Positions 1-32,000 of a stretch of DNA of 32,000 nucleotides are shown here, piece after piece (positions within the stretch are counted from its first letter, which is position 1; the number at the start of each line of letters is the position of its first letter). A model generated the notes under the pieces. The model saw nothing but the letters and a program-made list of their open reading frames with translations. It ran no database searches and was not told the DNA's origin. The position numbers and the translations under genes are program-made. The stretch is from Trichodesmium erythraeum IMS101 (GTDB taxonomy: Bacteria > Cyanobacteriota > Cyanobacteriia > Cyanobacteriales > Microcoleaceae): assembly GCF_000014265.1 (NCBI RefSeq), contig NC_008312.1:900001-932000 (forward strand), written 5' to 3'.

Positions 1-360
1 GCAGGGAATATCGAACAAAATGCTGGTAATAATACTAACCTAAATCAAACTGCAGGAGAGAATATAAATGTAGGGAATATCGAACAAAATGCGGGTAATA
101 ATACTAACCTAAATCAAACTGCAGGAGAGAATATAAATACAGGGGATATCGAACAAAATGCGGGTAATAATACTAACCTAAATCAAACTGCAGGAGAGAA
201 TATAAATACAGGGGATATCGAACAAAATGCGGGTAATAATACTAACCTAAATCAAACTGCAGGAGAGAATATAAATACAGGGGATATCGAACAAAATGCT
301 AGTAATAATACTAGTATTTATCAAATTGCAGAAGGAGAGATTAATACACCAGTCATTAAT
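1..360 (+). repeat. 69-nt (23-aa) tandem coding repeat, AGNNTNLNQTAGENINxGxIEQN type; array truncated by the window start
   Basis: Direct period check: gcagggaatatc at 1 and gtagggaatatc at 70. Unit starts at 22, 91, 160, 229, with a degenerate unit at 298. Confidence 0.9.
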
Positions 361-1950
361 CAAACTTTCGGTAATGAGACTACGCTCAATCAAATATCAG
401 TAAGAGATGTTAATACACCAGTAATTTCTAATAACAATATACCTAATAATCAAGGACTTAATCAAGAAAATTTCTCTAATAATAACAATAACAATATTGA
501 GAATAATTCCACTACAAATTCCTCAAACAATAAAAACATTTCATCAACCCTTACCCAGTCTCAAAGGTCTGAATTAATTTCAACTTCTACCCCCAGCAAC
601 AATAACCAAACAACTAATACAAATACAGCCCAAGAACAAACAGAATCATCTATTAATAGTACAACGGATACCCAAAAAATCTTAAACATAATTGATACCG
701 TCAATACCAATTCCTTGACAGTTGCGACTGGTTCAGACCAAGTAATAACAATGTTAGAACAAAACCTTACTAACGAATATTCTAATTACTTTGGAACAGA
801 TTTTAAGGAACAATTTATTAACCAAAAAACACCCCGAGAAATCTTAACCGATATGGCTGCTAAAACAGGAAAAGAATCTGCAGTTGTTTATATTAATGCT
901 TATCCAGAGGAATTACAAATAATTTTATATACCAAAGATGGTCAACCTATTCTTAAAACTATCCCGGAAGCTAACCGTAAAAAATTAGAGAAAGTAGTTA
1001 TAAATTTCCTCAAATTAACGACAAGTCCTGCCTATCGTGATTTTAATAGTTATCTATCACCAGCAAAACAATTATATGATTGGTTCATTGCACCTATATC
1101 AGCAGAATTAGAAGCAGCAAATATCGATACCTTATTGTTCAGTATGGGTGAAGGTTTACGTATTTTACCAGTGGCAGCATTACATGATGGAAAGCAATTT
1201 TTAATTGAGAAATATAGCCTAAGTTTAATTCCGAGTATCAGCTTAATGGATACAAATTATCGCCCACTTCAAGGTACTCAAGTATTAGCTATGGGAGCTA
1301 GTAAATTTATCAATGAAAAACCTTTACCAGCAGTACCTGTGGAGATAGAAACAATTTCTGAACAGTTATGGGAAGGTAGTAAATTTTTAAACGAAGAATT
1401 TACCAAGAATAATTTGTTAACTCAAAGAAAAAATTATCCCTATCCTATTATTCACTTAGCTACCCATGCAACATTTAATAGAGGAAAACCTAGTAATTCT
1501 TACATTCAGCTATGGGGTAATGAACAAATAAAGTTAGACCAAGTGCGGGAGTTGGGTTGGAGTACCCCATCGGTTGACTTGTTGGTATTGTCTGCTTGTC
1601 GCACTGCTGTAGGAAATAGAGAAGCGGAATTAGGGTTTGCAGGGTTAGCAGTAGCAGCGGGAGTGAAGTCAGCCTTAACGAGCCTTTGGACTGTAAGTGA
1701 TGAAGGGACATTGGCATTAATGACAGAGTTTTATACTCATTTGAATGATGCTAAGATCAAGTCAGAGGCATTAAGACAGGCGCAGTTAGCAATGCTGCAA
1801 GGGCAGGTGCTTATTACAGGTGGGGAGTTGAGGGGAAGCAGCACTCGTGGTGGGGTGGAGCTACCTTCGGCGTTCGCAAATGTAAACAATCAAAATTTAT
1901 CTCATCCTTATTACTGGGCAGGGTTTACTATAGTTGGTAGTCCTTGGTAA
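1..1950 (+). CDS. 3' part (649 codons plus stop) of giant TPS-CHAT exoprotein, array copy A; the 5' end lies outside the window
   Basis: Open in frame from nt 1. Position 1 corresponds to 10942 of copy B (offset 10941). The 411-aa tail in the ORF track is identical to the C-terminus of the 2629..12891 ORF. CHAT His at 1465-1467 and Cys at 1597-1599. Confidence 0.9.
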   Translation, partial: AGNIEQNAGNNTNLNQTAGENINVGNIEQNAGNNTNLNQTAGENINTGDIEQNAGNNTNLNQTAGENINTGDIEQNAGNNTNLNQTAGENINTGDIEQNASNNTSIYQIAEGEINTPVINQTFGNETTLNQISVRDVNTPVISNNNIPNNQGLNQENFSNNNNNNIENNSTTNSSNNKNISSTLTQSQRSELISTSTPSNNNQTTNTNTAQEQTESSINSTTDTQKILNIIDTVNTNSLTVATGSDQVITMLEQNLTNEYSNYFGTDFKEQFINQKTPREILTDMAAKTGKESAVVYINAYPEELQIILYTKDGQPILKTIPEANRKKLEKVVINFLKLTTSPAYRDFNSYLSPAKQLYDWFIAPISAELEAANIDTLLFSMGEGLRILPVAALHDGKQFLIEKYSLSLIPSISLMDTNYRPLQGTQVLAMGASKFINEKPLPAVPVEIETISEQLWEGSKFLNEEFTKNNLLTQRKNYPYPIIHLATHATFNRGKPSNSYIQLWGNEQIKLDQVRELGWSTPSVDLLVLSACRTAVGNREAELGFAGLAVAAGVKSALTSLWTVSDEGTLALMTEFYTHLNDAKIKSEALRQAQLAMLQGQVLITGGELRGSSTRGGVELPSAFANVNNQNLSHPYYWAGFTIVGSPW

Positions 1951-2205
1951 TAAAAATGACCAACTAACATTCAACATCTTCAAATGTAGTCAACTTATTC
2001 GTAATTTTTGGGTTCAGATCATGTGGATGTGTAATTAATTTTGTACGACGGCTTCTTTAGCAAACCCTAAATATTAATTGATAGAGGGAGGGATTTTTTG
2101 ATCACATTTGTTATGTGTTGTCAATTATCGACAAAATCTCAAAATATTTGTGTCAACGACAATATATCATTTAAACGTTGAAGCGTCAATAGTAGGAATA
2201 GCACT

Positions 2206-2460
2206 GATAATATTGACACTCTCAGTAGCGGTAGTAGTTTCACGGGTTTTGTTGAAATAACAGATACCAACAACTATTATCGCTTTTATCTAAGTGGGGA
2301 AAGGGAGTTTGAGCTTACTCTCAAGGACTTAAGCGGTTATGCATACGTATAATTACTCAGCAGCACTGGTGCTACTATCATTAGTTCTACCAAGACTGGT
2401 AGAAGTTCTGAGAGCATCAGTAAAACTTTTAATTCGGTTACATATCATAACCTTGGATGA
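2206..2460 (+). pseudogene. Relic of a pre-peptidase C-terminal (PPC)-like domain with an in-frame stop; part of the duplicated spacer
   Basis: Translation is DNIDTLSSGSSFTGFVEITDTNNYYRFYLSGEREFELTLKDLSGYAYV*LLSSTGATIISSTKTGRSSESISKTFNSVTYHNLG*. It has the PPC pattern (G-x-V..D..DYYRF.L......L.L..L..DADL.L......I..S...G..E.I...L..GTY) with TAA at 2350-2352. There is no start codon or upstream coding context. Confidence 0.55.
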
Positions 2461-2536
2461 AAAAGATACTAAATGGTTTCTATACAACAATTTCAAGACC
2501 CATAATTAAAATGACAAATAAATTTTAAATAATTTC

Positions 2537-2565
2537 TTGATTTTTGTATGGTAAGGATTTATAAT
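2537..2565 (+). promoter_or_regulatory. Candidate sigma70-type promoter for giant gene B
   Basis: TTGATT (2537-2542), 17-nt spacer, TATAAT (2560-2565), 67 nt upstream of ATG 2632. The region is AT-rich, so a chance match is plausible. Confidence 0.3.
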
Positions 2566-2631
2566 AATACCTATAAATTAAATAAAAGTCAATATAATTT
2601 TCAACAAATACCATAATAACAAAAACCTTTG

Positions 2632-2715
2632 ATGAAACCTAATAGCTCAAAACTCTGCACCATAACAGCTCTGAGTTTAATACTAGGCACATTAGCCACC
2701 ACTCCCGCTAACTCC
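2632..2715 (+). other. Sec-type signal peptide of copy B
   Basis: MKPNSSKLCTITALSLILGTLATTPANS|QP: basic N-region, hydrophobic core, small residues before the predicted cleavage site. Confidence 0.7.
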
Positions 2716-5700
2716 CAGCCCATAACCCCGGCTAAGGACGGTACCAATACTACTGTTACTCCACAGGGCCAACAATTTCATATTAAAGGTGGGACTCGCA
2801 GTGGTACTAATGTATTTCACAGCTTTGATAAGTTTAATGTGCACTCTGGTCAAACTGCCAACTTTGTCACGACCCCGGATACTCGCAACGTTCTCGGACG
2901 AGTTAAGGGAGGCGCTTCTTATATTAATGGTCTTATTCAGGTTCTAGGTAGCAGCTCTAACCTCTTCTTAATGAACCCCGCAGGCATAATGTTTGGCCCA
3001 AACGCCAGCCTCAATGTACCTGCGTCATTCAGTGTTACTACTGCTACTGGTATTGGTTTTGACCAGAATAATTTCTGGTTCAAGGCTATGGGCACTAATG
3101 ACTATTCAAATTTGCTCGGAAGCCCTAGTGGTTATAGGTTTGATGTTTCTAAACCTGGTTCTATTGTTAATGAAGGAAGTTTAACTTTAAATTCTGGAGA
3201 AAATTTAACTTTATTAGGGGGAACTGTTGTTAATACAGGGGAACTCTCTAGCCCTGGGGGTAATATTACTGTCACTGCTGTCGAAGGTGGTAGTACCCTG
3301 AAAATATCTCAACCAGGACATTTGTTAAGTTTAGAGGTACCCCTAGAGGATGGAGAAAATATTTCTAATATTGATCCTCTATCTTTACCAGAGTTATTAG
3401 CTGGTGGAGGAGATATCGTTGAGGCTACATCTGTTATTGTTAAAGAGAATGGTGATGTGGTTTTGACCGGTTCAAATACTATGGTGGCTGAGACTCCGGG
3501 AACGGCAACTATTTCGGGAAAGATAGATGTATCAACTACTGCTAGTTCTCTCCAAAATGAGGGGGGTGCTAGTTTTGGAGGCCAAGTTAATGTGTGGGGC
3601 GATCGCGTGGCTCTTATAGATACAAATATCAAGGCTGATGGCAAAAATGGGGGTGGAACTGTATTAATAGGAGGAGATTTTCAAGGGTTGGGTATAGTTC
3701 CTAATTCTCAGCATACTTTTGTTAATAATAATTCATTTATTTCTGCGGATGCTATCACAAATGGTGATGGAGGTCAAGTTAGAATTTGGTCGGATGGTAT
3801 TACTAATTTTGCGGGAAATATTAGTGCTAAAGGCGGCACATCTTCGGGAAATGGAGGGTTGGTTAAAATTGGGGGAAAAGAACAATTAATCTTTGATGGA
3901 AAGGTGGATGTTACTGCGGCTTTAGGGACTGAAGGTACGATTTTATTGGACCCAGAAAGTGTGACGGTGGGAGAGGATAATTCGGAAGGTGAAAAAGAAA
4001 TTGTAGATGATAATTCCGAGGTTTCTGAGACAGAAAATACTGATAATTATAATGGGGAAATTGTAGATGATAATTCGGAGGTTTCTGAGACAGAAAATAC
4101 TGATAATTTCAAAGACAAAAAACCAGACACTCCTAAAGACAAAAAACCAGACACTCCTCTTGATCCTTTTGCTGCTGATGAGAATTCTGATGTGACTATT
4201 TCGGCGGATAATTTAGGGGAATTATCGGGGAATGTGATTATTGATGCTGATAATGATATTACCATAAATGAAAGGATAGAAACTGATTCTTCTGTGGAGT
4301 TAAAGGCTGGTCGAAGTATTAATATAAATGCGGATATTGATACTAAGAGTGGAAATGGGAATATTGATTTATTGGGTAATAATGATGAGATGAATTTGGC
4401 GAACCGTTCTGATGGGAAAGGTTCAATAAATCAATTGGATGGAACAATTTTAAATGCTGGAAGTGGTGGAATTAATATTAAGTTGGGAAGTTTAGGGGAG
4501 GTAGGTGATATAAATCTGGGAAATTTAAGGACGACAGGGAAGGTTTTGGTTGATGCGAATGGGGGAAATATTGTTAGAGTTTCTGAGAATTCTTTGATAA
4601 ATGCGGGGAGTGTTTTGTTTAGAACTTCTGGGAATGGAGGTATAGGTTTTCTTGGTCAACCTTTGCGGTTAGATGTGCAGAATTTGGAGGCGGTTTCTGG
4701 TAGTGGTGGGGTGTTTTTTGATGTGGGAAATGTGAATATTGGTGGTGTGAGTGAGGATGTGGTTGGTATTGCTACTTTTGGAGGAGATGTTGATATTAAG
4801 AGTGCGGGAAATGTGACTTTAAATGAAACTATTTCTAGTAATGAGGTTGTGGAGAATAATTCTGAGGGGGGAACTACGGAAAATACGGAGGTTGTTGATG
4901 GAGGTGGTGGGATAAACATTGAAGCGGCGGGAGATATTGTGGCTACGGGTAGTGGTATTAAAGGTGGTGGGGAAGCTGTTTCTTTGTCTGGGACTAATAT
5001 TAGGATAAATGATGAATTTGATGAGACTTCTGGGGATGCGGATGTTAAGTTGTCGGCCACAAATGATATTGTTGTTGAGGATATAGAGGATGATGTGTTG
5101 GAGTTTATGCCTGGGAGTGGGGAGATAGAATTTCGTGCGGATAAAGATGGGGATGGGTTTGGTCTTGTGAAGATGTTGGATAATAAGCCGGATGTTGGGA
5201 GTAACCCTGATATTTTTGAGAATGGGGCGGATACTATTAAGACTAATGGGCGAGGTTTGACTATTGCTGGTGCTGGTCTGGTTTTGGGGAATGTTGATAC
5301 TTCTTGGTTGCCTATTTATTCTGGTGGTGGGGAGTTGTTGAAGGCGATCGATGTGGATAAGGGGGGGGCGATACCTCCGGAAGGTACAGAAGGTACTGCA
5401 ACATTTACTTTTACTGTAGATGGTGACTTGGGAACTGTAGAAAATATAGATGTTCGCTTTTCTGCGGCACATACTTGGGATGAGGACTTAGACGTTAGTC
5501 TGGAATCACCCCAAGGGAAGGTAGTACAATTGTTTTCACGCGTTGGTGGTAGTGGAGAGAACTTTCAGGATACTGTGTTGGATGATGATGCTTCTAGAAG
5601 AATTATCAGTGGCAATGCTCCGTTTGATGGTACATATCGTCCCCAAGGAAGTTTAGCAGATTTTAATGGAGAAAATCCTAATGGAGCTTGGACTTTGAAG

Positions 5701-8700
5701 GTGACTGATACCTATCCCTGGGCAGATGATGGCACTTTATACAGAGCTGGTGAGACTGCTCCCTGGGGAACTGCCATAGGTACACAACTGTTGCTACGTA
5801 ATCCTCTTGTTAAGAGTGGTGGAGGAATAGGAAGTGGAAATGGTGGAGCGATCAACCTAGAAGCAACTCATGGTGATATTAGTGTAGGAAATATTCGTAG
5901 TTTGAGCGAAACTGCTAATGGGGGAAGAATTGACCTGAATGCTAATAAGGATATTATTTCTGGTCTGATTAATTCTAGTTCTGTGCAAGGAAATGGAGGA
6001 GCCATTGATTTGGATGCTGGTGGCGATATCACTACACAATACCTCAATTCCTGGTCCTCTTCCTGGGAAAAAGGCAACTCAGGAAATGGAGGAGCCATTG
6101 ATTTGGATGCTGGTGGCGATATCACTACACCATACCTCAATTCCGGGTCCTCTTCCAGCTCAGGTAACTCAGGAAATGGAGGAGCCATTGATTTGGATGC
6201 TGGTGGCGATATCACTACACAATACCTCAATTCCTGGTCCTCTTCCAGCTCAGGCAACTCAGGAAATGGAGGAGCCATTGATTTGGATGCTGGTGGCGAT
6301 ATCACTACACAATACCTCAATTCCGGGTCCTATTCCGGCTCAGGCAACTCAGGAAATGGAGGAGCCATTGATTTGGATGCTGGTGGCGATATCACTACAC
6401 AAGACCTCGATTCCGGGTCCGATTCCTGGGAAGGCAAGTCAGGAAATGGAGGAGCCATTGATTTGGTAGCTGGTGGCGATATCACTACACAAAACCTCGA
6501 TTCCAGGTCCGATTCCAGCTCAGGCAACTCAGGAAATGGAGGAGCCATTGATTTGGATGCTGGTGGCGATATCACTACACAATACCTCTATTCCGGGTCC
6601 TCTTCCTGGGAAAAAGGCAACTCAGGAAATGGAGGAGCCATTGATTTGGATGCTGGTGGCGATATCACTACACAATACCTCTATTCCGGGTCCATTTCCT
6701 GGTCAGGCAACTCAGGAAATGGAGGAGCCATTGATTTGGTAGCTGGTGGCGATATCACTACACAATACCTCTATTCCGGGTCCTATTCCTGGTCAGGCAA
6801 CTCAGGAAATGGAGGAGACATAACACTGAATGCAAAGACAATAAAATTCAACTCTCCACAACACGCAAATGGAGAAAAAATAAAAATCCATACATTTTCA
6901 GTAGGAAAAAAAGAATCTGAGGAAGGAAAAGGTGGAGACGTTAACATTACCACCAACAACCTCAGCAACACAGATATATTAACACTATCCTCCCACTCTG
7001 AATCAGGAAAAGTAACAATAGAAAGTAAGACACAAGAACCACTTCAAATCAAAGACTCATCCATTATCACTAGTGAACAAGTAACAGTAGAAATCTTCGA
7101 GGAACAAATACAAATAGAAACAGGAAATACCCAATCAGGCGACGTCTTCATCAACAGTGACGGCGACCTCAACCTAAACAACGTCACCATAGAAAGCGAC
7201 ACCAAAAGTAACCAAGCCGCCGGAGACGTCAACATCTACAGCCGCGGCAACATCACACTCGAAAACACCGACATCATCAGCACCACCAACTCCCAAGGCA
7301 ACGCCGGCCAAATCACCTTAGAAACCAACGAAAACATAGAACTCACCAACAACAGCAAAATCCTAGCCAACACAGAAGGAACCGGAAACGCAGGTCAAAT
7401 AAACATAGAAGCCAACAACCTCATCCTAGACCAAAACACCAAACTCATCACAGAAACCGCAAGAGCTGGAAACCCCGGAAACATAAAAATCCAAGCCAAC
7501 ACCATAGACATAGGAGAAGGCGCTAAAGCCAGCACCACAGTCTTAACAGGTTCAACCAGCACCGGAGAAGGAGGCAACATCACCATCAACACAAACAAAC
7601 TCAACGTCACAGGAAAACTGGGAATATTTGCCGAAACCGAAGCCAGCAAAAACGCCGGTACCCTTCGCATCTCACCCTACAAAAACAACCCCAACCTAGA
7701 CATAACCTTCAAAAACGACGGCTTCATCTCCGCCTCCACCTCATCCACAGGCAACGGAGGCAACATATTCATCAAAGCCCCAGAAAACATCAACATAACA
7801 GGCCAAGGGTTCATTGCCACCAAAACATCAGGCACAGGTAACGCCGGAATTATCGACATCAAAACCAACAACCTGAGAATATCCAATGGAGTCAAAATCA
7901 ATGCTTCCACAGAAGACCAAGGCAACGCCGGCGAAATCAAAATCAACACCACAGACTTCACCCTAGAAAAAGGAACAAGTCTAACAACAGAAACCAGCAG
8001 CGCCGGACTAGCCGGAAACATAGAAATAAACACCAAAAACCTCACAATAGGACAAAACGCCCAAATAAGTGCCACAGCACTAGAAGGAGCCAGCAACAAA
8101 GAAGCAGGCGGCAACATCACCATCAACGCCAATAACCTAGACATATCAGGAAAACTAGGAATATTCGCGGAAACCGCAGGAGAAAGCCCCGCAGGCACCC
8201 TCACCCTGAACCCATATAAAAACAACCCCAACCTAAATATAGAATTCAAACAACAAGGCTTCATTTCTGCTCGCACCAGCTCCAGTGGCAACGGAGGCAA
8301 CATAAATATTCAAGCACCAGAAAAAATCAACATTACAGGAGACGGAAAAATATCAGCCGAAACCACAGGGAGTGGAAATGCAGGCACCATCAATATCCAA
8401 ACAGAAAACCTCAACCTATCAGAGCAAGTAGCCATAAGTGCCGAAACCAACAGTCAAGGTCAAGCCGGAAACATTGAAATTAACTCCCAAACAGTTACCA
8501 TAGGAAAAGGCACAGAAATAAGTGCAACAGCCGGAAAAAAAGCAACAAGCACCGGAGATGGAGGCAACATCACCATCAACACCAACGACCTAGAAATCTC
8601 AGGAAAACTAGGAATATTCGCCGAAACCAAAGGAGCATCAAACGCCGGAACCTTAACCATCACCCCTTACCAAACCAACCCAGACCTCAATAGCAAAACC

Positions 8701-11700
8701 GACCCAAACATCAATATTACCTTCACCGACCAAGGCTTCATTTCTGCTAGCACCAAATCTCTGGGAAAGGGAGGCGACATCAATATATTGGCACCAGAAA
8801 ACATAAATATTACAGGAGATGGTCGGATAACAGTTGAAAGCGAAGGTAGTGGAGATGCAGGCATTATTAACATTGAAACAGAAAACCTGACAATAGCCGA
8901 AAACACAAAAATATCAGCATCCACATCCGACAGCGGAAACGGAGGCGAAATCAAAATTAACTCTAGCGAAACATTCCAACTACAAGGCCGAATATTAACA
9001 GAAACCACAGGAACAGGAGATGGAGGCATTATCAATATTGAAGCAGGAGAAATAACTGCGCCTAACAGCAAGATATCAGCTAAAACTACCGACGCCGGCA
9101 ACGCAGGTACAATAGATATTACTGCCCAAGGAGATATTACCACAGGAGTTGTTACCTCCGCCGCCAAAAATAAAAGAGAAACTGCTGACGGAGGTAGCAT
9201 TAGTATTACCAGTGAACAAGGAAAAATTAACGCCACCCGAGCAATTCAATCATTTTCAGAAGGAGGCAACGCCGGAAATGTTACCCTCAAAGCCCAAACA
9301 GACATAACCGCCAATACCATAAGTTCTCACGGAAAGCAAGAGGGTGGTCAAATAACCATCAGATCAGAAACCGGAAATATTGACACCAGTAGTGGTAAAT
9401 TCTTAGCCAACTATTCAGGAGGCGGTGACGCGGGAGACATTACAATGGAAGCACCCCAAGGAAATATTACCACAAATAATATCTATTCCTACGCCGACGG
9501 AGACGGAGGTCAAATAAACATTAAAGCCGGAAACAATATTAATATAGAAGCAAACAGTAATATTATTTCTGCATCAGAGCCACCAAGTGAGGGAAACAGT
9601 GACAAACAAGGAAAAGGAGGAGATATTACTCTAGAAGCAGGCAACAATATTAATACTACAGCAGCTAATATATATTCTGGTGCCAACGAGGGCGACACAG
9701 GACAAATTGATATTACTGCAGATAACGCAATAGAAACAGGTAAAATAGACTTAGCATCAGGTTTTGTCAGACAAGAAACAAAAGTAAACCAAAACCTGGT
9801 CCTCATCCCTAAACCAGGAGAACCAGCCACCAAAGGAAAAGCTGGAGACATCAGACTCCGCAGCAGAAACAGTACAATAGACACCACCGGTGGCACAATA
9901 AATTCTCGTTCCCCAGACGGCACCGGAGATATTATTATCAATGCCAAAGGAAATATTAGCACAGGGAAATTAGAAGCCAGCGCCCTTAACCCAGACAACC
10001 CTACCACAGGTGGAGACGTTAATATTACCAGCGAGCAAGGAGAAATTAATGCAACTCAAAACATAGAAACCTTCTCAGAAAAAGGTACAGCAGGAGATGT
10101 AAATATTACTGCAGCGGGTCATATCAATACAAACACCATTCGTTCAGATGGAATGGAACAGGGAGGAGATATTAATATTAGGAGCGATAGTGAAAGTAGC
10201 ATAGATGCAGCAGGAGCATTACAAACATATTCAGATGCAGGAACAGCAGGAAACGTCAACCTCACATCCCCAGGGAATGTTAATATTAGCGGCATTCGTT
10301 CAGAAGGAATGGAGCAGGGAGGTGATATTACACTGAAGAGTCAAGGAGGAGAAATTAACTCTACAGGCGATATAGACTCCTATTCAAAACAAGGAAAAGG
10401 AGGATACGTCAAAGTAGATGCCCCAGAAAGAGTAAATTTAGCAAATGTATCATCCTACGGCATGACAGAAAGTGGTGACTTAATTACTCAGAGCCAACAA
10501 GCAGAAGTTAATACAGGAAATGTCACAACACAAGCTTCAGAGGGAAAGAGTGGACGTATAGTCATCAACGGAACAGAAGTAGGTACGGGAAATTTAAGTT
10601 CTATCGCAGGAACAAGCGCCGGGGAAATTAATGTAGAAGCAACAGATGGTTCTATTGCCACCTATGATATAGAAATGACATCAGGTGGTACACTAGGAGC
10701 TTTAACACTGAGAGCACCAGAAAATATTAACACAGGAGACATTCGTCAAAAAGCAGGAGAGGGAGATGCGAATGCAAATATATTTTCAGGAGGAAACCAA
10801 ACCACAGGAAATATTAGTCAAGAAGCAGGCAATAATACTAACCTAAATCAAAATGCAGGAGAGAATATAAATGCAGGGAATATCGAACAAAATGCTGGTA
10901 ATAATACTAACCTAAATCAAACTGCAGGAGAGAATATAAATGCAGGGAATATCGAACAAAATGCTGGTAATAATACTAACCTAAATCAAACTGCAGGAGA
11001 GAATATAAATGTAGGGAATATCGAACAAAATGCGGGTAATAATACTAACCTAAATCAAACTGCAGGAGAGAATATAAATACAGGGGATATCGAACAAAAT
11101 GCGGGTAATAATACTAACCTAAATCAAACTGCAGGAGAGAATATAAATACAGGGGATATCGAACAAAATGCGGGTAATAATACTAACCTAAATCAAACTG
11201 CAGGAGAGAATATAAATACAGGGGATATCGAACAAAATGCTAGTAATAATACTAGTATTTATCAAATTGCAGAAGGAGAGATTAATACACCAGTCATTAA
11301 TCAAACTTTCGGTAATGAGACTACGCTCAATCAAATATCAGTAAGAGATGTTAATACACCAGTAATTTCTAATAACAATATACCTAATAATCAAGGACTT
11401 AATCAAGAAAATTTCTCTAATAATAACAATAACAATATTGAGAATAATTCCACTACAAATTCCTCAAACAATAAAAACATTTCATCAACCCTTACCCAGT
11501 CTCAAAGGTCTGAATTAATTTCAACTTCTACCCCCAGCAACAATAACCAAACAACTAATACAAATACAGCCCAAGAACAAACAGAATCATCTATTAATAG
11601 TACAACGGATACCCAAAAAATCTTAAACATAATTGATACCGTCAATACCAATTCCTTGACAGTTGCGACTGGTTCAGACCAAGTAATAACAATGTTAGAA

Positions 11701-12891
11701 CAAAACCTTACTAACGAATATTCTAATTACTTTGGAACAGATTTTAAGGAACAATTTATTAACCAAAAAACACCCCGAGAAATCTTAACCGATATGGCTG
11801 CTAAAACAGGAAAAGAATCTGCAGTTGTTTATATTAATGCTTATCCAGAGGAATTACAAATAATTTTATATACCAAAGATGGTCAACCTATTCTTAAAAC
11901 TATCCCGGAAGCTAACCGTAAAAAATTAGAGAAAGTAGTTATAAATTTCCTCAAATTAACGACAAGTCCTGCCTATCGTGATTTTAATAGTTATCTATCA
12001 CCAGCAAAACAATTATATGATTGGTTCATTGCACCTATATCAGCAGAATTAGAAGCAGCAAATATCGATACCTTATTGTTCAGTATGGGTGAAGGTTTAC
12101 GTATTTTACCAGTGGCAGCATTACATGATGGAAAGCAATTTTTAATTGAGAAATATAGCCTAAGTTTAATTCCGAGTATCAGCTTAATGGATACAAATTA
12201 TCGCCCACTTCAAGGTACTCAAGTATTAGCTATGGGAGCTAGTAAATTTATCAATGAAAAACCTTTACCAGCAGTACCTGTGGAGATAGAAACAATTTCT
12301 GAACAGTTATGGGAAGGTAGTAAATTTTTAAACGAAGAATTTACCAAGAATAATTTGTTAACTCAAAGAAAAAATTATCCCTATCCTATTATTCACTTAG
12401 CTACCCATGCAACATTTAATAGAGGAAAACCTAGTAATTCTTACATTCAGCTATGGGGTAATGAACAAATAAAGTTAGACCAAGTGCGGGAGTTGGGTTG
12501 GAGTACCCCATCGGTTGACTTGTTGGTATTGTCTGCTTGTCGCACTGCTGTAGGAAATAGAGAAGCGGAATTAGGGTTTGCAGGGTTAGCAGTAGCAGCG
12601 GGAGTGAAGTCAGCCTTAACGAGCCTTTGGACTGTAAGTGATGAAGGGACATTGGCATTAATGACAGAGTTTTATACTCATTTGAATGATGCTAAGATCA
12701 AGTCAGAGGCATTAAGACAGGCGCAGTTAGCAATGCTGCAAGGGCAGGTGCTTATTACAGGTGGGGAGTTGAGGGGAAGCAGCACTCGTGGTGGGGTGGA
12801 GCTACCTTCGGCGTTCGCAAATGTAAACAATCAAAATTTATCTCATCCTTATTACTGGGCAGGGTTTACTATAGTTGGTAGTCCTTGGTAA
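2632..12891 (+). CDS. Giant secreted TPS-domain / beta-helix / P-domain / CHAT-protease protein, array copy B (3419 aa from ATG 2632; an in-frame TTG at 2629 gives the 3420-aa ORF in the track)
   Basis: Uninterrupted 10.26-kb ORF in AT-rich DNA. Signal peptide, TPS motifs, P-domain and CHAT motifs are all recognisable (see sub-features). Confidence 0.95.
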   Translation: MKPNSSKLCTITALSLILGTLATTPANSQPITPAKDGTNTTVTPQGQQFHIKGGTRSGTNVFHSFDKFNVHSGQTANFVTTPDTRNVLGRVKGGASYINGLIQVLGSSSNLFLMNPAGIMFGPNASLNVPASFSVTTATGIGFDQNNFWFKAMGTNDYSNLLGSPSGYRFDVSKPGSIVNEGSLTLNSGENLTLLGGTVVNTGELSSPGGNITVTAVEGGSTLKISQPGHLLSLEVPLEDGENISNIDPLSLPELLAGGGDIVEATSVIVKENGDVVLTGSNTMVAETPGTATISGKIDVSTTASSLQNEGGASFGGQVNVWGDRVALIDTNIKADGKNGGGTVLIGGDFQGLGIVPNSQHTFVNNNSFISADAITNGDGGQVRIWSDGITNFAGNISAKGGTSSGNGGLVKIGGKEQLIFDGKVDVTAALGTEGTILLDPESVTVGEDNSEGEKEIVDDNSEVSETENTDNYNGEIVDDNSEVSETENTDNFKDKKPDTPKDKKPDTPLDPFAADENSDVTISADNLGELSGNVIIDADNDITINERIETDSSVELKAGRSININADIDTKSGNGNIDLLGNNDEMNLANRSDGKGSINQLDGTILNAGSGGINIKLGSLGEVGDINLGNLRTTGKVLVDANGGNIVRVSENSLINAGSVLFRTSGNGGIGFLGQPLRLDVQNLEAVSGSGGVFFDVGNVNIGGVSEDVVGIATFGGDVDIKSAGNVTLNETISSNEVVENNSEGGTTENTEVVDGGGGINIEAAGDIVATGSGIKGGGEAVSLSGTNIRINDEFDETSGDADVKLSATNDIVVEDIEDDVLEFMPGSGEIEFRADKDGDGFGLVKMLDNKPDVGSNPDIFENGADTIKTNGRGLTIAGAGLVLGNVDTSWLPIYSGGGELLKAIDVDKGGAIPPEGTEGTATFTFTVDGDLGTVENIDVRFSAAHTWDEDLDVSLESPQGKVVQLFSRVGGSGENFQDTVLDDDASRRIISGNAPFDGTYRPQGSLADFNGENPNGAWTLKVTDTYPWADDGTLYRAGETAPWGTAIGTQLLLRNPLVKSGGGIGSGNGGAINLEATHGDISVGNIRSLSETANGGRIDLNANKDIISGLINSSSVQGNGGAIDLDAGGDITTQYLNSWSSSWEKGNSGNGGAIDLDAGGDITTPYLNSGSSSSSGNSGNGGAIDLDAGGDITTQYLNSWSSSSSGNSGNGGAIDLDAGGDITTQYLNSGSYSGSGNSGNGGAIDLDAGGDITTQDLDSGSDSWEGKSGNGGAIDLVAGGDITTQNLDSRSDSSSGNSGNGGAIDLDAGGDITTQYLYSGSSSWEKGNSGNGGAIDLDAGGDITTQYLYSGSISWSGNSGNGGAIDLVAGGDITTQYLYSGSYSWSGNSGNGGDITLNAKTIKFNSPQHANGEKIKIHTFSVGKKESEEGKGGDVNITTNNLSNTDILTLSSHSESGKVTIESKTQEPLQIKDSSIITSEQVTVEIFEEQIQIETGNTQSGDVFINSDGDLNLNNVTIESDTKSNQAAGDVNIYSRGNITLENTDIISTTNSQGNAGQITLETNENIELTNNSKILANTEGTGNAGQINIEANNLILDQNTKLITETARAGNPGNIKIQANTIDIGEGAKASTTVLTGSTSTGEGGNITINTNKLNVTGKLGIFAETEASKNAGTLRISPYKNNPNLDITFKNDGFISASTSSTGNGGNIFIKAPENINITGQGFIATKTSGTGNAGIIDIKTNNLRISNGVKINASTEDQGNAGEIKINTTDFTLEKGTSLTTETSSAGLAGNIEINTKNLTIGQNAQISATALEGASNKEAGGNITINANNLDISGKLGIFAETAGESPAGTLTLNPYKNNPNLNIEFKQQGFISARTSSSGNGGNINIQAPEKINITGDGKISAETTGSGNAGTINIQTENLNLSEQVAISAETNSQGQAGNIEINSQTVTIGKGTEISATAGKKATSTGDGGNITINTNDLEISGKLGIFAETKGASNAGTLTITPYQTNPDLNSKTDPNINITFTDQGFISASTKSLGKGGDINILAPENINITGDGRITVESEGSGDAGIINIETENLTIAENTKISASTSDSGNGGEIKINSSETFQLQGRILTETTGTGDGGIINIEAGEITAPNSKISAKTTDAGNAGTIDITAQGDITTGVVTSAAKNKRETADGGSISITSEQGKINATRAIQSFSEGGNAGNVTLKAQTDITANTISSHGKQEGGQITIRSETGNIDTSSGKFLANYSGGGDAGDITMEAPQGNITTNNIYSYADGDGGQINIKAGNNINIEANSNIISASEPPSEGNSDKQGKGGDITLEAGNNINTTAANIYSGANEGDTGQIDITADNAIETGKIDLASGFVRQETKVNQNLVLIPKPGEPATKGKAGDIRLRSRNSTIDTTGGTINSRSPDGTGDIIINAKGNISTGKLEASALNPDNPTTGGDVNITSEQGEINATQNIETFSEKGTAGDVNITAAGHINTNTIRSDGMEQGGDINIRSDSESSIDAAGALQTYSDAGTAGNVNLTSPGNVNISGIRSEGMEQGGDITLKSQGGEINSTGDIDSYSKQGKGGYVKVDAPERVNLANVSSYGMTESGDLITQSQQAEVNTGNVTTQASEGKSGRIVINGTEVGTGNLSSIAGTSAGEINVEATDGSIATYDIEMTSGGTLGALTLRAPENINTGDIRQKAGEGDANANIFSGGNQTTGNISQEAGNNTNLNQNAGENINAGNIEQNAGNNTNLNQTAGENINAGNIEQNAGNNTNLNQTAGENINVGNIEQNAGNNTNLNQTAGENINTGDIEQNAGNNTNLNQTAGENINTGDIEQNAGNNTNLNQTAGENINTGDIEQNASNNTSIYQIAEGEINTPVINQTFGNETTLNQISVRDVNTPVISNNNIPNNQGLNQENFSNNNNNNIENNSTTNSSNNKNISSTLTQSQRSELISTSTPSNNNQTTNTNTAQEQTESSINSTTDTQKILNIIDTVNTNSLTVATGSDQVITMLEQNLTNEYSNYFGTDFKEQFINQKTPREILTDMAAKTGKESAVVYINAYPEELQIILYTKDGQPILKTIPEANRKKLEKVVINFLKLTTSPAYRDFNSYLSPAKQLYDWFIAPISAELEAANIDTLLFSMGEGLRILPVAALHDGKQFLIEKYSLSLIPSISLMDTNYRPLQGTQVLAMGASKFINEKPLPAVPVEIETISEQLWEGSKFLNEEFTKNNLLTQRKNYPYPIIHLATHATFNRGKPSNSYIQLWGNEQIKLDQVRELGWSTPSVDLLVLSACRTAVGNREAELGFAGLAVAAGVKSALTSLWTVSDEGTLALMTEFYTHLNDAKIKSEALRQAQLAMLQGQVLITGGELRGSSTRGGVELPSAFANVNNQNLSHPYYWAGFTIVGSPW
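2719..3348 (+). other. TPS / haemagglutination-activity domain (Pfam Haemagg_act type) of copy B
   Basis: GTNVFHSFDKFNVHSGQTANF...NVLGRVKGGASYINGLIQV..SNLFLMNPAGIMFGPNASLNVPASFSVTT. These are the canonical TpsA motifs, including the NPNGI-like NPAGI. Confidence 0.85.
3997..4158 (+). repeat. Acidic 60-nt coding repeat (EIVDDNSEVSETENTDNYNG) x2, followed by a 24-nt repeat (KDKKPDTP) x2
   Basis: Units start at 3997 and 4057. aaagacaaaaaaccagacactcct occurs at 4111 and 4135. Confidence 0.85.
5392..5800 (+). other. Proprotein-convertase P-domain (Pfam P_proprotein type) embedded mid-protein, copy B
   Basis: GTATFTFTVDGDLGTVENIDVRFSAAHTWDEDLDVSLESPQGKVVQLFSRVGGSGENFQDTVLDDDA...FDGTYRPQGSLADFNGENPNGAWTLKVTDT..DDGTL. 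This is the classic P-domain signature (H.w.gDL.v.L.SP.Gt...L......g.nf..t.fdD.A......F.G.y.P...L..F.G....G.W.L.v.D....d.G.L). Confidence 0.8.
5989..6810 (+). repeat. 90/93-nt (30/31-aa) tandem coding repeat, 9 full units plus a terminal degenerate unit: GNGGAIDLDAGGDITTQ + variable Ser/Tyr/Trp-rich loop
   Basis: ggaaatggaggagccattgat recurs at 5989, 6082, 6172, 6262, 6352, 6442, 6532, 6625, 6715 and 6805 (the last is GNGGDITL). Confidence 0.95.
7570..9050 (+). repeat. Three tandem ~150-180-aa macro-modules, themselves built of ~20-aa GNAG-x-I-x-I rungs
   Basis: GGNITIN(T/A)N.L..(S/T)GKLGIFAET....AGTL...PY..NP.L.I.F...GFISA.T.S.G.GG.I.I.APE.INITG.G recurs with module starts at 7570, 8107 and 8560. 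Confidence 0.8.
10825..11300 (+). repeat. 69-nt (23-aa) Asn/Gln-rich tandem coding repeat, 6 units plus 1 degenerate unit
   Basis: Unit starts at 10825, 10894, 10963, 11032, 11101, 11170 and a degenerate one at 11239. Consensus AGNNTNLNQTAGENINxGxIEQN. Confidence 0.95.
11365..11655 (+). other. Asn/Ser/Thr/Gln-rich low-complexity linker between the stalk and the CHAT domain
   Basis: NNNIPNNQGLNQENFSNNNNNNIENNSTTNSSNNKNISSTLTQSQRSELISTSTPSNNNQTTNTNTAQEQTESSINSTTDTQ. Few hydrophobic residues and no repeat period. Confidence 0.7.
11800..12888 (+). other. CHAT (caspase-like) protease domain, copy B
   Basis: LRILPVAALHDG..FLIEKYSLSLIPS...PIIHLATHATF (His codon 12406-12408) ...VDLLVLSACRTAVG (Cys codon 12538-12540) ...SALTSLWTVSDEGT..LM..FY......K.EALRQAQLAML....SHPYYWAGFTIVG. 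Confidence 0.85.
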
Positions 12892-13146
12892 TAAAAATGA
12901 CCAACTAACATTCAACATCTTCAAATGTAGTCAACTTATTCGTAATTTTTGGGTTCAGATCATGTGGATGTGTAATTAATTTTGTACGACGGCTTCTTTA
13001 GCAAACCCTAAATATTAATTGATAGAGGGAGGGATTTTTTGATCACATTTGTTATGTGTTGTCAATTATCGACAAAATCTCAAAATATTTGTGTCAACGA
13101 CAATATATCATTTAAACGTTGAAGCGTCAATAGTAGGAATAGCACT

Positions 13147-13401
13147 GATAATATTGACACTCTCAGTAGCGGTAGTAGTTTCACGGGTTTTGTTGAAATA
13201 ACAGATACCAACAACTATTATCGCTTTTATCTAAGTGGGGAAAGGGAGTTTGAGCTTACTCTCAAGGACTTAAGCGGTTATGCATACGTATAATTACTCA
13301 GCAGCACTGGTGCTACTATCATTAGTTCTACCAAGACTGGTAGAAGTTCTGAGAGCATCAGTAAAACTTTTAATTCGGTTACATATCATAACCTTGGATG
13401 A
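13147..13401 (+). pseudogene. Second copy of the PPC-like domain relic (spacer of unit 2)
   Basis: Same sequence as 2206-2460 shifted by 10941. Confidence 0.55.
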
Positions 13402-13477
13402 AAAAGATACTAAATGGTTTCTATACAACAATTTCAAGACCCATAATTAAAATGACAAATAAATTTTAAATAATTTC

Positions 13478-13506
13478 TTGATTTTTGTATGGTAAGGATT
13501 TATAAT
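13478..13506 (+). promoter_or_regulatory. Candidate sigma70-type promoter for giant gene C
   Basis: Same TTGATT-17-TATAAT element as 2537-2565, shifted by 10941. Confidence 0.3.
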
Positions 13507-13572
13507 AATACCTATAAATTAAATAAAAGTCAATATAATTTTCAACAAATACCATAATAACAAAAACCTTTG

Positions 13573-16500
13573 ATGAAACCTAATAGCTCAAAACTCTGCA
13601 CCATAACAGCTCTGAGTTTAATACTAGGCACATTAGCCACCACTCCCGCTAACTCCCAGCCCATAACCCCGGCTAAGGACGGTACCAATACTACTGTTAC
13701 TCCACAGGGCCAACAATTTCATATTAAAGGTGGGACTCGCAGTGGTACTAATGTATTTCACAGCTTTGATAAGTTTAATGTGCACTCTGGTCAAACTGCC
13801 AACTTTGTCACGACCCCGGATACTCGCAACGTTCTCGGACGAGTTAAGGGAGGCGCTTCTTATATTAATGGTCTTATTCAGGTTCTAGGTAGCAGCTCTA
13901 ACCTCTTCTTAATGAACCCCGCAGGCATAATGTTTGGCCCAAACGCCAGCCTCAATGTACCTGCGTCATTCAGTGTTACTACTGCTACTGGTATTGGTTT
14001 TGACCAGAATAATTTCTGGTTCAAGGCTATGGGCACTAATGACTATTCAAATTTGGTCGGAAACCCTAGTGGTTATAGGTTTGATGTTTCTAAGCCTGGT
14101 TCTATTGTTAATGAAGGGAATTTAACTTTAAAACCCCAAGGAAATTTAACTTTGTCGGGTGGAACTGTTGTTAATACAGGGGAACTCTCTAGCCCTGGGG
14201 GTAATATTACTGTCACTGCTGTCGAAGGTGGTAGTACCCTGAAAATATCTCAACCAGGACATTTGTTAAGTTTAGAAGTACCCCTAGAGGATGGAGAAAA
14301 TATTTCTAATATTGATCCTCTATCTTTACCAGAGTTATTAGCTGGTGGAGGAGATATCGTTGAGGCTACATCTGTCGTTGTTAAAGAGAATGGTGATGTG
14401 GTTTTGAATGGTTCAAATACTATGGTGGCTGAGACTCCGGGAACGGCAACTATTTCGGGAAAGATAGATGTATCAACTACTGCTACTTCTCTTAAGGAGA
14501 AGGGGCGTGTTCCTAGTCAGAGAAAGAAGGAGGGTGCTGCTAGTCCAGGAAAGATAGATGTTCCTCCTTCCCTCAAGGAGAAGAGAGATGTTGCTAAGGC
14601 CGGTAAAGTTAATGTGTGGGGCGATCGCGTGGCTCTTATAGATACAAATATCAAGGCTGATGGCAAAAATGGGGGTGGAACTGTATTAATAGGAGGAGAT
14701 TTTCAAGGGTTGGGTATAGTTCCTAATTCTCAGCATACTTTTGTTAATAATAATTCATTTATTTCTGCGGATGCTATCACAAATGGTGATGGAGGTCAAG
14801 TTAGAATTTGGTCGGATGGTATTACTAATTTTGCGGGAAATATTAGTGCTAAAGGCGGCACATCTTCGGGAAATGGAGGGTTGGTTAAAATTGGGGGAAA
14901 AGAACAATTAATCTTTGATGGAAAGGTGGATGTTACTGCGGCTTTAGGAACTAAAGGTAGGATTTTATTAGACCCAGAAAGTGTGACGGTGGGAGAGGAT
15001 AATTCGGAAGGTGAAAAGGAAATTGTCGAGGATAATTCGGAGGTTTCTGAGACAGAAAATACTGATAATTATGATGGGGAAATTATTGAGGATAATTCCG
15101 AGGTTTCTGAGACAGAAAATACTGATAATTATAATGGGGAAATTGTCGAGGATAATTCCGAGGTTTCTGAGACCGAAAATACTGATAATTCCACAACAAA
15201 AAATACTGATAATTTAGAAGATAAAGAAACAGAAAATCCTCTTGATCCTTTTGCTGCTGATGAGAATTCTGATGTGACTATTTCGGCGGATAATTTAGGG
15301 GAATTATCGGGGAATGTGATTATTGATGCTGATAATGATATTACCATAAATGAAAGGATAGAAACTGATTCTTCTGTGGAGTTAAAGGCTGGTCGAAGTA
15401 TTAATATAAATGCGGATATTGATACTAAGAGTGGAAATGGGAATATTGATTTATTGGGTAATAATGATGAGATGAATTTGGCGAACCGTTCTGATGGGAA
15501 AGGTTCAATAAATCAATTGGATGGAACAATTTTAAATGCTGGAAGTGGTGGAATTAATATTAAGTTGGGAAGTTTAGGGGAGGTAGGTGATATAAATCTG
15601 GGAAATTTAAGGACGACAGGGAAGGTTTTGGTTGATGCGAATGGGGGAAATATTGTTAGAGTTTCTGAGAATTCTTTGATAAATGCGGGGAGTGTTTTGT
15701 TTAGAACTTCTGGGAATGGAGGTATAGGTTTTCTTGGTCAACCTTTGCGGTTAGATGTGCAGAATTTGGAGGCGGTTTCTGGTAGTGGTGGGGTGTTTTT
15801 TGATGTGGGAAATGTGAATATTGGTGGTGTGAGTGAGGATGTGGTTGGTATTGCTACTTTTGGAGGAGATGTTGATATTAAGAGTGCGGGAAATGTGACT
15901 TTAAATGAAACTATTTCTAGTAATGAGGTTGTGGAGAATAATTCTGAGGGGGGAACTACGGAAAATACGGAGGTTGTTGATGGAGGTGGTGGGATAAACA
16001 TTGAAGCGGCGGGAGATATTGTGGCTACGGGTAGTGGTATTAAAGGTGGTGGGGAAGCTGTTTCTTTGTCTGGGACTAATATTAGGATAAATGATGAATT
16101 TGATGAGACTTCTGGGGATGCGGATGTTAAGTTGTCGGCCACAAATGATATTGTTGTTGAGGATATAGAGGATGATGTGTTGGAGTTTATGCCTGGGAGT
16201 GGGGAGATAGAATTTCGTGCGGATAAAGATGGGGATGGGTTTGGTCTTGTGAAGATGTTGGATAATAAGCCGGATGTTGGGAGTAACCCTGATATTTTTG
16301 AGAATGGGGCGGATACTATTAAGACTAATGGGCGAGGTTTGACTATTGCTGGTGCTGGTCTGGTTTTGGGGAATGTTGATACTTCTTGGTTGCCTATTTA
16401 TTCTGGTGGTGGGGAGTTGTTGAAGGCGATCGATGTGGATGAGGGGGGGCCAATACCTCCGGAAGGTACAGAAGGTACTACAACATTTACTTTTACTGTA

Positions 16501-19500
16501 GATGGTGACTTGGGAACTGTAGAAAATATAGACGTTCGCTTTTCTGCGGCATATACTCACACTGGGGACTTAGACGTTAGTCTGGAATCACCCCAAGGGA
16601 AGGTAGTACAATTGTTTGCAGGTGTTGGTCGTTGGGGAGATAACTTTCAGGATACTGTGTTAGATGATAATGCTTCTAGAAGTATTGGCATAAGCAATGC
16701 TCCGTTTGATGGTAGATATAGTCCCCAAGGAAGTTTAGTAGATTTTAATGGAGAAAATCCTAAGGGAATTTGGACTTTGAAGGTAAAGGATACCAATATA
16801 TTTTCAAATTTGGCTGATGGTAATTTATACAGAGCTGGTGAGACTGCTCCCTGGGGAACTGCCATAGGTACACAACTGTTGCTGCATAACCCTCTTGTTA
16901 AGATTGCTGGAGGAATAGAAAGTGGAAAAGGTGGAGCGATCAACCTAGAAGCAACTCATGGTGATATTAGTGTGGGAAATATTCGTAGTTTGAGCGAAGC
17001 TGCTAATGGGGGAAGAATTGACCTGAATGCTAATAAGGATATTATTACTGGTCTGATTAATTCTAGTTCTGCTTCTGTGCAAGGAAATGGAGGAGCAATT
17101 GATTTGGATGCTGGTGGCAATATCACTACACAATCCCTCAATTCTAGGTCCTATTCCTGGGAAGGCAACTCAGGAAATGGAGGAACCATTGATTTGGATG
17201 CTGGAGGCAATATCACTACACAATCTCTCTATTCCAGCTCCTATTCCGGGTCTGGCAACTCAGGAGATGGAGGAGCAATTGATTTGGATGCTGGTGGTGA
17301 TATCACTACTACACAAGACCTTGATTCCAGCTCCTATTCCTGGGAAAGCAACTTAGGAAATGGAGGAGCAATTGATTTGGATGCTGGTGGCAATATCACT
17401 ACACAAGTCCTTGATTCCAGATCCTTTTCCTGGGAAGGCAACTCAGGAAATGGAGGAGCAATTGATTTGGATGCTGGTGGCAATATCACTACACAAATCC
17501 TTGATTCCTGTTCCTATTCCGGGTCTTACGACTCAGGAAATGGAGGAGCAATTGATTTGGTAGCTGGCGGCGATATCACTACACAAAACCTCTATTCCGA
17601 TTCCTTTTCCAGGTCTGGCAACTCAGGAAATGGAGGAGCAATTGATTTAGTAGCTGGTGGCGATATCACTATACAAGACCTCTATTCCTTCTCCTATTCA
17701 GGATCTGGCAACTCAGGAAATGGAGGAGACATAACACTGAATGCAAAACAAATTAACCCTCCAGAAGACGGAAATGCAGAAAAACTAACAATCTATACAT
17801 TTTCAGCAGGAAAAAAAGAATCTGAGGAAGGAAAAGGTGGAGACGTTAACATTACCACCAACAATCTCAGCAACACAGACATATTAACACTATCCTCCCA
17901 CTCTGGATCAGGGAAAGTAACAATAGAAAGTCAGACACAAGAACCACTTCAAATAAAAGACTCATCCATTATTACTAGTGAAAAAATAACAATAACAATG
18001 CCTTGGGGTGAAGAAATACAAGTTGAAACAGGAGATACCCAATCAGGGGACGTCTCCATTAACAGTTCCGGCGACCTCAACCTCAGCAACGTCACCATAG
18101 AAAGCGACACCGAAAGTAACCAAGCCGCCGGAGACGTCAACATCTACAGCCGCGGCAACATCACACTCGAAAACACCGACATCATCAGCACCACCAACTC
18201 CCAAGGCAACGCCGGCCAAATCACCTTAGAAAGCAACCAAAACATAGAACTCACCAACAACAGCAAAATCCTAGCCAACACAGAAGGAACCGGAAACGCA
18301 GGTCAAATAAACATAGAAGCCAACAAACTCATCCTAGACCAAAACACCAAACTAATCACAGAAACCGCAAGAGCTGGAAACCCCGGAAACATAAACATCC
18401 AAGCCAACACCATAGACATAGGAGAAGGCGCTAAAGCCAGCACCACAGTCTTAACAGGTTCAACCAGCACCGGAGAAGGAGGCAACATCACCATCAACAC
18501 AAACGAACTCAACGTCACAGGAAAACTCGGAATATTTGCCGAAACCGAAGCGAGCAAAAACGCCGGTATCCTTCGCATCTCACCCTACAAAAACAACCCC
18601 GACCTAGACATCACCTTCAAAAACGAGGGCTTCATCTCCGCCTCCACCTCATCCACAGGCAACGGAGGCAACATATTCATCAAAGCCCCAGAAAACATCA
18701 ACATAACAGGCCAAGGGTTCATTGCCACCAAAACATCAGGCACAGGTAACGCCGGAATTATCGACATCAAAACCAACAACCTGAGAATATCCAATGGAGT
18801 CAAAATCAATGCTTCCACAGAAGACCAAGGCAACGCCGGCGAAATCAAAATCAACACCACAGACTTCACCCTAGAAAAAGGAACAAGTCTAACAACAGAA
18901 ACCAGCAGCGCCGGACTAGCCGGAAACATAGAAATAAACACCAAAAACCTCACAATAGGACAAAACGCCCAAATAAGTGCCACAGCACTAGAAGGAGCCA
19001 GCAACAAAGAAGCAGGAGGCAACATCACCATCAACGCCAATAACCTAGACATATCAGGAAAACTAGGAATATTCGCGGAAACCGCAGGAGAAAGCCCTGC
19101 AGGCACCCTCACCCTGAACCCATATAAAAACAACCCCAACCTAAATATAGAATTCAAAGAAAAAGGCTTCATTTCTGCTCGCACCACCTCCAGTGGCAAC
19201 GGAGGCAACATAAATATTCAAGCACCAGAAAAAATCAACATTACAGGAGACGGAAAAATATCAGCCGAAACCACAGGGAGTGGAAATGCAGGCACCATCA
19301 ATATCCAAACAGAAAACCTCAACCTATCAGAGCAAGTAGCCATAAGTGCCGAAACCAACAGTCAAGGTCAAGCCGGAAACATTGAAATTAACTCCCAAAC
19401 AGTTACCATAGGAAAAGGCACAGAAATAAGTGCAACAGCCGGAAAAAAAGCAACAAGCACCGGAGATGGAGGCAACATCACCATCAACACCAACGACCTA

Positions 19501-22500
19501 GAAATCTCAGGAAAACTAGGAATATTCGCCGAAACCAAAGGAGCATCAAACGCCGGAACCTTAACCATCACCCCTTACCAAACCAACCCAGACCTCAATA
19601 GCAAAACCGACCCAAACATCAATATTACCTTCACCGACCAAGGCTTCATTTCTGCTAGCACCAAATCTCTGGGAAAGGGAGGCGACATCAATATATTGGC
19701 ACCAGAAAACATAAATATTACAGGAGATGGTCGGATAACAGTTGAAAGCGAAGGTAGTGGAGATGCAGGCATTATTAACATTGAAACAGAAAACCTGACA
19801 ATAGCCGAAAACACAAAAATATCAGCATCCACATCCGACAGCGGAAACGGAGGCGAAATCAAAATTAACTCTAGCGAAACATTCCAACTACAAGGCCGAA
19901 TATTAACAGAAACCACAGGAACAGGAGATGGAGGCATTATCAATATTGAAGCAGGAGAAATAACTGCGCCTAACAGCAAGATATCAGCTAAAACTACCGA
20001 CGCCGGCAACGCAGGTACAATAGATATTACTGCCCAAGGAGATATTACCACAGGAGTTGTTACCTCCGCCGCCAAAAATGACATAGAAACCGCTGACGGA
20101 GGTAGCATTAGTATTACCAGTGAACAAGGAAAAATTAACGCCACCCGAGCAATTCAATCATTTTCAGAAGGAGGGAACGCCGGAAATGTTACCCTCAAAG
20201 CCCAAACAGACATAACCGCCAATACCATAAGTTCTCACGGAAAGCAAGAGGGTGGTCAAATAACCATCAGATCAGAAACCGGAAATATTGACACCAGTAG
20301 TGGTAAATTCTTAGCCAACTATTCAGGAGGCGGTGACGCGGGAGACATTACAATGGAAGCACCCCAAGGAAATATTACCACAAATAATATCTATTCCTAC
20401 GCCGACGGAGACGGAGGTCAAATAAACATTAAAGCCGGAAACAATATTAATATAGAAGGAAAAAGTAATATTATTTCCGCATCCAAGTCACCAAGTGATG
20501 GTAGCAGTGATATGCCAGGAAAAGGAGGAGATATTACTCTAGAAGCAGGCAATAATATTAATACCAGAACAGCAAAAATATATTCCGGTGCGAACGAGGG
20601 CGATACAGGAAAAATTGATATTACTGCAGATAATGCAATAGAAACAGGTAAAATAGACTTAGTATCAGGTTTTGTCAAAGAAAAAGAAAAAGTCAACGAA
20701 AACTTTACTATTATTCCCAAAGGAGAAGGAGAAGCAACTCAAGGAAAAGCTGGAGACATCAGACTCCGCAGCAGAAACAGTACAATAGATACCACAGGCG
20801 GCACAATAAATTCTCGTTCCCCAGACGGCACCGGAAATATTATTATCAATGCCAAAGGAAATATTAGCACAGGGAAATTAGAAGCCAGCGCCCTTAACCC
20901 AGACAAGCCTACCACAGGTGGAGACGTTAATATTACCAGCGAGCAAGGAGAAATTAATGCAACTCAAAACATAGAAACCTTCTCAGAACAAGGTATAGCA
21001 GGAGATGTAAATATTACTGCCTTTGGTCAGATCCAGACAAATAACATTAGTTCCCAGGGAATGAAACGGGGAGGTGATATTAATATCAGGAGTGATAGTG
21101 AAAGTAGTATAGATGCAGCAGGAGTATTACAAACATATTCAGATGCAGGAACAGCAGGAAATGTCAACCTCACATCCCCAGGGGATGTTAATATTAGCGG
21201 CATTCGTTCAGAAGGAATGGAGCAGGGAGGTGATATTAATATTAGGAGTGAACGGGGAGAAATTAACTCCACAGGTGATATAGACTCCTATTCAAAACAA
21301 GGAAAAGGAGGATACGTCAAGGTAGATGCCCTAGAAAGAGTAAATTTAGCAAATGTATCATCCTACGGCATGACAGAAAGTGGTGACTTAATTATTCAGA
21401 GCCAACAAGCAAAAGTTAACACAGGCAATGTCACAACACAAGCTTTAGAGGGAAAGAGTGGACGTATAGTCATCAACGGAACAGAAGTAGGTACAGGAAA
21501 CTTAAGTTCTATCGGCACAACAAGCGCCGGAGAAATTAAAGTCACAGCCACAGATGGTTCCATAAAAACCTATAATGTAGAAATAAGATCAGATGGCACA
21601 ATAGGAGTTTTAAGCCTGAAAGCAACAGAAGATATTAACACAGGAGACCAAACAGCTATTGCTGGAGAGGGTGATGTTTTTATTGATAACGATGCTGGAG
21701 ATGACCTGACCACAGGAGACCAAACGGCCATTACTGGAGAGGGTGATGCTTTTATTGATAACGATGCCGGAGATGACCTGACCACAGGAGACCAAACAGC
21801 TATTACTGGAGGGGGTGATGTTTTTATTGATAACGATGCCGGAGATGACCTGACCACAGGAGACCAAACAGCTATTACTGGAGGGGGTGATGCTTTTATT
21901 GATAACCATGCCGGAGATGAACTGACCACAGGAGACCAAACAGCTATTACTGGAGGGGGTGATGCTTTTATTGATAACGATGCCGGAGATGACCTAACCA
22001 CAGGAGAGAAAACAGTTATTACTGGAAATGTTACTGCTACTGTAACTAATTTTATTCAAAATGATGGAGTGGATCAAAATCTAGATACTACTGTAACTAA
22101 TTTTATTCAAAATGATGGAGTGAATCAAAATCTAGATACTACCTCAGTAATTTCTAATAACAATATACCTAATAATCAAGTACTTAATCAAGAAAATTTC
22201 TCTAATAATAACAATAACAATATTGAGAATAATTCCACTACAAATTCCTCAAACAATAAAAACATTTTATCAAATCTTACCCAGTCTCAAAGATCTGAAT
22301 TAATTTCAAATTCTACCCTCAGCAACAATAACCAAACAACTAATACAAATACAGCCCAAGAACAAACAGAATCATCTATTAATAGTACAACGGATACCCA
22401 AAAAATCTTAAACATAATTGATACCGTCAATACCAATTCCTTGACAGTTGCGACTGGTTCAGACCAAGTAATAACAATGTTAGAACAAAACCTTACTAAC

Positions 22501-23676
22501 GAATATTCTAATTACTTTGGAACAGATTTTAAGGAACAATTTATTAACCAAAAAACACCCCGAGAAATCTTAACCGATATGGCTGCTAAAACAGGAAAAG
22601 AATCTGCAGTTGTTTATATTAATGCTTATCCAGAGGAATTACAAATAATTTTATATACCAAAGATGGTCAACCTATTCTTAAAACTATCCCGGAAGCTAA
22701 CCGTAAAAAATTAGAGAAAGTAGTTATAAATTTCCTCAAATTAACGACAAGTCCTGCCTATCGTGATTTTAATAGTTATCTATCACCAGCAAAACAATTA
22801 TATGATTGGTTCATTGCACCTATATCAGCAGAATTAGAAGCAGCAAATATCGATACCTTATTGTTCAGTATGGGTGAAGGTTTACGTATTTTACCAGTGG
22901 CAGCATTACATGATGGAAAGCAATTTTTAATTGAGAAATATAGCCTAAGTTTAATTCCGAGTATCAGCTTAATGGATACAAATTATCGCCCACTTCAAGG
23001 TACTCAAGTATTAGCTATGGGAGCTAGTAAATTTATCAATGAAAAACCTTTACCAGCAGTACCTGTGGAGATAGAAACAATTTCTGAACAGTTATGGGAA
23101 GGTAGTAAATTTTTAAACGAAGAATTTACCAAGAATAATTTGTTAACTCAAAGAAAAAATTATCCCTATCCTATTATTCACTTAGCTACCCATGCAACAT
23201 TTAATAGAGGAAAACCTAGTAATTCTTACATTCAGCTATGGGGTAATGAACAAATAAAGTTAGACCAAGTGCGGGAGTTGGGTTGGAGTACCCCATCGGT
23301 TGACTTGTTGGTATTGTCTGCTTGTCGCACTGCTGTAGGAAATAGAGAAGCGGAATTAGGGTTTGCAGGGTTAGCAGTAGCAGCAGGAGTGAAGTCAGCC
23401 TTAACGAGCCTTTGGACTGTAAGTGATGAAGGTACATTGGCATTAATGACAGAGTTTTATACTCATTTGAATAATGTCAGTATTAAAGCAGAAGCGTTAA
23501 GACAGGCGCAGTTAGCAATGTTGCAAGGGCAGGTGCTTATTACAGGTGGGGAGTTGAGGGGAAGCAGCACTCGTGGTGGGGTGGAGCTACCTTCGGCGTT
23601 CGCAAATGTAAACAATCAAAATTTATCTCATCCTTATTATTGGGCAGGGTTTACTATGGTTGGTAGTCCTTGGTAA
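13573..23676 (+). CDS. Giant secreted TPS-domain / beta-helix / P-domain / CHAT-protease protein, array copy C (3367 aa from ATG 13573; in-frame TTG at 13570), a mosaic paralogue of copy B
   Basis: Uninterrupted 10.1-kb ORF with the same domain order as copy B. Long tracts are identical to B, interleaved with diverged patches. Confidence 0.95.
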   Translation: MKPNSSKLCTITALSLILGTLATTPANSQPITPAKDGTNTTVTPQGQQFHIKGGTRSGTNVFHSFDKFNVHSGQTANFVTTPDTRNVLGRVKGGASYINGLIQVLGSSSNLFLMNPAGIMFGPNASLNVPASFSVTTATGIGFDQNNFWFKAMGTNDYSNLVGNPSGYRFDVSKPGSIVNEGNLTLKPQGNLTLSGGTVVNTGELSSPGGNITVTAVEGGSTLKISQPGHLLSLEVPLEDGENISNIDPLSLPELLAGGGDIVEATSVVVKENGDVVLNGSNTMVAETPGTATISGKIDVSTTATSLKEKGRVPSQRKKEGAASPGKIDVPPSLKEKRDVAKAGKVNVWGDRVALIDTNIKADGKNGGGTVLIGGDFQGLGIVPNSQHTFVNNNSFISADAITNGDGGQVRIWSDGITNFAGNISAKGGTSSGNGGLVKIGGKEQLIFDGKVDVTAALGTKGRILLDPESVTVGEDNSEGEKEIVEDNSEVSETENTDNYDGEIIEDNSEVSETENTDNYNGEIVEDNSEVSETENTDNSTTKNTDNLEDKETENPLDPFAADENSDVTISADNLGELSGNVIIDADNDITINERIETDSSVELKAGRSININADIDTKSGNGNIDLLGNNDEMNLANRSDGKGSINQLDGTILNAGSGGINIKLGSLGEVGDINLGNLRTTGKVLVDANGGNIVRVSENSLINAGSVLFRTSGNGGIGFLGQPLRLDVQNLEAVSGSGGVFFDVGNVNIGGVSEDVVGIATFGGDVDIKSAGNVTLNETISSNEVVENNSEGGTTENTEVVDGGGGINIEAAGDIVATGSGIKGGGEAVSLSGTNIRINDEFDETSGDADVKLSATNDIVVEDIEDDVLEFMPGSGEIEFRADKDGDGFGLVKMLDNKPDVGSNPDIFENGADTIKTNGRGLTIAGAGLVLGNVDTSWLPIYSGGGELLKAIDVDEGGPIPPEGTEGTTTFTFTVDGDLGTVENIDVRFSAAYTHTGDLDVSLESPQGKVVQLFAGVGRWGDNFQDTVLDDNASRSIGISNAPFDGRYSPQGSLVDFNGENPKGIWTLKVKDTNIFSNLADGNLYRAGETAPWGTAIGTQLLLHNPLVKIAGGIESGKGGAINLEATHGDISVGNIRSLSEAANGGRIDLNANKDIITGLINSSSASVQGNGGAIDLDAGGNITTQSLNSRSYSWEGNSGNGGTIDLDAGGNITTQSLYSSSYSGSGNSGDGGAIDLDAGGDITTTQDLDSSSYSWESNLGNGGAIDLDAGGNITTQVLDSRSFSWEGNSGNGGAIDLDAGGNITTQILDSCSYSGSYDSGNGGAIDLVAGGDITTQNLYSDSFSRSGNSGNGGAIDLVAGGDITIQDLYSFSYSGSGNSGNGGDITLNAKQINPPEDGNAEKLTIYTFSAGKKESEEGKGGDVNITTNNLSNTDILTLSSHSGSGKVTIESQTQEPLQIKDSSIITSEKITITMPWGEEIQVETGDTQSGDVSINSSGDLNLSNVTIESDTESNQAAGDVNIYSRGNITLENTDIISTTNSQGNAGQITLESNQNIELTNNSKILANTEGTGNAGQINIEANKLILDQNTKLITETARAGNPGNINIQANTIDIGEGAKASTTVLTGSTSTGEGGNITINTNELNVTGKLGIFAETEASKNAGILRISPYKNNPDLDITFKNEGFISASTSSTGNGGNIFIKAPENINITGQGFIATKTSGTGNAGIIDIKTNNLRISNGVKINASTEDQGNAGEIKINTTDFTLEKGTSLTTETSSAGLAGNIEINTKNLTIGQNAQISATALEGASNKEAGGNITINANNLDISGKLGIFAETAGESPAGTLTLNPYKNNPNLNIEFKEKGFISARTTSSGNGGNINIQAPEKINITGDGKISAETTGSGNAGTINIQTENLNLSEQVAISAETNSQGQAGNIEINSQTVTIGKGTEISATAGKKATSTGDGGNITINTNDLEISGKLGIFAETKGASNAGTLTITPYQTNPDLNSKTDPNINITFTDQGFISASTKSLGKGGDINILAPENINITGDGRITVESEGSGDAGIINIETENLTIAENTKISASTSDSGNGGEIKINSSETFQLQGRILTETTGTGDGGIINIEAGEITAPNSKISAKTTDAGNAGTIDITAQGDITTGVVTSAAKNDIETADGGSISITSEQGKINATRAIQSFSEGGNAGNVTLKAQTDITANTISSHGKQEGGQITIRSETGNIDTSSGKFLANYSGGGDAGDITMEAPQGNITTNNIYSYADGDGGQINIKAGNNINIEGKSNIISASKSPSDGSSDMPGKGGDITLEAGNNINTRTAKIYSGANEGDTGKIDITADNAIETGKIDLVSGFVKEKEKVNENFTIIPKGEGEATQGKAGDIRLRSRNSTIDTTGGTINSRSPDGTGNIIINAKGNISTGKLEASALNPDKPTTGGDVNITSEQGEINATQNIETFSEQGIAGDVNITAFGQIQTNNISSQGMKRGGDINIRSDSESSIDAAGVLQTYSDAGTAGNVNLTSPGDVNISGIRSEGMEQGGDINIRSERGEINSTGDIDSYSKQGKGGYVKVDALERVNLANVSSYGMTESGDLIIQSQQAKVNTGNVTTQALEGKSGRIVINGTEVGTGNLSSIGTTSAGEIKVTATDGSIKTYNVEIRSDGTIGVLSLKATEDINTGDQTAIAGEGDVFIDNDAGDDLTTGDQTAITGEGDAFIDNDAGDDLTTGDQTAITGGGDVFIDNDAGDDLTTGDQTAITGGGDAFIDNHAGDELTTGDQTAITGGGDAFIDNDAGDDLTTGEKTVITGNVTATVTNFIQNDGVDQNLDTTVTNFIQNDGVNQNLDTTSVISNNNIPNNQVLNQENFSNNNNNNIENNSTTNSSNNKNILSNLTQSQRSELISNSTLSNNNQTTNTNTAQEQTESSINSTTDTQKILNIIDTVNTNSLTVATGSDQVITMLEQNLTNEYSNYFGTDFKEQFINQKTPREILTDMAAKTGKESAVVYINAYPEELQIILYTKDGQPILKTIPEANRKKLEKVVINFLKLTTSPAYRDFNSYLSPAKQLYDWFIAPISAELEAANIDTLLFSMGEGLRILPVAALHDGKQFLIEKYSLSLIPSISLMDTNYRPLQGTQVLAMGASKFINEKPLPAVPVEIETISEQLWEGSKFLNEEFTKNNLLTQRKNYPYPIIHLATHATFNRGKPSNSYIQLWGNEQIKLDQVRELGWSTPSVDLLVLSACRTAVGNREAELGFAGLAVAAGVKSALTSLWTVSDEGTLALMTEFYTHLNNVSIKAEALRQAQLAMLQGQVLITGGELRGSSTRGGVELPSAFANVNNQNLSHPYYWAGFTMVGSPW
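13660..14289 (+). other. TPS / haemagglutination-activity domain, copy C
   Basis: The first ~160 residues are identical to copy B. Small substitution patches follow (NLVGNPSGY, EGNLTLKPQGNLTLSGG). Confidence 0.85.
15019..15190 (+). repeat. Acidic 60-nt coding repeat (EI(V/I)EDNSEVSETENTDNY.G) x3
   Basis: Unit starts at 15019, 15079 and 15139. That is one unit more than copy B, and the KDKKPDTP repeats are replaced by STTKNTDNLEDKETENP. Confidence 0.85.
16474..16885 (+). other. P-domain, copy C (strongly diverged from copy B)
   Basis: GTTTFTFTVDGDLGTVENIDVRFSAAYTHTGDLDVSLESPQGKVVQLFAGVGRWGDNFQDTVLDDNASRSIGISNAPFDGRYSPQGSLVDFNGENPKGIWTLKVKDTNIFSNLADGNL. Confidence 0.8.
17083..17745 (+). repeat. 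90/93-nt tandem coding repeat, 7 full units plus a terminal degenerate unit (versus 9 in copy B)
   Basis: G(N/D)GG(A/T)IDL unit starts at 17083, 17173, 17263, 17356, 17446, 17536 and 17626; the terminal GNGGDITL is at 17716. Units differ from one another more than those in copy B do. Confidence 0.9.
18478..19958 (+). repeat. Three tandem ~150-180-aa macro-modules (counterpart of 7570-9050)
   Basis: Protein is near-identical to copy B across this tract. Confidence 0.8.
21640..22030 (+). repeat. 72-nt (24-aa) acidic tandem coding repeat, 5 units plus 1 degenerate unit: TGDQTAITG(E/G)GD(A/V)FIDNDAGDDLT
   Basis: Unit starts at 21640, 21712, 21784, 21856 and 21928, with a degenerate unit at 22000. 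It occupies the position of the 69-nt Asn/Gln-rich array of copies A and B. Confidence 0.95.
22039..22140 (+). repeat. 51-nt (17-aa) coding repeat x2: TVTNFIQNDGV(D/N)QNLDT
   Basis: actgtaactaattttattcaaaatgatggagtg occurs at 22039 and 22090. Confidence 0.85.
22585..23673 (+). other. CHAT (caspase-like) protease domain, copy C
   Basis: Same motifs as copy B, with His codon 23191-23193 and Cys codon 23323-23325. There are a few substitutions near the 3' end (NNVSIKAEAL versus NDAKIKSEAL; FTMVG versus FTIVG). Confidence 0.85.
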
Positions 23677-23967
23677 TAAAAATGGCCAACTAATATTCAA
23701 CATCACCAACAATGTCGACCCCGACGAGGATGGCAATAAGGCCTTTACTATTGATGGCGATCGCCTCCTAGTTAACGACAGTGACGACCTAAATTATGAA
23801 ACTAACCCCATTCTCAATATTACCATTGAAGCTAGTGATAGGGAATTGACTGATGCAGCTTTATGTCTGGACTAGCAATTCTGAGGGTGTGGAAATCTGG
23901 GGATGCTCTGTTACCTCTGGAACAGGAATTTAATATTGACCTGAATGGAGACGATATAATTTTCTAG
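23660..23967 (+). pseudogene. Frameshifted relics of the 3' end of a cadherin-repeat-type exoprotein gene
   Basis: Frame 2 (23660-23875) reads ...GNKNGQLIFNITNNVDPDEDGNKAFTIDGDRLLVNDSDDLNYETNPILNITIEASD..., which is cadherin-repeat-like (F.I....L.V...LDYE....L.I.A.D). Frame 1 (23857-23967) reads SFMSGLAILRVWKSGDALLPLEQEFNIDLNGDDIIF*, resembling the Trp-rich ...DLNGDG.IG C-terminal modules of large cyanobacterial exoproteins. It overlaps the stop of gene C and has no credible start. Confidence 0.5.
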
Positions 23968-24129
23968 TACTCATTCCTATGCACATAGGTTAGGCGATTA
24001 AAAAATTATAATGCACAAAAGGGGGTAATATCATCTCCAGATAATCAGTGATCAAAAAGTATATGGTTTGTAGTAGGGCAAGGGCCTTATCTGCACTTAG
24101 GGCTTTGACCTTATTACAAACTTTAATTA

Positions 24130-25080
24130 TATAGTTATTTTAAATAAGAATGAGACACTATTTGGCACAATAATTACGAATAATTTCATCAATAGATGTA
24201 TTGATAGGTGAATACATTCTAGCTTTTTTTAATGCATTAAAATCATGTTCTTAGTCATTTAAATCAGGAGAGTTTTTTGACAAAAATAGTAATTGATGAC
24301 CCCCTGCTTCTACTAATTCTCTAATAACCTTTTTTCGTTAGAATTGGTTAATTCTCCATAATTAGTAAACTGAGAATTTTTAATAATGGCAAGAAATGTT
24401 TATCTAACCATTGTTCAAATACCACGGTATTTAGGGTTCCTTTAAATATAATTGGTGCTATTGAATTTTTTTCCTTTTTTATTCTCCCAGCTACTAAATT
24501 TTCTCTTTTACCTCGTTTTCCCTCTTACTCAGCATCAACTTTTTTCCCTTTTTTTGACCAGGCATAAATATAGTATTGATTATCTTCAAATCTTGATTCA
24601 TCAATAAATATAAGGCTTTTGCCTCAAAATTTTTTGATGAAATCTCGTAGTTTATGAATAATATTTTATCCTTTATTCTCTATTTATTTCCCTATAACGA
24701 AGTTGTTTTTTTTAAGGAAAATTCATTTTTTTCAAAGCATAAAATATAGCTGTAGGATTAACTCCAATTTTTTTATCTCTGTCTACCAATTTAAACTCTG
24801 GATTTAGTTTGATATCTTTTTCTAATTCTTTCTAATCTAATTTTATTCGACGAAATTTTACCTTATTTGCTTCCAATTTTGGGCGAGATCACTATCTATA
24901 TATCGAAGTTATTCCTATCCCAAATACATGAGCTGCTTCGGTAATAGTACCACCATTTTCTACAAAATTTATGACTTTTTGTCTGAAGTCTAAATTGTAA
25001 GGCATGGTTAAAAATAGTTTCTACTTTACTTAAAATTATTATACTCAATTTTTGTCTCAATTTTAATTAAAACAACTATA
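24130..25080 (-). mobile_element. Decayed IS630 (Tc1/mariner-like) family insertion sequence with recognisable terminal inverted repeats
   Basis: The left end tatagttattttaaataagaatgagac (24130-24156) matches the reverse complement of the right end gtctcaattttaattaaaacaactata (25054-25080) at 23 of 27 positions. Both ends carry TA. The interior encodes a broken IS630-type transposase. Confidence 0.8.
24158..25005 (-). pseudogene. IS630-family transposase pseudogene (multiple stops and frameshifts)
   Basis: The minus strand from ATG 25005 reads MPYNLDFRQKVINFVENGGTITEAAHVFGIGITSIYR** (HTH region, with stops replacing the usual W-L). Later frames give IFIDESRFEDNQYYIYAWSKKGKKV..*..RENLVAG...IAPIIFKGTLNTVVFEQWLDKHFLPLLK..SLLIMEN* and ...IDEIIRNYCAK*. 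DDE context: IDES present, IMDN changed to IMEN. Confidence 0.85.
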
Positions 25081-25412
25081 ACTATTTAACCGGACACGAT
25101 ATGACCGGAAATTACCCTTTTAAAGCAATGGTTTATAAATATCTTTTTTAGCATAAAACTTGACAAAAAAGAGAATTTATAAATTTGCTATTAAATGGAT
25201 ATTTTGAAAGAGTAAATGTGTTTAAAAATATATTTTTTTTCTACCAGATGTAGTTTTGAGATAATTCTCCCCCCCCCCATCCCCTTCCAGGTCAGGTAGA
25301 AAAAGTTTTAGACATTCCTGATCAAGGATAGCCTTTTAGAAGGAATTTAGGGGCTAACTACTGAAGCCGAATAAGAGCGACAAAGTGGGAGAAATATTAA
25401 GAAATTTTGTCC

Positions 25413-25443
25413 TTGACATTATGACAATTCTAAGCTGTAAAAT
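25413..25443 (+). promoter_or_regulatory. Candidate promoter for the 25476 gene
   Basis: Perfect -35 TTGACA (25413-25418). -10 candidates are TGTAAA (25436-25441, 17-nt spacer) or TAAAAT (25438-25443). Lies ~35 nt upstream of the ATG. Confidence 0.3.
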
Positions 25444-25475
25444 TATATCTAAAAATCTTAGAGAAAGGTAAAATT

Positions 25476-26078
25476 ATGGGTTCTTGGCAAGATAGGTTAA
25501 ATAAATTTACAGGTAAAACTCGATTTGTTGTCTCTCGTTTATTCATTCACTTAGCAGGTTCAGAGGTAACACCCTTATTAGGTGTTTTAAACAAAGCTGC
25601 TAGGGAAGCCGTTGGATCAGAAGGTGACTTACAACAAGTAGGAGAAGAACTTGTGGAAGTCTGTAAAACTCTACTACAATACGACACCTACTGGCAGTCC
25701 GCCGCTAATGAAGGTGATGTTGTTTGGGACGAGGCAGAAGCAGGAGACTTTTTTGATGAACTGTTTACAGACTCTGCCCAACGCTATCTAAGTTCTGGGG
25801 AAAATGAAGACTACGGAGAAAATAATGAACCTTTAACCTTACCTCCCACCGGTAATTTAGTCGTAATGATAACAGCTGCTTTTGAGGGAGAAGTGCCAGA
25901 CATTGAAACTGACCTTGCGAGTATAGAAGCTATGACTCAGGCATTAAAAGCTTTAATTAATTTACATTATCAAGAAAAATTACGGGGTATTCAAATACAT
26001 TTTTCACCAGCACGTTTAGGAGATGAGTTAGATAATGAACAACTATTAGTCAATTTTTCTGAATTAATTCCCTTGTAA
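25476..26078 (+). CDS. Hypothetical acidic protein (200 aa); family not recognised
   Basis: Clean ATG ORF with non-repetitive composition and an AAGG-like ribosome-binding candidate ~8 nt upstream. No motif I can name. Confidence 0.6.
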   Translation: MGSWQDRLNKFTGKTRFVVSRLFIHLAGSEVTPLLGVLNKAAREAVGSEGDLQQVGEELVEVCKTLLQYDTYWQSAANEGDVVWDEAEAGDFFDELFTDSAQRYLSSGENEDYGENNEPLTLPPTGNLVVMITAAFEGEVPDIETDLASIEAMTQALKALINLHYQEKLRGIQIHFSPARLGDELDNEQLLVNFSELIPL

Positions 26079-26398
26079 TATCAAGCCAGTTGAATACTTA
26101 TTAGAGTTGTTGGAGGAGGTGGGGAGGTCTGATACTAAAAATAGTAGGGACTTTATATACAAAACCCATAGGTCAGACCAAAGTTGGAAAACTAAAGTTA
26201 GAGTAAATATTCAAAAAAAAAAGGAATAAACTATAGAGATAACTGTCTTAAATTAACAGAACTTACACACCTAAACAAGAAACCAGGTTTATGACCCTGA
26301 CCATTATTGTTCAAACCAGGGAGTTTCCTCAACCCGGTTTCTACATAGATCATGACTATATAGCATCAATTTCCGGGATTCAATTTATACTAATTTGA

Positions 26399-27370
26399 TC
26401 AAGCAGAATTTTCGGAGTAGAATTGACTTGCCCAACTTCGAGACTGACGCACAGGGCCATCATTTTGATATAAAAGTGGATTACGAATATTTTTTTTATT
26501 CTCTAAAATACTCACATCTTGTTCAAAAGTTTCTAAAACATCCTGTTTTAACATCTTATTTAAAATCAAGCTTAAAGGAAAAGGTAGAACTTTTTTCACA
26601 CTATAAAATATAGCAATATCAAGATACTCATTATTTATTGGTGTTCCTGTAAAAATAGTTAGCAAACCTAGCTTTAACTTTCCTTCTGTCCAGTAAAAAC
26701 TCACATCATAAGCAGGTCCATAATAAATAGTAGTAACTGAGCCATCTTCCAATACTAATTTTCCCGCTGCTAAAGAAGATAAATTATATTTCTGGGACAT
26801 TCTATGAGTTAACATTGGTCCGTCAATTTCTACACCATAACTATGAGCGCTTTTAAAAGTACGGCTGTGCAAATTATATAAGTGAGAGACATCTACACTA
26901 TTGTCCATATAATCTTGAAGAGTAGTGCGTACTTTCCACTGACGGACTAAACGTAGAGGAGTCCATTCCTCAGACATTAGTTCTGGTATTTGCGGTATTT
27001 CCCAGTCTGGTAATTTTCCTTGGTGGTGATGATACATCATTATTAGACCATTCAGCTCAAGTACAGGCCAATTTTGTATTTTGACTTGAGGTTTTGCTTT
27101 ATTCGGATAAGGAGTCGCAGCACATTGTCCATTTGTATCCCAAAACCAACCGTGGTAGGGACATCTTAGAGTCTGGCCTTCTATTCTACCCCCATGAGCA
27201 AGATGAGCCCCTAAGTGAGGACAATGGGCATCAAAAATATGGGGTTTGCCATCTTCTGTACGAAACAGTACAAAGTCTTTTCCAAAATAATGAAGTGGTA
27301 TAACTCCTTTGGTAGATAAATCTTCACTTCTAGCAACACGAAACCAGCTATTAGGCAAATTTGAATACAT
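26399..27370 (-). CDS. Rieske [2Fe-2S] non-haem-iron oxygenase (KshA / Neverland / PAO-like alpha subunit), 323 aa
   Basis: Rieske motif CPHLGAHL-x16-CPYHGW. Mononuclear iron motif D-x2-H-x4-H (DVSHLYNLH). ATG at 27370. Confidence 0.85.
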   Translation of the reverse strand: MYSNLPNSWFRVARSEDLSTKGVIPLHYFGKDFVLFRTEDGKPHIFDAHCPHLGAHLAHGGRIEGQTLRCPYHGWFWDTNGQCAATPYPNKAKPQVKIQNWPVLELNGLIMMYHHHQGKLPDWEIPQIPELMSEEWTPLRLVRQWKVRTTLQDYMDNSVDVSHLYNLHSRTFKSAHSYGVEIDGPMLTHRMSQKYNLSSLAAGKLVLEDGSVTTIYYGPAYDVSFYWTEGKLKLGLLTIFTGTPINNEYLDIAIFYSVKKVLPFPLSLILNKMLKQDVLETFEQDVSILENKKNIRNPLLYQNDGPVRQSRSWASQFYSENSA

Positions 27371-27460
27371 AATTATTTTTTTTTGAATATAGACAAAAAT
27401 CAGCTATTAGTTTATTTGGATAGCGATCGCTTACCAAAGCTAAAAATTAAAAAATATTTT

Positions 27461-29014
27461 ATGCAAACTATCAAAGTAGAAAGAGTCACAGGAGTTAACG
27501 ACATTCTCCCAAGTACCTACCAGATAGATCAACAAATCAAAAGTATACTGAGTAGCAATTTTGAGTCCTATGGATATCGACCCATAGATGTACCACTCAT
27601 AGAATATACCGAACTCTATCTAAAAAAATCTGGTGAGGATATTATTTCTCGTCTCTACGACTTCATTTACCGCAACCGTCGCCTCTGTCTAAGACCAGAA
27701 TTTACAGCTTCAGTGGTCCGTGCTTATTTAGACAATTTACAAGAACTACCCCTGCCAGTGCGACTTTATTATATGGGGCCAGTATTTCGTTATGAACAGC
27801 CCCAGAAAGAAAAATATGGACAGTTTACTCAAATGGGAATAGAGTTAATAGGTGCCACAGGAGCGATCGCTGATGGGGAAATTATTTCTATGGCCTGTCA
27901 AGGTTTAGATCGTCTAGGTTTAACTGAATATCAAACATTTATCGGCCACGTTGGAGTCCTCAATAATTTTCTTGACCATCTTCAGCTAGACACTCGTCTT
28001 CGTAGTTTTCTACTTACTCAGATGGAAACTCTAAGAATAGAAGGTAAAGAGATAGTAGAAAGTCGACTTTCTGAAATCTATCCTGCTTTTAAAAAAAATA
28101 ATTTTTTGGCAGAACAACTAGATACAAATACGACAACAAAAAAAATCACAGATATCCTACAAAATTTAGAAGAAAATGAGGCAAGAACAGCAATTTTTAA
28201 GTTGCTGGAAAGTATGAATATAGAACTTACAAGTACTCGTACACCAGAAGAAATAGTTGACCGTTTGTTAATTAAAATTAAACATCAAGATCAAACTAAA
28301 GAGCTAAATCAAGCATTAGAGTTTATGACAGAATTGAGTCAACTCAAAGGAGAGCCTCAAGCCATATTCAAAGAAATAAAAAAACTACTTTCGGCTTATG
28401 GTATTGATGATTATGGTTTAGCAGAATTACAAGATATTTTGAAAAGTTTAGAAGCTTTTAATATTGACAAAAATCGTATTAGTCTTGACCTGGGAATTAG
28501 TCGGGGTCTTCAATATTATACAGGTATGGTTTTTGAGATTTATGACAGCAAGTTAGGAGTAGAAAGAAAATTATGTGGTGGAGGTAGATATGATGATTTG
28601 GTTGTCAGTTTAGGAGGTAAACAGGAAACTCCTGCCACTGGTTTTTCCTATCTCATGGAAGAACTCAGAAAAGAATTAACAGAAAAAGCTCATTTGAGTT
28701 TCAATAATTATCAATTTGTTGAAGCTCTAGTAGTTGGTTTGACTAGAGAAGATTATAGTGATTCTGTGAGAGTTGCTGAAAAATTAAGAAGCCTAGGCTT
28801 GCGAATAGAAACTGATGTTATTGGAAGAGATATTCAGAGTAATATTGAGTATGGAAATCAGCAGAAAATTTCATTTTTAATTATTGTAAACTCTACCGAA
28901 AAAAAAGGTGGTAAGGTGCTTTTGCAAAATCTAGATTCAGGAGAACAAAAAAAATTAGAGTTGCATGAAGTAGTACATCAAGTTAGAAATATTAAAGATA
29001 ATACCAATTGTTAA
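27461..29014 (+). CDS. Histidyl-tRNA-synthetase-like paralogue (HisZ-like pseudo-synthetase) that retains an anticodon-binding-type C-terminal domain, 517 aa
   Basis: HisRS-type N-terminus (GVNDILP...YGYRPIDVPLIEYTELY...LCLRPEFTASVVRAY...PVRLYYMGPVFRYEQPQ), RGLQYYTG and GGGRYDDL motifs, and a C-terminal HGTP_anticodon-like alpha/beta domain (ALVVGL...AEKLRSLGLRIETDV...FLIIV...GKVLLQNLDSGEQ). I prefer ATG 27461 over the upstream TTG 27383 used in the ORF track. Confidence 0.8.
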   Translation: MQTIKVERVTGVNDILPSTYQIDQQIKSILSSNFESYGYRPIDVPLIEYTELYLKKSGEDIISRLYDFIYRNRRLCLRPEFTASVVRAYLDNLQELPLPVRLYYMGPVFRYEQPQKEKYGQFTQMGIELIGATGAIADGEIISMACQGLDRLGLTEYQTFIGHVGVLNNFLDHLQLDTRLRSFLLTQMETLRIEGKEIVESRLSEIYPAFKKNNFLAEQLDTNTTTKKITDILQNLEENEARTAIFKLLESMNIELTSTRTPEEIVDRLLIKIKHQDQTKELNQALEFMTELSQLKGEPQAIFKEIKKLLSAYGIDDYGLAELQDILKSLEAFNIDKNRISLDLGISRGLQYYTGMVFEIYDSKLGVERKLCGGGRYDDLVVSLGGKQETPATGFSYLMEELRKELTEKAHLSFNNYQFVEALVVGLTREDYSDSVRVAEKLRSLGLRIETDVIGRDIQSNIEYGNQQKISFLIIVNSTEKKGGKVLLQNLDSGEQKKLELHEVVHQVRNIKDNTNC

Positions 29015-29568
29015 AATTAATGCTATACTTAGGTAATACTTCAATTATTAAGTAATCAACATCTGCTCAATAACTCTTTTGAGAATAATGAGCTAGTAGT
29101 ACGTTAATTATTATTAGATGAAAATTATACGTAAAATCCTAACTATTATCAATAAAATGTAGATTGTTTTTGATAGATTGTATCAGCATTCAGCTATCAG
29201 CTTGATAACAATTTTTGGGTTAATAAACTAGATTCAAAAAAAAAATATAATGATGCAAAACTATTTCATTTGATTCAAATTTATATTGGTTCATATAGTG
29301 AGTTTAAATCTTATCTGTTACTCGCTTACTACCTTCATTAATTAGATATTCAAAACACGAATTTCTGGTTAAAAAAGTAGTAGAAATTAAACTAATAATT
29401 GCTGGATTCATGAAAAAGCCGATAGCTGAATTATTAGTAAATATCCTTAAGCAAAACCACCAAAAAATTAGATTTCAATTTACCCCCTTTCAAGGGATGA
29501 GAAAAATATTAAATTCAGTATTTGAATACTTATAATTTAGCAGGTAATACTAATAACTAATAACTGAA

Positions 29569-30585
29569 ATGACAAAAGATCAAACTTTAAGAATAGCCTT
29601 ACCAAGTAAAGGTGCTTTGGCAAAGGGAACAATGAACTTATTGTCAGCCTGTGGTTTGGGTGTATCTAGACCCAATGAAAGACAATATTTTGGTTCAATT
29701 CCTGCTTTACCACAAGTAAAAGTTTTATTTCAAAGAGCAGCAGATATTTTTACAAAGGTAGAAGAAGGAAGTGTAGATTTAGGAATTACAGGTTATGATG
29801 TGGTTTGTGAAGAAGGTCAATCACATGATGATGTAATAGTAATTTGGGATAAGTTGGGTTATGGTAAATGTAAATTAGTCTTAGCTGTTCCTGAAAGTTG
29901 GGTTGATGTTTCTTCTATAGAAGATTTAGCAGAGTTAACTCTCTTATTTAGAGATAAAGGAAAAAATTTGAGAATTGCGACTAAATATCATCATCTAACT
30001 CAAAAATGGCTCTATGAAAAGTTAATTGTACATTTTTCTTTAGTGGCAGTTCAAGGTGCAATGGAAGCCGCACCAAGTATGGGATATGCTGATATGATTG
30101 CTGATATAACTAGCACTGGTACAACTCTCAGAGAAAATCGTTTAAAACAAATTGAAGGAGGTACACTTATAGAATCTCAAGCTTGTTTAATTGGTAATAA
30201 ACGCTTGTTACAAGAAAATAAAATTAAATTAGAAACAACTCAAGTATTTTTAGAGTTGCTCGAGGCACAAATGGAGTCGAAAAAGTATGTTTCAATAACA
30301 GCAAATGTAGATGGAAAATCACTAGATGAAATAGGCGATCGCCTCATGTATAAAAGTCAATTAACTGGTATTGCTGGTCTACAAGGACCAACTATTGCTA
30401 AAGTATATTCTAGGGAAAAAAATAGCTTGTATGCTGTGACAATTGTAGTTAAACAAAGTATGTTATTGCCAGCAATTAACCATCTGAGAAATGTAGGTGG
30501 TACAGATATGACAGTTTCTTCTCCTAGTTATGTTTTTGGTTCCCAGTCTCAAATTTATGAGTCATTTTTGTCAAAGCTAAAATAA
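29569..30585 (+). CDS. hisG: ATP phosphoribosyltransferase, long form with C-terminal regulatory domain (338 aa)
   Basis: LRIALPSKGAL..., PRPP-loop DITSTGTTLRENRL, and a C-terminal HisG_C-like segment (YVSITANV...LQGPTIAKV...YAVTIVV...LRNVGGTDMTV). Confidence 0.9.
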   Translation: MTKDQTLRIALPSKGALAKGTMNLLSACGLGVSRPNERQYFGSIPALPQVKVLFQRAADIFTKVEEGSVDLGITGYDVVCEEGQSHDDVIVIWDKLGYGKCKLVLAVPESWVDVSSIEDLAELTLLFRDKGKNLRIATKYHHLTQKWLYEKLIVHFSLVAVQGAMEAAPSMGYADMIADITSTGTTLRENRLKQIEGGTLIESQACLIGNKRLLQENKIKLETTQVFLELLEAQMESKKYVSITANVDGKSLDEIGDRLMYKSQLTGIAGLQGPTIAKVYSREKNSLYAVTIVVKQSMLLPAINHLRNVGGTDMTVSSPSYVFGSQSQIYESFLSKLK

Positions 30586-30907
30586 TCTTTTATCCCTGGA
30601 TAAATGAGCTCTTTTTAAGGAAAAATATTTACTTGATCTAGCCTATCTTTCATACCATTTATAAAAAAATTCTACATTTTATTTAGCTGAGGATATGGCA
30701 GATGAGGTAGTAGCGTTGCATATAATTTTCACACAAACAAAATAAGAATAATTAATACCCACTCTGACTAATAATAATCATAAAGGTTATTTACCCCATG
30801 TTAATTCTTAATAATTAAAGCCTTGTTTAAGTATAGTATTATTTTTTTCATCCTTTGGTATAATATAATTTTTGAATTAATAAGTTTAAACTTTTAAATA
30901 AACTAAA

Positions 30908-31135
30908 ATGCCACATACAATTGTTACTAATATTTGCGAAGGTGTTGCTGACTGTGCTAATGCCTGTCCAGTTGCTTGTATCCATTCAGGGCCAGGTAAA
31001 AATAATAAGGGAACTGATTGGTATTGGGTTGATTTTGATTCCTGTATTGACTGCGGAATTTGTTTGGAAGTTTGTCCTGTAGAAAAAGCAGTACTTGCTG
31101 AGGAAAGACCTGAATTACAGCAGACTCCAGAGTAG
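30908..31135 (+). CDS. Small dicluster (3Fe-4S/4Fe-4S-type) ferredoxin, 75 aa
   Basis: C-x6-C-x3-CP-x2-C (CEGVADCANACPVAC) plus C-x2-C-x2-C-x3-CP (CIDCGICLEVCP). Confidence 0.85.
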   Translation: MPHTIVTNICEGVADCANACPVACIHSGPGKNNKGTDWYWVDFDSCIDCGICLEVCPVEKAVLAEERPELQQTPE

Positions 31136-31528
31136 CTCTTAGATGGGAAGAATTTAATTAAAAAATAGGGATAAACTTAGTGCTAGTTTGCGATCGCTAT
31201 TTGATATTATAACAACCATTATCCTATAATAAATTATATGTAAAATTTGACATTTATACATAATTGAAATTTGTAGAAATTTAATCTCCAAATCTCTACC
31301 TAGTAAATAGATTAGTTTAATTATCTGAGCTATATTTCCTGAAAGCAAAAAATAATAATTAGGGCAATAGACCCAATTTCTTTTTTTGTACTTAATATCA
31401 TTTATCTTTGAATACCCACTTTGGAAAACTCTAGGGAATGGGGAATAGAAAGTAAAACGAATAATTTTTGCTTTCTAACCCACCCTAAAAAAATCTATAA
31501 ACAAATTCTTAACTGAACCGTATTGACT

Positions 31529-32000
31529 TTAAATTCGACTTAACAATTTACTGGCATAGAGTTCTTTTGGCATATCCTCAACTCTAGCTCCTTGCTGGTG
31601 CAGCTCTAGCTTCATATCCTTGGACAAACCGATAGCAAGAGCAAATTTTGTCTCAGTCACATTCACTTTAGTTATCTTTATATCTCTGAGGTCAGCACCA
31701 CTTAAATTGGCACCACTCAAATTAGTACCAATTAAAGTTGCTTTATGTAAATTAGTACGACTCATGTCAGCATAACTGAGATGAGCATAACTTAAAATTG
31801 CCCCACTCAAATCTGCAGCACTTAAGTCAGCCCCACTTAAATCTGCACCAGTTAAATTTGCACGAGTTAGGTTAGCACCACTCAAATTTGCACCACTCAA
31901 ATTTGCACCATATAAATTAGCACCTATCAAAGTAGAATTATACAGATTAATACCAATCAAATTCGCTCTAAATAGATTAGCTCGGAACAAGTTAGCACGA
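31529..32000 (-). CDS. Pentapeptide-repeat protein; N-terminus runs off the window end
   Basis: Continuous A(N/D)L(S/T)G pentads (ANLSGANLSGANLTRANLTGADLSGADLSAADLSG...). The frame stays open and repeat-like (..RAN) upstream of the TTG at 31990, up to nt 32000. Confidence 0.85.
   Translation of the reverse strand, partial: RANLFRANLFRANLIGINLYNSTLIGANLYGANLSGANLSGANLTRANLTGADLSGADLSAADLSGAILSYAHLSYADMSRTNLHKATLIGTNLSGANLSGADLRDIKITKVNVTETKFALAIGLSKDMKLELHQQGARVEDMPKELYASKLLSRI

What the first reader, a model, noticed from the sequence alone, without database searches (positions are those of the whole stretch)
1..23706. Tandem array of at least three ~10.9-kb giant-gene units with identical spacers; two members look indistinguishable and the third is a mosaic
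Seen in sequence: gene starts at 2629 and 13570 are exactly 10941 nt apart. Sequence 1-2628 (tail of copy A plus spacer) matched 10942-13569 (tail of copy B plus spacer) in every nucleotide line I spot-checked, and the 411-aa tails are identical in the ORF track. Copy C shares its first ~480 nt, a 1.2-kb tract (4159-5350 = 15241-16432) and most of 7.7-9.2 kb with B. It differs in discrete patches and by indels, so the offset drifts 10941 -> 11022 -> 11082 -> ... -> 10785. Inference: either a very recent duplication (A/B) on top of an older one (C), or ongoing gene conversion that homogenises some segments and spares others. The window begins inside copy A, so the array may be longer. More than 10 kb of identical direct repeats should drive copy-number change by unequal recombination. 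They are also a classic source of assembly collapse or expansion.
Basis: partly seen in the sequence, partly recalled or inferred. Interest (0 to 1): 0.7.

Follow-up and report, generated by a model that had tools for sequence, protein, structure and literature searches.

The report
Tandem giant secreted-protease genes, gene-converted
This stretch of the Trichodesmium erythraeum IMS101 chromosome carries at least three head-to-tail copies of a 10-kb gene for a giant secreted fibre protein ending in a caspase-like protease, and the copies keep overwriting parts of each other; it is a clear but ordinary case of paralogue gene conversion in a protein family whose function nobody has tested.

Summary
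Window 1-2628 equals 10942-13569 with no mismatch, and the perfect repeat runs on to 3114. Copies B (2632-12891) and C (13573-23676) are 93.8% identical overall. Seven perfect tracts of 283-1204 nt cover 45% of B. They alternate with patches of 80-95% identity and one cassette that has been swapped. Permutation, zero synonymous divergence inside the tracts, and a paralogue-versus-orthologue comparison all point to gene conversion.

The window is T. erythraeum IMS101. B is ABG50017.1 and C is ABG50018.1 / WP_044136324.1. Each protein has a signal peptide, a two-partner-secretion (TPS) domain, about 2,700 residues of beta-strand repeats with a P-domain, a disordered linker, and a C-terminal CHAT caspase-like protease with an invariant His/Cys. 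The only cysteine in mature B is the catalytic one. The TPS-repeat-CHAT architecture is widespread in databases but functionally uncharacterised.

Tandem pairs also occur in Okeania and Dapis, so the tandem arrangement is real. Short-read assemblies break here. No TpsB transporter and no immunity gene lies nearby. The claim that A and B are "indistinguishable" holds only for the visible 2.6 kb. Verdict: a new member of a known kind, of moderate interest.

The parts
1..1950 (+). 3' end of copy A (frame open from base 1; 649 codons plus stop)
   Evidence: Identical to B's tail 10942-12891.
1951..2628 (+). Spacer 1 (678 nt). It contains a PPC-like coding relic at 2182-2457 and a conserved promoter-like leader at 2502-2628.
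   Evidence: Identical to spacer 2. No ORF longer than 56 aa, no Rfam match and no terminator-like site, all scanned on the identical copy, spacer 2.
2632..12891 (+). Copy B, 3,419 aa. It is ABG50017.1 / WP_011610411.1 / Q118Q7, annotated 'filamentous haemagglutinin family outer membrane protein', T. erythraeum IMS101.
2737..3372 (+). TPS (two-partner secretion) domain of B, aa 36-247. The same domain lies in C at about 13678-14313.
   Evidence: Pfam PF05860, E=2.8e-38. The AF2 model matches only TpsA secretion domains: EtpA 8cpk, HMW1 2odl, HxuA 4i84, HpmA 4w8r.
5440..5742 (+). Proprotein-convertase P-domain-like module of B, aa 937-1037 (C: about 16522-16800). It lies in the only region where dN/dS is about 1.0-1.4.
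   Evidence: Pfam PF01483, E=1.5e-9. dN/dS.
5988..6821 (+). Array of 90-nt (30-aa) repeats with unit GNGGAIDLDAGGDITTQ... There are 9.2 copies in B. The C counterpart at 17082-17728 has 7.2 copies.
   Evidence: TRF; units printed.
10831..11254 (+). A/B-type pre-CHAT cassette: 69-nt (23-aa) repeat AGNNTNLNQTAGENINTGDIEQN, 6 copies. The same cassette lies in A at 2-313.
11674..12888 (+). CHAT protease module of B, the last 405 aa (Pfam CHAT covers aa 3124-3417). His3255/His3259 map to 12394-12396 and 12406-12408. Cys3303 maps to 12538-12540. The same module is in A at 733-1947 and in C at 22459-23673.
   Evidence: Pfam PF12770, E=5e-71. AF2 pLDDT above 90. Foldseek hits to Csx29 TPR-CHAT (E=2.6e-14), separase, DdvA and SAVED-CHAT. 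H/H/C invariant in 30 homologues.
12892..13569 (+). Spacer 2, identical to spacer 1. The PPC-like relic with an in-frame stop lies at 13123-13398.
   Evidence: Relic: tblastx to a PPC protein in L030 (E=7e-6) and BLASTP to the PPC gene of L030 (42% over 36 aa, E=2e-6), but no Pfam hit.
13443..13569 (+). Conserved 127-nt leader with TTGATT-17-TATAAT at 13478-13506. The copy upstream of B is at 2502-2628.
   Evidence: About 91% conserved upstream of family members in two other Trichodesmium MAG contigs that have different upstream contexts.
13573..23676 (+). Copy C, 3,367 aa. It is WP_044136324.1; the GenBank version ABG50018.1 / Q118Q6 is annotated 69 aa shorter.
21639..22142 (+). C-type pre-CHAT cassette: 72-nt (24-aa) acidic repeat TTGDQTAITGGGDAFIDNDAGDDL, 5.4 copies, followed by a 51-nt repeat, 2.1 copies. 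It is unrelated to the A/B cassette.
   Evidence: Copy number differs in a TARA contig.
23677..23706 (+). Right edge of the repeated unit: a roughly 30-nt trailer still shared with the start of the spacers.

Best explanation
The locus is a head-to-tail array of at least three paralogous genes in Trichodesmium erythraeum IMS101. Copy A is partial in the window; B and C are complete.

Each gene encodes a roughly 3,400-residue exoprotein of the two-partner-secretion (type Vb, TpsA) kind. It consists of:
- a Sec signal peptide and a TPS domain;
- a long beta-strand-repeat shaft with a P-domain-like insert and two internal tandem-repeat arrays;
- a disordered Asn/Thr-rich linker;
- a C-terminal CHAT (caspase/separase-like, clan CD) cysteine protease module with an intact His/Cys dyad.

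Shown: the copies evolve in concert. Recombination between paralogues (gene conversion, possibly with unequal crossing-over) has made 45% of B and C base-for-base identical in seven tracts, among them the secretion domain and the protease. Other segments are spared: the P-domain region, the 30-aa repeat array and parts of the shaft. The pre-CHAT repeat cassette is of two unrelated types, neutral 23-aa in A and B and acidic 24-aa in C.

Each gene carries its own conserved promoter-like leader. The duplicated unit is the gene plus a 678-nt spacer that holds a decayed accessory-gene fragment.

Inferred, not shown: after Sec export, a TpsB/Omp85 transporter encoded elsewhere threads the protein across the outer membrane, where it folds into a beta-helical fibre. 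The invariant CHAT module then either cleaves the protein itself (maturation or release, in the position of the FhaB prodomain) or acts on an external or periplasmic substrate. The array would supply several fibre variants with the same export signal and the same protease but different shaft surfaces.
For: Identity of the locus: exact protein look-up gives IMS101 ABG50017.1 and ABG50018.1 / WP_044136324.1.

Architecture:
- Pfam TPS E=2.8e-38, P_proprotein E=1.5e-9, CHAT E=5e-71.
- The AF2 model of the N-terminus matches only TpsA secretion domains in the PDB.
- The AF2 model of the C-terminus (pLDDT above 90 for residues 115-519) matches Csx29, separase, DdvA and SAVED-CHAT.
- His/His/Cys are invariant in 30 homologues.
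- Mature B has a single Cys, the catalytic one.

Gene conversion:
- Runs of 1204, 1065 and 892 identical nt, against a permutation maximum of 225.
- pS = 0 in the tracts and 0.07-0.29 in the patches.
- All CDS indels preserve the reading frame.
- Paralogues B, C and L029 are 100% identical where C's orthologue L035 is 98%. In the 12600-12711 patch C equals its orthologue and B equals L029.

The tandem arrangement is real:
- Okeania L008 has a pair at 11.7-12.2 kb offset and 73-89% identity. Dapis L009 and L011 have pairs at 10.1 and 11.2 kb offset.
- Copy C plus its right flank is recovered at 99-100% identity in five independent short-read assemblies, plus a sixth TARA contig (L035) that spans C's last ~2 kb and ~0.7 kb beyond the stop.
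- A k=141 contig ends 140 nt inside a perfect tract.

Own promoter: the conserved leader with its -35/-10 match.

Family size: 4,984 representatives at 50% clustering match the CHAT module at E<=1e-30. Of the best 148, 93 have a TPS N-terminus, with lengths of 537-3,633 aa.

Precedent: cyanobacterial TpsB genes with several tandem TpsA-like substrates (Nostoc All5110-All5116), and a TpsA-TpsB fusion in T. erythraeum, Tery_3487 (PMC2878562).
Against: - No TpsB gene lies in the 8.3 kb downstream of the array, nor next to relatives in more than ten other loci. Secretion by a TpsB is therefore inferred from the TPS domain alone.
- The region upstream of copy A is outside the window, so copy number and A's 5' 8.3 kb are unknown.
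- The A = B identity could not be checked against reads. The spacer has no match in any fetched locus.
- The dispersed paralogue L029 comes from a short-read MAG, whose path through a repeat may be chimeric.
- No expression, secretion or protease data exist for this family.
- NCBIfam has no model for it.
- The N-terminal structure model is only moderately confident (mean pLDDT 65).
Confidence: 0.77

Rival explanations
1. Assembly artefact. The A = B identity, and perhaps some of the B = C perfect tracts, arose because the 2006 Sanger assembly mis-joined or averaged reads from near-identical repeats. On this view the true locus has a different copy number or a more even divergence.
For: Perfect repeats of 3,114 nt and 1,204 nt exceed Sanger read length. 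Every short-read assembly examined fails here. The spacer was not found in any independent contig.
Against: Tandem pairs of the same family occur in Okeania and Dapis assemblies. C-specific variants at 12600-12711 recur in an independent TARA contig. A k=141 contig from another population ends exactly k-1 nt inside the 22320-23384 tract, as expected if that tract really is multi-copy there. The B/C differences are frame-preserving and include whole swapped cassettes.
Confidence: 0.1
2. Simple duplication history without gene conversion. A/B would be a very recent duplicate and C an older one, and the mosaic would reflect unequal selective constraint along the gene.
For: A and B are identical wherever both are visible. 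Conserved domains (TPS, CHAT) fall inside perfect tracts.
Against: Synonymous divergence is exactly 0 across 4.7 kb of tracts and up to 0.29 in adjacent patches, which constraint on the protein cannot produce. Tract lengths exceed every one of 5,000 permutations. In the tract, paralogues are closer to each other than C is to its orthologue, and the reverse holds in the patch.
Confidence: 0.05
3. Contact-dependent inhibition (CdiA-like) toxin array. The fibre would deliver its C-terminal domain into neighbouring cells, and the array would serve to diversify toxins.
For: The protein has a TPS domain and a giant beta-strand shaft with an enzymatic C-terminus. Recombination among cdiA copies and orphan cassettes is known (PMC5422565).
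Against: The C-terminal module is the most conserved part, not the variable one. There is no VENN-type motif at a C-terminal boundary; the only VENN is at aa 740. No ORF longer than 56 aa follows the gene, so there is no candidate immunity gene. No cdiB/tpsB gene is adjacent.
Confidence: 0.07
4. Targeted hypermutation by a diversity-generating retroelement (known in T. erythraeum) produces the divergent patches.
For: T. erythraeum carries DGRs, and CHAT proteins can be DGR targets in other multicellular bacteria (PMC10907252).
Against: The B/C mismatch spectrum is not adenine-specific: C>T 63, G>A 60, C>A 47, A>G 45, and so on. The patches contain indels and whole repeat-unit changes. No reverse transcriptase or template repeat is in the window.
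Confidence: 0.01

Closest known systems
Cyanobacterial TpsA-like 'hemagglutinin' gene clusters, such as Nostoc PCC 7120 All5110-All5115 with the TpsB All5116; T. erythraeum Tery_3487 TpsA-TpsB fusion (Arnold et al. 2010, PMC2878562)
   Same: Several adjacent genes carry an N-terminal haemagglutination/TPS domain in a filamentous cyanobacterium. No functional data exist for them either.
   Different: Here no TpsB lies beside the array within the window. The proteins are about 3,400 aa and end in a CHAT protease. The copies are near-identical mosaics rather than merely related neighbours.
Bordetella FhaB/FHA
   Same: It is a giant TpsA with a beta-helical shaft and a C-terminal region of several hundred residues that is not part of the shaft. 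In FhaB this prodomain stays periplasmic and controls maturation (PMC4542190, PMC8263021, listed).
   Different: The FhaB prodomain is not a protease, and processing is done by SphB1, DegP and others. fhaC is adjacent to fhaB. FhaB is not in a tandem array.
CdiA/BcpA contact-dependent inhibition proteins and meningococcal TpsA cassettes (PMC5422565, PMC3848433)
   Same: They have a TPS domain and a giant filament, and their genes are remodelled by homologous recombination with neighbouring repeats.
   Different: In CDI the C-terminus is the polymorphic part, it follows a VENN-type motif and is paired with an immunity gene. Here the C-terminus is the homogenised part, and no immunity ORF or demarcation motif is present.
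CHAT-domain proteases: Csx29 (TPR-CHAT, Craspase), separase, SAVED-CHAT, the Myxococcus anti-sigma factor DdvA, HetF
   Same: They share the fold (Foldseek E from 2.6e-14 to 2e-7). The match extends over about 385 columns, including the region N-terminal to the Pfam CHAT domain. The His/Cys dyad is conserved.
   Different: Sequence identity is only 10-15%. Most of the known examples are cytoplasmic regulators activated by partners (RNA-guided complex, securin, cyclic nucleotides). This one sits at the end of a Sec/TPS-exported fibre.
LepA of Pseudomonas aeruginosa (a TpsA that is a protease) and the HMW1A/HMW2A paralogous TpsA adhesins of Haemophilus influenzae
   Same: LepA is a precedent for a protease exported by the TPS route. 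HMW1A/HMW2A are a precedent for highly similar TpsA paralogues that vary in repeat number.
   Different: The protease class differs. HMW1 and HMW2 sit at separate loci, each with its own TpsB.
Concerted evolution of tandem paralogues by interlocus gene conversion (general phenomenon, e.g. PMC2720389, PMC3966223)
   Same: [quoted passage not shown]
   Different: Nothing differs in principle. The notable points are the unit size (10.9 kb) and that the genes are bacterial giant genes.

Membership tests
TpsA (type Vb / two-partner secretion substrate) | N-terminal Sec signal peptide | tested here: met
   Read directly from the sequence: MKPNSSKLCTITALSLILGTLATTPANSQ|PITP, with a charged N-region, a hydrophobic core and an A-x-S-Q end. 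No signal-peptide predictor was available.
TpsA (type Vb / two-partner secretion substrate) | TPS secretion domain with an NPNG-type motif | tested here: met
   Pfam PF05860 E=2.8e-38 for B and 2.9e-37 for C. The motif NPAGIMF lies at aa 115. The AF2 model matches only the EtpA, HMW1, HxuA and HpmA secretion domains. An exact NPNL motif was not found in the TPS domain.
TpsA (type Vb / two-partner secretion substrate) | Long beta-helical repeat passenger | tested here: inconclusive
   The shaft is Gly/Asn/Thr/Ser/Ile-rich with 23-30-aa periodic repeats, and relatives are named 'beta strand repeat-containing'. The shaft was not modelled and no Pfam repeat family matched.
TpsA (type Vb / two-partner secretion substrate) | Cognate TpsB (POTRA + Omp85 barrel) transporter, usually adjacent | tested here: not met
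   None lies in window 23677-32000 or next to relatives in L007, L010, L031-L034, L037-L044, L047, L052, L054, L056 and L060. The region upstream of copy A and the rest of the genome could not be read. The literature reports TpsB-type proteins in T. erythraeum.
CHAT domain (clan CD caspase-like cysteine peptidase) | Sequence match to PF12770 above the curated cut-off | tested here: met
   239.8 bits against a cut-off of 24; E=5e-71.
CHAT domain (clan CD caspase-like cysteine peptidase) | Caspase/separase-like fold | tested here: met
   The AF2 model has pLDDT above 90 over residues 115-519. Foldseek gives probability 1.00 for Csx29, separase, DdvA and SAVED-CHAT, with weaker hits to caspases and gingipain.
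CHAT domain (clan CD caspase-like cysteine peptidase) | Catalytic His and Cys conserved | tested here: met
   H3255 and H3259 (HLATHA) and C3303 (LSACRT) are invariant in 30 homologues. Catalysis itself is not testable here.
CdiA-type contact-dependent inhibition toxin | Variable C-terminal toxin after a VENN-type motif, followed by an immunity gene, with cdiB adjacent | tested here: not met
   The C-terminus is the most homogenised part. The only VENN is at aa 740. The largest spacer ORF is 56 aa. No cdiB is present.
Paralogue array under concerted evolution (interlocus gene conversion) | Identical tracts longer than expected from the overall divergence | tested here: met
   Runs of 1204, 1065 and 892 nt against a maximum of 225 nt in 5,000 permutations.
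Paralogue array under concerted evolution (interlocus gene conversion) | Homogeneity extends to synonymous sites | tested here: met
   pS = 0 in the tracts and 0.07-0.29 in the neighbouring 100-codon blocks.
Paralogue array under concerted evolution (interlocus gene conversion) | Paralogues more alike than orthologues in converted tracts | tested here: met
   In the CHAT region B = C = L029 at 100%, against 98% for C and its TARA orthologue L035. The pattern reverses in the 12600-12711 patch. Caveat: L029 and L035 are short-read contigs, and only the 3' 1.5 kb could be compared.
DGR variable region | Adenine-specific substitutions relative to a template repeat, with a reverse transcriptase nearby | tested here: not met
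   The mismatch spectrum is unbiased, and no RT is in the window.

The most novel reading that the evidence does not exclude
The TPS-shaft-CHAT fibres may be an uncharacterised cell-surface system of filamentous cyanobacteria. In this reading a caspase-like protease is presented on, or delivered from, a giant beta-helical stalk to neighbouring trichomes, epibionts or grazers, for kin recognition, colony (puff/tuft) cohesion or triggered cell death. The tandem array would work as a recombination engine. It keeps the export signal and the protease uniform while shuffling shaft and pre-CHAT cassettes, which come in two unrelated types here, to vary surface specificity.
Probability: 0.1. Interest if true: 0.75.

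Novelty: new member of a known kind. Interest (0 to 1): 0.4.

Why it matters
- Genome quality. This locus and its relatives are a systematic blind spot. Almost every Trichodesmium, Okeania and Dapis assembly holds only fragments, so gene counts, pangenome comparisons (for example the reported enrichment of 'CHAT/haemagglutination' proteins in T. thiebautii) and expression mapping for this family are unreliable without long reads.
- Evolution. It is a clean bacterial example of concerted evolution in 10-kb genes. Conversion tracts of up to 1.2 kb coexist with spared, cassette-like segments.
- Biology. The TPS-CHAT architecture is abundant: thousands of 50%-identity clusters, mostly at the C-terminus of TPS proteins. 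It has never been studied, and it pairs an export route known from adhesins and toxins with a caspase-like protease in organisms noted for multicellularity and programmed cell death. That makes it a reasonable target for experiment, although nothing here shows what it does.

Tried and rejected
- Exact-product look-ups of B and C in the contig index found nothing, because IMS101 is not in that index. The upstream part of the array could therefore not be fetched.
- The word-indexed protein search timed out with the full-length query. Otherwise it returned only proteins of up to about 1,400 aa, so copy A's full product could not be retrieved.
- An exact-pattern scan of JGI metagenomes for the spacer/start junction gave 0 hits. 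The protein-based scan gave 21 loci, none with a CHAT tail upstream of the TPS start. Independent confirmation of the A/B-type junction in Trichodesmium therefore failed.
- TpsB was sought in the window and beside relatives and was not found.
- The DGR idea was rejected on the mismatch spectrum.
- The CDI idea was rejected on motif, immunity ORF and the pattern of variability.
- Rfam gave no match in the window, and no terminator-like site was found in the spacer.
- NCBIfam gave no family. A PDB sequence search with the CHAT region gave no hit at E<=0.01; only fold comparison worked.
- The PPC-like relic in the spacer got no Pfam support and rests on weak pairwise matches.
- Literature searches found nothing for TPS+CHAT, for the accession numbers, or for giant genes in Trichodesmium.
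Full report
**Observation.**
- Window 1-2628 and 10942-13569 are identical at every base. The perfect repeat at offset 10,941 continues to position 3114, so it covers A tail + spacer + B head and equals B tail + spacer + C head.
- The two long ORFs begin at TTG 2629 and TTG 13570. The biologically sensible starts are the ATGs one codon later (MKPNSSKL...).
- A's frame is open from base 1, and its 649-codon tail equals B's. The '411-aa tail' is only how an ORF lister cuts it.
- A global alignment of the B and C units shows seven perfect tracts: 486, 343, 1204, 389, 892, 283 and 1065 nt. Together they make up 4,662 nt, or 45% of gene B. They are separated by patches of 80-95% identity and by one region (10723-11290) of about 55% identity.
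- All indels inside the CDS preserve the reading frame.
- The offset drifts 10941 -> 11022 -> 11082 -> 10908 -> 10785, as reported.
- Homology stops about 30 nt after C's stop codon.

**Is the mosaic more than chance or constraint?** Three tests say yes.
- There are 610 mismatches in 9,916 ungapped columns. In 5,000 random placements the longest identical run was 225 nt (357 nt if the hypervariable cassette is excluded). The observed runs are 1204, 1065 and 892 nt.
- Nei-Gojobori estimates in 100-codon blocks give pS = 0 in the tracts and 0.07-0.29 in the flanking patches. Purifying selection on the protein cannot explain that. Overall dN/dS is 0.62. It reaches 1.0-1.4 only at aa 901-1100, which is the P-domain region.
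- The last 1.5 kb of B and C was aligned with a dispersed paralogue from the near-identical GBRTRLIN201 MAG (L029, next to lplA/glnA), with C's orthologue in a TARA contig (L035), and with two further relatives. Over about 600 nt of the CHAT region B, C and L029 are 100% identical, while L035 is 98% identical to C. In the 12600-12711 patch C carries the L035 states and B carries the L029 states. Paralogues closer than orthologues in some segments, and the reverse in others, is the signature of concerted evolution by gene conversion. It appears to reach a copy outside the array. L029 and L035 are short-read contigs, so this test is suggestive rather than final.
- The substitution spectrum is not adenine-biased, which excludes a diversity-generating retroelement.

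**Source and reality of the array.**
- Exact protein look-up identifies the window as the T. erythraeum IMS101 chromosome. B is ABG50017.1 / WP_011610411.1 / Q118Q7. C is WP_044136324.1 (GenBank version ABG50018.1). The flanking DUF1517 and HisG proteins are ABG50020.1 and ABG50023.1.
- B's record lists no second GenBank accession, and its UniRef100 cluster has n=1. Copy A's product is therefore probably not identical to B along its whole length. The A = B claim holds only for the 2.6 kb that can be seen.
- The right flank plus the 3' end of C is recovered at 99.6-100% identity in five independent short-read assemblies, each of which stops inside C. One MEGAHIT k=141 contig stops at 23244. That is exactly 140 nt inside the perfect tract whose edge is 23384, as expected when the tract is multi-copy in that population too.
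- Nearly all database relatives from Trichodesmium, Okeania, Dapis and Hydrocoleum are 'partial'.
- Tandem pairs of the same family exist in Okeania sp. SIO3I5 (offset 11.7-12.2 kb, 73-89% identity) and in Dapis sp. BLCC M126 (offsets 10.1 and 11.2 kb). The tandem arrangement is therefore an inherited feature of this clade and not an IMS101 assembly accident.
- What could not be confirmed independently is the A/B-type tail-spacer-head junction. The spacer matches nothing in any fetched locus, and two metagenome scans did not recover it.

**What the genes encode.** From N- to C-terminus, B has the following parts.
- A Sec-type signal peptide.
- A TPS secretion domain at aa 36-247 (Pfam E=2.8e-38), with an NPAGIMF motif. 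An AlphaFold model built on 32 homologues has only moderate confidence (mean pLDDT 65; the core is above 85). Even so, it matches only TpsA secretion domains in the PDB: EtpA, HMW1, HxuA and HpmA.
- A long Gly/Asn/Thr/Ser/Ile-rich shaft of beta-strand repeats, with a proprotein-convertase P-domain-like insert at aa 937-1037.
- A 30-aa tandem array, with 9.2 units in B and 7.2 in C.
- Just before the C-terminal module, a repeat cassette of two unrelated kinds. A and B have six 23-aa units (AGNNTNLNQTAGENINTGDIEQN). C has five acidic 24-aa units (TTGDQTAITGGGDAFIDNDAGDDL) plus a 17-aa (51-nt) repeat. Both cassette types occur in other strains, and the C-type copy number differs in a TARA contig.
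- A disordered Asn/Thr-rich linker of about 110 aa.
- A 405-aa module modelled with pLDDT above 90. Its best structural matches are Csx29 TPR-CHAT of Craspase (E=2.6e-14), separase, DdvA and SAVED-CHAT. Pfam CHAT scores E=5e-71. His3255, His3259 and Cys3303 are invariant in 30 homologues. Cys3303 is the only cysteine in the mature B protein. (That cysteine-poor composition suits a protein exported unfolded is my own reading, not a tool result.)

**Surroundings.**
- The 678-nt spacer has no ORF above 56 aa, no Rfam match and no terminator-like site.
- Its last 127 nt carry a TTGATT-17-TATAAT match. They are about 91% conserved upstream of family members in two other Trichodesmium MAG contigs that differ further upstream. 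Each unit therefore probably has its own promoter.
- The middle of the spacer reads in one frame as a PPC-like domain fragment interrupted by a stop (no Pfam support). Intact RTX and PPC genes follow paralogues in T. erythraeum 21-75 and in a station-5 MAG. The repeated unit seems to include the wreck of an accessory gene.
- No TpsB transporter lies in the 8.3 kb downstream (DUF1517, Rieske oxygenase, HisS, HisG, pentapeptide protein), nor beside relatives in more than ten other loci.
- The literature records TpsB-type proteins in T. erythraeum, including a TpsA-TpsB fusion (Tery_3487). It also records Nostoc operons with several tandem TpsA-like genes and one TpsB, and it states that no functional data exist for cyanobacterial TPS systems (PMC2878562; PMC3297439).

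**How it most likely works.**
- Shown: the array structure, the domain composition, the intact catalytic dyad, and the conversion mosaic.
- Inferred from the established behaviour of TPS domains: Sec export, recognition by a TpsB encoded elsewhere, translocation, and folding into a surface or released beta-helical fibre.
- The role of the CHAT module is open. Because it is the most strictly homogenised part and no immunity gene follows it, a CdiA-like polymorphic-toxin role is unlikely.
- Two readings remain. In one, the module acts as a cis-acting maturation or release protease, occupying the position of the FhaB prodomain. In the other, it is a conserved effector protease displayed on variable stalks.
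- Conversion keeps the export signal and the protease uniform. The shaft segments, the P-domain region and the cassettes stay different, so the cell would have several fibre variants.

**Comparison and novelty.**
- The CHAT module has 4,984 cluster representatives at E<=1e-30. All of the best 148 carry it at the extreme C-terminus, and 93 of them begin with a TPS domain, with lengths from 537 to 3,633 aa. The architecture is therefore common in databases.
- No paper in the searchable library combines CHAT with TPS. One preprint merely notes that such large repeat-rich proteins are enriched in T. thiebautii.
- The genes themselves have been annotated since 2006.
- Concerted evolution of tandem paralogues and recombination among TpsA genes are both well known.
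- I therefore class the finding as a new member of a known kind. It is a good example with practical consequences for assembly, sitting in an unstudied protein family. It is not a new mechanism.

Noticed in passing
window 24640-25080 (ORF 24892-25005, minus strand): This is an IS630-type transposase HTH remnant (MPYNLDFRQKVINFVENGGTITEAAHVFGIGITSIYR). In one metagenome contig (L001, 99.6% identical flank) the sequence left of 24630 is replaced by an 89% inverted second copy of this element followed by AlaDH and SpoU genes, with no giant gene. That is either a strain-level rearrangement removing the array from this flank or a chimeric short-read contig.
   Followed up: partly
window 23660-23875 (+): A 71-aa ORF overlaps copy C's stop and has a weak cadherin-like match (Pfam E=0.0033, below the cut-off). 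It may be a second decayed accessory-gene fragment, different from the PPC-like relic that follows copies A and B.
   Followed up: no
window 13123-13398 and 2182-2457: The spacer reads in one frame as a PPC (pre-peptidase C-terminal)-like domain fragment with an in-frame stop. Intact RTX and PPC genes follow paralogues in T. erythraeum 21-75 (L030) and in a station-5 MAG (L036).
   Followed up: partly
L043 and L060 (metagenome contigs JAAUYJ010056365.1 and JAAUYL010046813.1), compared with window 27460-31248: In a related organism (hisS/hisG 88-91% identical in DNA) a family member sits directly downstream of hisG. That is the opposite side of the hisS-hisG block from the IMS101 array. The neighbourhood seems to be a recurrent home for this family but has been rearranged.
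   Followed up: partly
L002 (MEGAHIT k141 contig), ending at window 23244: The contig stops exactly 140 nt (k-1) inside the B = C perfect tract 22320-23384. This is an indirect sign that the tract is multi-copy in a natural population as well.
   Followed up: yes
copy B aa 3303 (window 12538-12540); copy C aa 1313 and 3251: After signal-peptide removal B contains a single cysteine, the CHAT catalytic Cys. C has one additional Cys in the 30-aa repeat array.
   Followed up: yes
L029 (GCA_018457135.1 contig JAGGDU010000168.1, positions 1-1755): A further family member lies at a separate locus next to lplA and glnA in the GBRTRLIN201 MAG, which is 100% identical to IMS101 in the array's right flank. 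Its tail is itself a mosaic relative to B and C: 84% identity in one 200-nt block and 100% over about 600 nt.
   Followed up: partly
window 5332-5931 (copy B aa 901-1100): This is the only part of the B/C comparison with dN/dS of 1 or more (1.44 and 1.02 in two 100-codon blocks). It coincides with the P-domain-like insert. The cause may be relaxed or diversifying selection, but the number of sites is too small to tell.
   Followed up: no

Follow-up and report, generated by a model that had tools for sequence, protein, structure and literature searches.

What does a caspase-like protease do at the far end of a giant secreted protein? The question is raised by three tandem gene copies (C, A and B) of Trichodesmium erythraeum IMS101, which encode surface-fibre proteins of about 3,400 residues; the complete copies have a two-partner-secretion (TPS) domain at the N-terminus, and all three end in a CHAT module. 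Coordinates refer throughout to the window, the whole 32,000-nt stretch of contig NC_008312.1 that was analysed (positions 900,001 to 932,000).

A tandem array of exoprotein genes

The three genes lie on the forward strand. Gene A (2632..12891, with an alternative TTG start at 2629) encodes, as judged from its ORF and Pfam domains, a complete TpsA-type exoprotein of 3419 aa from its ATG. Gene B (13573..23676; alternative start at 13570) encodes a 3367-aa paralogue built in the same way, and is 93-98.7% identical to A (blastn) save for one replaced segment; both reading frames, of 3,419 and 3,367 codons, are uninterrupted by stops. Of gene C (1..1950), one more copy upstream, the window start leaves only the 3' part, which is 100% identical to positions 10942-12891 in gene A (blastn). 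The spacer between copies (12892..13572, about 678 nt) is repeated with 100% identity at 1951-2631, and the identity runs on into the next gene (1951-2700 versus 12892-13641; blastn); the perfect repeat covers at least 2,059 nt, with a period of 10,941. Among the listed ORFs, none that reaches 60 aa follows the CHAT end of any of the three copies or lies in the ~678-nt gaps, so that there is no candidate immunity gene, and a 56-aa ORF in the spacer has no Pfam match. Immediately downstream of the array lie remnants of transposase and exoprotein genes.

An export domain at one end and a caspase-fold protease at the other

The product of gene A begins with a putative Sec-type signal peptide (MKPNSSKLCTITALSLILGTLATTPANSQ; 2632..2718), recognised by eye in the translation, and continues with a TPS secretion domain (aa 36-247; 2737..3372) bearing the motifs NVFHSFDKFNV (at aa 60) and NPAGIMFG, with NLFLMNPAGIMFGP at aa 110. 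The first-pass annotation had called both from the letters, and profile searches bear it out: PF05860 (Haemagg_act/TPS) matches with an E value of 2.4e-38 (132.9 bits against a cut-off of 33.5) and TIGR01901 (adhes_NPXG) with 1.8e-21. The domain was missed in a scan of the whole 3419-aa protein and came up solely in a scan restricted to the N-terminal 350 aa. Its sequence matches in the PDB are EtpA (E 4.7e-8) and the HMW1 adhesin (2odl, E 3.2e-5). Protein A has a single non-catalytic Cys, inside the signal peptide, leaving the catalytic Cys alone in the mature chain, as expected if the chain passes the periplasm unfolded.

At the C-terminus, PF12770 (CHAT) covers aa 3124-3417 (E 1.8e-69 in gene A; 3.7e-71 in copy C). 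The AF2 model of the last 429 aa (pLDDT 90, pTM 0.91) contains a folded module of about 405 aa (aa ~3015-3419; 11674..12888), which confirms the C-terminal CHAT module of the first-pass annotation but not its size of ~350 aa. Foldseek searches with the model retrieved Csx29 (E 8e-15; query-normalised TM-score 0.60) and separase (E 8e-9; 0.46-0.52), with further matches to SAVED-CHAT and, at E ~1e-3, to gingipain-type proteins; a PDB search by sequence with the module gave no match. The model places the catalytic His3259 (nt 12406-12408) and Cys3303 (nt 12538-12540) near the C-terminal ends of two strands. The His codons (CAT) of the ATHATF motif, at 1465, 12406 and 23191, and the Cys codons (TGT) of LSACRT, at 1597, 12538 and 23323, fall in the CHAT modules of C (733-1947), A and B (22459-23673) exactly where they had been annotated, and neither residue varies among the 153 relatives compared, 150 of them representatives of 50%-identity clusters. 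Between A and B the CHAT module is the most conserved part (98.7% aa identity, dN/dS 0.18), and both it and the TPS domain are under purifying selection. The invariant dyad and the low dN/dS indicate that the protease is under selection for activity, and we propose that the module, with its intact His/Cys dyad, is a catalytically competent cysteine protease.

The stalk is less uniform. A P-domain-like beta-sandwich of the proprotein convertase type (aa 936-1036; 5437..5739) matches PF01483 (P_proprotein; E 1.5e-9, 38.3 bits against a cut-off of 21), the remaining one of the three Pfam families named beforehand, and the fastest-evolving aligned segment between A and B is aa 901-1060 (81% aa identity, dN/dS 1.16). 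Nine 90-nt units encode 30-aa tandem repeats (GNSGNGGAIDLDAGGDITTQYLNS...) at 5988..6821 (Tandem Repeats Finder: period 90, 9.2 copies, 91% matches), and 69-nt units encode 23-aa Asn-rich repeats at 10831..11348 (period 69, 6.1 copies, 97% matches). Copy B swaps this Asn-rich cassette for an unrelated Asp/Gly-rich repeat (21648-22145), seen as a blastn gap between A 10740-11360 and B 21648-22145 and as an identity of only 32% over aa 2701-2910. A low-complexity linker (aa 2901-3014; 11332..11673), defined by its composition (N 25%, T 17%, S 15%), leads to the CHAT module; its Asn-rich character had been noted correctly, but it spans ~114 aa rather than ~95. Its last ~24 residues (aa 2991-3014), the sole part modelled, have a pLDDT below 50 and are predicted to be disordered.

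Fused and separate forms of the module

Of the 150 nearest representatives of 50%-identity clusters, all carry CHAT at the extreme C-terminus and 94, with lengths of 700 to 3,600 aa, have an N-terminal TPS domain; TPS...CHAT is thus the main architecture of this CHAT clade. Our literature search found no study of it, common as it is in databases, in keeping with the earlier remark that the combination is annotated but uncharacterised. In Dapis, Okeania, Chamaesiphon and others, TPS...CHAT proteins are encoded by single unbroken ORFs, the shortest of 742 aa and the longest of at least 3690 aa, and intact orthologous ORFs are found in four other genera; metagenome contigs end within the gene. 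The family includes proteins without a stalk, in which TPS domain, linker and CHAT follow directly on one another (P0079, 746 aa; P0067, 692 aa), and these minimal genes adjoin TpsB and DUF928. The 32,000-nt Trichodesmium window contains no TpsB gene, and the Dapis and Okeania arrays have none within 10 kb either.

The module also exists unfused. Genes for TPR-CHAT proteins with a signal peptide adjoin TpsB at seven loci, in the order TPR-CHAT, TpsB, TpsA (the last directly downstream of TpsB) in the six from Gammaproteobacteria and in the order TPR-CHAT, TpsB in the one from Cylindrospermum; the operon-linked gammaproteobacterial TpsA proteins have a conserved C-terminal tail ending ...GC. 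Two stand-alone homologues (P0116 and P0085, 52-55% identity) consist of a Sec signal peptide and CHAT and nothing else, which implies a periplasmic enzyme. A Sec signal peptide on these homologues is also compatible with further export. The separate versions carry TPR repeats, which bind partners. Such repeats are absent from the fused versions, as they should be were TpsA itself the partner or substrate.

Alternative roles for the protease

Were CHAT the exported cargo, TPS would display or release a caspase-fold endopeptidase on a long stalk, acting in trans and without entry into target cells on surface or extracellular substrates, such as the colony matrix, further proteins of the cell surface, or those of organisms living in association. 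Secretion of enzymes and toxins by TPS is well documented (review PMC5422565), the dyad is invariant, the long flexible linker could act as a leash, and the minimal 692-746-aa proteins encoded beside TpsB and DUF928 resemble an export domain plus an enzyme. We nevertheless consider this rather unlikely: the close stand-alone and operon TPR-CHAT homologues have a Sec signal alone and no TPS domain, so that the same enzyme works there without TPS export, and a folded 405-aa C-terminal domain would be the last and hardest part to export. Moreover, the solved relatives (separase, Csx29 and SAVED-CHAT) are under tight control and each cut a single substrate, unlike general exoproteases. Contact-dependent delivery, the first of two models in the first-pass annotation, would have the stalk bind a receptor on a neighbouring cell and CHAT enter that cell as a toxin or signal. 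CdiA/CdiB systems are built to the same plan, from a TPS domain through a giant stalk to an enzymatic domain at the very C-terminus, the variable mid-protein (P-domain dN/dS 1.16, swapped cassette) resembles variable receptor-binding regions, and C-terminal caspase-like domains are predicted as toxins elsewhere in secretion, but the systems listed for Tox-Caspase are T2SS, T6SS, T7SS and PVC, not T5SS (Zhang et al., 2012, PMC3482391). Unlike in CdiA, it is the stalk that varies here, and nothing is better conserved, between paralogues or across the family, than the C-terminal module, the reverse of what marks a polymorphic toxin tip; homologous modules, moreover, exist as apparently plain periplasmic proteins. 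Because no gene follows the CHAT end in any copy and there is no pretoxin domain or VENN boundary (a lone 'VENN' string lies mid-protein, at aa 740), this model is disfavoured and a CDI-type toxin seems improbable.

It is very doubtful that CHAT acts as a sortase-like transpeptidase, cutting the passenger and joining the fibre covalently to an envelope component. Clan CD includes transpeptidases (PorU of type IX secretion, GPI8), and membership of this fold, with the gingipain-type matches at E ~1e-3, is the sole direct evidence, although the ...GC tail of the gammaproteobacterial TpsA proteins could be a recognition signal. Nothing points to an acceptor, and Csx29 and separase, the nearest relatives in structure, are hydrolases. 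With CHAT itself at the C-terminus, the window proteins have no conserved tail resembling a sorting signal. The perfect repeat, the metagenome contigs that break within the gene and the gene remnants downstream might also mark an array in decay, or an assembly artefact of repetitive DNA, without current function; given two complete, stop-free ORFs, purifying selection on CHAT and TPS, and intact orthologues in four other genera, we give this next to no credence.

A protease that may be retained to process its own fibre

We tentatively favour a protease that works from the periplasmic side, retaining the fibre and processing it for maturation or release. This is a form of the other model of the first-pass annotation (a self-processing C-terminal domain), to which the Sec-only homologues, the seven TpsB loci and the precedents below point. 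The gene products would be type Vb passengers, delivered to the periplasm by the Sec signal peptide, with the TPS domain engaging an Omp85-type TpsB pore encoded beyond the window. TPS export runs N-to-C, so that the C-terminus exits last: the Gly/Thr/Asn-rich repeat stalk of ~2,900 residues would emerge and fold as a surface fibre, in which the P-domain-like sandwich and the paralogue-specific cassettes are probably ligand-binding, while the last 405 residues would fold as a caspase/separase/Csx29-type cysteine protease, tied to the stalk by the probably disordered ~114-residue linker, long enough to span the pore. Held on the periplasmic side, CHAT would act as a folded plug that keeps the fibre in its transporter, and would then cleave the passenger, in its own chain or in sister copies, for maturation or release. 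The stalkless P0079 and P0067, with nothing obvious to release, speak against this and resemble a TPS domain plus protease cargo; the family consensus holds no conserved candidate cleavage motif upstream of the CHAT module.

Among the closest parallels is FhaB/FhaC of Bordetella, in which a Sec signal and an N-terminal TPS domain likewise precede a giant stalk; the FhaB prodomain, a large C-terminal domain, stays on the cell side, is removed by proteolysis and is absent from the mature fibre (PMC4542190; Noel 2012, via PMC5422565), which is the likeness proposed here. No sequence similarity between FhaB and the window proteins was found beyond the TPS domain. The prodomain is no protease, and FhaB is processed in trans by the separate proteases SphB1, CtpA and DegP, whereas here the C-terminal domain is itself of caspase fold. 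In HMW1/HMW1B and HxuA/HxuB of Haemophilus, which have a related TPS domain (2odl, E 3.2e-5), the passenger C-termini remain periplasmic as globular anchors (PMC5422565) that lock the passenger in the TpsB pore, the same concept; that plug is a non-enzymatic, disulfide-bonded loop of 20-66 residues, whereas the plug proposed here, a 405-aa protease, has a single Cys and lacks any disulfide. Caspase-fold Cys proteases autoprocess giant secreted proteins in MARTX and large clostridial toxins (CPD) and as 'releasing' peptidases in polymorphic toxins, but these belong to other families and lie internally, upstream of effector or toxin domains, rather than terminally, and caspase-like 'releasing' peptidases are not reported for T5SS (Zhang et al., 2012, PMC3482391). 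Csx29 (TPR-CHAT, in Craspase of type III-E CRISPR) and separase have the CHAT fold in common with the module at 8-16% sequence identity; they act in the cytoplasm or nucleus, where RNA-guided complexes or the loss of securin switch them on, whereas this module would be extracytoplasmic and is fused to a secretion substrate. A functional, non-homologous analogy is offered by LapA of Pseudomonas, a giant repeat adhesin that a folded periplasmic domain holds in an outer-membrane pore until the periplasmic cysteine protease LapG frees it; there secretion is of type I, the retention module is N-terminal, and the transglutaminase-like LapG is encoded separately. In the Trichodesmium fibres, one CHAT module may thus serve both as the counterpart of the FhaB prodomain or the HMW1/HxuA anchor and as the processing enzyme, which those systems have as a separate protease.

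Organization of the tandem array

Three giant genes lie head to tail on the forward strand: copy C, which ends at position 1950 and is cut on its 5′ side by the window start, copy A (2632-12891; 3419 aa) and copy B (13573-23676; 3367 aa). Copies C and A are identical across all 2,059 comparable nt, and the 681-nt spacers between the copies are also identical; the tandem period is 10,941 nt, and perfect repeats (100% identity) pair positions 1-2059 with 10942-13000 and 1951-2700 with 12892-13641. Copies A and B form a mosaic in which aa 561-900 are identical, synonymous sites included; this tract (nt 4312-5331 in A) runs for 1,020 nt without a difference, between flanks with a dS of 0.08-0.15. 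The perfect repeats and the identical tract suggest that the copies arose very recently by duplication or are still undergoing gene conversion; smoothing of repeats during assembly is another possibility.

Comparison of A and B by segment shows that variation is concentrated in the stalk, with both ends constant. The P-domain segment has diverged to 81% amino acid identity with a dN/dS of 1.16, the 30-aa repeat is present in unequal numbers of copies, and at aa 2701-2910 an unrelated repeat cassette has been swapped in (32% identity). The TPS end has a dN/dS of 0.38, and the CHAT end (98.7% identity, dN/dS of 0.18) is the most conserved among the segments that show any difference. This pattern, as read from the alignments, is the reverse of that of a polymorphic-toxin locus.

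The array is followed by housekeeping genes, encoding a DUF1517 protein, a Rieske/KshA-type oxygenase, HisRS, HisG and a pentapeptide-repeat protein, and ENA metagenome assemblies contain the downstream flank with 99.6-99.7% identity. Nothing relevant came from searches for Rfam families, tRNAs and terminators in the window or spacer. Gene remnants lie directly 3′ of copy B (23660-25080): a 71-aa ORF with a weak match to the Cadherin domain (E of 0.003, below the cut-off), a possible W_rich_C fragment and, on the reverse strand, a 37-aa fragment of an IS630-type transposase HTH (E of 4e-11). Synteny between the window and a metagenome contig (L040) stops at about 24630, where this element of about 440 nt recurs in inverted orientation, and the array border is thus a point of rearrangement between strains. 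The proteins nearest to the C-terminal module in the databases are labelled Trichodesmium erythraeum (94-97% identity), followed by those of Okeania, Dapis and Hydrocoleum. A 2.9-kb contig assigned to a 'Methanobacteriota archaeon' MAG (WTIT01000132.1) encodes a TPS domain 81% identical to that of the window and is almost certainly a mis-binned Trichodesmium-like contig.

The N-terminal end and the question of its TpsB partner

Both TPS motifs reported in the first-pass annotation, as well as the CHAT His codons (1465, 12406 and 23191) and Cys codons (1597, 12538 and 23323) of the three copies, were found exactly where it had placed them, and profile searches confirmed each of the three domains that it had proposed (TPS, P_proprotein and CHAT). 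In the translation of copy A, a Sec signal peptide precedes the TPS domain (MKPNSSKLCTITALSLILGTLATTPANSQ), with a positive n-region, a hydrophobic core and an A-x-S/Q site. The TPS domain scores 132.9 bits against PF05860 (cut-off 33.5; E of 2.4e-38) and 75.8 bits against TIGR01901 (cut-off 29.1; E of 1.8e-21), and a search of the PDB by sequence relates it to the TPS domains of EtpA and HMW1, whose structures are solved. Protein A thus carries both the TPS domain and the Sec signal of a TpsA passenger; by domain content the window proteins are TpsA passengers, with predicted export across the outer membrane. The TPS domain went unreported when the full 3,419-aa protein was compared with Pfam and NCBIfam, and reached 133 bits when the first 350 aa were submitted alone; automated annotation, through the HMMER filters applied to long, biased sequences, may therefore under-call the domain in such giants.

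No gene for a TpsB of the Omp85/ShlB type was found in the 32-kb window, nor within 10 kb of the related arrays of Dapis and Okeania, and no Trichodesmium protein was among the best 120 matches in a search for TpsB homologues. The TpsB family is widespread in filamentous cyanobacteria, and a tpsB gene adjoins TPS-CHAT genes at four other loci (L003, L019, L020 and L022).

The C-terminal module is a predicted caspase-fold protease

The P_proprotein match in the stalk of protein A has an E of 1.5e-9. Between the stalk and the C-terminal module lies a linker (aa 2901-3014) composed of 25% Asn, 17% Thr and 15% Ser. The module itself matches CHAT (PF12770) with 234.8 bits (cut-off 24; E of 1.8e-69), covering 287 of 289 model positions. 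An AlphaFold (AF2) model of the last 429 residues, built on an alignment of 44 homologues, has a mean pLDDT of 90 and a pTM of 0.91; disorder is confined to its first ~24 residues, so that the folded module corresponds to aa ~3015-3419. The best Foldseek match in the PDB was Csx29/TPR-CHAT of type III-E CRISPR systems (E of 8e-15, TM-score of 0.60 on the query), followed by separases (E of about 1e-8), a SAVED-CHAT filament and then the anti-sigma factor DdvA, with weaker matches to gingipain R and caspase-11. The resemblance to Csx29 suggested in the first-pass annotation was therefore borne out, and extends to separase, at the level of fold and motif. In a search of the PDB by sequence, the sole match to a profile of the 44 CHAT sequences was spurious, of low complexity, and was rejected; the kinship with Csx29 and separase is visible by fold only, as judged from the model.

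His3259 and Cys3303, the latter within the motif LSACRT, lie near the C-terminal ends of model strands 263-272 and 307-315. Both residues are present in all three copies in the window and are invariant in 44 of 44 aligned homologues and in 153 of 153 sequences of a broader set (150 representatives of clusters at 50% identity, the window module and two gammaproteobacterial TPR-CHAT proteins). The module is thus an active-looking caspase-fold protease, for which proteolysis is predicted from sequence and model. Mature protein A (3,390 residues) has a single Cys, the catalytic Cys3303. The one other Cys of the precursor belongs to the signal peptide, and copy B has an additional Cys at aa 1313. 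No conserved cleavage motif was found upstream of the module in the consensus of the homologue alignment.

Protein A ends in GSPW (last four codons, 12877-12888). At least 95% of the 153 relatives keep the Gly, Pro and Trp, and the alignment of 44 sequences shows no variation at any of the four positions; the two gammaproteobacterial TPR-CHAT proteins have a different last residue, one of them ending in IGNWL. Such strict conservation of an aromatic residue at the very C-terminus could mean that a C-terminal processing protease or a PDZ domain recognizes it, or could simply reflect a structural need.

CHAT is fused to TpsA or encoded beside TpsB

Among 1.84 billion cluster representatives searched exhaustively with HMMER, there were 4,984 matches at E ≤ 1e-30. 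Among the best 150 of these, from proteins of 439-3,633 aa (median 1,368), the module is at the extreme C-terminus in every case, and 94 have an N-terminal TPS domain according to a locally built profile; most of those without it begin amid stalk-like repeats, as if their gene calls were truncated. Uninterrupted TPS-to-CHAT ORFs of 742, 1,332, 2,866, 2,944, 3,401 and at least 3,690 aa were found in five genomes. Two close homologues of 470 aa (P0116 and P0085; 52-55% identity) stand alone behind a Sec signal peptide, and P0116 has no TPS neighbour. One minimal form, a TPS-linker-CHAT protein of 746 aa (P0079), is encoded next to genes for a TpsB (POTRA_2 and ShlB), a DUF928 protein and a transglutaminase-core protein. 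The same trio of DUF928, TpsB and transglutaminase genes occurs in Microcoleus and Phormidium with no TpsA nearby; in the cyanobacterial loci it spans 9794-15481 (L003), 6712-12121 (L038) and 6765-12052 (L039), with or without a TpsA nearby. The transglutaminase-core protein, on the divergent strand, has 563-564 aa and the DUF928 protein 263-288 aa.

Six gammaproteobacterial loci (Pseudomonadales, OM182 and Azotimanducaceae) were reached solely through TPS domains similar to that of the window, and in all six the gene order is TPR-CHAT (~730 aa), TpsB, TpsA (~1,500-2,000 aa where complete). In Cylindrospermum a TPR-CHAT gene is likewise followed by tpsB. Each of the seven TPR-CHAT proteins that have a gene of their own (six gammaproteobacterial, one from Cylindrospermum) starts with a signal peptide, and TPR repeats are restricted to the unfused versions of CHAT. 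A seventh locus from the gammaproteobacterial search, in a Pseudomonadales MAG (L031, 9818-14926), has tpsB followed by TpsA, TPR and CHAT in one frame; two stops (13484 and 14642) interrupt this frame, through decay of a fusion or errors in sequencing, unless the locus is an intermediate on the way between fusion and separate genes. The occurrence of CHAT fused to TpsA in some lineages and adjoining TpsB/TpsA in others is a classic signature of functional partnership.

The gammaproteobacterial TpsA proteins whose genes follow those for TPR-CHAT and TpsB have in common a conserved C-terminal tail with two Cys residues (...ISASS.RGIDGTV.IESPNQ...NNC...RSYL.V.N.NPVRRDP..(Y/F)LP...GC-stop), located at ~14790-15148 in L028, ~15545-15904 in L032 and ~14380-14740 in L033. 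The tail recalls the periplasmic anchor that a disulfide bond closes in HMW1 and HxuA; the adjoining CHAT protease could recognize it or cleave there.

A retained protease or an exported one

TPS passengers traverse the TpsB pore N-terminus first, and in HMW1 and HxuA a small globular domain at the C-terminus is kept in the periplasm, so that the protein remains attached (PMC5422565); the large C-terminal prodomain of FhaB stays intracellular and is removed (PMC4542190). In the light of these precedents, the simplest reading of the data is that CHAT is the periplasm-side end of the fibre. The module would form a folded plug, tethered to the stalk by a disordered segment of sufficient length to cross the pore, and with its conserved catalytic dyad it would cleave the passenger, in its own chain or in sister copies, leading to maturation or release. 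That CHAT is a periplasm-side plug and a protease that matures or releases the fibre is the reading we tentatively prefer, at somewhat less than even odds; both localization and substrate are inferred. It fits the restriction of TPR repeats to unfused versions, the stand-alone homologues that have a Sec signal alone and the single Cys, catalytic, of the mature protein. The first-pass annotation had set a self-processing prodomain beside toxin delivery into neighbouring cells; the comparative data fit the former, or a retained domain, better, and toxin delivery fits them worse. The main rival, that CHAT is exported cargo working in trans outside the cell, draws its best support from the stalk-less TPS-CHAT proteins, and we regard it as rather unlikely. 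That the module acts as a sortase-like transpeptidase, by analogy with other enzymes of clan CD, is a remote possibility.

Delivery of CHAT to neighbours in the manner of CDI systems appears improbable. The model is weakened by the lack of a downstream ORF, since the 678-nt spacers contain no ORF of 60 aa or more (the largest has 56 aa and no Pfam match), and by the lack of a pretoxin module in Pfam searches; the sole VENN string, at aa 740 of 3419, was discarded as a pretoxin boundary, being a chance match in mid-stalk. The C-terminus, moreover, is conserved, both between paralogues (98.7%) and family-wide, and the catalogue of Zhang et al. (2012; PMC3482391) places caspase-like toxin or releasing domains in T2SS, T6SS, T7SS and PVC systems, but not in T5SS.

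It is equally doubtful that the fibre works on contact and passes a caspase-fold protease to neighbours (kin filaments, epibionts or grazers) without a classical immunity gene. Were this so, the CHAT module handed over would be a secreted 'executioner' or signalling protease, and could be tied to colony death in Trichodesmium, during which caspase-like activities have been reported. A less dramatic alternative is that CHAT and TpsB together act as a switch that regulates the release of surface fibres and is conserved from Cyanobacteria to Gammaproteobacteria.

Implications for type V secretion and for Trichodesmium

To our knowledge, what is known of two-partner secretion comes nearly all from proteobacterial pathogens, and bacterial CHAT proteases are so far known mainly from CRISPR, CBASS defence and heterocyst development. 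No analysis of, or experiment on, TPS-CHAT proteins or the linkage of CHAT to TpsB was found in open-access and bioRxiv full texts. 'CHAT domains' and proteins with a 'haemagglutination activity domain' receive a passing mention in a preprint on the Trichodesmium pangenome; haemagglutinin-domain exoproteins common to Beggiatoa and filamentous cyanobacteria, including Trichodesmium, were described with CHAT unmentioned (Mussmann et al., 2007), and a review of TPS from 2017 makes no mention of cyanobacteria (PMC5422565). The domain combination is already visible in public annotation; the mechanism is what we infer.

Judged by sequence, bacteria of different phyla share a large and conserved subfamily of type Vb secretion in which a caspase-fold protease is built into the passenger or linked to it in an operon. 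In at least 94 clusters at 50% identity, a TpsA passenger has an active-looking caspase-fold protease at its C-terminal end; in other bacteria, CHAT occurs as the gene for a putatively periplasmic TPR-CHAT protein adjoining tpsB, with a TpsA as well in six of the seven loci. If the protease governs the retention or release of the fibre, this would be a built-in maturation mechanism as yet undescribed in type V secretion, and would give bacterial CHAT proteases a clear extracytoplasmic job. The multi-copy, rapidly diversifying fibres of Trichodesmium are candidates for a role in filament-filament cohesion and colony formation, which matter for nitrogen fixation in the ocean.

Follow-up and report, generated by a model that had tools for sequence, protein, structure and literature searches.

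A variable P-domain within giant TPS-domain, CHAT-terminated exoproteins of Trichodesmium erythraeum as a candidate recognition module

The tandem exoprotein genes and their P-domain

The window analysed here, a stretch of 32 kb from Trichodesmium erythraeum IMS101, contains a tandem array of very large genes, copies A (partial), B and C, with a unit of about 10.94 kb (Table 1). The visible part of A includes its C-terminal repeat array and CHAT domain, and over positions 1-2628 the sequence matches 10942-13569, which comprises the tail of B and the spacer that follows it, at 100% identity. The deposited product of B begins at an ATG at 2632 and has exactly the sequence of ABG50017.1 / WP_011610411.1, and copy C corresponds exactly to WP_044136324.1 / ABG50018.1. 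Downstream in the window lie genes for a DUF1517 protein, a Rieske protein, a HisZ-like protein, HisG, a ferredoxin and a pentapeptide-repeat protein. The parts of the exoproteins are arranged in the order signal peptide, TPS domain, beta-rich shaft, a single P-domain beta-sandwich, several repeat arrays and a C-terminal, caspase-like CHAT domain. B has the N-terminal signal peptide and TPS domain expected of a TpsA protein, and from their domain content both B and C are predicted to be TPS-secreted and surface-associated.

Table 1. Coordinates of the array and its features within the window (residue numbers are those of the respective protein)
Feature	Position	Strand	Details
Copy A, 3' part	1..1950	+	Frame-1 translation; gene cut by left window edge
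Copy B	2629..12891	+	ORF list; 3420-codon open frame, TTG start
TPS secretion domain of B	2737..3372	+	aa 37-248; PF05860 E 7e-38; TIGR01901 E 3e-21
Identical tract, B versus C	4155..5358 (C 15237-16440)	+	1204 nt, no differences
P-domain module of B	5344..5799	+	aa 906-1057, AIDVDKGG...GTQLLLR; PF01483 E 1.5e-9 to 1.9e-11
Variable patch 1	5470..5484	+	aa 948-952; B HTWDE, C YTHTG; selected sites 950, 952
Variable patch 2	5536..5559	+	aa 970-977; B SRVGGSGE, C AGVGRWGD; selected site 975
Variable patch 3	5587..5613	+	aa 987-995; B DASRRIISG, C NASRSIGIS; selected site 993
Variable patch 4	5704..5736	+	aa 1026-1036; B TDTYPWADDGT, C KDTNIFSNLADGN, 2-codon indel; selected site 1031
C-terminal short-repeat array of B	10708..11430	+	NAGNNTNLNQTAGENIN type; repeat type in C unrelated
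CHAT domain of B	12001..12882	+	aa 3125-3418; PF12770 E 1.8e-69, 234.8 bits vs cutoff 24
Copy C	13570..23676	+	ORF list; 3368 codons; architecture same as B
P-domain module of C	16426..16887	+	aa 953-1106; PF01483 E 1.4e-10; alignment

P-domains are best known as helper domains in proprotein convertases. The initial annotation had recognized such a domain in the exoproteins and remarked that the subtilisin/kexin catalytic domain it normally follows was missing. The patch does model as a genuine P-domain jelly-roll: Pfam P_proprotein (PF01483) scores 38.3 bits against whole B, 44.3 against the B segment and 41.6 against the C segment (gathering cutoff 21), an AF2 model reaches a pLDDT of 85.2 and a pTM of 0.84, and the top 27 Foldseek matches in the PDB, all with a probability of 1.0 and a TM (query) of 0.50-0.60, are P-domains from furin, Kex2 and Aeromonas ASP. 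Module limits were set by alignment to stand-alone P-domain proteins of ~210 aa. The absence of a subtilase was also borne out, as no Peptidase_S8 match was obtained in B whether searched whole or in segments; however, this is not abnormal, since all 10 of the top relatives checked lack Peptidase_S8 as well. A P-domain is carried by 26,248 protein clusters, and bacterial P-domains without a subtilase are common. The module shares both Pfam family and jelly-roll with the kexin/furin convertases and the Aeromonas sobria serine protease (1p8j, 2id4, 3hjr), but whereas the P-domain of kexin and furin stabilises the subtilase, that of Trichodesmium is embedded in a TPS exoprotein. The closest relatives of the module are found in TPS, RTX, T9SS-tail or PEP-CTERM proteins, and it occurs duplicated inside single Dapis proteins.

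A mosaic of homogenised tracts and variable patches

An uninterrupted identity between B and C, reported earlier for 4159-5350 and 15241-16432, was confirmed with 0 mismatches in 1192 nt. The complete tract is slightly longer (Table 1), ends 3-5 codons inside the P-domain module and is one of seven identical runs of at least 200 nt (1164, 343, 1204, 389, 892, 283 and 1065 nt). When the 626 differences were shuffled over the 9906 aligned nt, the longest identical run averaged 107 nt and never exceeded 250 nt in 2000 permutations, compared to the 283-1204 nt observed. The identical tracts are gene-conversion blocks in which the copies have been homogenised, with older patches remaining as a mosaic, and the sharp edge of the P-domain is one among several conversion boundaries. 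The claim that this domain is the sharpest substitution hot spot between the paralogues is true of dN/dS and of sequence that is non-repetitive and uniquely alignable, but not of the gene as a whole. B and C differ at 20.4% of residues in the P-domain window and 9.8% across the gene, with 8.9% of windows more diverged; the GNSGNGG repeat region (aa 1269-1422) ties with the P-domain at 21%, and divergence between the two genes peaks in the C-terminal short-repeat array, where 70% of residues differ (B aa 2714-2910).

Within the P-domain, every peptide pair listed in the initial annotation is present (HTWDED/YTHTGD, SRVGGSGEN/AGVGRWGDN, RRIISGN/RSIGISN, TYRPQGSLA/RYSPQGSLV and NGAWTLKVTDTYPWADDGT/KGIWTLKVKDTNIFSNLADGN), and the alignment of B and C shows the intervening framework stretches to be conserved. 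In the ~440 nt following the 1204-nt tract, 35 codons differ and about 81% of the nucleotide changes are non-synonymous, in agreement with the earlier impression that most are. The non-synonymous nucleotide changes in B aa 911-1057 number about 38.8 and the synonymous ones about 9.2, and a 2-codon indel is also present. Positions that differ tend to cluster, with 15 neighbour gaps of no more than 2 residues compared to 10.3 expected (p=0.023); alignment of the fourth variable patch is less certain because of indels. Many of the changes in the domain are located at strand ends. A third, Trichodesmium-like allele from the Tara metagenomes has its differences in these four patches as well, with a third variant (HTYGA) in patch 1 and framework DNA that is almost unchanged. 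Diversification had been described as loop-focused, which is too strong a term, since strict DSSP assigns 16 of 30 changes to strand or helix and the other 14 to coil, with no coil enrichment (p=0.69). The changed positions do coincide with those that vary among 11 close relatives (1.10 vs 0.48 bits, p=4e-6) and among 26 distant ones (1.96 vs 1.11 bits, p=4e-5).

Evidence for selection on the P-domain

Between B and C, the P-domain has an omega of 1.26-1.33, compared to 0.45 for the remaining diverged blocks (LRT 7.27, p=0.007; Fisher test on counts p=0.014). The dN/dS of the patch is thus elevated, as had been anticipated, although at the level of the domain omega is not significantly above 1 (p=0.47). 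The upstream flank has zero substitutions between the copies, and omega is also relaxed, at 0.78, in the block covering aa 1401-1700. Synonymous divergence in the P-domain is low, with a dS of 0.09-0.11 compared to 0.2-0.35 in most other diverged windows, but amino-acid divergence matches the level seen with orthologues of other genera: dN between B and C (0.127) is close to dN between B and Dapis L004 (0.129), while dS is 3-4 times lower for B vs C.

An omega indistinguishable from 1 is compatible with relaxed constraint combined with mosaic gene conversion, a non-adaptive history in which the patches would be tolerant of change (omega near 1) and would have missed the last conversion, the edge of the P-domain being a chance end-point. 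The presence of many such edges in the mosaic fits this account, as does the finding that the sites differing between B and C are also tolerant in the 26 distant homologues. Across the P-domain family, moreover, whole-domain omega is only 0.39-0.51. However, when sites were classified by their variability in 11 other relatives, B-C omega was 3.97 at the variable sites and 0.68 at the rest, dS being similar for the two, although the excess over 1 in this pre-defined variable class is marginal (one-sided Fisher p=0.065). Codons with two or three nucleotide changes also make up 31% of the changed codons in the P-domain but 18% in the other patches, which likewise argues against simple tolerance.

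Further evidence against a neutral explanation comes from the comparison of site models M2a and M1a on 13 related modules from Trichodesmium, Dapis and Okeania, using code with a fixed neighbour-joining tree and a single scaling factor. M1a, which includes a neutral class, was rejected for the P-domain with an LRT of 63.9 and 4% of sites at an omega of about 7, in a type of test that recombination between paralogues is known to inflate. The LRT was 30.3 without B and C and 16.1 (p=3e-4) without gap-adjacent columns, and neither the upstream flank (LRT 2.4, p=0.3) nor the downstream flank (LRT 5.9, p=0.053) gave a significant result. The survey of orthologues proposed at the outset supports diversifying selection, and in the P-domain only. 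Three of the five positively selected sites (Table 1) adjoin alignment gaps, and four of the five are only mid-ranked for variability in the 26 distant homologues, the latter a point in favour of relaxed constraint. Weighing these results together, we consider a purely non-adaptive history to be rather unlikely.

Possible roles of the P-domain

The patterns found in these sequences suggest that the P-domain is best read as a variable recognition module. The explanation that we favour, with moderate confidence, is that the domain acts as a specificity module at the surface of the filament, with gene conversion homogenising the copies and diversifying selection acting on the patches. Gene conversion holds the copies identical over long stretches and leaves older patches as a mosaic, and the P-domain patch begins exactly at the end of the longest conversion tract. 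This patch stands apart from the others in combining low synonymous divergence (about 0.1) with high amino-acid divergence. The excess of amino-acid change lies mainly in the four short patches on the conserved jelly-roll scaffold, with replacement recurring at the same positions in the Dapis and Okeania relatives. The selected sites are probably exposed at the surface, and the domain may have a glycan or a protein as its ligand or receptor, or may itself be the part recognised by others. If the P-domain is a specificity module, diversifying selection would drive change in the patches and oppose their homogenisation.

Recognition by others could also mean evasion instead of binding. As the most exposed knob of the filament, the P-domain might be used by phages, grazers or antagonists as a receptor or epitope, and its patches would then diversify to escape. 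Such a history would leave the same selection signature as a binding module and is consistent with the predicted secretion and surface association of the protein and with the maintenance of several divergent copies side by side; the sequence data do not separate it from ligand binding, and we judge it to be unlikely. An extension of the specificity-module explanation, more speculative and in our estimation improbable, is that the array forms a cyanobacterial contact-recognition system, with the P-domain as the specificity-determining receptor-binding knob, comparable in function to that of CdiA but of a different fold, and the invariant CHAT caspase-like protease as a delivered or contact-activated effector. 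If so, the divergent copies would give the filament several specificities (kin and non-kin filaments, epibionts, colony partners), perhaps tied to colony formation or programmed cell death.

The initial annotation had likened the P-domain to the receptor-binding domain of CdiA, and in E. coli EC93 this is a central, modular region, Arg1358-Phe1646 (Ruhe et al. 2017, PMC5371414). Both the CdiA domain (EC93/EC536) and the P-domain are internal modular regions of TPS-secreted filamentous exoproteins and vary among otherwise similar proteins, and the P-domain may, by analogy, confer the kind of target specificity established for the CdiA region. A loose positional likeness stands, although the P-domain lies at about 27-31% of the protein length and not centrally, the folds are unrelated, and variation in the P-domain consists of point substitutions within patches of a single fold whereas CdiA swaps unrelated domains. 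Taken literally, the comparison would make B and C CdiA-type effectors that bring the CHAT protease into neighbouring cells, and a TPS domain at the N-terminus, an internal variable domain, a C-terminal peptidase and the existence of a cysteine-peptidase toxin in a CdiA-like protein (bioRxiv 10.64898/2026.05.07.723447) are all in keeping with this. StbD is a TPS-type exoprotein with a terminal cysteine peptidase; its peptidase is a C39 and not a CHAT domain, however. It is accompanied by the immunity protein StbI and has defined receptors in OmpF and YajC, and nothing of this kind was seen for B and C. The likeness goes no further, as seven segments of B gave no hits at E<=1 to FHA-1/FHA-2 repeats (PF05594, PF13332; Fil_haemagg, Fil_haemagg_2), and no PT-VENN pretoxin motif was found in B, whose C-terminus is CHAT. 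Nor is the C-terminal domain polymorphic, given that the visible tail of A including CHAT is identical to that of B and the CHAT of C differs from that of B at 5 residues, within the last ~70 (B aa 3354-3415). The 679-nt spacer holds only ORFs of 25-56 codons, mostly with TTG starts and none convincing as an immunity gene, and there is no cdiB or other TpsB gene (ShlB/FhaC, POTRA plus beta-barrel) within the 32-kb window, which opens inside copy A. B and C are giant TPS-domain, CHAT-terminated exoproteins and not CdiA proteins, and we regard delivery of a CDI-like toxin as very improbable. Diversity-generating retroelements are known in cyanobacteria (bioRxiv 10.1101/2020.05.26.117283), and targeted hypermutation by such an element or a similar mutator might account for highly localised variability with multi-nucleotide codon changes but is essentially refuted for this window, which has neither a third, template-like copy nor an ORF of at least 200 codons with a YxDD motif, and in which the variable sites lack adenine bias (B bases G19 C13 T9 A7) and the patches contain indels.

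Surface proteins that combine a conserved scaffold with positively selected patches are already familiar. Trichodesmium is a globally important nitrogen fixer, and the genes for giant TPS-type exoproteins rank with the largest of filamentous cyanobacteria; to our knowledge, the molecular basis of Trichodesmium colony formation, epibiont associations and sudden bloom collapse is poorly understood. With the specificity-module explanation, one small domain of roughly 150 residues would be singled out as the site of selection on specificity, offering a testable handle. Large haemagglutinin-like exoproteins have been described in filamentous cyanobacteria, with Trichodesmium, Nostoc and Anabaena members named, and in Beggiatoa, and a role in gliding, sheath or filament formation was proposed as a hypothesis (Mussmann et al. 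2007, PMC1951784). These multi-copy, giant proteins with a haemagglutination-activity (TPS) domain are of the same class as B and C, although that account does not include the P-domain, the CHAT fusion or the pattern of selection.

The findings are suggestive, if not decisive, of the P-domain as a free-standing variable recognition scaffold in bacteria, beyond its helper role in convertases. Stand-alone proteins consisting of a signal peptide, a P-domain and a PEP-CTERM anchor contain no other domain and show the module to be autonomous, able to fold and be displayed alone. These single-domain proteins of about 210 aa occur outside any TPS filament; two of them, P0002 (Armatimonadota) and P0004 (Phycisphaeraceae), are 49-54% identical to the module and a third, P0006, is 39% identical, and all three share with it the end motif APWGTA.GTQL.

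Organisation of the array and the B/C mosaic

The giant exoprotein genes lie in a tandem array of units of about 10.94 kb, with a partial copy (A) at the left edge followed by copies B and C. The record for B is named "filamentous haemagglutinin family outer membrane protein" and that for C "CHAT domain-containing protein". Both proteins had thus been annotated before; the pattern is familiar and the scaffold is not. The stretch of approximately 2,000 residues between the P-domain and the CHAT domain of B consists of repeat arrays and has no Pfam match.

Gene copies of the array (window positions) and domains of the copy B protein (residues)
Feature	Position	Strand	Codons	Record or match
Copy A	end at 1950, start beyond left window edge	+		
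Copy B	2629-12891	+	3420	ABG50017.1 / WP_011610411.1 (exact sequence)
Copy C	13570-23676	+	3368	ABG50018.1 / WP_044136324.1 (exact sequence)
TPS secretion domain of B	aa 37-248			PF05860, E 7e-38; TIGR01901 also
P_proprotein domain of B, one copy	aa 937-1037			PF01483
CHAT domain of B, C-terminal	aa 3125-3418			PF12770, E 1.8e-69

The initial annotation described B and C as identical immediately ahead of the P-domain, and its coordinates proved exact: 4159-5350 and 15241-16432 have 0 mismatches, and the identical run reaches 4155-5358 and 15237-16440 (1204 nt). It is one of seven difference-free runs (283-1204 nt) between the two genes; when the 626 B/C differences were shuffled 2000 times, no run longer than 250 nt arose. 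The visible part of A with the A-B spacer (1-2628) has 0 differences in 2628 nt from the B tail and B-C spacer (10942-13569), so A and B are, here at least, far more alike than B and C; very recent duplication, conversion or an assembly issue could account for this. The array bears the mark of gene conversion that is still under way, or of very recent duplication, with some blocks unhomogenised, and the sharp edge before the P-domain is a conversion boundary. Since B and C form such a mosaic, the 1.2-kb identity needs no explanation specific to the P-domain. What does need explanation is the kind of divergence in the block that follows it.

At the right edge, the array is marked by a short ORF overlapping the end of C (23660-23875), which has a weak cadherin-like match (E 0.003, under the cutoff); the corresponding frame of the A-B and B-C spacers is similar for about 10 codons only. 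A PPC-domain remnant in the spacer, suspected from the sequence, found no support in Pfam.

Divergence and probable selection in the P-domain

Between residues 911 and 1057 of B, 35 codons differ from C, in addition to a 2-codon indel. The five peptide pairs that had been read from the two copies are all present, and so are the strings of conserved framework. Most nucleotide changes do alter the amino acid (38.8 non-synonymous vs. 9.2 synonymous by Nei-Gojobori); the residues that differ lie in clusters (p=0.023), and in 11 of the 35 affected codons two or three nucleotides have changed. Residue differences amount to 20.4% in the P-domain window vs. 9.8% gene-wide. The claim that the P-domain is the sharpest hot spot holds among non-repetitive sequence, but not across the gene: the GNSGNGG repeat region ties with it (21%), and 70% of residues differ in the C-terminal repeat array because B and C have unrelated repeat types there.

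These short-repeat arrays, ahead of the CHAT linker (10708-11430 in B, approximately 21550-22215 in C), are the most diverged part of the pair and resemble a cassette swap, with NAGNNTNLNQTAGENIN in B and DQTAITGGGDAFIDNDAGDDLTTG in C; either type occurs in Dapis loci. B also has about 59 extra residues of a 30-residue GNSGNGGAIDLDAGGDITTQ repeat (6076-6250), whereas in C aa 308 is followed by an insertion of 27 residues rich in K and E (14494-14600), and there is one extra acidic EDNSEVSETENTDN unit (approximately 15040-15100).

The raised dN/dS that had been predicted for the P-domain was found. In 50-codon windows dN/dS was 1.2-1.6 in three P-domain windows and 0.3-0.5 in most other diverged windows. 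A joint test gave an omega of 1.26 for the P-domain vs. 0.45 for the pooled background (LRT 7.27, p=0.007), and a count-based Fisher test agreed (p=0.014). Three other B/C blocks had omega values of 0.38-0.39, each significantly below 1, and the block at aa 1401-1700 had 0.78. Between B and C the P-domain has a dN of 0.127 at a dS of about 0.1; B and a Dapis orthologue have a nearly equal dN (0.129) with a dS three times higher. Pure relaxation combined with the conversion history is a serious rival to diversifying selection, although in our view a less likely one. In its favor, the pairwise likelihood estimate for aa 911-1057 (omega 1.33) is not significantly greater than 1 (p=0.47). However, when sites were classed by their variability in eleven other relatives only, leaving out B and C to avoid circularity, the B-C omega was 3.97 at variable sites (dS 0.067) and 0.68 at conserved sites (dS 0.102). 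The similar dS values indicate an even synonymous clock, and the excess is one of replacements at certain positions; a one-sided test for more non-synonymous than synonymous change in the variable class was marginal (p=0.065).

The eleven modules, with flanks, came from nine (Dapis and Okeania, 56-78% identical) of 41 loci found by a representative-genome scan, two Dapis proteins contributing two modules each. We compared site models M1a and M2a using our own codon code, a neighbour-joining tree and F3x4 frequencies. The nearly-neutral M1a was rejected in the P-domain (LRT 63.9; omega about 7 for 4% of sites) but not in the upstream (LRT 2.4, p=0.3) or downstream flank (LRT 5.9, p=0.053). Recombination can inflate such tests, which again favors relaxation; the signal remained when B and C were left out (LRT 30.3) and when every column no more than two from a gap was dropped (LRT 16.1, p=3e-4). 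Pairwise whole-region omega was 0.26-0.31 upstream, 0.46-0.51 in the P-domain and 0.45-0.52 downstream. The selected sites (B residues 950, 952, 975, 993 and 1031) fall one or two to each variable patch (aa 948-952, 970-977, 987-995 and 1026-1036), and all five differ between B and C. With the exception of 993, they are not the most variable positions in 26 distant modules, a pattern for which lineage-specific selection is a better fit than tolerance alone.

Two Tara/ENA contigs carry a third close allele, a wild Trichodesmium-like one, which has different sequences again in all four patches; its framework DNA matches that of B and C without a difference over stretches of up to 51 nt. The copy A P-domain and further Trichodesmium alleles were also sought. 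Exact look-ups of B and C turned up no recorded contig; a protein search with the C domain returned the Tara fragment (P0007) alone; a metagenome scan yielded distant relatives only; and the genome-contig scan gave no 100% match, its best hits being Dapis and Okeania at 73-78%. The Tara allele (L054 1-1686, L055 1-1359) is cut off on its upstream side by the transposase gene of an IS and has a frameshift inside the P-domain, together with an internal deletion that leaves the P-domain followed by a few repeats, a C-type repeat array and the CHAT linker; from its sequence it looks like a decaying copy.

Fold and relatives of the P-domain

The fold prediction held as well, and the patch is a true P-domain. 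AlphaFold2, run on a shallow alignment of B, C and six database relatives, predicted eleven strands (pLDDT 85.2, pTM 0.84), and the top 27 Foldseek matches in the PDB were furin, Kex2 and Aeromonas sobria protease (ASP), all through their P-domains at probability 1.0; a sequence profile likewise finds the ASP P-domain. A larger model (aa 740-1110; pLDDT 68, pTM 0.47) gave matches to its P-domain part only and is too uncertain to be informative on the junction between domain and shaft. The initial annotation had the changes focused on loops. They do coincide with variable positions (p=4e-6 in the close set, p=4e-5 in the 26 distant modules) and thus avoid the conserved core; however, by DSSP 16 of 30 differences lie in strand or helix and 14 in coil, which is no enrichment, and many are found where strands end or, in edge strands, at alternate positions.

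The lack of a subtilase next to the P-domain had been considered abnormal, a view that the relatives contradict. A profile search of 1.84 billion representatives found 26,248 clusters (E<=1e-3), many of them giant proteins with up to 13 copies. Peptidase_S8 was found in none of the ten top relatives checked, which instead have TPS domains, RTX repeats or a T9SS sorting tail. The TPS and P-domain combination also occurs in Nostoc, Coleofasciculus, Dapis, Okeania and others.

Stand-alone proteins of about 210 residues in Armatimonadota (P0002), Phycisphaeraceae (P0004) and a source recorded as unknown (P0006) defined the limits of the module (B aa ~906-1057, from IDVDxGGPIP to APWGTAIGTQLL). These proteins comprise a signal peptide, this P-domain subtype with the motif APWGTAIGTQL, and a PEP-CTERM anchor; the module thus also stands alone as a surface protein in unrelated phyla. 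Two Dapis sp. loci (L005, L006) and the protein P0001 have two complete modules of shaft segment plus P-domain, the second VRFSA motif following about 360-390 aa later. Duplication thus affects the module inside a gene and not just the gene as a whole. Some Dapis/Microcoleaceae and Trichodesmium-like alleles (L008 3303-3932, L009 1137-1760, P0007, P0009) have a 49-residue insertion without a Pfam match (EVEDKSG...YYFAEIxGKxYYVP...) at the N-terminal edge of the P-domain.

Candidate role and comparison with CdiA

In the best reading of these patterns, which we favor with moderate confidence, the P-domain would be an autonomous beta-sandwich knob displayed on a TPS-secreted filament. Its variable patches would form a recognition surface, and diversifying selection would drive their replacement, opposing the homogenisation that erases differences upstream. 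The "loop-focused binding module" originally proposed is in this sense the best available reading, but only a partly demonstrated one. That the surface is instead recognised by others, its changes serving evasion of phage or grazers, strikes us as improbable, although sequence cannot separate binding something from being bound. Hypermutation by a diversity-generating retroelement (DGR) is excluded for the window, which has no A bias, template copy or RT-like ORF.

For the P-domain, an analogy had been drawn with CdiA, whose central modular receptor-binding region spans Arg1358-Phe1646 in EC93 (PMC5371414); the likeness is functional at most. Unlike CdiA, B lacks FHA repeats and a pretoxin motif, and its CHAT C-terminus is not polymorphic, the visible part of A being the same as B and C differing at only 5 residues. 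No immunity ORF follows the CHAT domain, and there is no TpsB gene within the window. A CdiA-like protein with a peptidase toxin is known (bioRxiv 10.64898/2026.05.07.723447). The protein class was noted long ago, in filamentous cyanobacteria and Beggiatoa, as haemagglutinin-like exoproteins present in multiple copies, for which that work gives no tested function (PMC1951784). Our literature search found no paper joining filamentous haemagglutinin and CHAT domains, and nothing of relevance on CHAT in polymorphic toxins.

Coleofasciculus relatives have a TPS and P-domain protein without CHAT, and beside its gene lies either a TPR-CHAT gene, directly downstream (L015 14315-17245), or a CHAT-kinase-CHASE2 gene (L011 15427-18738). 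This suggests a functional link between exoprotein and CHAT protease that became a fusion in Trichodesmium and Dapis. Downstream of the Trichodesmium array are genes for DUF1517, a Rieske protein and ATP phosphoribosyltransferase. In Dapis M172 the counterparts of the Rieske, HisZ-like and HisG genes (26399-30585) instead lie upstream of a lone giant gene (L006 434-6164); the neighbourhood is conserved, though rearranged, with a tandem array in place of one two-module gene.
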